This document shows, piece after piece, positions 1 through 64,000 of a stretch of DNA of 64,000 bases. Below the pieces are notes generated by a model that worked only from the letters and a program-made list of their open reading frames with translations, had not been told where the DNA came from and did not search any database. The stretch is taken from NCBI GenBank assembly GCA_010909165.1, contig MU008164.1:1240001-1304000 (forward strand), written 5' to 3'. How positions within the stretch are numbered: position 1 is the first letter of the stretch; the number at the start of each line of letters is the position of its first letter. The translations under genes and the position numbers were made by a program. The stretch comes from Anthoceros angustus. Taxonomy: Eukaryota > Plantae > Anthocerotophyta.

Positions 1-75
1 GCTGAGTCTGATGGTCTTTTCAGCGAGGAAACGAATGATCCTAATACGAAGTATAGCAAAGGAAAATTGATGCTG

Positions 76-3000
76 TCACAGATGCTTCGCCACCGCTTCT
101 GCTGCAGCTCGGATCCAAGCGGCAGCAGCAACAGCTCCAGGGTCGGGGACGGTGGAGAGGACTTCAGGAGGGACGTAGCTCGAGCGCCCGGCCTGCGCCA
201 TAGAAAGAGTATGTTAAATTCTCGAGGTGAAGAGAGGATGCCTCATTCTGGCGTTTCAAAGGGGGATATAGCTGCTTCACCTGGGCTTGCATGGTCTTGG
301 TTGATTCGGCTCCAGCCTCGGCCGCACCCGCTGCTGCTAGAGCCGCTTTCACCGGGTCCTCACCTCGAGCCAATGCCTGTCATGGCAAGCACCATGCACA
401 AGCTTCAGATGATGTTCAACGATTGCTGCAGCTTGACAAATCCTTGACAGGTTAACCAACCTCCTTCAGCTCGGCGGATGCGGGAATGAAAGCATCAAGC
501 AGAGTTCGTTGGCCCGCGGTAGCCCCACCGTAAGTGATGACAGCTTTCACGGCCGTCTCAAACGCGGATGACCCTGCAGACACGAATACTTGTCAGGAGG
601 GTTGCCTGACCTCAGGAAGCGTTTCTGCTTCCAACCCATGGACATTCATGAAACACGCTGTTCATACTCCAGGCAGGAAACGAGACTCGTTTCTTCGACG
701 TGATGGGGGGACTTACATCTCTTAGCTGGAGGAGTGGACGCCGCAGCCTCCTTCAACCGCACGTATGCGGCCCGAAAGAAGATATCGTATCTGCGGCGAT
801 GTATGAAGAAGCAGCAGTTCAAGACATGAGCAACACATTCAGGGACAAGGACGCGATGCACTTCACAGCCAAAAAGTGAAATGGGTTGGTCGGCAACTCA
901 CAGCACTCCGCTTGTGCCACCGGCTACGCGTCTCACCGAAGCACCAATCTCATTGACGGTAGCGGCGTCATCGTTCAAAGGGTACCTGCAAAAGCAAACC
1001 TTTCACTTCGGTAACAGCCTCCTTCCTTTTGCTAAGGATGCAGTTTTGCTTGTAAAATCAGGATTCAGGTTTGGATCTCCTTTTGCCAAGGATGCAGTAC
1101 TTAGAGGCGGACTTAAACTCCTTACCGCTTTTTCATATCGTCGAGAATTGCCGTGGAAGCCTTCGCCATCTACGGTGTTAAAGCAGAATGAAGATAGGAT
1201 GTTGAGTATGAGGAATTCAACTCCAGGGAAGTCTTGTGAAATCAAAAGTTGGGAAAAAGTTCTTACTGTAATCCCACAATCTCCGTCACCAACTTTGCTA
1301 TCGTAATCGTTCAGAACCTTTGTGAGCTTAATGAGCGCCTCTGCAGCTGCACGGATGGCTTGTTCTAACAGGTAACCGTGTCTGCTGAGCTCCTGAGGTC
1401 TTTGTGGCACCTGTCCATACCATCATGGCGTGTGACTTTCAGGTACATTCGCGGAGACGAAAACAGACAGGTCTGCACAGTGGTGGCACGGTCCAGAGAT
1501 TACTCAAGAAAGTAGCATGATGACATACCACAACTGACTTGGAGGGGTCAGGGGCAAGCGGCACGGGCAATGTTGTTGGGGGTCGCGGCCCTGAAAGGAA
1601 AACACACAGCTATGACAGACAAGCCAAAGCTCAAGCGGGAACGGCAAGCCTATTCTTCAGTCTAGCTCATGACATGCCCAGGTGATGGTCTTGTCATTTC
1701 CAAGCGCATCCAACTTTCATGAGGGACCTCTGCGGATTTACATCAAAGAGGTTGACGTTCAACATACCATCAACGCCCACGGGCCAAGCAGGAGCCTTGG
1801 TAGGAGCATCGAGCCTCTGCAGAATGCAATCGTCCACCTTCAAAACTGAGAGGGAAAGTCCTGCTCGAGGTCGGGCCACAACACACAACAGTCAGTGGGA
1901 GCTTGAGCTACCGTTTCGCATGGACTGCAGCTAGCGAGCACCATAAAACTTGTAGACAGTGTCGGGGTCTGTAAATCCTTGCCTGCCATATCAAGAGACG
2001 TCATGAAAGTTCCTGAATAGACACGTTCAACAGCGAGCCCATGATCCAGCTGGAGCTGTGCAACAGCTCTCCCCGCGGCGATCATAACCTCCATCAGAGG
2101 CGTTGCACCAAGACTGTTCACAAAGCAGAGTAATCAGGGACTCCATCACAAAGGCGAGCTGTCCCTTTGAACTCTTGATCCCATCTGGTCACACCAAAAT
2201 CACCCGTACCTATTGACCATGAGGGCAACTCTGCTCCCTCGTTTGATCTGTGTGTACTGCGTTTCCTGAAGGCATCTCAAAGATATGCTTCAAATGAAGA
2301 GCTTCCAAGCTATCCAAGCCGGTACAACAATCAAAGTTGAGGCTACCAATACCAAGCAAGAACAGAAGCAAAGACGTACCGGAGAGAGAATCGTCTTCAG
2401 CACATTCGACACCACGTAATCCACAGGTTGCAAAACATCCACCTTGGCTCCACGCTCACCATGCTGCAAACGCGTATGGAATCTCTTAGCTCATGAGCTT
2501 TGTCAATTGAGCCACTAGTTGATGCAAATTGAGGGTGGCCTGCAGGTGGAAACTAGTATCAGCATGAGAGGATTCACCCACACGCTGCCTGAGGTGGGGC
2601 GCGCGCTCATGCCAGTTCGTCACACTTTTGCAACCATCCCTGAATAGCAAAGTTCATCCACATCCTACCGACCTCAACGATCAAACCCACCTCAAACCTA
2701 GGAAGCAACGTGACCCGTACATCGTATCTTAACGGTGACCCAGGGCGTACGGTGGACTTTCACAGAAATCTTACAATTCCAAGGCCCAGCTCCATCTCGC
2801 CAGATCCGAGGCGTTCGGGCATCAACTGTCCCGGAAGGGTGCAAACAGTCAAAGCAACCCCCATCGTCCCAACAAGTTGTGACACTCTGCGGGCTTCTGC
2901 AGCAACTTCTTGAAGGCTAAGGCCAGCAGCTGCCGCTGCCCCTGCAACCTGTTATGCCCAACCTATTGTGAGCTCCAACCGTTTACCCAACCCCTGCGAT

Positions 3001-4660
3001 TTCACTTCTCAGCCAGACAAAATGCTACTCAAGCAGCACAGTTTTCAGAAAATCAAACATGTTGAACATCGGTTCTTACCTTGTGCACAAACAGCGTCCC
3101 TGCAAGTCCTCGGCGACCAGCCAGACCCCGCGGTGGAGGCAGGGCACAATCATCTCCCACTATGACCATCTGTCAGTAAGAACATCAAAGACGGAAATGC
3201 AATCAGCTTGAGAAACGAAAACCAACCACGAGCACGTGTTGCTCATCTTCGTGCCCCACGACACAGCACAGTCCAAGAGTTTCTTCGAGCTTTGACGAAC
3301 CTCCACTTTGTATCCTTCTGCTTTGGCTTGTTCAGCTGCAAGCCCAAAGTGTAGGCGGTCCCCGGTGTAGTTCTGTATCATGGCTGCAGGCATCAGACAA
3401 GGGCTCTTTCCTGTTTGGCTTCCTACTTGCAGGTCAAAAAGAAAACATTCACAAGCTGACCTTCACGACGAGCAGACAACCAGGAGGTCCCGTAACCGCA
3501 CGAATGCCCTACAATACAACAAAGCCAAGTTGGAGGAAATGCCAACCAAGACCCCCATCCAGTAGATCTGGCCCACAGAGCACTAGGGAAAGCACAACGA
3601 GCAAAACAAACTTACAGCAACGATAGCATCACTCGGTGGCGACGTAAATACATCTCCACAAATGGCAGCAGTCAACATGCCCACACCTACATACCCTGCA
3701 TGGGCAGGCTCATGACCACTCCCTCCTCCTGCTCGGGAGAAGTTCACATGAGTAGCGATCACGGCAACAACGCACGAGCTCCAAAGCTCTTTGAAAAACT
3801 ACAGTCCTTGCATTCTGACGTCTGACAGCCCTGACAGCACCTCACCCAACCCATCCCACCACCTCACCTGATATCACGGCGACCTTGTCATAACTCCCCC
3901 GAACAACATCAGCTCTGAGAACCACCTTCACCTGCCATAGGACATACAACAAAGCAACTGTCGAACCTGAAACGCATCAGCCCGCCCCACAAGAGCCCAA
4001 GCACCCCACATACCTCCGGAAAACCATCCAGATACTCCAAATTGGGGTACGTCTCCACAAGCCCCTGGATAAATTCCACCACCACATCTGCCAGGCCAGG
4101 AAACAACACTCCGTCAGCACACCACATTCCAGCCACCACGCCTGCACAAGCAACACTTTACCGTACGATCTCCCCGAGACCCTAGCTTCCACAAAAACAG
4201 CAATGCAAAGCAATGAGCCACACCCTGTCGACACCCAACCACGACGGCATTCCCCACCCCCACACCGACCCTCCACAACCTCGAACGTACGACGACCGGG
4301 ACTCCCTTTCCCCCGTACACCAGTACCCCCTCCCCCCACGCACACGCACAAGCACAAGCACAAGCACGCACGTCCCGAGCTCTCCCACCCCGCAGATCCC
4401 TCACGCCAAACGCATTGCGCAACCTGGAGAAGAAGCAATGCATTGCAGGCCGGCGAGCGGGCAGAAACGGAGCAGGAGCAGCCGCACGAGCATGAGCATT
4501 TCCACTCCGGCAGCACAGGCGAGACAGAGCGCAATTGGGCGGGTCCAGAATTGGCAGCGAGGAGCAGGAGGGGCACGACGCGGCATCGAGCGCGAGCGGA
4601 GAGGGCAGGCAGAGCGGTACCGCTGGGATCGTTGATGAGCTTCTTCCCGGCAGCAGCCAT
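76..4660 (-). CDS. DAK: Dihydroxyacetone kinase / triokinase (DhaK+DhaL fusion), 20 exons, 590 aa
   Basis: Manually spliced exons: 4621-4660, 4014-4087, 3868-3931, 3616-3728, 3461-3508, 3301-3372, 3080-3169, 2775-2948, 2380-2463, 2210-2265, 1983-2113, 1768-1860, 1529-1590, 1267-1410, 1126-1169, 902-985, 717-790, 461-573, 281-376, 76-192. They sum to 1773 nt in one open frame. Motifs: [56 protein letters not shown]. All introns are GT-AG except one GC-AG. Confidence 0.95.
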
Positions 4661-5531
4661 GGCGGGGGCGGGGTGCGAATCCCGGAGCGCAGCGCAGGCT
4701 GCCCGCGTCAGCAGCAGCAGCAGCTGAGGCGGGGAGCTGGAGCAGCAGCAGCGCGAGGCGCATTGAGCGGATCCGGGGCCCAGGAGCGATCCGAGGCGGA
4801 GACGGAGGCGGAGGCGGAGGCCCAGGCTGAGGAAGCAGACCAGACGCTGCCTGTGGCTGGCTGGCTCGCCTTGGGCTTGGCCTTGGGCAGCCTTGGGCTC
4901 GGCCTTGGGCTTGGCAGGTGAGCAGCCGCGGCAAGTGTGGATAAATATGTAGGCCGAGACGAGGCGAGGCGAGGCTGCAGGAGCCTCATCAGCGAGGAGG
5001 TCCCTGCTTGCACGGTACCTTTGCCTGCCCCCACTGACAGCCTCCGCCTACCTGCCCCATATTAATCGCCGGGGCATCCTTTCACTTCCCTGCTTTCTAC
5101 TCCATGTCACTCTCCGTTTGTACTGCACGGGGCTCGAACCCTCAACGTCCCCTGCGCGCCACTCGCAGATTCCCGTGCTGGCCAGGAGCCCCTGCCAGGC
5201 ACCAGGCATCAGGCACCAGGCAGCAGCCTGGGACGTGCTCAGTCCGCTTTACTTACCGTCGTACTCTTTTCCACTCCTTACTCTCTTCACCGCCCACACA
5301 AAGCATATGCTGTGTAAGTTTTGTGTTTCTATCGAGTCAAGTATTATTCTACTCTTACTCTATCCAATCTGCCTCGTACCTTGTTCACCCAGTTGAGTAA
5401 ACTTTGCATGGACAGGTCATTCGCTCAGTGCAATGAACCGAGACACACCATGTGGTGAACCACGACATCTCGTGGTACTCCACCGACTCACGACACGACA
5501 AACTGGATGGGCGTCTGCTGGCACACCACCC

Positions 5532-5748
5532 ACTCCAAGCAGTAGTCATTCTGCCTACTCCACTTAGCGTACCTTGTCCTCCACTGACTCCAAACAGTAG
5601 CCGATCTGCCCACTCGACTTAGCGTACCTTGCCCACCACCGACTCCAAACAGTAGCCGATCTGCCCACTCCATTTAGCGTACCTTGCCCACCACGACTCC
5701 AGACAGTAGTCGATCCGCCCACTCCACTTAGCGTACCTTGTCCTCCAC
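5532..5748. repeat. ~55-bp minisatellite, 4 units
   Basis: ttagcgtaccttg core at 5564, 5619, 5674 and 5728, with no unique spacers. Confidence 0.85.
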
Positions 5749-6380
5749 CCAGTTCCACCGAGTTGAGCTTTTTTGCATGGACACGGCGGCGGTGGATCGG
5801 GCGATGAGCAAGACACACTGCGGTATGGTGAGATGAGCAGACACACGGTATGGTGGTGAGACATCTCCCAGCAGCACACCACATTCCAGCCACCACGCCT
5901 GCACAAGCAACACTTTACCGTACGATCTCCCCGAGACCCTAGCTTCCACAAAAACAGCAATGCAAAGCAATGAGCCACACCCTGTCGACACCCAACCACG
6001 ACGGCATTCCCCACCCCCACACCGACCCTCCACAACCTCGAACGTACGACGACCGGGACTCCCTTTCCCCCGTACACCAGTACCCCCTCCCCCCACGCAC
6101 ACGCACAAGCACAAGCACAAGCACGCACGTCCCGAGCTCTCCCACCCCGCAGATCCCTCACGCCAAACGCATTGCGCAACCTGGAGAAGAAGCAATGCAT
6201 TGCAGGCCGGCGAGCGGGCAGAAACGGGAGCAGGAGCAGCCGCACGAGCATGAGCATTTCCCACTCCGGCAGCACAGGCAGAGACAGAGCGCAATTGGGC
6301 GGGTCCAGAATTGGCAGCGAGGAGCAGGAGGGGCACGACGCGGCATCGAGCGCGAGCGGAGAGGGCAGGCAGAGCGGTAC

Positions 6381-6420
6381 CGCTGGGATCGTTGATGAGC
6401 TTCTTCCCGGCAGCAGCCAT
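6381..6420 (-). other. Second copy of DAK exon 1 ([13 protein letters not shown] + GT donor)
   Basis: Identical to 4621-4660, including the ATG and the GTACC donor at 6380. Confidence 0.9.
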
Positions 6421-7304
6421 GGCGGGGAGCGGGGGGTGCGAATCCCCGGAGCGCAGCGCAGGCTGCCCGCGTCAGCAGCAGCAGCAGCAGCTGAGGCGGG
6501 GGAGCTGGAGCAGCAGCAGCGCGAGGCGCATTGAGCGGATCCGGGGCCCAGGAGCGATCCGAGGCGGAGACGGAGGCGGAGGCGGAGGCCCAGGCTGAGG
6601 AAGCAGACCAGACGCTGCCTGTGGCTGGCTGGCTCGCCTTGGGCTTGGCCTTGGGCTTGGCCTTGGGCTCGGCCTTGGGCTTGGCTTGGCAGGTGAGAGC
6701 AGCCGCGGCAAGTGTGGATAAATATGTAGGCCGAGACGAGGCGAGGCGAGGCTGCAGGAGCCTCATCAGCGAGGAGGTCCTGCTTGCACGGTACCTTTGC
6801 CTGCCCCCACTGACAGCCTCCGCCTACCTGCCCCATATTAATCGCCGGGGCATCCTTTCACTTCCCTGCTTTCTACTCCATGTCACTCTCCGTTTGTACT
6901 GCACGGGCTCGAACCCTCAACGTCCCCTGCGCGCCACTGCAGCAGATTCCCGTGCTGGCCAGGAGCCCCTGCCAGGCACCAGGCATCAGGCACCAGGCAG
7001 CAGCCTGGGACGTGCTCAGTCCGCTTTACTTACCGTCGTACTCTTTTCCACTCCTTACTCTCTTCACCGCCCACACAAAGCATATGCTGTGTAAGTTTTG
7101 TGTTTCTATCGAGTCAAGTATTATTCTACTCTTACTCTATCCAATCTGCCTCGTACCTTGTTCACCCAGTTGAGTAAACTTTGCATGGACAGGTCATTCG
7201 CTCAGTGCAATGAACCGAGACACACCATGTGGTGAACCACGACATCTCGTGGTACTCCACCGACTCACGACACGACAAACTGGATGGGCGCCTGCACACC
7301 ACCA

Positions 7305-7508
7305 CTCCAAGCGGTGGCCGATCGCCCACTCCACTTAGCGTACCTTGTCCTCCGACTCCAAGCGAGCCGATCGCCCACTCGACTTAGCGTTTGCCCACCA
7401 CCGACTCAAGCGATGGCCGATCGCCCACTCCATTTAGCGTACCTTGCCCACCACGACTCCAGACAGTAGTCGATCCGCCCACTCCACTTAGCGTACCTTG
7501 TCCTCCAC
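7305..7508. repeat. Second, more degenerate copy of the ~55-bp minisatellite
   Basis: Four ttagcgt-containing units within the duplicated block. Confidence 0.8.
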
Positions 7509-7695
7509 CCAGTTCCACCGAGTTGAGCTTTTTTGCATGGACACGGCAGTGGATCGGAGCGATGAACCGAGACACACACGGTATGGTGAGATGAACCGAG
7601 ACACACACGGTATGGTGAACTGAGACATCTCCCACTGGCACACCACCCACTCACAACACGACAAAGTGGGTTGTGGGCGAAGAGACGGTACATGT

Positions 7696-7878
7696 ACTCA
7701 TATTCCTCTGCGCAAAGGGTTTCGCTTATACGCAACATGTTCATAAAAGATTCTGGGTGAGTGGGAGTCAGTTTGACAAGGGTACAAGTACTGTCATACA
7801 GTATTCCTCTACGCTCAAAGATTCTGCGTATCCGCAATATGGTCATAAAAGATCTTGGGTCAGTTGGAGTCAGTTTGA
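7696..7878. repeat. Diverged ~90-bp two-copy tandem repeat
   Basis: tattcctct..cgca..atg.tcataaaagat...ggagtcagtttgac occurs twice. Confidence 0.7.
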
Positions 7879-8411
7879 CTCGTTGTTCAAAACACAAGCA
7901 ACATGGATTTCTGGTCCTTTGACTAGCTCTTTACTTTTCTTCGTATATGTGTCCTCAATACGTGTTATTTCCACGTTATATGCTACACGCACTCCTACTC
8001 CCTCTTTGTAGTTCTTGGTGCTATATGTTAAATATTTTTACTTTGTTACTCCTAGACGTAATAGGACAAATCAATATATGTTATTTTGATTAATTAGTGT
8101 AAGCTATAGGATTAAATAATAATTAAAACACATAGCAATATGAACATGTTTGCCTTTTTCAAATAGAGTTAACAATCATAACGTAGGTGATCCTCACTTA
8201 GTATGATCATTAATTATTCAACTACACAATTTTTGGCTGGTCAATGTGATTCTTGCATTTAAGATTTCAATTTTTTCCAAGAGAAACTACCCCATCCGCG
8301 TCATTTCCAGAAAAGCTTCCTGAAATAATCTCCGTCACTTGCAAGCCTTTCTGCAGGGCACTATTTCCACTCTTCATTAGAAAGCTACATTGTACGACGT
8401 GAGGCAGCAGC

Positions 8412-8657
8412 GAAGATTTACGTAAGTGGAGATTTGTCGGAACTCCTTTCTTTGATTGTTATCGGCTCATTGAGGACTCGGGGTTTCTTGCGTTGTGTTA
8501 ACACACATGCTTTGATGTGCAGTTTAGTGTTTAGGAAGATTTACGTAAGTGGAGATTTGTCGGAACTCCTTTCTTTGATTGTTATCGGCTCATCGAGGAC
8601 TCGGGGTTTCTTGCGTTGTGTTAACACACATGCTTTCATGTGCAGTTTAGTGTTTAG
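8412..8657. repeat. 123-bp near-perfect tandem repeat x2
   Basis: gaagatttacgtaagtggag...gtttagtgtttagg at 8412-8534 and 8535-8657. Confidence 0.9.
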
Positions 8658-9372
8658 GGTTTGTTGCAAGGTGGAAGATAACTCTTTGATGAAGCTTTGG
8701 GAATAGCCTAGGCGTCTCGCAAATAGAGTTAAGGCATAATGAAGGTGATATTTCAGTAAGAAAAACGGGGTGGAGGGGTGGAAAGGCTTTTACAGCAAGC
8801 TCATTCGCAACGTAGGTACAACATCCTACTTGCTTCACTATTTATGTCCACTATTGGTGGACAAAGTGACAGATGTAGTTGGTTCTATCTATAAGATGTT
8901 TATGCTTAGTAGAGGGGCTTACCCTTTGATGTATGCACATGAGACGCATGAAATATTTGAAATGCAAGATGCTTGCTTTGAGAGCTTTCGGTGTAGATGC
9001 AAACATATCAGTAAATTCATTCCTACAGCAATCTCTATTTTCGGATTACAAATGAGTATACCTACGTAACCTTGTGAGTATATCGGATTCTCCAGAAAGT
9101 ATTTGGTCGATACAGACGTCGAGACGGCCTCCCATGATACTACTTGACACATTTGTAATGACGACTGTTGTGACTTTAGACCATATTCACATATCGAGAT
9201 GGCTTACTATAATATTACTTGACATATTTGTAATGACTATTGTTTTGACTTCAGACAATTTTAAGAAGCTCCATCATCAAACAGTACATGATGTTATCAC
9301 TTTTACCTTTCAGCTACGTGACAAAACAACATGACATTTTATCATGACATTTGTGAGTTGCTTGTCCACATT

Positions 9373-9472
9373 CCAAGCAAGCAAGCAGCACACAGTCCAA
9401 ACTTACCAAGCAACCAAACACACAGTCCAACTTGGTAAGTTTGGACTGTGTGCTCTTCGATGCTGCTTGCTT
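9373..9472. repeat. Inverted repeat / fold-back hairpin
   Basis: gcacacagtccaaacttaccaag (9388-9410) is the exact reverse complement of 9431-9453, with a 20-nt loop. The stem extends via aagcaagcagca / tgctgcttgctt. A third direct arm copy follows at ~9479-9513. Confidence 0.85.
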
Positions 9473-9879
9473 CTGGTTTGGTAAGTTTGGATTGTGTGCT
9501 CTTGGATGCTGCACGGATGGGAATCAACTTTCTCTACTGTTTGAAAACTTTCTAGAATTCTAGAAAGTTTTAAAAGAAATTATAACACTTTACAGATTAA
9601 AACAAAAATATTTTGAATATTTTCTAATATATCTCAATCTATTCTAGAAAAAAATGTGTCAAAATGTATAACATACTTAATAACTTACTAATATTTTTTT
9701 GGACCTAATCAATCTTAATATATATCCAATCATGCCTAATGTTCAATCATTCTGATTGTATATATTCAACCCTTAATTTTTCCCGTATCTATGTAACCCT
9801 AATAACTCGTCGTAATAGAGGTGAACGGGATGCAGTTTGGCATGCCCGTAAGGAAAAAACAACATTCTCTAGCGCTCTC

Positions 9880-10580
9880 TCCTCAGCGACTATGCTAGTG
9901 CGACTGCAACAAGCATGTGCGAATGGATCCACACTGTACCCATCCCTTACACAATGTCCCTCTGTTCAAGATGTTCAAGATTTGACATGATCACTGTGGA
10001 ACAGTGTGGACATGTGTAGATTCTTCGTTACCACCAGGTGTGTCCCACTCGGAGTTTTCAAGAGACCAAACGCCAGAGCTAGCTTCTCAGCATGCCCACA
10101 AAGCACATCTTCCTTTTCCTACCCCCATAACGGGAGATGAGCGCATGTGCTGATACACTCTGAGGCTCCAGTTTAACGAAACCCTCAAAACACCGTGTCG
10201 CCCTCTCAATACCCCAGTGACTTTTGCTGGCGTTCAACAAAGACGTCAACCCCACAACATTGTTTTGGCTCCCAGACAACAGCGTGTTCCCTGCCCCACC
10301 TAGATAGCTCGCACGCCCAAGAAGATCAATCATGCAACTATAATGCTCGAGAGAGTAGGTTTGATGCAATGCTGTTCAGCCATGGAATCAAAGTCCTTGC
10401 GACCCTCGTGCAAAAGTCCCTCAAGACTGCAGGCTACCAGAAGGCAAGTAAGAGTAGCAACATCAGGCTGAATACCGGAAACCAACATCTCCTCAAAACA
10501 AGTTAGTGCTCTATGACCATCATCACAATTACGATACCCAGATATCAGGGCGGTTCAAGTCACTTTGTCCGTAGTGGTCA
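9880..10580 (-). pseudogene. PLS-class PPR-E-DYW (DYW:KP-like) RNA-editing factor pseudogene
   Basis: Minus-strand translation: DKVT*TALISGY..HRALTCFEEMLVSGIQPDVATLTCLLVACSLEGLLHEG..IKPT/LEHYSCMIDLLGRAS..VVGLTSLLNASKSH..LEPQSVSAHALIS, then EDVLCGHAEKLALAFGLLKTPSGTHLVVTKNLHM..RDGY..CCS. It contains a TGA in place of Trp, frameshifts and a deletion between E1 and the HAE motif. Confidence 0.88.
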
Positions 10581-10970
10581 AGCTGGCGCAAGCGGCACAC
10601 ACAAGGTTGTTGAGGATCGCCAACATCAAGCTTGCTTTGCTGCGCTTAGCGCTCCTGTAACAGAAAGATGCGCAAGTGAGCCAGCCAGCCAACCTGCAAC
10701 TCTGGTCCACAGAATATATACGTACACTGCTCGTCGGAGCCACCAGCCCAAACCCGCCGCTCCTGGGGCGGCGTCCAAGGGTAAGACAGCGGGAGGTTAG
10801 GCCCCGCCCCCGACCCTCTCCTCCATGGGTGGCAGGATCGTCAGAACCTCTTCAATCCCCTGGTCTGAAAGCGTTGAAGTGCTGTGGGGATACTCGTGGC
10901 ACGACCGGTCTGGCTCCAAACCACCCCTGCGGCCGCCATGTCCAACAAAACCAAAGGATCAGAGCCCACC

Positions 10971-11422
10971 AAGACAGAAAAACCAAGCTCTCACACCAAT
11001 CTTTTCCCCCTACAAAATTGCCCTGGCTGACGCTGTCAGCTGATGGTGCATGTTGTGTCCTCATCAGGATCAGCACAGGTCTATGTGTTGGTCATCATCC
11101 AGCTTCCAGGGGCAACAAGAAGCAGAAAGGGCCATCCACGACGCTCGCATCACTGGAGATGGATGAAAATCTGAATCCCCGAAACATCACCACCCAAGAC
11201 AGAAAAACCAAGCTCCCACACCAATCTTTTTCCCCTACAAAATTGCCCTGGCTGAAGCCGTCAGCTGATGGTGCATGTTGTGTCCTCATCAGGATCAGCA
11301 CAGGTCTATGTGTAGGTCATCATCCAGCTTCCAGGGACAACAAAAAGCAGAAAGGGCCATTCACGACGCTCGCATCACTGGAGATGGATGAAAATCTGAA
11401 TCCCCGAGACATCACCACCCAA
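10971..11422 (+). repeat. 225-bp tandem repeat x2, in frame (75 aa) within a 295-codon unassigned ORF (10676-11563)
   Basis: aagacagaaaaaccaagct at 10971 and 11196. The unit QDRKTKL..DGACCVLIRISTGLCVGHHPAS..EMDENLNPR is repeated. No family recognised. Confidence 0.8.
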
Positions 11423-11760
11423 GCAAGACACAAACAGCTGAAGAGCTCATACAAAATCGAAAACAACGCCAGGCTGAATCCTGCTGGTGAAAGAACCCAG
11501 ACCATCCTTCAGGCGGCTGATAGTGGTCACTCATCGATAATACAAGAACATAGCATAGCATGATCAAGCCTGAGGGAAGAAGGTGCATGTTGCTAGAACT
11601 GAACTACTTGGCAGCAGGAAAGATGTAGTAGTCATTAATATGGAGACAACTAAATGAAGCGAACCTGCCATTGTGCACTCCCAACACGTGAAAGACCAAA
11701 CAATGTTCCCTACCTGCATATCCTCATCCTAACTCACGCAAAATTTCACGGGGGAGCCCC

Positions 11761-12578
11761 TCAAGCACCAGCCATGCCGATGCGGCCGGCAACTTGGTCG
11801 AGGTCCCTTTGTCCACTCGGCGTGATACGCCTTCCTCTGCAGAAAAAGGACATCAGAAGACATGACGGACAAAAAAGCCTGACAACGCACGAAGATCGGA
11901 GATGAGGCACGGATGCTAACCCTTTCGAGTCCTTGTCGATGATGTTCAATGTCTCCAGCTGCTTCAAAATACTCCTTGCTACGGCGCCACTGCTCTTGGC
12001 GAAGTGCGAGGGTCTTACACCGTTGCTCTTGCGGCCTCCATGGATCTTCTCGAATGCACCCAACCCGATTCCCTGTCGCAAGTAAATCTTTCTCGCCATA
12101 GATACTGTTCAAGCCGCCAGCACCACACTGCAAGGTTCAGGGTTAGAAGCAGCAAACTGGGCACAAACTTCCTGCTGTTAATCAGCAGACTCAAATCCCT
12201 GGAACAAGGGAACACCTCAACAGATACAGTGGAACTTACTTCCACTGGCAGATCGAGACACAAACAGAATATCAACGCCTTGAACGTACCAGCCCTGATG
12301 TAGTACCAATCAGGATCATAGGGTGCCAACTCTTTGAAGGTGGCAGTCTTCACTATATCCACCCAACCGGGCACGTTGATCTACAAGACAAAGCAAGACC
12401 ATCACGCGTCAGGCCAAAGCCGGCACAGCTGCCCGCAACCATCGCAGCTGGAAAGCACCGTGCAGGCAAGGAATTGGAAAAGTGAAGCGACCTTGCCCGA
12501 ACGCTTCAGATGCGCAGCGTAAGCGTTCACAAATTCTTGCGAGGACACACCTTTCACGGTCGTCGCCATGGTCGCCAT
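11761..12578 (-). CDS. RPS19: 40S ribosomal protein S19 (eS19), 4 coding exons, 145 aa
   Basis: Exons 12492-12578, 12290-12380, 11921-12104 and 11761-11836 with GT-AG introns. Motifs [50 protein letters not shown]. Confidence 0.96.
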
Positions 12579-12600
12579 AGCTGCAAAGACAGATCTCCGA

Positions 12601-12629
12601 GAGCCCACATCCTGCCGATTTTAGGGTTA
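12601..12629 (-). promoter_or_regulatory. Telo-box-like (AACCCTAA) and site II-like (TGGGCT) motifs upstream of RPS19
   Basis: The minus strand reads aaccctaaaatcgg and tgtgggctc, just upstream of a CAG acceptor that precedes the ATG (probable 5'-UTR intron). This motif pair is typical of plant ribosomal-protein genes. Confidence 0.45.
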
Positions 12630-13391
12630 TGACGAACGATCTGCAAATATATAGACCACGACCTGATGGAAATCGTCTACGTTACAGGTCGTCTCTCGTT
12701 CGCAACATCTGAGAATTGAGCACTGTTATGAGCTTTGGAATCCTTCGTTGCTTTGCTCGCTTGCCGAGTTGTCCCCATTGACTGGTCTTGAGCTGTCTCG
12801 ATGTAGGCAGGCTTGCAGCGTGCGGATTTGCAAAGGTGAGCGTGCTGTGAACGGGAGCTTTGAGGAGCCATTCGGAAGTGTTTTCTTGTACTGTGCTCCC
12901 TCATTGTTGCTGGACAGGCATTTCGTGACGAGCTTGGTAACCGAGAATCTTTGTCTGGCCACGACGATTGTGTCTGTTGTTTTAAGAGGCAGGACAGTTG
13001 AGGGGATGGCCGGTGCCGGCACGGATCTGGCCAGAGATGGTGCCCTGGTTAAGAAGCCCCGGTTTTGGTATCTATCCAATTTATCTTCTAGTTTGATAGC
13101 CGCCTGGGTGAAGGTAACATGTAAAGCTTTGATCCCGATAAGGCTTTGGGATTAAAGTCGCTCCCGATTGCTCCGCAGCCATATCCCTCCGGAATGTACG
13201 AGGCAGACCATCTTGAGTGACTGTAGGGAGTAATATTACTCGCATCTACATAACTTGCAGCCTTACAAGCTCATGAACTCTTCTTGAGAAGGTGTGCATA
13301 GGCTTTGAGGCTACCTACTTCTGTAGTAGGAGTTGGGCGAGGTAGCCAAACGCTTCAGGAGACGCTGGACGAGGCTGTTTGCTACCCAGCA

Positions 13392-14888
13392 ATGGAATTG
13401 GACCTTGTCCCAAAAGAGAAGAAAAAGCGCAAGCGCAAACATGTGCAAGCAGATGCTCTGTCGAGGCGTGAGGAGGAGGAGGCTGCGCAGCTGCAATCTT
13501 TGCTTTTCGGGAGACTCGAAGATACGGTAGCCGACAGGTTGGGCCGTGAGCTTCAAGACGATGAGCTTGCTGTGGTTCAAGACGATGAGGCGCAGGAGGG
13601 GCCAGTCAGGAAGCCTGCGTGGGTTGATGAGGAGGAAGCGAAGTCCTCCGTCTCCATTTCCACCGTGAACAGGCTGAGGAAGCTCAGAAAGGCTGAAGGC
13701 GAGAGCGTTATGGCCGGGTCGGAGTATGTTGAGAAGCTCAGGGCTCATCACAGGAAGCTTAATCCCGGCACCGGCTGGGCGGAGCTTCCGTTTCAGAAGG
13801 ACGGGACGAGGCGAATTAGGGCTTATGATTCAGACGATGGGTCGGAGGTGGACGATAGGGAGCCGGGAAGCACGGCCCTGGTTGCTCTTAGGGATGATGC
13901 CGACCTTGTGGTGCAGAGCAAGTCCAGGTTGCCGCCGGGGATTGTAAGTATTTCCCGGATGCGGGATGCTAATAGTGAAGAGCCGTCCGGGGGCGTGGTC
14001 CAGTCTGTTGAGTTCCATCGGAATGCGCAGATTTTGATGATGGCTGGATTTGACAAGAAGATTAGGTTTTTCCAGATCGATGGGAAGAGAAACCCGAAGG
14101 TTCAGAGTATTTTTCTGGAGAGTTTTCCGGTTCACAAGGATGGATGGATCCAAGGTTGTGGCTAGTGGAAGACGGAAATATTTCTACGTGTACGATATGC
14201 ATGGGGGAAAGTAGAGAAGGCCCATCCGTTGGTAGGGCGGGAGGAGAAGAGCTTGGAGTCGTTTGAGGTGTCTCCTGACTGCAAGGTTTTAGCGTTTCAA
14301 GGGAACGAGGGTGACGTCGCTCAGTTCAAGGCAGCTGATTGGGAATCTGAAGATGAATGGCAGCGTTAGGGCTATGTCTTTTGCGGCAGATGGTACGGAG
14401 TTGCTGAGTATTGGAGAAGATGGAGAGGTGTACACTTGGGACATGAGAACCAGAAGGTGCATCCACAAAGCTCGAGATGAAGGTGATGTGAAGAGCACAG
14501 CCTTGGGTGTATCGGCGGATAGCACCGGTCAGGCCACCGGTTTGCCACCGGGTCAGGCAGTGGGGTGGTGAATGTGTATGACAGGGACTCTTTTTTGGGA
14601 GGTGATAGAAAACCCAGAAAGACGCTCATGAGTCTTGTCACCAGGATAGACAACGTGAAGTTCAACACCGACTCTCAGATTTTGGCTATCACTTCGCGGA
14701 TGAAGAAGGAGGCCTTGAGGCTCGTGCACTTGCCTTCCTACACTGTTTTCTCGAACTGGCCAACAGCAAGGACCCCTCTGCAGTATGTCCACGCCTTGGA
14801 CTTCAGTCCTGGAGGAGGCTATCTTGCAGCCGGGAATGCTGCAGGCCGAGTGTTGCTGTACAGATTACATTACTACGAGTATGCGTAA
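13392..14888 (+). CDS. UTP18: U3 snoRNA-associated protein 18 (WD40), intronless; several apparent frameshifts/short deletions at 14135-14560
   Basis: Motifs RKPAWVDEEE, VNRLRKLRKAEGE, VQSVEFHRNAQILMMAGFDKKIRFFQIDGKRNPKVQSIF, SGRRKYFY, LKMNGSVR, SNWPTARTPLQYVHALDFSPGGGYLAAGNAAGRVLLYRLHYY. Indels are required to join the ORF-track pieces. Confidence 0.9.
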
Positions 14889-15064
14889 TGGGAGACAACT
14901 ATGTTCTGGATGAAATGTCATCCTCCTCAATGGAGTAGGTGCGAATGTGGATACCTCGTCGGTCAAAATACGCCTAATCGAGACTTGATTTCTAATGGGT
15001 TGTGATGCCTTGATATTTAGGTTTGTCTTCCAAACTGTCTTCCTCTTTGCAGCAGCATTCAGCG

Positions 15065-16552
15065 ATGTTGTCGTTGCATTTGCGGGATGAGGAGGACGAT
15101 GGAGGCAGCGTGGAGCCGGACGGCGGCCGCAGGATACTGGGCCTGCGGCGGCTGCAGGAGCCGCTGCACCAGGTGGCGGCAGCGGAGAGGGCCGGGTGTG
15201 GCTGCGGAGTGCTCTGGCGGGCCTGCCGGTGGCGCCTGGATCGCACGCAGGGGTTTTCGAGAATCTGCTGGCGAACGCGGCCGCTGCGTGCCGGGATGCG
15301 GACGCGGATGGCGTGACGGTGGAGCCGGTGGCGAGGCAGGTGGCGAGGCTGGTGTGCGAGAGGCAGGCCAGGGGCGTGGCGAGGCTGCTGGCCCGGGGAG
15401 ACGGGAGCCTGGTGCGGGATTTCTTCGCGGGGCAGGAGGGCCGGATCCGGCGATGGTTCAGGGCCTTCGCGGGCGGGAGCTCAGAGCACCAGCTCAGGGC
15501 CCGGCGCTGGCGCGGTACGCCTTCGTGCACCGGGAGACGTGCTGGGAGGAGCTGGAGTGGCAGGGAAGGGGCCGGGCGCAGGCGCCGGCTACTGTGGCGG
15601 CCAAGCCGCATTACTTCAGGAGCTGGACGTGGTGCGGACGGTGAACAATTTCATCCAGCGGGTGCCGGGCTTCTGGAGCTCGGACGAGCTCTGGGACTCG
15701 CTCAGGGACGGCGGCTTCGTCGCCTTGGACACGGAGTTCTTCGCGAAGGAGCTGCTATGGCGGATGTTCAACAACAACTCCTTGCAGGCCTGGGAGCTTG
15801 TGCGGGAATTTCTTGCGTCCGAGAGCTTCTCGGCGCTGGCTCGTCCCGTGCTGCCGCTGGTTAGGGATGCGGAGCTGCTCATGTTTGTGCACGATCTTGG
15901 AGGCGCTTCGATGTGGAGGGAGGAGGAGGGCGGGAGCGCGCGCAGAAGCTGGCTGGAGCAGGCGATGGCGGCCGGAGTTCGGTGGAGCTCCTTGGACGAC
16001 CTCTTGGTGGCCAGCGCTTGCGCCTGCAACGCGCGGGAGCTTCGGAAGCTTTTGATGGACGAAGAGCATCAGGAGCAGGCCTTTCTCGTGAAGCAGGCGC
16101 TGGGGAGTTTGATGCAGATGACGGCACCAGACGCGGTGCGTCAGCACTGGGCTTTGAGGCTGGACTTGGCCAGATCGCGGGACTGGAAGGCGTGGAAGTG
16201 GCTGGCCATGGAAGCGTGGGTCCTCTACAACGAACTGGCAGAGCAGGAAGAACCTCGTGTCGTGGAAACCCTGCTTGCCGATCTCGGGGTTGTCTGCCGA
16301 CTACAAAAGATATCGACGTCGGATAGTGACTATCAGTCCAAGGATGCCAAGAAAAGGCACAAGAAAAGGAAGAGAACACACGCGTCGGAAATTCCAGCAA
16401 TTGCTGATGATGGAATAGTTACCTCTACTTGTTTCAGACTTTCTGTAGATAATTTTACAATGCTGTGGACCAAGGATGATGTGGATCTATTTCTGACAGC
16501 CTACGCACTTGAGAAATGGTTACCTACTACTATAGAAGCTGCAAACCAGTAA
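15065..16552 (+). CDS. Conserved uncharacterised plant protein (At5g48340-like), intronless, about 3 apparent single-base frameshifts
   Basis: Recalled family motifs across frames: ARVWLRSAL, FFAGQEGRIRRWF, ALARYAFVHRETCWEELEWQG..ATVAAKPHYF, ELDVVRTVNNF..FWSSDEL, Lys-rich KKRHKKRKR, LSVDNFTMLWT. Confidence 0.75.
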
Positions 16553-17365
16553 ATTTACTACTGAATTAACATTTATAAATTATGTGCTCGTTACCTGAGC
16601 CCCGTACTCGTTGACGATGAGCCCCCCGCCCAGCCCGAACGCTTATTTCCTAGGGGATTTATCTGGACTTCATAGAATTTGTGCGATTACACGCTGTGCC
16701 CAACACGAGAGGAACACAGAACTAGCCAAGAGCTGGAAGGGCTGAGGGCTAACCCCCGGCACACAAGCAGAAAAAAGAGCAAGGAGGAAGGAGGAAGAGA
16801 AATGCCCGTGGCTGGGGCCAACAAGAAGGAGGCAATGAGCATCGTGCCCCAGACACAAGGTTCCCCCAGCTTGGCCACCCATTCACCGACGGAAGCCAGA
16901 GCCTCCGCATCCCGAACCCCAGTCACCAGTATAGGAGAGAGTTCCAGCTCTCGCTGTTATAGTGCCTGTAATCGAGTATTCTCCGGCTCCGAGAGGGTGT
17001 TAAATTCTTCAGAAGCGGAGTGCTCAACTTGAATAGCTCCTGCGCCCCGGACCAGGAAAGGGAGTCCGGTCTCAGGAGAGCATCCAAGTCCGACAGGGAC
17101 TTCTCCAGTGTCGACCTCCAAACCTCTTCCACAGCACCCGCGGGCATAGAGACACATCTTGGAGTTGCCGCCAGTCTTGGTGACCTGGAGTGGGCGGGAA
17201 CGGCCACACAAGGCCAACATGACTCTTGGGTTGAATGTTACATACATAGGTATGTAGCTGTGAATGAGCATGGAGCTCGCAAGAGCTAAACACCTCTCAG
17301 TTTCTTGATAAATGAAGAATAATCACCTCTCAGCTTCTTGAGAAATGCGGAATAATGGATACCTA

Positions 17366-18754
17366 CTACAATATCCAGACCCACCCGGCCACACATCCGA
17401 TGGCCAGTCCGAGGACGAGGAATAGAACCATGGTCATGGATGCAGCTTCTGCATCTTCGACGGGGACACTCTTCGGGGCGGATACCATCAAGCAGGAAGT
17501 GAGGTACCCGTTGCTGACACCCAGCAGCGCTGTGAGAACAGCCACAGGAAGCTCAGTGCGCAGAGGTGCTGGTCCGTGAAGGCAGGCCGCAAACAAAGGG
17601 AAGAAAAGGAGCCTGGCAACGCAAGCCCCAATCACGACGGTGTCGTGCAGAGTATAGTACGAGGTCATGCTTTTCCCCACCAGATCGAACACGTTGTAGA
17701 GAGCCACCAGCAGGATAGGGTACCAGTCTCCCAGTGCCTTCGACTTGACATCCTCTGTCAGGTAGCCGGGGAAGATGGCCAAAGTGACCACATAGATAAG
17801 CACCAGGGCAGCACCGAACCACTTCACCTTGCCGACAACCTGCTGAAAGGTCACGAGGTCCGTGACCTTCTGGGAGTCTCCGTGCACGACTGTGGTGGCC
17901 TCCCGAGCTGCATGCTCCACATCACCATTACTGGACCTGGGCTCACCGTCCAAGAGCAGACTGGCTGCTTCGGGCGGCTTGCCACGGGACCGATGGTACC
18001 TCATCACGGGAAGCTCGCCCATGACATTGTAGCAGACGATGCAGACAACGATGAACACCACGGCCACGATGAAGTAGAGGTTCGCACTGGCCCGTAAACC
18101 CTGGGGCGTCTGCGGGAAAACAGCCTTGGTCGTGATGCGCAGAACGGACACCAGCACACCTGCGAAGGACAGGAAGGAAGAAAGGCACAAATCCGTCACC
18201 GATATGACGATTTGGGTCACAAACAAGCGCAAGAACTGGATTTGCTGACACATACCAGAACCTGCCGTCCCCGCAACCAGGGCTTGCATGTAGCGCTCTG
18301 GGAGCTCGGCAGCAGTGCCGAACAGGCTGGCCTGGACCAGGGCATCGGCCAGGCCGGTGGCCACCACAGCGACATTGGTGCTGAAGTAGGTAGTGGCCAC
18401 GCCTCTGCCGCCGTCCTGGATCACCAGAGCGTCAAGAAGCGGGACCAGGACGATGGCGAGCAGGAAGACGCACAAGCCGATGTTGATCCGCGCGACGGCG
18501 CTGTAATGGCGGCCAAAGAGCGTGAGCAAGACGATGGCCACCAGCGATGGCAGCATGTAGATCACGGAGAAGACGCGGTCGATGTGCTTGCCCGGGTAGA
18601 GGAAATCGAAGTAGTCCACAGCCGTAATGAACACGTTCCATGGCAGCAGGATTCCCAGTCCCAGCAGGAAGAAGATCGAGTAAGCCGCATTGTAGACATC
18701 CGCCGGCGGCTCCTGTGGCTGCCGCGCCTTGTCCTGCGCTCGCTCCTGCCCCAT
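17366..18754 (-). CDS. ENT1: Equilibrative nucleoside transporter (ENT1-like), 2 exons, ~430 aa
   Basis: Motifs FFLLGLGILLPWNVFITAVDYF, PERYMQALVAGTAGSG/VLVS, TLAIFPG, YNVFDLVGK, LGVSNGYLTS. A 96-nt in-frame GT-AG intron (18160-18255) explains the read-through in the ORF track. Confidence 0.93.
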   Translation of the reverse strand: MGQERAQDKARQPQEPPADVYNAAYSIFFLLGLGILLPWNVFITAVDYFDFLYPGKHIDRVFSVIYMLPSLVAIVLLTLFGRHYSAVARINIGLCVFLLAIVLVPLLDALVIQDGGRGVATTYFSTNVAVVATGLADALVQASLFGTAAELPERYMQALVAGTAGSGMCQQIQFLRLFVTQIVISVTDLCLSSFLSFAGVLVSVLRITTKAVFPQTPQGLRASANLYFIVAVVFIVVCIVCYNVMGELPVMRYHRSRGKPPEAASLLLDGEPRSSNGDVEHAAREATTVVHGDSQKVTDLVTFQQVVGKVKWFGAALVLIYVVTLAIFPGYLTEDVKSKALGDWYPILLVALYNVFDLVGKSMTSYYTLHDTVVIGACVARLLFFPLFAACLHGPAPLRTELPVAVLTALLGVSNGYLTSCLMVSAPKSVPVEDAEAASMTMVLFLVLGLAIGCVAGWVWIL

Positions 18755-19500
18755 CCCCTGAGCTGCAGAAGAATCCCCTCACCCTTTCTTCTGCAGCTCA
18801 GCTCTTATGCTCCCCGCCTCCTCTCCGCATCACGGAATTTGCTTTCTGCTACCCGCTATACGACGGGAAGATGTAACTGAGAACAGACAATTAGAAGAAG
18901 CCAGCCAGGAGGAAAGAGTGGAGCTGCGGAACTGCATAGATTTGATATGGCAGAGCTCTCAAAACAAAAAAGTAGAAGGTAACAGTACATGCTAGGCCCT
19001 TGGCCTGATGAGGGAAAAGACGGTTTCCTTCCCTGTCTTTTCGCCCCTACAGGATGAAGCTCAATTATTGGCGGCCTGGATGTATGCTATAGCCAAGCTA
19101 CTAAAAATGGGTTCCTGCGGATACAGAATTTCCTCATGCCAGTGGTCGCTCAAGCCTACATTTGCAACCAAGGTGAAATTGAACGCTGTGTTCAACCAAG
19201 ATAGATAGAAAAATAAGGCGACTGCATACTTCTATGTACGTCTCAAACCCTCCTCAAGCTGCCAACCCTCCTCAAGCTGCTAGCCAAACATGACCCTCGC
19301 GAATATGCACGAGGTGCAGCGCTGCAAAACCTGTGGAGAAAACAAAATGGCTGAAAATTCACCAGGCCTAGACCCAGTTCCAAATCTCTCTGGTGATCTG
19401 CTGTGCTCCTATGCGATGCCTTGAGTAGCTTTGTGTACTCTTCTCCCTCCTGTGTGCAAGGTGTAAAAAACCTGTACATGTGTTGCCACTCCTACCTTGT

Positions 19501-20285
19501 TCACATGTCATCACTGTCAGACTCTGATGTGCCCTCTTCCTGAGGTTGCTGCAGCTGGAGCTGCTGCTGCTGCTGCACCTGCTGCTGCACCACCACCTGC
19601 TGGGCTGCCATTTCCTGTTTTAGGTTCTCCTCTCTCTCGTACTCAGCCGTCAGACTCTTCATGTCCTTGGGTGTTGGTAAGCTGTATCCTTCACCGAAAG
19701 AGAGAGTTGATCTCATCGCCTTCGTAAACAGAGGATGTTCAGCAACTTCAAACGGAATCCCATGCGCATAGAAACACATAGCCCACTGCACATCCAGCTC
19801 CAGCTTCTCTCGCGACCTGTTACAGGACTCAACTGTTTCCACTGAGTATTCACTGGCTTCAGAGACTCTGGCCTTGTGGCCTCTTTCCCGTTTTGCAACC
19901 TGAGCCCTCCCCGAGTGCTCTTCCTTCTGGTTGAAATGCATGAGTACTTCAGTCGGCACTTTCTTACAAGTGGTAATGCCTCGCTGACCTGTGAATTCCG
20001 ACATCACGCAGTTTCAGATGCTGGAGCCACATGGTTGATCCGCCTCCATGCAATCCATATGACTGAAATAGCACCTACCTTTCTCTACAACCCCTCAGGC
20101 AATCTGTATCAAATTTGTTAGATACAAGCTGCCTCACCTGTCAAATGTGCCCGGATCCTTGTAGCTCCTCCAACAAATTCCTTGTTGCAATACACACAAC
20201 GGTTTCTCCGAGTGCTGTTCTTTGGAGTACTCTCAGGAGGATCAAGCGGAATGACATGCTGCCATTCATCTCCTCTTCTCCCCAT
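19501..20285 (-). CDS. BED zinc-finger protein derived from an hAT transposase N-terminus, 2 exons, 211 aa, polyQ tail
   Basis: Exon 20138-20285 (W..CVYCNKEFVGGATRIRAHLT, donor G|GTGAG) splices to exon 19501-19988 (CAG|GT; QRGITTCKKVPTEV..AMCFYAHGIPFEVAEHPLF..GYSLPT). The frame is open to a TGA, and no DDE domain follows. Confidence 0.8.
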
Positions 20286-22416
20286 TTGGAACTGCACAAT
20301 CCAATAGTTCAGAGCAAAATGTAAATTAGCACCTCAAAGCTTCCTAATACCAAATGCACCACGAGAATCCAACACAAGCTCCTCAACGAGTTACAGACCG
20401 GAGACAACTAGCCAAACAGTCGACAACCCATAAAAGCTACCTGATAGATGGGATCAATCACGAAAATTTGAGCAAACGTTCCTTGCTCAACGGTTTGGTT
20501 CCACGGCAATACATCAGCATAATCTGACTACTACTTCTCATTTTGCCAAATATGCTGCAGGAACTACGCCGGTAACACTAGTAAGGTACAGGGCAGTTCC
20601 TCTATTGTGAGGACGACGACCCTGAAAAGAATACTGTCCCTTCTTCACTGAAATTTCTGGTGTAATAACCATTTCAGACATGACACCTCGTGCTCATTCA
20701 AATGCCCCACTATGTCTATGCTGTTGGACATCCAGAAAAACTTGAGTGTGAGGTATGCGCAATCGGTTATAACTGGCGACGTGCGTAAAACTCAACAGAG
20801 GACCTATTTACTTGGAAATAACCTAAATGTGCAATTGTCATGCTATGCATGACCAGAGAGAGTGGTGCAGGGCCTGCCAAAGAGCAGAAAGCACAATGAC
20901 ACAATCCTAACCCTTCACTCCGACACAATCCTAACCCTTCACTCCGACACAAAAGGACAACTTAGCCGGCCATACCTCTGAGCCTTCAGATTGACAGCAA
21001 CACGATCTTAAAGCCAGATCCATACATCAAAACACAGAACACCGATAATCTGAACTAGCTGACTTATGCACGCACAAATGCTCCATGGAAACTTGAGAAC
21101 AGAGACAAAGGAACAACAAAACACCTGAAGCAACCAGAGGATGGAGCTTGTCGAATGATGCCCAACGGCAACCGCGGCGAGAAGCGGCTCAACTCGGTGC
21201 TGACTGGCAAAGTGAGGCCGCCACCATCAACACATCTCAGCAGATGTGCCAACAACACACGAACAAAGGACGCGCCTTGGCCAATGGTAGAGCCGCCGCA
21301 ATTCCCGGTTTTACAAAGAAAGGCCAGATGCATGCAAACAAGCGACAGCTCAGAAGCATGTCCCTCCACAAGCACCTCCCCACCGCGCAACCCTTGAGAG
21401 TAGATAACAGGGACAGCAGATCACTCCATGCACAAGGGCCTGCCGTCTATCATTGCTGAGCAGCTGGAAGACACATGACCACGCCACAACCAAGAAACCG
21501 GGGAAGAAGAAGAGAGACAAACGGCTTCCAAGAGCTCCCAACTACCAATCCGGCACACGATGCCTCTTCACAGTGATGAACAGCAGCAACCTAAACCCGA
21601 GTGAATCCCGCTCCCTCACGTCCGGATTGCACTATCGATTGTAACAGGCCTTCCGGGAACATAACATAACACATCACAGCCGGCAGCCACAAGAGCTTCA
21701 CAACTTCACACGTTCCAATCCATCACAATTGAAACCCCCGTTGCGCGTGCCGTGCCACATCTGGCCTACACTGCCGCATTCCACCAATCCACCCCAGAAT
21801 CGCAGCGGATCACAACGGAACCACCCGCAGCCGGCGATTCCCACAACCACAAGGTCATTACCCCAGCTTCTTTCCGCAAAGAGCAGGGCGGATCCCCGGG
21901 ACCAGGCAGCACTAGGGAAGCCGCATGAACACCACCGATTCCGCCGCAGCAGCAACCTCTCCTTACAGATCGCGGCTGCAGCAATCTGCGGTGCAGAATC
22001 AAGACAACAAATTGCAATTCGAGCAACTGGCGGCGCAATTGGATCGTGAAACACAGGGGTTGCAGCCTTGCGGCAGCCCCACTGTGCGCAGCTGCAATCC
22101 GCAATCGGGAAAGAAAGACGGAAATGGTGGAGACGAGAAACGCGTCTGAGCGTCGAGACCCAAAGAGAGAGAAAACCGAGCCACAACCCCGAACCTGATA
22201 TTGAGCCTACCTCAGGAGATCCCGAGCCTTTGACGTGGACGCTAAGAGAGACACTCGACGCCAGACCCCAAAAAAATCCTAGAGAGAGGTATTCCACATT
22301 TTATCATTGCGAATTGTCACATACTGGACATTGCATACCTATAGGTAGGTGTGTACAAAGGTATGAACCTGAGAGGCATGCAATCGTAACACAGGAACAA
22401 GATAAACCCTGAATCG

Positions 22417-22665
22417 AGGGAGAGGGAGAAACAGTACCTAGTCAAATTCTACACAAGGTAGTTGGAAGGGAAAACCGAAAAGCAGGATGCTGCGCTAGTA
22501 CGCACGCAGCAGGATGCTGCGCAAGTACGCACGCAGCATCCTGCTGCGCTAGTACGCACATAGCAGGCTACTGCGCTAGTTCAATAGGTGCGATTCTTCG
22601 GCAAATTTCTGATAACGTTTTTCCCAGCAAGGCAACTTCTCATCACCTCGGCCCTGCCAGACCCT
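22417..22665 (-). repeat. Diverged tandem copy of the REIL 3' coding end and 3' UTR, with an expanded ~27-bp motif (22484-22580)
   Basis: 22581-22662 encodes RAEVMRSCLAGKNVIRNLPKNRTY*, versus RAEVMRSRLALKNNVIRNLPKNCTH* in REIL. gtagttggaagg..aaaacc..gcaggat.ctgcgcta is present in both copies. Confidence 0.8.
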
Positions 22666-22766
22666 CAACAGAGAGAGGGAGAGAGTGGTCGAAAGTTACA
22701 CAGACGTAGTTGGAAGGAAAAACCAAAGGGCAGGATACTGCGCTAATAAGCAGGCTCGGCGATAGT

Positions 22767-24088
22767 TTAATGGGTGCAATTCTTCGGCAAATTTCTGATG
22801 ACGTTGTTCTTGAGAGCAAGCCGACTTCTCATCACCTCGGCCCTGGCAGAGGGACGCTTGCGCATCTCCTCCGTTTTCCTCCGGAACCCTGGATTCGAAG
22901 TGGCCAGCCCCAAGCTCCGGTACTTCGCAACAACTGCATTCACAAGGACGCCCTGGCGGGCCTCCGAGGGCCTTGGCCGTTGGCGGTAATATCGGGCCAG
23001 CTCTCGGGAGCCAATGGTCTTTGACGCCTTGCCGTCGGCGGACTTCATGACCAGCTCAAGCCCTCCTGAGGTCAGGGCAACAGGGGCTTCCATGTGCAGG
23101 GAAAGAGCTTGAGAGTCGGTTCCTTCAACCGTGTAGCTGCTGCTGAAGTCGTAGTACTCTTCAAGTTCCTCCTCTGCTCCCTCGTCATCACCCTCACCGT
23201 ACCATAACTTGCAGTGGCTCTTGGATAGCATGTGCTTCCTCACAGCCTCCTTGCTTTGGAAACGCTTGCCCCTGATGTCGCAGTAGAGGCACATATGGCC
23301 CTTGGTAACCTTGAGAGCGAGGTAGACAAGGAGGCCTTCGGGATCCTTAAGATACTCAGAGTCTGGGATGAAGAATCCATGCGCTTTATGCATGTGCTCC
23401 ACGCATCCTTCGATAGTCTCATCAGGCCTCAGATCGCAGAAAAAGCACTGCCTAACATCCCAGGTGTCCTCCGCATCTTCCTCCTCCTCATGTTCCTCCA
23501 TCGTCGCATCGTTCTCCAGCATCTCCCCTTCGTCCTCCTCATCAACCTCCTCCCACTCTTCCTCACTCTCATCCTCCTCTTCCTCCTCAACCCTGCTCGA
23601 TAGTGATTTTCTCCGCGTTGCACTCTCTTCTTCAGTCCGGTCACCTGACACCTGCAGACAATTATATAACATCAGTACATCAAGATCGGGGGACAAGGAG
23701 GAATTACATGATGGCAACCTAGACGGAGAATAACAAAGTCTTTCACCTGACGAGCAGGAGCAGGTCGGATGACAGCCAGGACCCTCCCCACAGGCTCCGC
23801 TGCGGCTTTGCTGATATGAGACTTGGACTTCAGATGCTGCGCGTGCGCTTTCTCGGTAGCATACTCCTTCCCGCACAAGATGCACTTATACAGCATCCGC
23901 TCATCACTCTTCCGCTCCCTGGCCAAGGCTTCTAACCTAAGATTGAACAATCCTTCGGTGACTCCCGGCACACCCGCTACCCTCCTCTGCAGGTTGTAGC
24001 GATGCCATTCGGACCTGTAGTGCGCCTTCTGCGTGGCCTCATCTTGAAACTCCGAGTTACAGGCGTTGCAGGAGTAGCCTTGCGGCAT
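22767..24088 (-). CDS. REIL: Cytoplasmic 60S biogenesis factor REI1-like (ZNF622 family), 2 exons, 408 aa
   Basis: Exons 23747-24088 and 22767-23651, GT-AG. C2H2 fingers CNACN..HYRSEWHRYNL, CILCGKEY..HLKSKSH, CFFCD..HMHKAHGFFIPD, CLYC..HMLSKSHCK; IGSRELARYYRQRP. Confidence 0.94.
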
Positions 24089-24493
24089 GTCTCCAGATCA
24101 CACAAACGACGGCCTCAAGCAATTGCTTTCTCAGCAGAAACGGTGAAGCTCGTCTCCCCGCAGCCAAAACTCGTCTCCCCGTAGCCAAAACTCGTCGATA
24201 CACAAATCTTCTCAAGTCTCCATATCACATTCGCCTGGACCTGCAACCCCAGTTCCGGAAGCTTCTCCGCTTCCTTCCCCCGTACTCGGTTGCCAGCAGG
24301 ATGCCAAGTGCTTCGTGACGGATACACAAATTAGGGCAACGTGCCAATGCCAACCGACGGACCCCTAAGTCTTCAAATGTAGGCATACGGTAACGCCCCT
24401 CACTACACAGCTAATAACGAAGCGACAAGAGCTGGGTTCCACATGGACACACATTTACAAGAACGTGCTTATTAAGCATCATGCGCTTGGATG

Positions 24494-24604
24494 GGTACTT
24501 GGATGGGGTGCCTAAAGGGAATGGATGCCCTTGGTGCAAGTAGCTTAGGTACTTAGATAGGGTGCCTAAAGGGAATGGATGCCCTTGGTGCAAGTAGCTT
24601 AGGT
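24494..24604. repeat. 54-bp tandem repeat x2
   Basis: ggtactt.gat.gggtgcctaaagggaatggatgcccttggtgcaagtagctta at 24494 and 24548. Confidence 0.88.
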
Positions 24605-27337
24605 TATCATGGTACAAGTTGTTAAGTACCAAGTCCCATGACGGAAATCCATCCTTAGTGGACTTACACAAAATTCTTGTTCTTTTCTTCTTCCCAGCGG
24701 TTTAGGACCTTGCCAGTTCACTCCACAAAGCAATCTACACAACTCTCAGCGCTCTCAATCAGGACGCAGCACTAGGCTCCAAAAAATAGCCCACCGTCCA
24801 CCAAAGACTCTCAGCTCACCTCCTCGACGTGCTGCTCTGAAAAGGAGGATCATCATCCTCCTTTTCAAAGTCCAACAAGGTCTGCCGAAGGTCAAGAAGC
24901 TCAGAGAGACATAGTTCAGAGAGCCTAGGAATGTGGAAAGAGAAAAATGTCTGAAGGCACACTCAAAGAAGAGAGTGTAGTCGAATATCGGCATAAGGGG
25001 ACAATAAAAGAGGAAGTGTGATTTAGATTCAGGGTCCAAGGAACAAAGTGCAGATCCTTTCGTCTTGGGGAGGGGTAGGCTTGAGCCAATGGTCGGCCCT
25101 ATAAATGTTTGTCCATTTGGCCTAAGCCATTTGGACACACATTACCAAGGCCATGCCATTACCCGTAGGCAAAGGGACGGAACGGAAAACTAATGGGTTG
25201 GACTAGTAGGTGAGACTAAAGCGGACACCCGTGAGCCCTAATTTTGTATTCGTGTACCGGGCGGTTCCTTTCTCAAATGGTAATAATAATGTTATTAATT
25301 CTCTGTTAATTATACTTATATTTTTACCATCGTACTCGCGAGGGCCTACCTATACCCAACAACTTCCTGATCGTACACCCAACCGGACGTTAAAGGTGGG
25401 ACTAGTGCTTAGCATTGGGCACCGAAGACCAAAACAAGAACTATGATGCTTATGTCTTCTATGTCCACAATGATATTTATGACCAACTCAGGAACCCTAA
25501 CATTATATCATGAGGGCTTTGGGCACACTCATATCTCACATGCTCATCGCCTACTTAAAATTTAAATATATAACACCCAATGAAAAAAGATGTGGTCACC
25601 ATTTGAGAAAAAGTGTATGTGCAAGGAGGCAAGTTGCAGGCTTTCAAGAATAAGTAGTAACTAGCAAATCGAGACTCATTTTGAGAAAAGGCTGTCATCC
25701 CCGTTGGATGCTACCTACTCCTCAAAGCGATGGTGTTTATAAAAGGAGGATTTTGCTATAAGAAGCACTTTAGGCATGTACCACAAGAAGTAATGTGAGC
25801 GAGGGAGGCATGGCTGCTACACATCTGTTCCCTCTGTGATGCAATGTGTGTGCTTCGAGCACTTAGCTCTTGTATGTGCAAGCGAAGAGTGGGGGTGTAC
25901 ATACACCATCCGAGATGAGAACCCCACAATTAAATAGCCTGCGGGGCTGATCAATATTATGATGGGGTATTATCCTTTGCGCCCCTCACTGCGTAGATGT
26001 GTGTTTGAAATCATCGCACTCTGTGGGCGCGCTGGCCTCTCTCGTGTGAGGTCTTCCGCTCGAGATCACCCTCTAGATAAAGATAAAACTCTTACGTTCC
26101 GATAATTGTGGCTGCCAATAGCTAAGAAGTTGGGGGATTTTCAGCTCCTTGTGTTCTTCGTAGATGTGGTAGGAGTCTGTTTGTCTGGGCAAGACAATCC
26201 TTGTATGTGCTCAGCATATCAGCATCTTGGTGTGCCAAAATTGTTGTTTGCTAGACCGTTGTTTTTTGCTGCGTGGGGTGTCTCCTGGGCTCAAGAATCC
26301 CAAGGATGTGTTGGTAGATTGCTGGCAGTTGTGACCTGTGAAGCTCAGCCACCGTGGCCTCTCGCCAAAATCAGCAAGGCTTTGCCATCCGTTGTGAGAG
26401 CTGTTCAGTCCCAGGCTACAAAGGCCTGAGGAGGTTGAGGCCCCGCTACCTCCGAATCATTCTTTGCGGGACATCATCAAGGATATTGGTATCTCCCTTC
26501 GCTCCCCGGTGGAATTTGAGGTGATGGTTGGAGTGCATTTGGAGAGGACAGGCGTCACCACCCCCTCCGCCTAGGCCACCTTTTGCCTGCATCCCTGAAA
26601 CAACAGATTACCTCATGCTTGCGGACGGAGGTGTTGGTCCGCGCCATCAGTCCTTTGAGGGTCGGTGGTAGGATCAAGCTGAAGTTGTTCTAACTTGGGG
26701 TCAGCCAAAATGGCTACGACTTGTCCCCTTCGACTTGTACTTGCTTTGTGACTTTCTTGTTGGCGGACTAAGCGTTATGAGAACTCATGGGGAAGGGGAG
26801 GGAGGAACTAAGGAGAAGGGGCTTCGCCTTTTCTCCTCTGTGGGTGTTTTTGTTTTGCTCCCAGATTGAAGAAGGGGTAGTAGGGGTTTTGACATTTGTC
26901 TTCTTGTAGAACGTGTGATACAGTTCTTATCACCGATGTATTAGGTGGATAGACTGTCAGCCTGAGACTGTGACTGCCAGGTTTTGTACAAAGGTTTCTC
27001 TAATTTTCTCTATAAAAAAACAAAGATATTGATATAGCATTTCTCCCTTCTTTTGATATGCTCCTAGGTTTCTCTTTGTAACTCCAAAGAAGTTGATTGT
27101 GAAACAAATATTTAACTTGTCTTATCTTCTAATATGTAGTTGAATTAATATTACTACTATAATGAATATTCCTTGTATATATATCTTGAAATTGGTCGAG
27201 CCCTTAAAAAAAATCCCCTCCTTTGCACTGATTCAAGACAAACAAGTCCCTAGTGTTGTGCTCGGTATCAAAGACAAAGTTAATCTCTTTTCTTTAAGGT
27301 TTGCCGTCTCGAATTCAATCTATTGAAGACCCCTTAG

Positions 27338-27720
27338 CCTCATTGTGATGCCTGCGAGGCTTTGGCTGAGACTGAGATTGAGATGGAAAGCATCAACTCT
27401 GAAAAGAAGCAAGTTTCCTTGCAATGGAAGTCTTCTTTCATCGTGCTAGCAAGATGTGGTGAAGCTTATCCGGTTGAGGAGGGATGCCAGTTTTCTTGTT
27501 TCACTAGTGTGCGATAAGTCTGTACCTTGCATTTGAGCTGGACCACTTTGCATATGACCTCCTTGTACATGTGCAAGCTTTGCTGGATTCAATAGCTCAA
27601 TAGAAGAAGCAAGAAATAGCCATCGAAGCTGATAAGGAAGCATTTTGCAAAGCCTTAACTCTGGGGAAGCAAAAAATTGAGCTTCACAATGCTATGTTGG
27701 CTAAGCTGAAGCAGCAATTT
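27338..27720 (+). pseudogene. Probable degenerate fragment of axonemal CCDC40/FAP172
   Basis: EALAETEIEMESINSEKKQVSLQWKSSFIVLARCGEA resembles the recalled CCDC40 segment aEaE.EMEaI.fEKKQl..QWKSSli.m.rrDEA. A second piece, GFNSSIEEA, is weaker. In-frame stops flank both pieces. Confidence 0.45.
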
Positions 27721-27946
27721 AAGACATTATGATTAAGCAAGTCAAGCGGGTAGTAGATAAGCGACTTGCAATACAGTCATAGTATGGGAAGTACTTGGTA
27801 TCGCTTTCTGATTTAGATGCCAATATAACAACTAACAAACAGTAGTTAAAAATTACTAATTTCTAAGTTACCAACATGAAGTTTGGTGAAAAACTACCAA
27901 CTTATCAATTTGGTAGTTTTTCAAAGTGTATAAATGGGCGAGATCT

Positions 27947-30900
27947 AAACCAAAATAGTTTCTCTTATGAGCTTCAAAATCTCTTTATCAATTCTTATTG
28001 CAAATAACTTCTTATAATCATGTAATCTATGGTTTTTAAGGTTTTTTCAATAAAGATTGATGTTCTCCTTTATCAAGGCATCCGTGTATCCATGTATATA
28101 CTGGCGTGTTAACAAATTCGCTACACTTGTTCCTTGCAGGTTTCCCTAGAGGGCGTATTAATTACCCAAAGGGTGAGACCTAAACCAAAATAGTTCGTCC
28201 TCTGAACTTCAAAATCTCGTTATCCATTATTCTTGAAAATAACTTTTAATAATCGTGTGACCTACGTACGGTTGTTAAGGTTTGTTCAATGAAGATTAAT
28301 GTTCTCCTTTACATACGGATGGATGTATGCATGTATATTCTGGTGTGTATTAATAAATTCTCTATGCTTATTCGCTGTAGTGAAACTTTTTCACTACAGG
28401 ATACTTAAAGGGCAAACCTAAACCGAAATAAATACTCTTATTTATCTATCTTTAAAATTATGAAGTCCACAATGAAAATGGAGGTGAGAATGTTCCAAGA
28501 AAGATATATATGTGTGGAAAATGTATGGTGAAGGTATTTTCCAAAGTCTATAAATGCTTTGACATATCTCGGAAAGATATATACCTGTCAAATTATGAAA
28601 AAATCTGAGGAAATAAATCATATAATATAGATAAACACTCTTCGATCTATTCCAAAATATTCTCATATTATTAACCTAATAAGTGTTCATGAGGACATTG
28701 AACATATAGATATTGTGATGGAACTTTGTATCTATAGTACACTAAACAATGAACTAAAAAAAGGGGAGCTTAGTGTGAGAAGGATGCAAAAATACTTATT
28801 TTTAACTTAATGGAGGCAATAAATTTTTGTCGCAGGCTAATGTTATGCATCACAATTTGAAACCTCTACTATCTTATTACTTAGCCGTCTCAAAATCATA
28901 CTCGCAGACTTTGGTCTATCTGTTCCATGTTTCCGGAACAAACATGAATTACTATAGAGGAACGCCATGTTACAAACTCTGAAGGTATTGGACTCGGAAA
29001 ATGGTGAAAACACCTATACTTCAAAAGCTGATATTCGGAGCACAAAACTCATTATGTATTAAGTTTGAATCATGAATTATGAATCGGAGCAAGCCTCTTC
29101 CAAATCAGGGCACTCATGATCTTAGTAGACACCACCACCCATGTCGAACCCTCTAATTGTTTTCCTAAGCGCAATTCGGCTGTTCAAATGGAATTGGCTT
29201 GAATTTTGGCTTGATGTGGTGGGTGTTTCATTGCCAACCATGGAAGGCCCATTGCACAAGAAACAGGGCCTTGCATATAATATTCTGCGTTTTGCTCAAC
29301 CATCGCACATCACTTTAAATCCTGTACGCATTCTGTAGTACATTAAACCTTCACACGTAAGCTTAAACCCTATACGCGTTCCACAGTAGGATGAACCATC
29401 GCACATCACTTTAAATCTTGCACGCCAAGGCTCTGCTTGTTGGTTCAGCCTTTAACAATTTAGAGTTTTTCGGCATTTCGGCACAAAGAAGCCATAATTT
29501 CTATGTGTTTTAGCATTTAAAAAAAACTAACTACCGCTGAGCCCTTGTGGCCTCTACGGCAGAGACTTCCATGTAGCCAAGAAAGATAAGGAAGCTCGAG
29601 AATCCCTCTAGGAGAATAATATTGACCCACATCCAAGATCTCATATTTAATTTTGTGTGATCTCGCTCGTTAGAACAAAAATCGTTAAAACAAAAGAGAG
29701 CTGAAATTCAAAGAATTTTGCCGTCTAGAGATATCTGCAAAAACCGTGATGGGAAGGTTCAACCGCCAGGCTCGTGTAGCATTCTGGTCTTCCCAATTCA
29801 GAAACAAGCTAACAACGAAGTCAAAATAGAGCCTAAACAAGTATGCATTTCATTCGCCTAATGGTTGCTATGAGAGCCTTAGGGAGGTTTAGTTGTTTAT
29901 TTTTACTATGGAATGGTACAATGCTGCCAGTGGCTTTTGAGGCTATTAAAAAAACCGCGGCTACACTTTGATTTGCAGGCTGTTGCCGCCGTTTATACTT
30001 CATACAAAGTATTTACATATAAATGAATATATAGCGTTATAAAATTGGTATATTCATTAGTTATATATATTAATTTTTTTACTTAACAAAAATATCTATT
30101 TTAAATAAATAATTTTTATGCCATGTAATTTATAGGGCTTCCAAAAGTACAGTATAGTCTTACAATAGCGTCTCTTTGGAGATGAGACAACAAGTTAAGA
30201 GGCCCCAAAAAGCTTTCTAACAATAGTGTATTAAGGACAGAGATCATAGCAACCATGTATTGAGGACATGCAAGCGAGACGATATATATTTTATATAGAT
30301 TTTATATCAGGCAACCCCGAAAGGATCTTACAACAAAGGGACTTGAGGCATTTCACAACAATCAACTACCAAGAGCGAGGAGTAATCATGGATGGATGGA
30401 ACCCCATCCCACTAATGATCCCTCAGCTCCAAAGAACCTTCCAGCAAGGGGCCCCGAGGGGCTTGACAATAAGAAGGGCCAAGACTCCTAATAATTATGT
30501 CTTTTTCTTTTCTGACTATTTTTCCCATATGACTATTATGGCTATTGAGATTTTTTAATGCCCCTCAAGAGGAGTCTCTCTCATCATAAGATTACAGGGA
30601 GGATGTTAGACGTACCTATTATTCATGACCTGTATCACGTGGTCAGAGTCCTTCTCATCATAAGATTACAGGGTGGATGTTAGACATGCTATTATTCATG
30701 ACATGTATTATGTGGTCAAACATGCCTAGATTATTGAGGACCTACATTATGAAGGAAGAAACTCTAGTTTTCATATTAATAAGAAGTTTAGCTTTAGGAG
30801 CTTCAAGGCCACCTCTTTATTCTCTATTTCCTCATGACTACTAGGATAGCAAGACACACACACAGAAAATTGCAACAACTCACACAAAGTCTCGTATTGT

Positions 30901-33211
30901 GATCATAACGAGCACTAATTACATAGATCATAAAACAACCTACGAAGGCACACACCTACCTCCAAAAGAACCAAAAAGAACATGGAAGAAACCTCTAAAG
31001 AAGAGTACTATAGTTGCCCTACAACTCAAACAAGAATTTACAAGGATTAATCACATAAAATTTGGCTCTTAAGCTGAACAAAAGTTGGTAGCTATTATAT
31101 TCAAGAAAAGAAGAAGACTTAGTGAGTGCAGAGGTGGCCCCTAAGCCCTTTTTGTGCCAAACGACTCGCTAATATGCTAATATATGATTTAGAATCTCCT
31201 CCTTAACCTGCTTATATGAAAGCTACGATTTCTTTCTGAAGATTAAAATCTAAGTATTTCTTAAGAATCTAAATAACACATGAGGCATATCCTAGACAAT
31301 AGGTGTACCACCAAGAATAAGGTGCACATGGACTATTTAATATCAAAACTCCACAATCAAGTGCGAGGATGAGGTGACAGACATGTATGGAAATTGCCTT
31401 GGTTATTGGGCGCATTGGCCTCCACACACAAGTTATTGGGCACGTTAGCCTCGCTTATATATGGTCTTCGGCATAGACTTCTTGCTAATAAAAGTAAAAG
31501 TAAAGTAAAGGTTCGTCTAACACAAGCTACCAAGGGCCATCTTCAACGCGAGACTACCCGCTGATAAAAGTAAAAGTACCCCCCTTGTGTGTGATCTTCG
31601 GGGCTGATAAAAGTAAAAGTAAAGCAAAGGTTTGTTTAATATAAGCTCCCAAGAGGTAAGAATAATTGGGGATGGGTGAGACCCCATTTCAATAGTGATC
31701 CCACCGGAGGTCGCTTGACTAGGGAGTTCTAATAAACTCATTGCTATGATGTCCCTCTTCATGAAATAATTTAATATACTACCAATTCATTCCGGAGATA
31801 ATGTTACCCAATAGAGAATGTGGGTAAGACCCCATCCCATTAATGATCCCTCCGGAGGTGCTTAACGAAGGAGTTCCAATAAACTCATGGCAATGATGTC
31901 CCTCTTCACAAAATTATTTAATATTGCCAATTCACTCCAGAGATAATGCTACCTAATAGAGAACATGTTCATCATGTTAATCAAGAACCATGACATCTCC
32001 ATCAAAATCCGTACTAGGAAACCTAGCCTTAACATCTTGAATTTCTAGACAAGAGCGTGAAGCTTTGTAACATGAGCAAACACCAGTACAAATGTTTGTC
32101 TTATTGAACCTTTGGTTCTAGGTGTTTATATAAGGGAGTAAATAACCCTAATTTAGAACCTATTATGATATAGAAGTGTTTTGTTCCCTAATATTACTTG
32201 GTTTTAATGTGGTCCTCTTGTAATTTTGGAATTTTTCTTTGCCTCTTTTAAAAGACCTATCTAATTACTTCTTTCTTAAAAATATGAAAGAGAGATAAAC
32301 TCTTGATAAGGTAATATTTTTATTAGGAGAAGAGGTGGTGTGAGCTCATCTACCTTTAAAATGCTAACAAAAGGGATCCCAAGGGTATGTGTTAGAAGGA
32401 GCAACTAAATAAAGCTCCTCCCATTGGAGGGACGACAATAAACAACCCTACTTGGATAAGGTGGTAACCAACTCATAAGGGTAAAGATTTGGGCTATGGA
32501 TCTGCCCGGATAGAAAGTAAAAGAACCTTCACTTATGGAAATGGAAGATAAGAAAGAAAAATAATTCCAAATATTACAAAAACATCTTCTATTACGCACG
32601 CTCTTCTACAAAAATTGAGTTTGTTTAGTTCGATCTCATGAATACGATTTTGTAGTCAAGAAGCTCTTTGTGCTTCCTTGAAAGAACTATGAATAGAAGC
32701 ATATCGAATAGCTAAGTCCAAATGTGACGAGTCAAATACAGAAGTTTACAATAGGTTTTCTACTCCATACCCTTTCTTCTTCTTTTTGAATTCCTTTCTC
32801 TCTTGTTTACTCTACTTGCACACAACATGTACTTCACTCGATTGCTACTTTCTTCTTCTTGGATTTCTTTCTCCCTTCTCTACTCTATTTACACAAGACA
32901 TCTACTCTACTATATTTCTTCATTCTTCTTCTTGAATTCTACTCTACTATATTTCTTCATTCTTCTTCTTGAATTCTGTTCTCCGTTCTTTTTGAAGTTC
33001 ATAGTGTCTCCTGATAAATTATTTGATCGATTTTTTCTAATATGATTGTTAAATTTTAATATTAATATAGAAAAATCAACAACTCTTATCTACTCCAGTC
33101 CTTGTGCGTGTCTCCTGATAAATTATTTGATCGATTTTTTCTAATATGATTGTTAAATTTTAATATTAATATAGAAAAATTAACAACTCTTATCTACTCC
33201 AGTCCTTGTGC
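27947..33211. repeat. Scattered two-copy tandem duplications in AT-rich degenerate DNA
   Basis: Pairs at 27947/28182 (~235-bp period), 29298/29394, 30579/30653 (74 bp), 31674/31822 (148 bp) and 33004/33108 (104 bp). Confidence 0.75.
28686..29070 (+). pseudogene. Degenerate Ser/Thr kinase fragment (CAMK/CDPK-like, subdomains ~IV-IX)
   Basis: VHEDIEHIDIVMELC, NVMHHNLKP (decayed HRDLKP), ILADFGLS, GTPCY and YTSKADI(R)S occur in order across frameshifts and stops, with no introns seen. Confidence 0.75.
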
Positions 33212-33539
33212 TTGATTGATGCTTGTCAGGACTATGGCATACCAAAGAGGACAGAGGGGACGGACATTTTTTTTCTTCCGCAAAACTTTTGGTGTCCGGT
33301 TTGGTAACCGTAAAATGGGGTAGCCAAAGGGGACGCACCAAAGCGGCCACTTGATCACGGATTTGAAAGGGAACTTTAGGGTTTTTGCACTCACTCTATG
33401 TGTTTTTCTCCCAGAACAAAAATTTTGTTCATGGCGTTCTATTTAGGGTCGGTAGGCCTCATAGGCAAGCCACATGCCCGTTTTAGGGTTCATGTGCTAA
33501 GAGGTGGGCGGCATGGTTTAGGCGGGGGTTTAGGGCAAC

Positions 33540-34135
33540 CGATTTGGCGGGGCGCTGCGCCACGCCACGCACGCACGTGGTTGGGGCGGCCGGGCGGGCG
33601 GCGGGGCAGGCGGCGGGAGGCGAGTCGGGCGGGGCGGGCGGCAGTGCGCGGCGGGCGGCGGCGTGTCGAGCGGCGGCGAGCCGCAGCGCGCCTCGGCGGG
33701 GCGCCTGGCAGGCGCCCTCATTACAGGCCGGCGCGCGGCGAGCGGCGAGCCCGGCCACACGGGCGGGGCGGGCGGCGGCGAGCAGGCCGGGCGGGTGGGG
33801 GTTGCGGACGGGCGGGGCGAAGCTGCGTTGAGGCAAAACGCAGGCGGAGGAGGGCTGCGGTGGCGGGGCAGGCGGGCGGGCGGGCGGGCGGGCGAGGCGG
33901 GCGGGCGGGCTGCGGTCAGGCAGGCGGGCGAGGCGGCGGGCCTTCACTACAGGTGGCAGCGGCCAGCTGCGAGCAAGGCGGGCGGGCGGGGCGGGCGGGC
34001 GGCAAGGCGGGGCAAGCGGGGCGGGAGGCGGAGGAAGGCGGTGCGGCGGCGGGAGGCGAGTCGGGCGAGGCGGCGGGGCAGGCGGCCGGGCGGGAGGCGG
34101 GCGAGGCGGGCGGCGGGCGGCAGGCGGAGGAGGCA
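33540..34135 (+). repeat. Very GC-rich, G-skewed low-complexity tract (GGGC/GGC runs)
   Basis: Almost entirely ggcgggcgggcggcg-type runs; overlapping ORFs are low-complexity artefacts. Confidence 0.85.
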
Positions 34136-36949
34136 CCAGAATGCCCTCCCATCCACGCAACTAACCTTGTCCCCATTCCTTCCACGCCCATGGTGATGCC
34201 GAATTGTTTGATGCTCTTTTCTTTGCAAGCGGTGACACGCGAGATGGTACTGGTGCCTGCGGTATTATTGTAGGCTTCTGCGGTTGTGGGCGGGATGCAC
34301 CGCCCACCTCTCCTCCTCCACGGGCCGCATGCGCCGCTGCCGACCTTTGCATGTGTGGGCAGAAAGGAGGAGGGTTCCACGATCTCCTCCGAGCTCACCC
34401 GATCCTAATATGTGGAGTGAGTTGTTTCTGGTCTTATGACCCCAAAGCCAATGCATCCTGTCTCGAGGAGCTTGATGCTTGTTTGACATGCGGAGGACCT
34501 AGCGACCTCATCGCCACATAGAGAACTACCCCTTGGACTTGAAGTTCTTTTGGTGAGGGCGTGGTCGCGGTATTTGGTGGACTGGACTTCCCTCTGCGAG
34601 TGCCTTCCTGTCGGAAGACTATTTCATGCATACCCATTTTGATGGGTGGCCATTGGGTCCTAACGATCACCGTGAGGCCTCGCGGTCCAAGCACCGAGTC
34701 ACCGGAGGACTTCAAGGTGTGGATGGCCAAGTTTCACTCCGACGGCTTGACTCACAGTGCCGCACTACCGGCCTCGACGCTTATCGCCTCCGGATTTCAT
34801 CTCAACGTCTTCTCTGAATTGGGCCGCCAACCATGTCTTGTGGGAGGAGATGAGCGACCTCTACATCATCGAGGATGTGATCATGGGGTTAGGATCGGTC
34901 ATGTGCTTTAGGCACCGTGGCGAGGGTTTTGATAGGACTTGATGTCTGAGGCCTTTCTTGTTTAGATTTGTAGGTGTCTTGGATCCGCTTCCACGCTTTG
35001 ACTTGACCGAATTTTGGCGCTTTCGTCATTCGTTTATTCTCACCACTCGGCGGATATACGTGCCTCGTTTTCAACTTGCCCTCGGTTCATGCTTGCCGCG
35101 TCGTGTTCCCTCTTGCACGCATTTTGGCCGCTTTTCCATTCTCCCTTCCTTGTGAACCCCCGGCTTTTGCCCCACTTTCCATGTCGTCACACTTGCTTAT
35201 TATGTCGAACCCATACAGTGCCTTGTTTCGGTGTCTTGGGTCCATGGAACTCACTCCCTCGCCTTTCCTATCCATGTCCACCTCTCTACCGCTTGTGCAC
35301 AACCCGGCACCGTCGTTGCCAACACCGCCTCGCGACGCACCTCGGATGACAAGTGTTACGAAGAGGTTAGGGGCTCTCCATGTCCACAGAGTGCACTGGT
35401 CTTCATTCCACTCCCACACCATATCTTTGCGGTGGGATCCCGTCGCTTTGCAATACAAGCACACTACCGCCACCGCCGATGCGCGATACATGTCCGGGAG
35501 GTAATTTGTACATTGCAAGCCGCCTCAGACGCCATGTCCCTCGCCACTTGCATGTCACACATCCTTTGTCGCCATCAAGAATCGCTGGTGTTCACATTCA
35601 CGACGGTCTTGGCTTGGCGTTCACTTACCGCCAAGAATGCAATTGGAGGCGGTGCCACCTCGGTGCAACGTTGCGGGCGTCTTGTGGTCGGGGACATAGT
35701 AGTCGTTGTCGTCCTCCTCGTCTACCCCATAGCGGGCGGCCCTACCGGGCCGGCGCTCCTCCTCTGGAAGGCCTCGCGGGGCGTGGCTGCTATGTCATCG
35801 TCTCCGACCTCATTTTCCTCACCACATGCAAGTTCCACACGAGCGAAAGTCGCCACCTGTCCTCATGGTGGGCATGAATCTGCGTGCAAGGAATGTATGT
35901 GCCAAGGGTTCGTGGTATCCAACTCACTACCCCGAGCTCCAACATGTACCTCTTATGCAGGCCCACTTCTCCTTGACGCCCTCGAGTGCTCGATCCGGCC
36001 GCCCACACCCACATCCCACCCACCACCCCACGCCTGCTATGTCATCGTCTCCCCCTCGCCCGGCCCGCGCCCTCGTCCCGGCCCGCAATCGGCAAGCACA
36101 ATGCATCCAAATCCCTTCACATGACAACCAAGATGCACCTTACGATTGTGCACAGATGGCCCCGTGTGAAGTTCCTACCGTTCTCGCGGCCGCACCGGTT
36201 CAGTCCTCCTCCACTAGGTTGTGCTCAACAAATCGGACCCGAATCCTGCGGGTGACCAAACTCTCACCGCCTCACAGACGTAGATTGTTCCCCGCCCCGC
36301 TTGTTGTCCTCGAGCACCGCCCACGTTATGTAGTCGTGGCCCCATCTATGGCCGCGTGCACCCTGAAGTGGAACATGTACATCTTGTCGACCGCAGAAAG
36401 CACTCGCACGCTAGCTCCTCTGCGTTCTCCTGCGGCATTTGGACTCGGTGACCACCATGGGGACCAAGTTCCCCTCAACACTCCGATCCATGTGCCACAT
36501 GTACATCGGTGTTCGTATGCACCCGCCGAATGCGCAGCGCGCATTTCCATAGCCTCCGGTGCATCCCGGCCCCTCGCCCGGCCACCCCGCCCTCGCCCGC
36601 CCTCGCCCGCCCTCGCCCGCCCTCCTCCCTCCACCCGCGCGTGGTCACATTTTGTAGGATGAGGTTGCACGCCTCTTCTAGTGTTCTCGGCGGACCGTGG
36701 CATCCTCTCCATCACAGGCACATGCCCACCTCCTCAACGTCCGCGGTGCACATCCCATCATGCGAGCCCCTTCAATGTCCGTCCGCCCTCGCCCCTCCGC
36801 CCCTCTGCGATGTTCCTCAAAGTCTCCACTTGAAAGGCGCCTCAGGCCGTTCCTTTCCACACCCTCCGCCTGTTTGAGCTCACGTGCTGTGCGTCTCCAC
36901 CTCCGACACCGCTTTCCTCCCGTCGTCCTCCCCATCCCCCTCCCGTCGT

Positions 36950-37370
36950 TTCGCGCCTCGGCCCCATCTCCCTCCCTTCCGGTAGCCATCTCCCCTCCGC
37001 CCGGCCACCCCGCCATCCGCTCGGCGCCTCGCCCGGACCCCGTCCCTCCTTGCCACCTCGCGTTGCCATCGCCCCTCCGCCCAGCTCGCTCCCGATCTGC
37101 GCCCTCGTCCCGGCCCCTCCGCCCTCGCTCCCGATGTGCCCTCGTCCCGGCCCCGCCGTCCCTCGCACCGGTTCGAGGCGGCCCCGGCACACCTTCCTCC
37201 ACCCCGCCCGCCCCTCGCCCGCCCTCGCACCCGCCCCGCGCCCTCGCCCGCTCCCTCCGCCCTCGCACCCGGCCTCGTCCCGCCCCTCCTCCCTCCCTCC
37301 GCCCCGCGCCCTCGCCCGCCCCTCCGCCCATCCCATCCTCCAACCCCTTCGCGCCACCCCGCCCTTTGCC
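36950..37370 (+). repeat. C-skewed low-complexity tract (ccctcgcccg-type repeats)
   Basis: Repeated cgccctcgtcccggcccc / ccctcgcccgc units. Similar tracts occur at 36560-36640 and 62680-62945. Confidence 0.8.
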
Positions 37371-38836
37371 CTCACTCCAGCGCACTCGTCATGACCATCG
37401 TCTCCCCTCCTTGCCGATGCACCGCCGTCTTGGCCTTCATCGCGCCGCCTCCACCCGCGTCGCTCGTCCGCCGCCCCTCAAGGCAATGGAACCCGTCCGT
37501 TCTCTGCCGGCGTCCCCATGCTTCTGCGGGTGTTCGCGTGCTCGGTGCTATCCTCCCCACGGCTGTCGTCTTAGTTCGCGGTCCCGGCGCAGCGATTCCT
37601 ACGGGTGCGGGTTCGAGCCGGGCGATCCACTTGTTGTGGCTTTCAACGCCGTGGTTTGCGAATCGACATCCGTATGTCACATTATTCCGCCTTCACGGCA
37701 CCGCAACTTTCACGAGATGAATGGCATGTGCCTTATTCAATTGGGCGGTCGATTCGGGATGATAGCAGACCCCATGCGAAGGACATTGATGCACCTTCGT
37801 CCTTTCCACAAATCCACGACACAATGTTCTCTCAAATGTCCCCACCCACCATTTTCCCCTCTTTCCACCCCACAACTCTACGGTGATAGGGAGCGATGGT
37901 GTGTGCACGTTGAAACACGAGACTCTTTGTACCAAGCGGCCCCGAACACTAGGAATTTCGGGCTCCCATATCTTGCGATTCGAGGATGGCGTGGCGACCT
38001 GCGCCTCCTCTTGACAAAGCTCACGGCCTTCTCCGGTACAACACATATGCCTCACAGTTTGTCAAGTAGAAAAAGGCAACCGACATTGCGGATCGGCGGC
38101 ACCCGTCCTCGCCTCGGCGGGCAATTACCATCCGCCACCCGATCGGCAGCCATCGCCATGAGCCCATCGTCCATTGCCGGTCCACATCTATCACGGAACC
38201 CGTCATGGGCGGTCCGTACCGTATGCACCAGTGCATCCCACTCCACCAGCGGCGGCCGCGCCCTTTGCGATTCTGCGCGCATGCTCCCCCATTGTACCAT
38301 GCATGGCACTCCGCGATTGCGATGCGAGCATCGTGTCCACGGCCGTCGCATTGTACGCGTGGCGCCATCGAACCCACCACGCACACGGTCACCGTCACCA
38401 AGCACACCATGACTTAGTGGCATCGGCCTCACCACACCACCATTCTTTGGAATATTACGAGCGGCGGCGGCTCCGCATCGCCTTCGCATCCCTTCTCCTT
38501 CGCGTTGGACCGCACCAACCCACCAATCCGCCGTTGGCGAGGCTCCTGTTCCTCGCAGCCCTCCGCATTGAAACGCCTCCATGTCTTTGGGTGGTATCCT
38601 CGGTGCATGTGCTCCAACCCACAGTCGTCCACAATCTGCATTGCCCACCTCTCATCCGGGTCATCCTCCACTTGGCATGGTTCCATCCGCGCCGCACCAA
38701 AACCACCCGCCTCAATCCATGGCCCTTGGCTCCTCAATCGCCCTCAAGATGTCTTTGGTGCATGTCCCAGTCCATCCCTTGCCGGCCGTCCCGTGTATGT
38801 GTCCAGGTGGCGTTCGCCAACCTGGCATGAGCGCCC

Positions 38837-38867
38837 AACATGATAATCTTGGAAGGGGTTAATATAC
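38837..38867 (+). repeat. Left terminal inverted repeat (candidate TSD GCCC at 38833-38836)
   Basis: aacatgataatcttggaaggggttaatatac; its reverse complement matches 62202-62230 with one mismatch and a 2-nt gap. Confidence 0.72.
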
Positions 38868-39083
38868 AAACCCCTTCCGCTCGAAACCCCTTCACAAAAA
38901 GACAGTTGGAAATGCAAAGATCCTCAGTTAACGACACCATGCTAAATACGAAGGGAAAAAACATTGATATTTCACAATTCATAAAACAGGGCTTCTTGGC
39001 GTGGCTGGCGGTACCGCCATATCCTTGCCAACTTTGACCTGAGTAATGAAAGAAAATCACGATATCACATTTCAAAACCCCTC

Positions 39084-42000
39084 TTAGTCCCTCGAATATA
39101 GTCTTTCCTCTACAAAGATCCCTCGGTGAGGGTGATCGAGACTCATCTGCGCTTGGGTGGCCAGATCTAAAACAAGCGCCATGTTGCGCATGCGTTCAAT
39201 TCTACTACATGGTATCGGTCTACTGCCGGGGCCTTCATCATCTTCTGCGTTGTCGCCTTCGTCCTTGTCGCCACCACTCCCGGTGGCACGATTATCCGAG
39301 GTTTGTTGTCCTTCCTCTAGCAAGTCCCGTTTTGCGTTTTCATCCTCCTTGCACTAAGTGGAACCACGAGCTTTGAACAATTTTTTCGCTAATACAAACT
39401 TCTTTAGCCAATTGTCTTGCTCCTCTCCGGTGGGCCTCGAATGTGAGCTCCTCTTTCCGATCAGCAAAACCTCGAAACCATGTATGCGTTGTGGGATATA
39501 ACCACGGAGGTCGACCTCTATTGCAATAGAATTGCGTCCGAGCAATCTTGCCGATGTTGTTGTCCACTTCTGCGCAACCATCCGTAATCCAATCTCCTTC
39601 TTTGAGAATGTTTTGATGAATTTCATCATCAACGAGAGGTCTTTGGTAGGCACACCACCATTTTGTCTTGAGACATGTACACCTTCTTCACCACGGTATC
39701 ATGTGCAATCACGGATCGTCCATTGTTAAAAGTCCCTGCGTAATATTGGGCGTCATAGCCGCCGCCTTGAGCCTTCCTTCACACACCAAGCAAGCTTATG
39801 TACTCCACGTCTCAAATCCACCCTGTCATTACTCATGTTTGTTTTGTCCCAAGCGAAGGACACCATTCCACCCTTGCCACATAATCCACGCATGCACTCT
39901 CTCACAAGGTGAGCTTCTTCCACTCCGTGCATGACAATGAGCTGAATTCTTCCGTCGTCTTCTCACGGAAGCTTTGGAAGCTGTGTTCATCATGCACGCA
40001 TCAACCGACTATCCATAGGACCAATGTCAAAGCCTCTTGGGACATCCATAACGAGAAGGGTATAAGCCCGTCAAGGAATCCCGCATCTCCATAATGTTTC
40101 TTTTTCCACTTGATAGTAACACTTTCTCGGACCACAGAGCGGTGAACAAGTGCGGTCGTCTTTCAAATCCTTGTCGGCGATTGCAGCTCATCCTCAAGAC
40201 TCTTCCAGTTGTTAATCTCAAATATGAAGTTCTTGAAATCCTCCGGCAGCTTTTGCAAATTCTCCACATCCTTTATTTGCTGAACGCCAGGGAAAGAAAA
40301 AACGTTAGAGCAGGGACACCACATTCCTATTGTATTCAAACAAGCAGTGACGATGACGAAGGAGGGTGTGAAAGACGCCGGCCGACCGGCGCCCTTCACA
40401 CCCTCCATCGACAAATTTGGTTTGCAGGCCTGCACCATGCGGCGGGCGCCGGCCCGGCCGGCCCGCTGCCACAAAGATAGGCGGGGGCGAAGCCATCTCG
40501 CAGGCGCCGGCCGGTGGCTCCCGTGACATTGTCGTGGTGACGGATCTCACCTTCCAGAAAAGCCGTTTGAAACCGAGCAATCATGTCGTCGTTGAGTGTA
40601 GAGGATATTCCTTCCTCACTTCCTCGAAGATGAGCACTCGGATGTTTAGCCATGGCCACTTGAATAACATGCGGTTTCTTTCTTGAAGTAATTTCGTCCT
40701 CCATTCCTTTGAGATCGAGGATGCACAGCCGTTACCTTCCTGTGACAAGAATCTGCGCCCACATTCACCTTGGTATACCACGGAATGATTTCCAGGGTTT
40801 GCATGTCTTCGGCTTGAAATACCTTTGTTTCCACGTGTTTGGGATCATCTGTGACTTTCCTTTTCCCTTCCCTTCTTCTTTGGTGCAGCGGTATGTGCTT
40901 CTTCCTTTCGTAACTACTTTGCTTCCCACTTTGAAAAGATCTTATCAATATTATCCCATACCTTGCTTGAGATGCAGATGTGTGTCCTGTTGTCCACTTT
41001 GTTCGCTTGTACACGTCATCTTGCCCTTCATCATCTTCAATTAATCCAAGAACCTTATAGAGATTGAACTTCCAGGACATGGTCATCTGCACTCCATCAC
41101 GGCGCGCAATAAGAAGCTCATCCCGTAAATATCTAACCTGTTCAATAAAAGACATTTTCTTCCGCTTGTCAGACATTGTGTTATGGTCGGTTGCAAGAAC
41201 TCTCATCTCAGGCACCGTAAGCCCACAGTATACATGCGCTTCAACATATTGAAAACGGGACTTCCCCGGAGCAATATCTGCCAAGTGCTTCATAGCAGCA
41301 TATGTGTGGTTCCCCCCAAGTACACCCATAATATATTTCTTGGCCCTGAATTTCTGCCAGTCCAACTTGCTAATATCGTTGCACTCCCCGGGGTCAATCA
41401 TGCATGTGGCGAGAACCCTTCTTCAATCCTTCCCTTGAAATAACTCGGGCTAGGTAGTTTGACCATGCCTCGTCCACCCTCGATTTGGGCATCGGTGTAA
41501 TAAAGATCTTGGCTTCAAATTCTCAAGCTTTACCGATCTTGTCTCGGAACAACTTTCTTGGCATAGGCGAGTCACGATTATTGTCAATGGGTCGATTCCG
41601 GATAGCATCTTCAAGTCTTTCCTCATCTGTCGCATGGAGATCGCTATATCTGGTGGGCTTCACTCACGGTTTCCTTCTGATTTCTTCTTTCTCTTCCCCA
41701 GTGGAGCCTCGCTATGTGAGCGGTATGCTTGGCGTGCCCACCATGCCTTGCTCTCCCACTCGAGTCCCCTGTCTCCATACTCTCGGATCAGGCGGACACG
41801 GAGGTGCCTCAATAGAAGCTGCCTCGCCCGCCCACCTTTCGGCCACCGTCTCTTCCGCAACAAGTGCAGGCGTACGCAATCAGGCGTGGCGCCCAACCCT
41901 TCAGTGTGCCTTGGGAACCCGAACCGGTTGGGGTCTGGTGGCAGTCTCCGGCCTCTACTCGCGGGAGGCGCGGCGGCGGCGCCTCCTCCCTCGGATCGAC

Positions 42001-43058
42001 ATTGGGTACCTCCATGGAGGAGCCGGAAAAGGAATGTCCGACAGCATCCTTCCATCCTCTGCCTCCCGAAAGTCGTCATCGTCGGGTGGCCAGGGCGTCG
42101 GGTATACACCCATCCTCCTCATCGGATGGGCCGAGCTCACTAGGCGCACTTGCGCTCGGCGGTGAGCCCGTCATGCACATTCATCGGCTCGACTCGTCGT
42201 TGTGACATTTCCCTCCTATCTTTGGATGGCGGATTCGGTAATCTTCCGCATATGGTCGTGGTGCTCTAGCTTCGAGCATCCGCAAAACAGAAAAGGATTG
42301 AGGAAACGCAAGATAGAAGGCACAAGTCATGGAAACCAACATACAACGATTTGCATCAACCTTGAAAACCTTATTCCAAAGTTTTACTTACGTTGGCATA
42401 GCATTTCAAATCCTCCACCAGTTTGAAGGACGCACTTCTTGCTTTGGAAGCCATGTCGACCTCATAAGCCTTGTACATGGTTTCATCTTCGCTTATCCGA
42501 TCAAATACCAAAGGCTTTGTTGTGTACAGATCAAACATGTGCTCTCGTCCATCCATATCCACGGTCGCCCATAGAACCCAGCCAGCCCTTGCTCTCTGGT
42601 TTGGCAAGGCCCCCTTGAACCCTACGACCCACAGTTTCAATAGAGGAGTCCAAAAATTGTTCTCCTCCGAAGGCTCCTCATCCTGTCAACATCCGGTCCT
42701 TCTCGAGCGAGCATGGCCTCCACCTTGCTCCCCAACCGACGTGTAACAGTATCCTCATAGTTAAATGGCGTTGGAATAGGGCGATTGCGTGGGGTCTCTT
42801 CCTCGGTCTCCTCCTGCGCCTTCTCCTTCGTTGTGGCCTTCCCCGGATGTTAGTGCCCGATTTCCATGCCCAATTGACAAATTACCTCCGTGGTGCTTGA
42901 TGGCTGGTTGTCTCGCCCCTCCAGGAGGTAGGGCTGCCTTCTCCGACATCCACACGAAATTCCGCCATCCTTCTTCTTTCTGGGCCGGGATTTCTTGGTT
43001 TTGGGCATCGTCGATGTTCGCCTCAGTTCTCACGTTCCTTCCTACCGTCTTCCGCCAT
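39084..43058 (-). CDS. Transposon cargo gene: unknown N-terminal domain + ParB/Srx-like domain + beta-class N4C/N6A DNA methyltransferase, ~3 exons, ~1200 aa after frameshift correction
   Basis: Putative exons ~43058-42345, ~42281-40551 and ~40279-39084. Intron 2 has a GTGAGA donor, a CTAAC branch point, a pyrimidine tract and CAG. ParB-like: YIMGVLGGNHTYAAMKHL..VEAHVYCGL..LATDHN..MSFIEQ. MTase: HYGDAG..YTLLVMDVP(R)G near 40040 and YQKDLSLMMKFIKTFSK-EGDWITDGCA(G)SGTT..ARLLGRNSIAIEVD at 39500-39650. Multiple 1-2-nt indels must be corrected. Confidence 0.75.
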
Positions 43059-43167
43059 CCTCAAGAGATTAGATACAATGATACATAGGCGGTAATTCAA
43101 AGAAGGAATCGGTCCAACTTGAAGGAAATTTGCGAGCAAGGGGGAGGGCCATCAAGACTATATGTGA

Positions 43168-45020
43168 ATGGCGAAGAGGAAATGGCGGAGGATCGCGAGC
43201 GTGGAGAAAGCGTCTTTGGGAGGCGCCAAAAGTCCTTCGCTCGAGAGCTCCTGGCGAGGCGGCCGCCGTCCGTCTGGCTCAGAACTTTCGTCTCTCGTGG
43301 TTACTCTCCACCGAAAGTATGACGCCCGTTGTCACGTCATACACATGTCTGCAACCCTAACCATAAATGTCAATTAAGGTAATGCTTACATTTATTTCAA
43401 AAGGACATGTGAACCCCAATGCCGAGAAAACAATGAAGAGGCGGTGTGCCTCAGCGCCAAGATCTACCGGTGAAGATCTTTCGGTTTATTTGCTCATAAT
43501 GGCATTTCCACCTTACCTTGATCACGATGCCTATGTCATGGCATACCACGCTCTGTGAAGAGTGAGGACCATATTTCCAGGTTAGAGGTGCGGAGTCCTC
43601 GGTGGCGACAATGTTGCGCGCCACACACATCGGTTGTCGAAGAGGTCGAGTTTTTTTCGTCCAAAGTTCATTCCTCGCCGTTTGTGCGATCAAGGGGAAC
43701 ATGTACTTGAGAACAAGTGTTGGGTTTGCATCGTCTCCGTCTCGATCCATGTAATGACATTGATGTTGTCGCGGGAGCAGTGTGAGGAAGAGGGGTCTTT
43801 TGATTTCCGGATGGTAGGTGACTCTCTTGTGAGGAGCCAAGGATGGTCAGATCTTGAATGGGGCCCCGGCCCTTCCGATCATGAGCAACAGCGAGTCCGA
43901 ACTCCAAGGTTAGTTTGCCTTCAACAAAAAGCGCTTGTTTGCGGTGAAGACAATGTTGTGGCGAATAGTCCACCCCATCCGTGGCGGATTCCATCTCATG
44001 CACACGCACGCAGTGGTATTGCGGTAATGCTCGTCGCCATCGACAAGCGTCCTCTCCGGCATTCCGTGGGGTGCCCATGACCCCGTGAACTTGAACTTAT
44101 ATCGCCATTGATGGGAATCCACGCATCGGGCGAAGACACCGGGAAGGAAGGGAGATGGGGTGCGAATCCCGTCGTGGTTTGTTCCGCCAAGGAGCGATGT
44201 CGAGGATGACCGCGAGTTCTTCCACAAGCAAATGATCCGTGGTGAGGATGGGGATGATGACTTTGTTCACCCTCCTCCGCTGGTGCATCTGGAACATTCC
44301 ATCCCAAGCCTTTAAGTGAGACATTGATGACAACAAAGCTTTTACGGCGGACAAGCCGTGACGGCGCGGGGTGTCTTTGCAAAAATGTGATGAGAAGGTG
44401 ACGGCGGACTTTCTTAAACCGTGTTGCAACCAAATGTGCATGCGAGGTTGACCAAGCAAGGCCTTGAGCAACGATATAGGTTCCTCACAATGCGAGGCAA
44501 GAGCAAGAGACATTTTCTTCAAAGCCTCGTACATCGGGACCCGAGTCAAACTAACAAAGAAAGAGTTTTACGCATGTTATGGGATCGGTTCCTGTACTGT
44601 TGCGTGAAGGCCTTGAAGAGTATATTGTATGGGGCTGTGATACGAGGAAGGCGAAAGGGAGGGTCATGAGGAATGCCCGTGGGATAGTGTTCGAACCAAC
44701 CCAATTCATAAGTCCGTCATGCACTTGGTGCTCTAGCGTGGATGGATAATGCTTTTCATGGGTGAAAGACTTCGACGTGCGGTGTATAACGCGACACCTA
44801 TACAAAGCGGAGATATGGTCATTGTACAAACGGCGGTTCAAAGCTCAGTGCGGTTTGTGGCCTGTGGTTTTGAAGTTATGGAAATCTAACTTCAGAGTGA
44901 AGATTCCCAAATCCAACAGTTCTCGACCGCTCAATATGTCAGGTTAAAGACCACCATTCGAATACAACTCGGAAGGTTGATCAAGGTAGATATCACTCTA
45001 CCACTAGTACAACCCATCTC
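43168..45020 (+). pseudogene. 5' half of the Sola-like transposase gene (copy 1; truncated before the catalytic domain)
   Basis: KPCCNQMCM..YACYGIGS..HLYKAEIWSLYK..LWKSNF.VKIPKSNS is the N-terminal region of the gene completed in copy 3. The sequence jumps back to 40550-equivalent DNA at ~45470. Confidence 0.7.
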
Positions 45021-45470
45021 AGGTGGAGGAGTTTTTCGTGTTCATCCCATAGTTCGCCGAATGAGCGGTGGTATGCGGATGGTTCGAAAACTGAGTGTCG
45101 GCGGGGTGGGCGCCGGCCGCGCCCACCCTCGGATGACGACGTTTGGTTGCACAGTACCATGTTTGAAACTCGCAGTCCCTGTTCATGGATGGCCCACAGG
45201 TTGTAGGTTTGATTGGTCGAGTTTGAGGTTGGGGCCGGCGCCGGCTGCCGGCGCCCCAGGCCATCCACCTTCAAACTCGCCAACCATAATATATGACCTA
45301 GAAGGTGGACGTTTTGTAGATTTTAGATTGGGAAGATGGTAAATGTATGTGTGAAGAGGTGATAGTCCACGACATCGGTTTGTTGTATGCAATGGGTTTC
45401 ATGGATTCTGTCTTCGCTTGTGGTGTGGAAGAAGCGTGTTTGTATGTGTGAAATTGGGAGCGTGATCACC

Positions 45471-48400
45471 TTCCCAAAGAAAAGCCGTTTGAAACCGAGC
45501 AATCATGTCGTCGTTGAGTGTAGAGGATATTCCTTCCTCACTTCCTCGAAGATGAGCACTCCGGATGTTTAGCCATGGCCACTTGAATAACATGCGTTTC
45601 TTTCTTGAAGTAATTTCGTCCTCCATTCCTTTGAGATCGAGGATGCACAGCCGTTACCTTCCTGTGACAAGAATCTGCTGCCCACATTCACCTTGGTATA
45701 CCACGGAATGATTTCCAGGGTTTGCATGTCTTCGGCTTGAAATACACTTCCACGTGTTTGGGATCATCTGTGACTTTCCTTTTCCCTTCCCTTTCTTCTT
45801 TGGTGCAGCGGTATGTGCTTCTTCCTTTCGTAACTACGCTTCCCACTTTGAAAAGATCTTATCAATATTATCCCATACCTTGCTTGAGATGCAGATGTGT
45901 GTCACTTATCCACTTTGTTCGCTTGTACACGTCATCTTGGCCTTCATCATCTTCAATTAATCCAAGAACCTTATAAAGATTGAACTTCCATGACATGGTC
46001 ATCGCACTCCATCCGACGCAATAAGAAGCTCATCTCGTAAATATCTTACTGCTCAATAAAAGACATTTTCTTCCGCTTATCGACATTGTGTTATGGTCGG
46101 TTGCAAGAACTCTCATCTCGTGCACCGTAAGCCCACAGATACATGCGCTTCAACATATTGAAAACGGACTTCCCGCAATATCAAGTGCTTCATAGCGACA
46201 TATGTGTGGTTCCCCAAGTACACCCATAATATATTTCTTGGCCCAATTTACGCGATCCAACTTGCTAATATCGTTGCACTCCGGGGTCAATCATGCATGT
46301 GGCGAGAACCCTTCTTCAATCCTTCCCTTGAAATAACTCGGGCTAGGTAGTTTGACCATGCCTCGTCCACCCCTGATTTGGGCATCCGGTGTAATAAAAG
46401 ATCGGCTTCAAATTCTCAAGCTTTACCAATCTCGAACAACTTTCTTGGCATAGGCGAGTCACGATTATTGTCAATGGGTCCGATTCCGGATGGCATCTTC
46501 AAGTCTTTCCTCATCTCGCACATGATGATCGCTATATCTGGTGGGCTTCACTCACGTTTCCTTCTGATTTCTTCTTTCTCTTCCCCAGTGGAGCCTCGCT
46601 ATGTGAGCGGTATGCCTGTTGCGGCGTGCCCACCATGCCTTGCTCTCCCACTCGAGTCCCCTGTCTCCATACTCTCGGATCGGCGGACGGAGGTGCCTCA
46701 ATAGAAGCTGCCTCGCCCGCCCACCTTTCGGCCACCGTCTCTTCCGCAACAATTGCAAGGCGTGCAATCAGGCGTGGCGCCCAACCCTTCAGTGTGCCTT
46801 GGGAACCCGAACCGGTTGGGGTCTGGTGGCAGTCTCCGGCACTCGCGGGCGCGGCGGCGGCGCCTCCCTCCCTCGGATCGACATTGGGTACCTCCATGGA
46901 GGAGCCGGAAAAGGAATGTCCAAAGAACGGAGCATCCTTCCATCCTCTCGCCTCCCGAAAGTCGTCATCGTCGGAGTGGCCAAGGGCGTCGGGTATACAC
47001 CCATCCTCCTCATCGGATGGGCCGAGCTCACTAGGCGCACGCTGGCTCGTGAGCCCATCATGCACATTCATCGGCTCGACTCGTCGTTGTGACATTTCCT
47101 CCTATCTTTGGATGACGGATTGTAATCTTCCGCATATGGTCGTGGTGCTCTAGCTTCGAGCATCCTGCAAAACAGAAAAAGGATTGAGGAAAGGCAAGAC
47201 AGAAGGCACAAGTCATGGAAACCAACATACCACGATTTGCATCAACTGACTTGAAAACCTTATTCCAAATTTTTACTTACAGTTGGCTGACGCATAGCAT
47301 TTCAAATCCTCCACCAGGTTTGGAGGACTGCACTTCTTGCTTTGGAAGCCATGTAGGCTGACCTCATAAGCCTTGTACATGGTTTCGTCTTCGCTTATCC
47401 GATCAAATACCAAAGGCTTTGTTGTGTACAGATCAAACATGTGCTCTCGTCCATCCATATCCACGATCGCCCATAGAACCCAGAGCCCTTGCTCTGGTTT
47501 GGCAAGGCCCCTTGAACCCTCGACCCACGGTTTCAATAGAGGAGTCCAAAATTGTTCTCCTCAAGGCTCCTCATCCTGTCAACATCCGGTCCTTCTCGAG
47601 CGAGCATGGCCTCCACCTTGCTCCCCAACCGACGTGTAACAGTATCCTCATAGTTAAATGGCGTTGGAATAGGGCGATTGCGTGGGGTCTCTTCCTCGGT
47701 CTCCTCCTGCGCCTTCTCCTTCGTTGTGGCCTTCCCGGATGTTAGTGCCCGATTTCCATGCCCAATTGACAAATTACCTCCGTGGTGCTTGATGGCTGGT
47801 TGTCTCGCCCCTCCAGGAGGTAGGGCTGCCTTCTCCGACATCCACACGAAATTCCGCCATCCTTCTTCTTTCTGGGCCGGGATTTCTTGGTTTTGGGCAT
47901 CGTCGATGTTCGCCTCAGTTCTCACGTTCCTTCCTACCGTCTTCCGCCATCCTCAAGAGATTAGATACAATGATACATAGGCGGTAATTCAAAGAAGGAA
48001 TCGGTCCAACTTGAAGGAAATTTGCGAGCAAGGGGGAGGGCCATCAAGACTATATGTGAATGGCGAAGAGGAAATGGCGGAGGATCGCGAGCGTGGAGAA
48101 AGCGTCTTTGGGAGGCGCCAAAAGTCCTTCGCTCGAGAGCTCCTGGCGAGGCGGCCGCCGTCCGTCTGGCTCAGAACTTTCGTCTCTCGTGGTTACTCTC
48201 CACCGAAAGTATGACGCCCGTTGTCACGTCATACACATGTCTGCAACCCTAACCATAAATGTCAATTAAGGTAATGCTTACATTTATTTCAAAAGGACAT
48301 GTGAACCCCAATGCCGAGAAAACAATGAAGAGGCGGTGTGCCTCAGCGCCAAGATCTACCGGTGAAGATCTTTCGGTTTATTTGCTCATAATGGCATTTC

Positions 48401-50365
48401 CACCTTACCTTGATCACGATGCCTATGTCATGGCATACCACGCTCTGTGAAGAGTGAGGACCATATTTCCAGGTTAGAGGTGCGGAGTCCTCGGTGGCGA
48501 CAATGTTGCGCGCCACACACATCGGTTGTCGAAGAGGTCGAGTTTTTTTCGTCCAAAGTTCATTCCTCGCCGTTTGTGCGATCAAGGGGAACATGTACTT
48601 GAGAACAAGTGTTGGGTTTGCATCGTCTCCGTCTCGATCCATGTAATGACATTGATGTTGTCGCGGGAGCAGTGTGAGGAAGAGGGGTCTTTTGATTTCC
48701 GGATGGTAGGTGACTCTCTTGTGAGGAGCCAAGGATGGTCAGATCTTGAATGGGGCCCCGGCCCTTCCGATCATGAGCAACAGCGAGTCCGAACTCCAAG
48801 GTTAGTTTGCCTTCAACAAAAAGCGCTTGTTTGCGGTGAAGACAATGTTGTGGCGAATAGTCCACCCCATCCGTGGCGGATTCCATCTCATGCACACGCA
48901 CGCAGTGGTATTGCGGTAATGCTCGTCGCCATCGACAAGCGTCCTCTCCGGCATTCCGTGGGGTGCCCATGACCCCGTGAACTTGAACTTATATCGCCAT
49001 TGATGGGAATCCACGCATCGGGCGAAGACACCGGGAAGGAAGGGAGATGGGGTGCGAATCCCGTCGTGGTTTGTTCCGCCAAGGAGCGATGTCGAGGATG
49101 ACCGCGAGTTCTTCCACAAGCAAATGATCCGTGGTGAGGATGGGGATGATGACTTTGTTCACCCTCCTCCGCTGGTGCATCTGGAACATTCCATCCCAAG
49201 CCTTTAAGTGAGACATTGATGACAACAAAGCTTTTACGGCGGACAAGCCGTGACGGCGCGGGGTGTCTTTGCAAAAATGTGATGAGAAGGTGACGGCGGA
49301 CTTTCTTAAACCGTGTTGCAACCAAATGTGCATGCGAGGTTGACCAAGCAAGGCCTTGAGCAACGATATAGGTTCCTCACAATGCGAGGCAAGAGCAAGA
49401 GACATTTTCTTCAAAGCCTCGTACATCGGGACCCGAGTCAAACTAACAAAGAAAGAGTTTTACGCATGTTATGGGATCGGTTCCTGTACTGTTGCGTGAA
49501 GGCCTTGAAGAGTATATTGTATGGGGCTGTGATACGAGGAAGGCGAAAGGGAGGGTCATGAGGAATGCCCGTGGGATAGTGTTCGAACCAACCCAATTCA
49601 TAAGTCCGTCATGCACTTGGTGCTCTAGCGTGGATGGATAATGCTTTTCATGGGTGAAAGACTTCGACGTGCGGTGTATAACGCGACACCTATACAAAGC
49701 GGAGATATGGTCATTGTACAAACGGCGGTTCAAAGCTCAGTGCGGTTTGTGGCCTGTGGTTTTGAAGTTATGGAAATCTAACTTCAGAGTGAAGATTCCC
49801 AAATCCAACAGTTCTCGACCGCTCAATATGTCAGGTTAAAGACCACCATTCGAATACAACTCGGAAGGTTGATCAAGGTAGATATCACTCTACCACTAGT
49901 ACAACCCATCTCAGGTGGAGGAGTTTTTCGTGTTCATCCCATAGTTCGCCGAATGAGCGGTGGTATGCGGATGGTTCGAAAACTGAGTGTCGGCGGGGTG
50001 GGCGCCCGGCCGCGCCCACCCTCGGATGACGACGTTTGGTTGCACAGTACCATGTTTGAAACTCGCAGTCCCTGTTCATGGATGGCCCACAGGTTGTAGG
50101 TTTGATTGGTCGAGTTTGAGGTTGGGGCCGGCGCCGGCTGCCGGCGCCCCAGGCCATCCACCTTCAAACTCGCCAACCATAATATATGACCTAGAAGGTG
50201 GACGTTTTGTAGATTTTAGATTGGGAAGATGGTAAATGTATGTGTGAAGAGGTGCTAGTCCACGACATCGGTTTGTTGTATGCAATGGGTTTCATGGATT
50301 TTGTCTTCGCTTGTGGTATGGAAGAAGCGTGTTTGTATGTGTGAAATTGGGAACGTGATAAACTT
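45471..50365. repeat. Internal tandem copy 2 of 40550-45465 (ParB part, N-terminal exon, 5' transposase)
   Basis: Constant 4892-bp offset with identical ORF translations over ~43000-45000 versus ~47900-49900; the rest aligns with many indels. ParB motif region at ~45590-46520. Lacks the MTase exon. Confidence 0.92.
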
Positions 50366-51059
50366 GGAAGGATGTCAAACTTGGAACGTGTTTGGCTGTG
50401 GACAGAAAAATATCAGGCCACGTTGGAGGCACACCGCGTGCAGCTGCAGGAGGAGTGTGGAGTGTGAATTTGTGTCCAGGGACACCGTGAGGTCCACATT
50501 CACCCTCAATGTCGTTGTAGGCTTAGGATTCGTTCCCAAGGGAATGGTTTGTGCCAAGAGCGCTAACTTCTACTCGACCTTCACCTAAGTCAAGACTTAC
50601 TTGCTATTACTCCTCTTACCTATCTACTCAACCACTACTACCCCCGACTTGTCTAACTACCACGGCTCTTATTCCACGACCGCAAATCTTATTCCACGCG
50701 GTGGCTCTCACCACTAGTGGTTGCTTGACCAAATGGGTCCCACAAACCCTAGCGACTTATTTCCGGCGCAGCGCCGGATCCTGCAGGCGTCGCCATGCGG
50801 ATCGCTTTATTCCCCACTTCATGCACACACACACCGATTCCTAGGGACCTAAATTCCACAAATCCCTCACGCTCCACACACACACAAGGCGCCACACTCA
50901 CACAATTTTACAAGGGGAGCTGTTCCCCTTGTGCCACTTCCACAGCAGGTTTGGTTTCTTTTGGATTCACACAAATCTCCTGCTAGTCTCTCAATTAGTT
51001 CCCTTCTCAACTCCTCTTACACCTCGCCAGCGTCTGATTGTTTAGTCACTCCTTCACCC

Positions 51060-51875
51060 AATCTTCTCTCTCTCTCTTCCCCTGTGGAGCCTCGCTATGT
51101 GAGCGATCGTATGCCTGCTCAAGTGCCCACCATGCCTTGCTCTCCCACTCGAGTCCCTGTCTCCATACTCCTGGATCGACAGGAGGTGCCTCAATAGAAC
51201 TGCGCACTCGCCCGCCCACCGCCGCCCACCGTCTCTTCCGCAACTAGTGCAAGGCGTGCAGCAATCGGGCGCGCCGGCCGCGCCCAACCCTTCGATGTGC
51301 CTTGGGAACCCCAAACCGGTGGGTCCGTGTAACCAGTCTCCAAGACTCCTACAGGAGGGCGCGCCGGCCGGGCGCCCCTCCTCCGGCAGATCACCACCGG
51401 GTACCTCCATGGAGGAGCCGTGAAAAGGAATGTCCAAAGAACGGAGCATCCTTCCATCCTCTGCCTCACGAAAGTCGTCATCGTCGGAGTGGCCAGGGCG
51501 TCGGGTACACCATCCTCCTCATCGGATGGGCCGAGCTCACTAGCGCACGGCTGCCGGTGAGCCGTCATGCACATTCATCGTCAAGCCGGGCTCGACTCGT
51601 CGTTGTGACATTTCCTCCTATCTTTGGATGCGGATTCTAATCTTCCGCATATGGTCGTAATCTGCTCTAGCTTGTCGAGCATCCCGCAAAGCAGAAAAGG
51701 ATTGAGGAACAAGATAGAAGGCACAAGTCATGGAAACCAACATACAACGATTTGCATCAATTGCCTTGAAAACCTTATTCCAAAATTTTTTACAAATATC
51801 GACGCATAGCATTTCAAACTCTACCAGTTTGAAGGATCGCACTCTTGCTTTGGAAGCCATGTAGGTCAATTTCAT
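51060..51875. repeat. Start of internal copy 3 (equivalent to ~41690-42465), continuing at 56854 after the copia insertion
   Basis: gtggagcctcgctatgtgagcg..gccatgt aligns to copy 1 and resumes as ctcataagccttgtacatgg at 56854. Confidence 0.85.
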
Positions 51876-52108
51876 TGTAAGGGTATTAAAGCCCAACATA
51901 CTAGACTAACACTTAGTCTAAGTTAGGTGTCGCTATATCATTAGTTTAGCTTAAGCTAATCACTAGGAAGCTTCTCCTTCCTAGGAGCTTCTTGTGGAGC
52001 TTAGGAGCTATTGAGGGTATAAATACCTCCAAGCCTCATCTCAATGTGAGAGCTACACTTGCCTCCTCCTCTCCTCTCCTCTTTCCATCATGGCGCCACG
52101 ATCCTTCA
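51876..52108 (+). repeat. 5' LTR of copia element
   Basis: tgtaagggtattaaagc...gatccttca, with TATA-like gggtataaatacc. Confidence 0.92.
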
Positions 52109-55100
52109 ACCGGTATCGAGCCATGGTTTGGTTGTGTTGTGATGCTAGAATAGTCAGTAGGTGATCCAGAGCAATTGCAGGCAACGCGCGAGCAGCGAGG
52201 GCGAGGCCGTGAGCGGGCAAAGCCGCGACCGGCGCGGGCGGCACGGCGAGGCCGCGGCGACACCTGAGCCGGGCCGCTGGGGCGTGGGAGCGGCCGCGGG
52301 CGGGGCCGGCGGACGCGGCCAGTCAGACGCGCCGGGCGCAGCCGCGGCGCGCGCTGGGGCGCTGGGCTGCGGGCCTGGCGGGGCGCGGCCGGGCGCTGGG
52401 CGCGGGCGCGGGCGCGCAGTGCCGGGCGCCGCGCTGGGCCTCAGGGCGGGCTGGCGGCGCCGCTGGGCGGCGCGGGGCCCGCAGCGCCGGGCGCCTGGGG
52501 CCCGGGCCCGCAGCGCGGCGCGCCAGCGCCGCGCGGGCCCGCAGCGCTGGCGCCCGCAGGCCCGGGCGGGCGCGGCAGCGCGAGGCCGCTGGCGCCGCGG
52601 CGCTGGCGGCGCGCGGCTGCCGCTGCAACGCCGAGGGCGCCGTACGCGAGGCCGCTGCCGCTGGCGGTGGCACGGCTGGGCGCTGGTCAGGCGCGGGCCG
52701 CGACGGGCGTGGCGCGGTGGCCGCGCGTGTGTGTGGCGCGGGCAGCCGACGCGGCACAGAGTTGAGTGCCGAACGCTGAGTAAAATTCACGAATATTCGG
52801 TGGATAATCAACGTAAAATACACGCCGTGACGGATCGCTTTCTTTGACTTTGACTTTTCTAACAAGGCGAGTCGAGTGTTTAGACGATTTTTGATCATGA
52901 TGTCTTCATCGTAAAACGCTATGTAATATCGAGAAGTTAGATGGTACTAACTTCCCGCTCGAAAGAACAAGTGTATAATGTTCTAGTGCGTAAAAAGCGT
53001 ATCAAGCCCATAAAGTTGTTAGGCCAAACCGTATATGACTGATGAGTGGCGTGGACTCGATGAGCTTGCTAGATCTACTATCATGCTAACATTGTCAAAA
53101 CAAAGTTTCAATGTGAAAGATAAGACCACGAGTTACGGAGGTGTCTGTGACCAGATGAGAAGCAAAGCGGCTTCTCGTGTATTGGTTGAAACAAATTGGT
53201 GGACTTGAAGATGAAGGAAGGGACGAGGATGTCCGATCATCCGAATGATTTCAATACCATTTTCAGCCAGCTCTCATCTCAAGGTATCACGCCCCATCTG
53301 AGAGCTATGTTTCGCTGGTCACATTACTGAGAGTTGGGACACCTTCGCATGCCTCGAGTAATTCTCGCCTCGCTAGTGGTCTTACCATTGTAAATGTAGA
53401 AGGTAGCCCGTTAACCGAGGAGGTGAACAGAAAACATGGAACCTTCCAAAGGTTCCAAAGCTCATAGTGAGAGGGAGGTCCACCGCGAAGAAGCAACCGA
53501 TGTAAGCTTCTCTAGCAAATCTCGTAGTCGTAATAAGAATGTGGAGTGTCACTATTGTCAAAAGGGGTCACTTCAAAGAGAGAGAAGTTCAAAAGGACCA
53601 AGGAAAGAGAAGAAGGTGACGACAAGAAGGCGACTTCGTCTGGTTGGAAGAGTTAAACTCGCTGAGGACGGAGATGTCCTTATCTCTTCTTACTTGAATG
53701 CCGCACAATTAACACCGTGGATAGTCATTTATTCTCGCAATTGGATAATTGACTCGCATCTTTCCATGTTCAGAGAGTGGTTTAGCACGATGATGCTACA
53801 AGGAAAGGATGCGTTAGGCTTGGAAATAACTATGCGATCGCAGCGAGGTGATGTGCAACTCAAGTTTGACAACGGATCTTCATTCATGTCAAGGACGTTA
53901 GGCATGTTCAAGTTGACAAAGAGCATGATTAGCGCAGATGCTTGATGATGCCGGTTACCACCGCCGGTTTGGGGATCACTCTTGGAAGATCTCCAAAGGT
54001 TCTCTTGTGTTAGCTCGTGGATCAAGTGGCACTTTGTACTCACTTGTGTAAACACCGCCAAAGATCATGTGATCTGACAGAGCCAAATGTTTCCTTGTGG
54101 CATTGCTTGCTAGGACATATGTCTCAAGGGAATGAAGGTTTTATCTCGCTCGTTATATCCTCGTTTAACTTCTCGATCTCTCGATGTGTGAGCACTGCTT
54201 ATATGGGAAATGACAAAATCATCACATCGAGAGGTAAAAGTAGTAGAGTAAACCTCTTGAGTTGGTTCACAGTGATGTATGTGGACCTATGCCATCGTGA
54301 TCATTAGGCCTCCTATTTTGTCACTTATAGATGATTTCACGCAAGGTGTGGGTTTATCCTTTGAGGAAAAGGATGAAGTTCGACGTTTTAAATTTGTCAC
54401 CCTTGTAGAGAATCACCGCCACCGATTGAAGTGTCTAAGGACGATAATGGTGAGTATGTTTCGAAGCTTTCAGCCATTCCGTGATTCCAAGGGAATCAAA
54501 GAGAATTGATCGGCAGATACTCCTCCACAAAATGGTGTGCGAGGATGAATGTAACCATTCAGAGAGGATGCGAGTTTGTTGTCAAACTCGATTGCCTAAT
54601 GGGTTTTGTGTAAGCTGTTCACCGCAGCTCATCTTATTAATGATCTCCTAATAAGGTCGTTGATGAGTTGTTCCAGAGGAGCTATGGTCCGAAAGAAACC
54701 ATCCTACAAGCATCCGCGAGTGTTTGGTCGTGAGGCATACCGCCATGTTCCAAAAGAGTTTCGGGACAAGTTGGCACCTAAGTCCAAGAAATGTATTTTT
54801 CTTGGCTATGGTGATTCCGTGAGATGGGATACCGCTTGGGATCCAGGCTAGAAAGGTTGTTCAGATTAACGACGTGTTCTTCAATGAGAACAAGATGCAC
54901 AAGCCTACTCCAACCGTGGAGGTGCGAAGGGTGATCTTCCAAGAAGATGGACATGATCATCATGGTGTTGATAACGCGTGCGAGCACATTCCTCCACCGT
55001 AGATGAACCAAGAGTCGAACAAGCACCTATAGAGGTTCGTCAGAGGTCGCAGATTACACGACCTCGATGTATGATCCATCTCGGATTATGTTATGCCGAC

Positions 55101-56603
55101 AGATTGGGGAACCCTCTTCTTACAAAGAGGCCATGTCAACGAGTAACAAAGAGAAGTGGGAGAAGGCCATGCAATGAAATGAATTCCGATAAGAACCAAA
55201 CTTGGGAGTTGGTTCGTTGAAGGATAAGGCACTACTGCAAATGGGTGTACAAGATGAAGGTCATACCGCTTGATGGCAAACCAAAGTACAAGGCACGATT
55301 GGTTGCTAAGGGTTTCAAGCAACAACTGCATTGACTTTGATGAGATTTTCTCACCAAGAGTCAAAATGACAACTGCGATGTGTTCTGCTTTGGTTGCCGT
55401 GAATGATATGGAACTTGTGATGGATGTCAAGACGGCATTCTTGCATGGTGACCTTCAAGAGGACGTCTACATGAACCGTAAGGTTTTGTTGAGAAGGGCA
55501 AAGAGCATCCGTGTGCGGTTGAGGAAGAGCCTTTATGGTTTAAAGCACCCGAGAGTGGTATCACAAGTTCCACTCATTTATGCTTTCTCAAGGCTACAAA
55601 CGAAGCGATGAGGATCATTGCCTCTATAAAGCAAGCTAAGGATCAAAGCTTGCTCATTTTGATCCTATGTGGATGATATGCTAATTGTAACAAGATCGAT
55701 GAGATTTCGTTGAAGTCAAAGTTGAATGCTCACTTTGAAATGATGACTTGGGAGAGGCGAGCCATATACTTGGCATGCGATTCGAATGTATACAAGCGCC
55801 CCGCTTTATTTGTCTCGCATTTTAATACATTAACAGGTGCTTCAACGCTTCAACATGGAGAAGGGAAGCCATTGGGTACCCATTGCCTCCATATGTGAAA
55901 CTTTCTGGATTGCCCAAGCTCGAGGAGGACAAAGTCGAAATGGAGAAGGTCCCATACTCATCGTAGGGAGTTTGATGTATGCAATGATTGCTACACGCCC
56001 GACATTGCCTTTGCAAGTGAGTGGTTAGTGTGTTTATGTCAAACCTCGCAAGAAGCATTGGGAGGCAGAAAGGAGTTATGAGGTATCCGAATGGTACAAA
56101 AGCTTTGTGCATATGTTTTGGTAGTGAAGATGCATGTGTGGTTGGGTACGATGCCGATTATGCGGGATATGGACAAAGGAGGTCCACATCAGTTATGTCT
56201 TCATGTGCACCGGAGGGGCGCCTCATGGCGATCTCGCTTGCGGCATTACGCTATCTACCACAGAGGCCGAGTATGCAAAGAATCGAGGCTTGCAAGGAAG
56301 CCATGGCTTGCCTGGGGAGACTTGGGGATCAAGGTTGAGTCGCTGTTGCATTGTGATAGCCGAGTGCTATCCAATTGGCAAAGAATCCATGTTTCATGCG
56401 AAGACTAAACATGTGGATGTGAAGTATCACTTCATTCGAGAGGTGTTGGACGACAAGAGGGTACAACTTGTCAAGGTTCACACCACCAACCCCGCAGATA
56501 TTCTTACCAAGGGACTCTCTACGAGCAATTTGCACAAGCTCTGACATCGATGGGCATGAGATAGTCCATTCTCTGAAGGTAAATTGGCCTTTAAGTGGGA
56601 GGT

Positions 56604-56853
56604 TGTAAGGGTATTAAAGCTCAATGTACTTAGACTAATACACTTAGTCTAAGTTAGGTGTCCATATCATTAGTTTAGCTTAAGCTAATCACTAGGAAGC
56701 TTCTTGTGCTCCTTCCTAGGAGCTTCTTGTGGAGCTTAGGAGTATTGAGGGTATAAATACCTCCAAGCCTCATCTCAATGTGAGAGAGCTACACTTGCCT
56801 CCTCCTCTCCTCTCTCCTCTTTCCACCAAAGATGGTCGCCCTACGATCCTTCA
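56604..56853 (+). repeat. 3' LTR of copia element
   Basis: tgtaagggtattaaagc...gatccttca, preceded by the PPT. Confidence 0.92.
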
Positions 56854-57584
56854 CTCATAAGCCTTGTACATGGTTTCATCTTCGCTTATCCGATCAAATA
56901 CCAAAGGCTTTGTTGCAGCAAGATCTCAAACATGTGCTCGTCCATCCATATCCATCGCCCATAGAACCCAAATTTTGCTCTGGGTTTGGCAAGGCCCCTT
57001 GAACCCTACGACCCAGTTCAATAGAGGAGTCCAAAATTGTTCTCCTCCAAGGCTCCTCATCCCGTGTCAACATCCGCCCTTCTCGAGCGTACAGTGGCCT
57101 CCACCTTGCTCCCCAACCGACGATGGCAACAGATCCTCATAGTTAAATGGCGTTGGAATAGGCGCTGATCGATGTGGGGTCTCTTCCTCGGTCTCCTCCT
57201 GCAGCCTTCTCCTTCGCCGGCCTTCCCGGATGGCTGCCCGATTTCCCATGCCCAATTGACAAATTACCTGGGGTGCTTGATGGCTGGTTGTATCTCGCCT
57301 CCACCGGAGGTAGGCTGCCTTCTCCGACATCCACACCAAATTCCGCCGCATCCTTCTTCTTGCCGCCGGGCCGGGATTTCTTGGTTTTGGGCATCGGTCG
57401 ATGTTCTCGCCCGTTCTCCACGTTCCTTCCTACTTGTCTTCCGCTTGCCATCCTCAAGAGATTAGATACAATCTGCCATAGGAAGCCAGCGCAATTCAAA
57501 GAAGGAATCAGCGTCGCACAACTTGAAGGAAATTTGCAGAACAGGAAGGGGGAGGGCCATACCGCAAGACTATGTGAATCGCGG

Positions 57585-60500
57585 CGAAGAGGAAATGGCG
57601 GAGGATCGCAGCGCGTGGAGAAGTCGCGTGCTGGGAGACAGCGCCAAAAGTCCTTCGCCTGCTGAGAGCTGATGCTGCTGAGGCGGCCGCCACCGTTCCG
57701 TCTGGGCTGGAAGAACTTCCTCTCCTCGGTTACTCCACTTGAACCGAAAGTATGACGCCTGCTCGGTCACGCCATACACATGTGCCAACCCTAACCATAA
57801 ATGTCAATTAAGGAAATGATTACGGAAAACCATTTATAGGACCCTAAGTCAAAAGCCGCATATGTGAACCCCAATGCCGAAAACAATGAAGAGGCGGTGT
57901 GCCTCAGCCGCCAAGTTCTACCGGTGAAGATCTTTCGGTTTATTTGCTCATAATGGCATTTCCACCTTACCTTCACCACTCCGCCTATGTCATGGCATAC
58001 CACGCGCGTGAAGAGTGAGGACCATATTTCCAGGTTAGAGGTGCGGAGTCCGCCGGGCGACAATGTTGCGCCACCCACACATCGCTTGTCAAGAGGTCGA
58101 GTTTTTCGTCCACAAAGTTCATTCCTCACGCTTTGTGCGATCAAGGGGAACATGTACTTGAGAACAAGTGTTGGGTTTGCATCGCCTCTCCGTCTCTGTC
58201 ACCCATGTAATGACCGACATTGATGTTGTCGCAGCAGAGGTGTGGAAGAGGGGTCTTTGATTTCCGGATGGTAGGTGACTCTCTTGTGAGGAGCCAAGGA
58301 TGGTCAGATCGAATGGGGCCCGGCCCCTTCGATCATGAGCAACGAAAACGAGTCCGAACTGGTTAGTTTGCCTTCAACAAGAAACAGCTTGTTTGCGGAA
58401 GACACATCCGCGTGGCGATTCCATCTCATGCACACCGCAAAGTGGTATTGCGGTAATGCTCGCCGCCATCGACAAGCGCCCTCCCCGATTCCGCGTGGGG
58501 TGCCCATGACCCCGTGAACTTGAACTTATATGCCGCCATTGATGGAATCCGCATCCGCGAAGACACCAGGAAGGAAGGGAGATGCGTAATCCGTCGTGGT
58601 TTGTTCCGCCAAGGAGCGCGCGAGGATGACCGCAGGATCGAGTTCTTCCACAAGCAAATGATCCGTGGATCGAGGATGGGGATGATGACTTTGTTCACCC
58701 TCCTCCGGCTGGTGCATCCGGAACATTCCATCCCAAGCCTTTAAGTGAGACATTGATGACAACAAAGCATGACAAGCAGCGACGCAGCGTGTCTTTGCAA
58801 AAATGTGAAATGGAGAAGGTGACAGACTTTCTTAAACCGTGTTGCAACCAAATGTGCATGCAGAGGTTGACCAAGCAAGGCCTTGAGCAACGATATAGGT
58901 TCCTCACAATGTGGTGCAAGAGCAAGAGACATTTCTTCAAAGCCTCGTACATCGGGACCCGAGTCAAACTAACAAAGAAAGAGTTTTACGCATGTTATGG
59001 GATCGGTTCTCTACTGCTGAAGGCCTTGTAAGAGTATATTGTATGTACAACAGATACGAGGAATCGAAAGGGAGGGTCATGAGGAATGCCCGTGGGATAG
59101 TGTTCGAACCAACCCAATTCATAAGTCCGTCATGCACTTGGTGCTCTAGCGTGGATGGATAATGCTTTTCGCTCATGGTGAAAGACTTCAACGCAGTGTA
59201 TAACCGCCCGACACCTATACAAAGCGGAGATATGGTCATTGTACAAACGCGTGTCAAAGCTCGTCCGCTTTGACGACGCTGCGTGGTTTTGAAGTTATGG
59301 AAATCTAACTTCACCGAGTGAAGATTCCCAAATCCAACAGTTCTCGACCGCTCAATATGTGCAGTTAAAGACCACCATTGAATACAACTGGAAGGTTGAT
59401 CAAGGTAGATATCACTCTACCACTAGTACAACCCATCGGTGGGAGGAGTTTTCGTGTTCATCCCATAGTTCGCCGAATGAGCAGGTATGCGGATGGTTCG
59501 AAAACCGAGTGTCGAGGGTGGGGGCGGCCGCCCACCCTCGGATGACCGACCGCCAGAGTTGCCCGAGTACCATGTTTGAAACTCGCAGTCCTTGTTCATG
59601 GATGGCCGGGTTGTAGGTTTGATTGGTCGAGTTTAGGGGCCGGGCGCGGCCGCCGGGCGCCTGGCCCCATCCACCTTCAAACTCGCCAACCATAATATAT
59701 GACCTAGAAGGTGGACGTTTTGTAGATTTTAGATTGGGGAAGATGGTAAATGTATGTGTGAAGAGGTGATAGTCCACGATCGGTTTGTTGTATGCAATGG
59801 GTTTCATGGATTGTCTTCGCTTGTGGTGGAAGAAGCGTGTTTGTATGTGTGAAATTGGGAACGTGAAAACTTGGAAGGATGTGACACTTGGAACGCGGTG
59901 GCGAAAATATCGGCCGCGTAGAGGCACAGGCTGGAGGAGCGGGAAAAATGGCAAAACACCGTGAAAAGAGTTACAGGAACCGGATAAGTACATGCTCCTC
60001 GCTATAGACGGAATGGACCAAGAAGACCGAGATTCCACACTGCGTTGGCCAAAGAATCTTGATGAGGATTGCCGTGTATCTGTGCACGTAGTGGGTTGCA
60101 TGATCCACAATTATACGTACGCAGCAAGAGTGTTTTGCACTATGCCAATTTGAGGAACGATGCGAATCGACAATCGGATTATTCAAGATGTTATTCTTAA
60201 TTATAAAGGAGTGCTACCCAAAGTGCTCTATTTGCAGCTTGACAACACTTGCCGGAAAACAAGAACCACTGTTGTTTGCGATTTGAACATGCTAGTTGAT
60301 ATGGGAACTTTTCAAAGGTGAAGGTTCCTCCTTGTTGGGCACACTCACGACCAAATCGACCAAATGTTCTCTTGCTTTTCCAAAAGCTTGAAGCACAAGG
60401 AGGCACACACTCTTCCGCGTTGGCATAATTTCATGCATACACGCCTACACCGGAGATCAAAGTTTTGCGGAGGTCCCGACTTCCATATGTATGGATTAGA

Positions 60501-61473
60501 CAAGGCGATGGTCATATTCATCGGTGAGAAAATTGAACAACTTATCTTTCCAGACGTTTTAAAATCACGAGAAGACAAACCGACTGGTGCGATGAATTAG
60601 GAGCAAGCAATATTCGACATCGATGTATTGGGAAACCGAAGCCGGGTTGGAGTTTTTGAAATTTGTCCCTCCAACGATATAACAACAAGACGTACCGCCG
60701 GCCTCCGGCTCGAGACAAAAAGGGACGTCGGCAGGTTATCTCAAGGAGTGGCACATTTGAGAGCGGGTCCTGAGCGCCATATGTGAGGACAATATGGATG
60801 GTGGGAAGCATTTTGGGTGGACCAAGAAGAAATCGCAATAATCGTGGAGAACAACATTGGGCTCGCACTAGAAGTGCCGTGGAAATGGTTCTCTCGAATC
60901 GGAAGAAACAGAACCACTCCAAGTTCGATGAAGCTATCCTAGAGGAGGCGTTAAGAGAACTCCCCAACGGATATGTACTTGGGGCCTTACCGAGCTTGGG
61001 AAGGCGCAGCAGAAATGGCACGCATGGAGATGTAAAAGACATAAAGGAAGGATGTTCATCGCAGACCTTGTACCGATACGCATAATCGGCCTTCCGGATT
61101 GGGAAAGTTAATCGTGAGGTTGGATGTGGAAGAGCCGTTCACCGGTACAGGATCGCACGATGCATATGAAGGCGTATACGTGGAAGAATATGTGATTCCG
61201 ACCCTTCCACCGAGAGTGGGATTGGAAGGAAAAAGGGTGGGAAGGCAAATTTCAAGAATGTTCAAGAAGTCTTCATCAATAAAACCGTCATCTTGTATTA
61301 TGGGTTCGTTTGAATTCCGTAAACATCTCTATTCCATTGACAAAAAGCGATCGGATAAGTTGAATGAATTGCGGGGCTTCATCGAGCCAACCAAAGTGCA
61401 CCAAGATAGTGACGAAGACGGTGAGGACATCGGGCCCTTGGACATGGAAGGTGTCAATTCGGGAGATGAGTGA
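57585..61473 (+). CDS. Sola-like DDD transposase (copy 3, only copy with catalytic core), probable intron ~59432-59920, many frameshifts
   Basis: CCNQMC N-terminal region, then KHREKSYRN.DKYMLLAIDGMDQ (60001-60021), VHVVGCMIH, LPKVLYLQLDNTC..NKNH (60235-60246), LVGHTHDQIDQMFSCFS (60337-60369), and a C-terminal HGDVKDIKEG..IGKLIV region ending in TGA at 61473. Confidence 0.82.
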
Positions 61474-64000
61474 AAAGATGTATGAAGTGGCAAACATCGG
61501 TGGACATCGGTGACAAGAGGGTTTACTCTCGGTCAGTGTCTTGACCGCCAAGTGTTAGGCTCAAAGTGGGAGCTCGCGTTAGTGATAGGGAATCACTGTT
61601 GGTGCTATCATTCGGTGGTTGGAAGTTGAAGAAGTTGGAGTCACTCGCCGTAGGTTGCGAGTCGGCGACATGGACAAATGGTGGCGCCGGTGGGCGGCGC
61701 CCGCCATTTTCACCATCCTTTAGTAGCATGGAAACCGTTTTCCGCACCGATCATGTATTGTACATTTTGTTGACCGTATATAACCCATCCATCCGCATGC
61801 CTAAATCCTAAATCGTTTGAGGCTAGTGGCGCCCACGGCGCTCGAGGCCCCTTCTTGCCAAAACAAAAGACTATGGGTTACGGGACGGTTCGGAAAGAAG
61901 CACCATTCTTTACCAATGATGGTGAAGATTGCGCAATGTCTTCAAAAGACCTTGTTTATTTAGGCGTGCCTCAACAACCCGTTCCCTTTTAGTCCTTAGG
62001 GTACTTATGGTAAGCAAGCATGGGTCGTAATATGCCAAATTCGATGGCGAACTCGCTAACCCTTTGTGTGATGGAACCTTTGCTCGGACGTCAATTTCAT
62101 CCCTTATCGACCCTTATTTTCAGGCCTTTGGACGATGTTGCCCAAAGCGTGAATCGACCCATCCCAAACCCCTTCCGACGATATTTGGTTGAAAACCCTA
62201 CGTATATTAACCCCTCAAGATTAGCATGTTGCCCAATTACGCCCGCCTTCTTGTTGGCGGTCATCCACGCAGCGCATACGCCACCGCCTTTCGTCCTCCC
62301 GCCCCATTACCTCGCGTTCGCGTGGCCGCATCATCGCGCCTTCTTGTGGCCGCAACACGCAAAACCAACGGCGCGCCGAGCCATCGCGCCCTCGGGCTTC
62401 ATTCCCAGCCTTGAATAAGCGCTATCCACCCCTGACACTTGCCTCTCCCGTCCGCCCCATCGCGGGTACGCGCACTTCACCCGATTCGGTGCGGGCCTCT
62501 ACCTGAGGGATTCCTCGACGATGTAGCCCTCATGCGTCGTTGCGAGCAGCGCCCTGTCTCTCGGATATGGCCATGGTTCCACGATTTACAAAACTTGTCG
62601 CCGTGCTTGGGTCTTCACATAGCGGCGGCGTATCAGAACTTCCCTCCTTGCGCGCCTCCGGAACCTCCCCTCCCCTTCCCCCCAACCTCCCGCGCCCGCT
62701 CACACCGCCGCCTCACGCTTGCCCGGCCGCACACTCGCTTGCCACGCACTGCCTGCCTGCACCGGCCCCGTTCCCGCCCCCGGACCGCCCCGGCCCGCCC
62801 GCCCGGCGCCCCGCTCACCCGGCCCTCCCGCTCCAGGCCCCCCTCCCGGGCGTCCGTCCGCCCGGCCACCCGCCCGGCCGCCCGCCCGCGCCCCGGCCGC
62901 CCGCCCCGCCCCGCCGCCGCCCCGCCACGCCCGCCCGTCCGCCCGGCCTATTATGGGTTCGCTTTGAATTCCGTAAACATCTCTATTCCATTGACAAAAA
63001 GCGATCGAGGATAAGTTGAATGAATTGCGGGGCTTCATCGAGCCCGGCCAAAGTGCAGATAGTGGCGAAGGCGGTGAGGACATCGGGCCCTTGGACATGG
63101 AAGGTGTCAATTCGGAGATGAGTGAAAAGATGTATGAAGTGGAGGCAAACATCGGTGGACATCGGTGACAAGAGGTTTACTCTCGGCCGAAGTGTCTTGA
63201 CCGCCAAGTGTTAGGCTCAAAGTGGGAGCTCGCGTTAGTGATAGGGAATCACTGTTGGTGCTATCATTCGGTGGAAGTTGAAGAAGTTGGAGTCACTTCC
63301 ACAGTAGGTTGCGATGTCGACAGGACAAATGGCGGCGCGGTGGGCGGCGCCGCCGCCATTTTTCACCATCTAGTAGCATGGAAACCGTTTTCCGCGATCA
63401 CATTATTGTACATTTTGACGCTATATAACCCATCCGTCGCATGCCTAAATCCTAAATCGTGGAAATTGGGTAGCTCGGCGCCCGGCGCCTGGCCCTCTTG
63501 CCAAAAACAAAAGACTATGGGTTACGGACGGTTCGGAAAGAAGTACCATTCTTTACCAATGATGATGAAGATTGCCCAATGTCTTCAAAAGACCTTGTTT
63601 ATTTAGGGCATGCCTCAACAACCCGTTCCTTTTAGTCCTTAGGGTACTTATGGTAAGCAAGCATGGGTCGTATGCCAAATTCGATGGCGAACTCGCTAAC
63701 CCTTTGTGTGATGGAGACACCGCTCGGACAATTTCATCCCTTATCGACCCTTATTTTCGGGCCTTTGGACCGATGTTGCCCAAAAGCGTGATCGACCCAT
63801 CCCAAACCCCTTCCGACGATATTTGGTTGAAAACCCTTCTATATTAACCTTCAAGATTATGTTGCCCAATTACGCCCGCTTCTTGTTGGCGGTCATCCAC
63901 GCCACGCCACCCGCCCCTCGTCCTCCGCCCCATGCTTCTCTGCGTTCGCGTACGCATCCGTCGCGCCTTCCCGTGGCCACCAACCCAAAACCAACGGCGC
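61297..64000. repeat. ~1.65-kb tandem duplication (61297-62948 / 62949-end) of the transposase 3' end, right TIR and flank
   Basis: tattatgggttcg..tgaattccgtaaacatctctattcc at 61297 and 62949; the copies align with indels through the TIR and the flanking gcccaattacgcccg. Confidence 0.9.
62202..62230 (-). repeat. Right terminal inverted repeat (candidate TSD GCCC at 62231-62234)
   Basis: gtatattaacccctcaagattagcatgtt followed by gccc. A noisier duplicate lies at ~63840-63866. Confidence 0.72.

Follow-up and report, generated by a model that had tools for sequence, protein, structure and literature searches.

A decayed, probably Sola-type transposon of Anthoceros angustus and a streptophyte family pairing a transposase with a ParB/Srx-like and methyltransferase-like gene

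Positions 38837-62230 of the window, the 64,000-nucleotide stretch of Anthoceros angustus DNA that was analysed, very probably represent a single insertion, now decayed, of a cut-and-paste transposon of the Sola type. The family to which it belongs pairs two divergent genes, one for a DUF7869 transposase, putatively of the DDD type, and one for an accessory protein with a ParB/Srx-like domain and a methyltransferase (MTase) domain. Intact members of the family may methylate their own DNA. The gene pair is conserved across streptophytes, and the accessory gene is under purifying selection. The window copy itself is dead. Stops and frameshifts have turned both of its genes into pseudogenes, and a catalytic motif reads DVPR. 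Because both genes are pseudogenes, this copy is unable to write any mark, and the proposal of the initial annotation that the element writes its own 4mC or 6mA does not hold for it.

The element is bounded by terminal inverted repeats (TIRs) of 29-31 nt and a 4-bp target site duplication (TSD) of GCCC. The left TIR (38837-38867, 31 nt, plus strand) starts with AACATG and differs from the reverse-complemented right TIR (62230-62202, 29 nt, minus strand) by one mismatch and a 2-nt indel. The two copies of the TSD, at 38833-38836 and 62231-62234, are identical. A subterminal hairpin (GGAAGGGGTT / AACCCCTTCC) at 38851-38878 begins inside the left TIR. According to PMC10741241, which summarises Bao, Jurka and Kapitonov 2009, members of the Sola superfamily (Sola1-3) have a DDD transposase, a 4-bp TSD, TIRs of 11-1124 bp and a size of 2-9 kb, reaching more than 15 kb, and are known in a moss. 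The window element shares the 4-bp TSD, a TIR length and a size within these ranges and a transposase that is putatively of the DDD type. No accessory gene appears in the classical description as given there. Paired TIRs, the GCCC duplication and the DUF7869 transposase thus bear out the earlier reading of a TIR/TSD-bounded, Sola-like element. The narrower assignment to Sola1 is putative and is based on the DUF7869 match and a precedent in the brown alga Ectocarpus, not on comparison with a reference transposase.

The transposase gene lies on the plus strand. An N-terminal Cys-rich domain (KPCCNQMCMQRL) lies at 58630-59028, and decayed paralogous pieces of it are found near 44261-44666 and 49150-49560. 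The catalytic core at 59917-60597 contains three in-frame stops and matches Pfam DUF7869 (E 1.5e-13). It is collinear with the Riccia transposase (35% identity over 200 aa, E 1e-28), which itself matches DUF7869 at 3e-54. The acidic motifs DGMDQ, LQLDN and GHTHDQIDQ occur in this order in the core, which by sequence suggests a DDD transposase with an RNase H-like core. In an atlas comparison, DUF7869 models are structurally linked to bacterial ISAzo13 DDE transposases; a literature search on DUF7869 gave no result. Open pieces at 60601-61470 (plus strand), which gave no match to relatives, presumably represent the C-terminal remainder.

The accessory gene occupies approximately 39357-41653 of the minus strand, head-to-head with the transposase gene, and encodes the ParB/Srx-like domain followed by the beta-class DNA amino-MTase-like domain. 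The ParB/Srx-like domain (41003-41653), with a GGNH..A motif, is recognized by HMMER matches, tblastn and the family model; the longest open piece of the region is 40649-41422. The middle region (40111-41002) has the conserved blocks WE..K.K and EEFP.HT, is collinear with Chara and Riccia, and is broken by a stop (near 40915) and a change of frame (near 41000). The MTase-like domain (39357-40110) is a pseudogene, with in-frame stops near 40073 and 39990 and weak collinear matches to Chara P0038 and the Riccia MTase. The order of motifs IV...X-I is still readable. In the three-frame reading, motif IV is DVPR at approximately 40049-40038. The motif X/I region lies at approximately 39660-39500, and motif I is degenerate (DGCAEV / TTTSARLLGRNSIAIEVD) and interrupted by a frameshift near 39580.

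Pfam gives no match for any MTase or ParB piece of the window itself. These accessory pieces align collinearly with family proteins of Chara and Riccia in which PF01555 is present, and it is in these relatives that the MTase call stands. The Riccia MTase open reading frame passes PF01555 with 36.3 bits (cut-off 26.7), and PF01555 is also carried by Chara P0038 (33 bits) and P0002. The family profile matches beta-class MTases in the PDB. An AF2 model of the family MTase (pTM 0.79) matches CcrM with a Foldseek E of 1.5e-13 and a TM of 0.77, and the bdelloid N4CMT structure is also a significant fold match. By these alignments and models, which give both the MTase fold and the permuted motif order IV...X-I, the C-terminal domain is of the beta class and CcrM/RsrI-like. 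The earlier identification of an MTase therefore holds by profile and by CcrM fold for intact relatives and fails for the broken pieces in the window.

The N-terminal domain is less clear. Its AF2 model (pLDDT 78) matches the Myxococcus ParB N-domain over 89 residues (VIA Z 6.9, rmsd 2.3 Å), and the first 23 structure matches listed are all ParB, Noc, KorB, PadC or sulfiredoxin. Weak atlas feature matches are to DGQHR, ParB_N and DUF6551 clusters. Searches of Pfam and the PDB with single sequences and with the family profile gave no ParB sequence-profile match (PF02195), and phmmer of the window ParB open reading frame against the PDB returned only noise. In place of the GxxRxxA arginine motif of ParB, which is associated with CTP or nucleotide, members have G-G-N/x-H-S-x-x-A-R/K. 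A ParB/Srx fold is predicted with moderate confidence, Z being below 8. The ParB identity given in the initial annotation is supported at the level of fold and finds no counterpart in the PF02195 profile.

Motif I of the family is D-x-[FC]-[SA]-G-[ST]-G-T (SGSGT) and agrees with an FxGxG-type SAM-binding motif. Motif IV is D-[VFLA]-P-Y-G-[FYW] and departs from the canonical (D/N/S)PP(Y/F/W). The first proline is missing in every family member, and therefore MTase activity is unproven. One reading is that the domain is inert family-wide, like the MTase domain of DIRS1 or METTL14, and that the accessory protein serves the transposon only by binding DNA or SAM, with roles such as transpososome assembly, copy-number control or tethering. 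This reading is somewhat unlikely. It agrees with a motif IV that is occasionally DFPC or DALY and never DPPY, with the GGNH that replaces the ParB arginine motif, and with the inactive MTase domains that Iyer et al. noted in DIRS1 elements. Against it, motif IV keeps its D, P and Y and motif I its SGSGT at an overall identity of approximately 25%, and purifying selection acts on the MTase domain. It is the main chain of the first proline in DPPY that touches the substrate, so a hydrophobic substitute at this position would not necessarily abolish catalysis. From sequence and models, catalytic activity of the intact copies is about an even prospect.

In intact family members, the transposase would cut at the AACA termini, and insertion would give a 4-bp duplication. 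The accessory protein would bind the element's own DNA and methylate exocyclic amino groups in it. The predicted target is more probably N6-adenine than N4-cytosine, and N6A enzymes rank above N4C enzymes in the Foldseek comparison of the MTase model. A cluster of 29-bp palindromes is located at the 5' end of the ParB-MTase gene of one Riccia locus (L002). The more specific proposal, that intact streptophyte members such as the near-intact Riccia sorocarpa copies encode an active amino-MTase whose ParB-like domain targets palindromic arrays inside the element, is doubtful. Repeated palindrome arrays of the Riccia type are absent from the window's element.

The span of 23.4 kb is composed of an element of approximately 9 kb, an internal tandem triplication of 4.9 kb and a nested copia retrotransposon. 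The size of approximately 9 kb first given for the unit is thus correct once the repeat and the copia are subtracted, and incorrect as the actual span. The repeated segment contains the ParB 5' part, the intergenic region and the transposase 5' part. Two tandem copies (40547-45466 and 45466-50359) share 96.8% identity. The third (approximately 86% identity) is split into a portion upstream of the copia (51064-51865) and a portion downstream (56854-59895) that runs on into the transposase core. The Ty1/copia LTR retrotransposon (51875-56853, plus strand) has RVT_2 and SH3_retrovirus domains and TG..CA LTRs. Its LTRs (51875-52108 and 56603-56853) are approximately 89% identical, and its insertion is flanked by an approximate 5-bp TSD, (T/C)TCAT. 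At 62949-64000 (plus strand, 88.7%) the final ~935 bp of the element occur a second time, along with the DNA that flanks them; a segmental tandem duplication of the right junction produced this copy later on, not a second insertion. The internal segment was thus triplicated in tandem and received the copia insertion, and duplication of the right junction came later. Bacterial contamination was considered and ruled out, as the element lies among plant genes and holds a copia insertion.

High-identity tandem repeats are typical sites of mis-assembly, and the sole DNA run found consists of low-coverage short contigs that are unable to span the repeats. The triplication and the duplicated right junction could accordingly be long-read assembly artefacts on a real locus that is a simple element of approximately 9 kb. 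This is improbable, since copies produced by faulty collapse or expansion usually come out almost identical. The repeat copies differ by 3-14%, just one carries the copia, and divergence between the two copies of the junction is 11%.

The initial annotation described a ParB-like and beta-class amino-MTase gene divergent from a transposase and proposed a search for the same pair in other genomes. The pair is present elsewhere. An exhaustive HMMER search with the ParB-like open reading frame retrieved just 38 relatives, the named ones being from Chara braunii, Riccia sorocarpa and Adiantum. The head-to-head pair is observed at six loci in at least four organisms: Riccia L002, L006 and L007, Chara L008, the metagenome contig L005 and the window. 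In R. sorocarpa the pair is present in three subfamilies, and in the fern Adiantum the accessory gene is present. The Chara accessory gene models contain introns. Between the Riccia subfamilies, the accessory gene has a dN of 0.10-0.22 with saturated synonymous sites and is therefore kept by selection. Over the conserved domains, depth in the DNA contigs of organism A runs into the hundreds, and the family is therefore multicopy. None of the RNA runs listed covers this stretch, and nothing from run X2 aligned to it. By blastn, the window element has no nucleotide similarity to the Riccia and Chara loci, and its TIR motif is absent from the fetched relatives' loci. The left end of the Riccia L002 copy was searched for and not found, so both genes are shown between TIRs in the window only; a LINE-like insertion has probably cut the L002 copy short.

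That the ParB-MTase gene came from the host or by horizontal transfer and is just a neighbour or a one-off capture of this transposon copy, rather than a standing part of the element, is highly improbable and largely refuted: Chara L001 and L004 have no transposase within 10 kb and many of the annotated members of the family stand alone as gene models, but the head-to-head order recurs across the six loci despite the lack of nucleotide similarity, the divergence of the two genes is parallel across them, a single TIR/TSD pair encloses both genes in the window, and the published Ectocarpus element has the same arrangement. The accessory gene is an integral and conserved part of the pair, oriented divergently from the transposase, and does not lie beside it by chance.

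The Ectocarpus element is Sola1-1_Ec32 (Genome Biol 2025, PMC12477816). Its opposite-strand gene encodes a ParB-like domain and a DNA MTase domain predicted for 4mC or 6mA, and the authors propose that the accessory protein binds and marks the element's own DNA. The layout of the gene pair is given there in one sentence. The layout is not new in kind, and the earlier statement that this combination had no description is contradicted by this publication of the exact pair and the self-marking hypothesis. Both elements are Sola-type and carry the accessory gene on the strand opposite the transposase. The hosts described here are streptophytes (Chara, a liverwort, a fern and the Anthoceros genome). 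The element is approximately 9 kb here and 21.5 kb in Ectocarpus, and the accessory protein, compared by description, is approximately 650-700 aa here and 1104 aa there. The D-x-P-Y motif IV is described for the streptophyte family only, and stramenopile proteins are absent from the family search matches.

Other systems share parts of this design. Giant Plavaka (and Mutator) transposons of red algae (Bostrychia) carry the accessory genes PAG2/PAG3, and the palindrome cluster of Riccia L002 resembles these Plavaka elements (bioRxiv 2025.02.11.637652). They differ in transposase superfamily and in having two separate proteins, one that joins the MTase to SET and one that joins the ParB domain to a 2OG oxygenase. 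The bacterial and phage beta-class N6-adenine MTases CcrM, M.RsrI, M.MboIIA and M1.HpyAVI have the same fold and the motif order IV...X-I, and a fold predicted to be ParB N-domain-like lies upstream here as in phage ParB-MTase fusions. In contrast to bacterial and phage beta-class enzymes, with which identity is 15-21%, the family has D-hydrophobic-P-Y at motif IV, and its gene is part of a eukaryotic transposon and has introns in the models from Chara.

Marchantia MpDN4MT1a/b and the bdelloid N4CMT, which write 4mC, are likewise prokaryotic-type beta-class amino-MTases in eukaryotes. No ParB domain is reported for either. Marchantia DN4MT1 differs in having the canonical TSPPY motif and in being a host gene expressed in sperm. 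The family protein searches retrieved no Marchantia proteins. Derivation of DN4MT1 from this transposon family is unsupported, and no link to it, as had been raised earlier, was found.

Transposons with their own DNA-modifying enzyme are rare and bear on the evasion or exploitation of host silencing. The Ectocarpus-type layout now extends to the plant lineage, with a charophyte, a liverwort, a fern and the Anthoceros genome. Within this lineage, the accessory gene is shown to co-diverge with the transposase under purifying selection, and its catalytic motif is consistently D-x-P-Y. The window copy adds nothing functional. The Riccia copies are concrete natural candidates for the writing of 6mA or 4mC by a plant transposon. 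If the proposed activity is true, a land-plant transposon would write its own 6mA or 4mC independently of the host 5mC machinery, and D-hydrophobic-P-Y would be a new catalytic variant among beta-class enzymes.

The Sola-like element at 38837-62230 is a composite and not a simple unit, as seen in a self-comparison of the window. A 4.9-kb segment stands in tandem (40547-45466 and 45466-50359; 96.8% identity), and a third, ~86% identical copy lies in two parts (51064-51865 and 56854-59895), split by a 5-kb insertion at 51875-56853. This insertion is a nested Ty1/copia retrotransposon, judged by its direct terminal repeats of 234-250 bp, which start with TG and end with CA, by an approximate duplication of 5 bp, and by ORFs with matches to RVT_2, gag_pre-integrs, and a retroviral SH3-like domain. 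Without the copia and the two extra repeat copies, ~9 kb is left, and the ~9-kb unit of the initial annotation stands in this reduced form only. Its TIR/TSD boundaries hold as described. The termini (31 nt on the left, 29 nt on the right) both begin with AACATG, differ by 1 mismatch and a 2-nt indel, and are flanked on both sides by GCCC; the outer ends are genuine.

The final ~935 bp of the element are repeated at 62949-64000 with the same flanking DNA (61296-62374 vs 62949-64000; 88.7%, period ~1653 bp), a later segmental duplication of the right junction and not a second insertion. Since the right end was duplicated together with its flank, the locus has undergone at least three tandem duplications. 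The copy in the window is old, rearranged, and dead. On either side of it (36556-37363 and 62692-62931) lie low-complexity tracts, C-rich with a 10-nt period (CCCGCCCTCG-like), that yield long spurious proline-rich ORFs. Elsewhere in the window, a 1.77-kb tandem duplication (4115-5882 and 5872-7646; 95.9% identity) contains sub-repeats of ~55-110 bp, and its ORFs have no Pfam match. Two apparently intact host genes, each a long single exon on the minus strand, encode an equilibrative nucleoside transporter (17366-18754; PF01733, E 3e-67) and a zf-C2H2_2 protein (22767-23885; E 4e-28).

The transposase gene is on the plus strand. It has a Cys-rich N-terminal block (KPCCNQMCMQRL) at 58630-59028 (+), and the third repeat copy continues directly into the catalytic core at 59917-60597 (+), which carries the motifs DGMDQ, LQLDN, and GHTHDQIDQ. 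Two core pieces match Pfam DUF7869 (E 1.5e-13 and 2.7e-06), and over 200 residues the core shares 35% identity with a transposase of the liverwort Riccia sorocarpa (E 1e-28). Three in-frame stops interrupt the core, and the NKN present after DN in the second motif of Riccia has been lost from it. DUF7869 clusters are common across animals and streptophytes, with models similar to bacterial ISAzo13 DDE transposases. Sola elements, which occur in a moss, combine a DDD transposase with TSDs of 4 bp and TIRs of 11-1124 bp, and measure 2-9 kb and more (PMC10741241). The window element fits that review's summary in its TSD, TIRs, and size, and its three acidic motifs, in order, mark a putative DDD core. 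This fit supports the initial assignment as Sola-like, a placement by superfamily description. Sola1 is a candidate for finer assignment.

The divergent accessory gene is a pseudogene in the window. At the start of its longest open piece, 40649-41422 (-), is a domain with the motif GGNH..A. Downstream, the methyltransferase (MTase) part is read in three frames as YTLLVMDVPRGF (motif IV), then VPTKDLSLMMKFIKTFSKEGDWITDG, then TTTSARLLGRNSIAIEVD (motifs X and I), the motif order of a beta-class MTase. Lesions comprise a frame change near 41000, stops near 40915, 40073, and 39990, and a frameshift inside motif I. In X1, a DNA run of the same organism, short contigs show alternative 1-2-nt indel states at many positions of 39374-39695 (MTase) and 41171-41432 (ParB), and at 41312 and 39695 every contig disagrees with the window. 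The frameshifts are therefore copy-specific, and the window's frame errors are unlike those of other copies. Contig word depths reach the hundreds over conserved domains only, so the element family is multicopy. A near-perfect 28-nt palindrome (86%, 4-nt spacer) occurs as a single copy at 40354-40413, between the accessory middle region and the MTase domain.

No piece of this gene alone reaches a Pfam family, and the proposed ParB/beta-class MTase identity is supported by relatives and by structure models, for the ParB part moderately. With the 258-aa window ORF as query, an exhaustive HMMER search matched only 38 proteins among 1.84 billion representatives; named relatives are from Chara braunii (many), R. 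sorocarpa, and the fern Adiantum nelumboides. Collinearity between the window and these proteins extends from the ParB-like domain through two conserved middle blocks to motifs IV, X, and I. PF01555 lies at the C-terminus of two Chara proteins, P0038 (699 aa) and P0002, and the intact MTase domain of Riccia locus L002 (single ORF, 12840-13802) scores 36.3 bits against a gathering score of 26.7. A profile of family MTase domains matches the solved beta-class enzymes TTHA0409, M1.HpyAVI, CcrM, MboIIA, RsrI, and bdelloid N4CMT. An AlphaFold model of the domain (pTM 0.79) matches CcrM (Foldseek E 1.5e-13, TM 0.77), with N6-adenine enzymes ranking above N4-cytosine enzymes. The P0002 gene model (L004:10001-39538; 1825 aa over 29.5 kb) has two ParB-like and two MTase domains and is probably two element copies joined by annotation.

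Motif IV in all loci is D-[VFLA]-P-Y-G-[FYW], and motif I is D-x-[FC]-[SA]-G-[ST]-G-T. Family-wide, motif IV lacks the first of the two prolines in the canonical form (D/N/S)PP(Y/F/W); DVPR in the window is a private lesion. The accessory family has the MTase fold and lacks its defining catalytic motif. By inference from sequence, the conserved D, P, and Y and the SAM loop argue for a predicted activity of the family MTase.

Sequence-profile searches with the N-terminal domain give no ParB support. Its model (pLDDT 78) matches a ParB N-terminal domain (Z 6.9, 2.3 A over 89 residues), and structural matches 1-23 are all ParB, Noc, KorB, PadC, or sulfiredoxin. GGNHS..AR stands in place of the ParB arginine motif. 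With moderate confidence, the modeled domain can be assigned a ParB/Srx-like fold. In Riccia L002, a 29-bp palindrome (TGGCAACYCATGCGNCGCATGRGTTGCCA) occurs at least seven times in its exact pattern, and further as variants. The copies cluster at 10310-10626, at the 5' end of the ParB-MTase gene on the side facing the transposase, with single copies near 3147, 5093, 8354, 12357, 12413, and 13840. The palindromes are a candidate parS-like binding array. Red-algal Plavaka elements encode an N6A-methylase/SET protein and a ParB/2OG-oxygenase protein adjoining inverted-repeat arrays (bioRxiv 2025.02.11.637652), and these arrays beside ParB genes parallel the L002 cluster. No array of the Riccia type is seen in the window's copy. 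The window left end and the L002 right end, placed at 14170 where homology between L002 and L003 breaks off, both begin with 5'-AACA. Perfect short hairpins of unrelated sequence lie ~15-20 nt inside both termini (window 38851-38878, L002 ~14130-14151); the right-end hairpin of the window element is degenerate.

The transposase/ParB-MTase pair is a standing architecture. It stands head-to-head in three Riccia subfamilies (L002, L006, L007) and in Chara L008, and it recurs in an 8.6-kb metagenome contig (L005), as in the window. Loci of different species have no nucleotide similarity. Identity to L002 in the transposase, ParB, and MTase is 62%, 73%, and 70-83% for L006; 37-47%, 40%, and 49% for the L007 partner; 30%, 22%, and 26% for L008; and 35%, 25%, and 26% for the window. 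By these identities, the two genes diverge in parallel. Chara L001 and L004 are without a nearby transposase, so solo or rearranged copies exist too. In L007 (5563-6163 (-), 9266-11502 (+), 13769-16283 (+)), two transposase fragments enclose the ParB-MTase gene of a divergent subfamily. The fragments differ in subfamily, one with 37-47% and the other with 58-77% identity to L002, a layout that suggests adjacent or nested elements.

Inside a Riccia subfamily, dN/dS is 0.5-1, matching the expectation for copies decaying after insertion. Between subfamilies, dN is 0.10-0.22 for the ParB and MTase parts with synonymous sites saturated, and the transposase follows the same pattern (dN 0.28). Low dN at saturated synonymous sites indicates that the accessory protein is kept by selection on the element.

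The initial annotation is confirmed on architecture and homology and was wrong in regarding the combination as undescribed. Sola1-1_Ec32, a 21.5-kb Ectocarpus family published in 2025, has a gene opposite the transposase strand with a ParB-like domain and a DNA MTase of predicted 4mC or 6mA type (PMC12477816), as in the window element family. ParB-linked Dam-type MTases in chlorophytes are listed by Iyer et al. The literature search turned up no land-plant or charophyte report of the pair. The new points are that the pair is conserved streptophyte-wide, that the accessory gene shows evidence of selection, and that motif IV reads D-x-P-Y.
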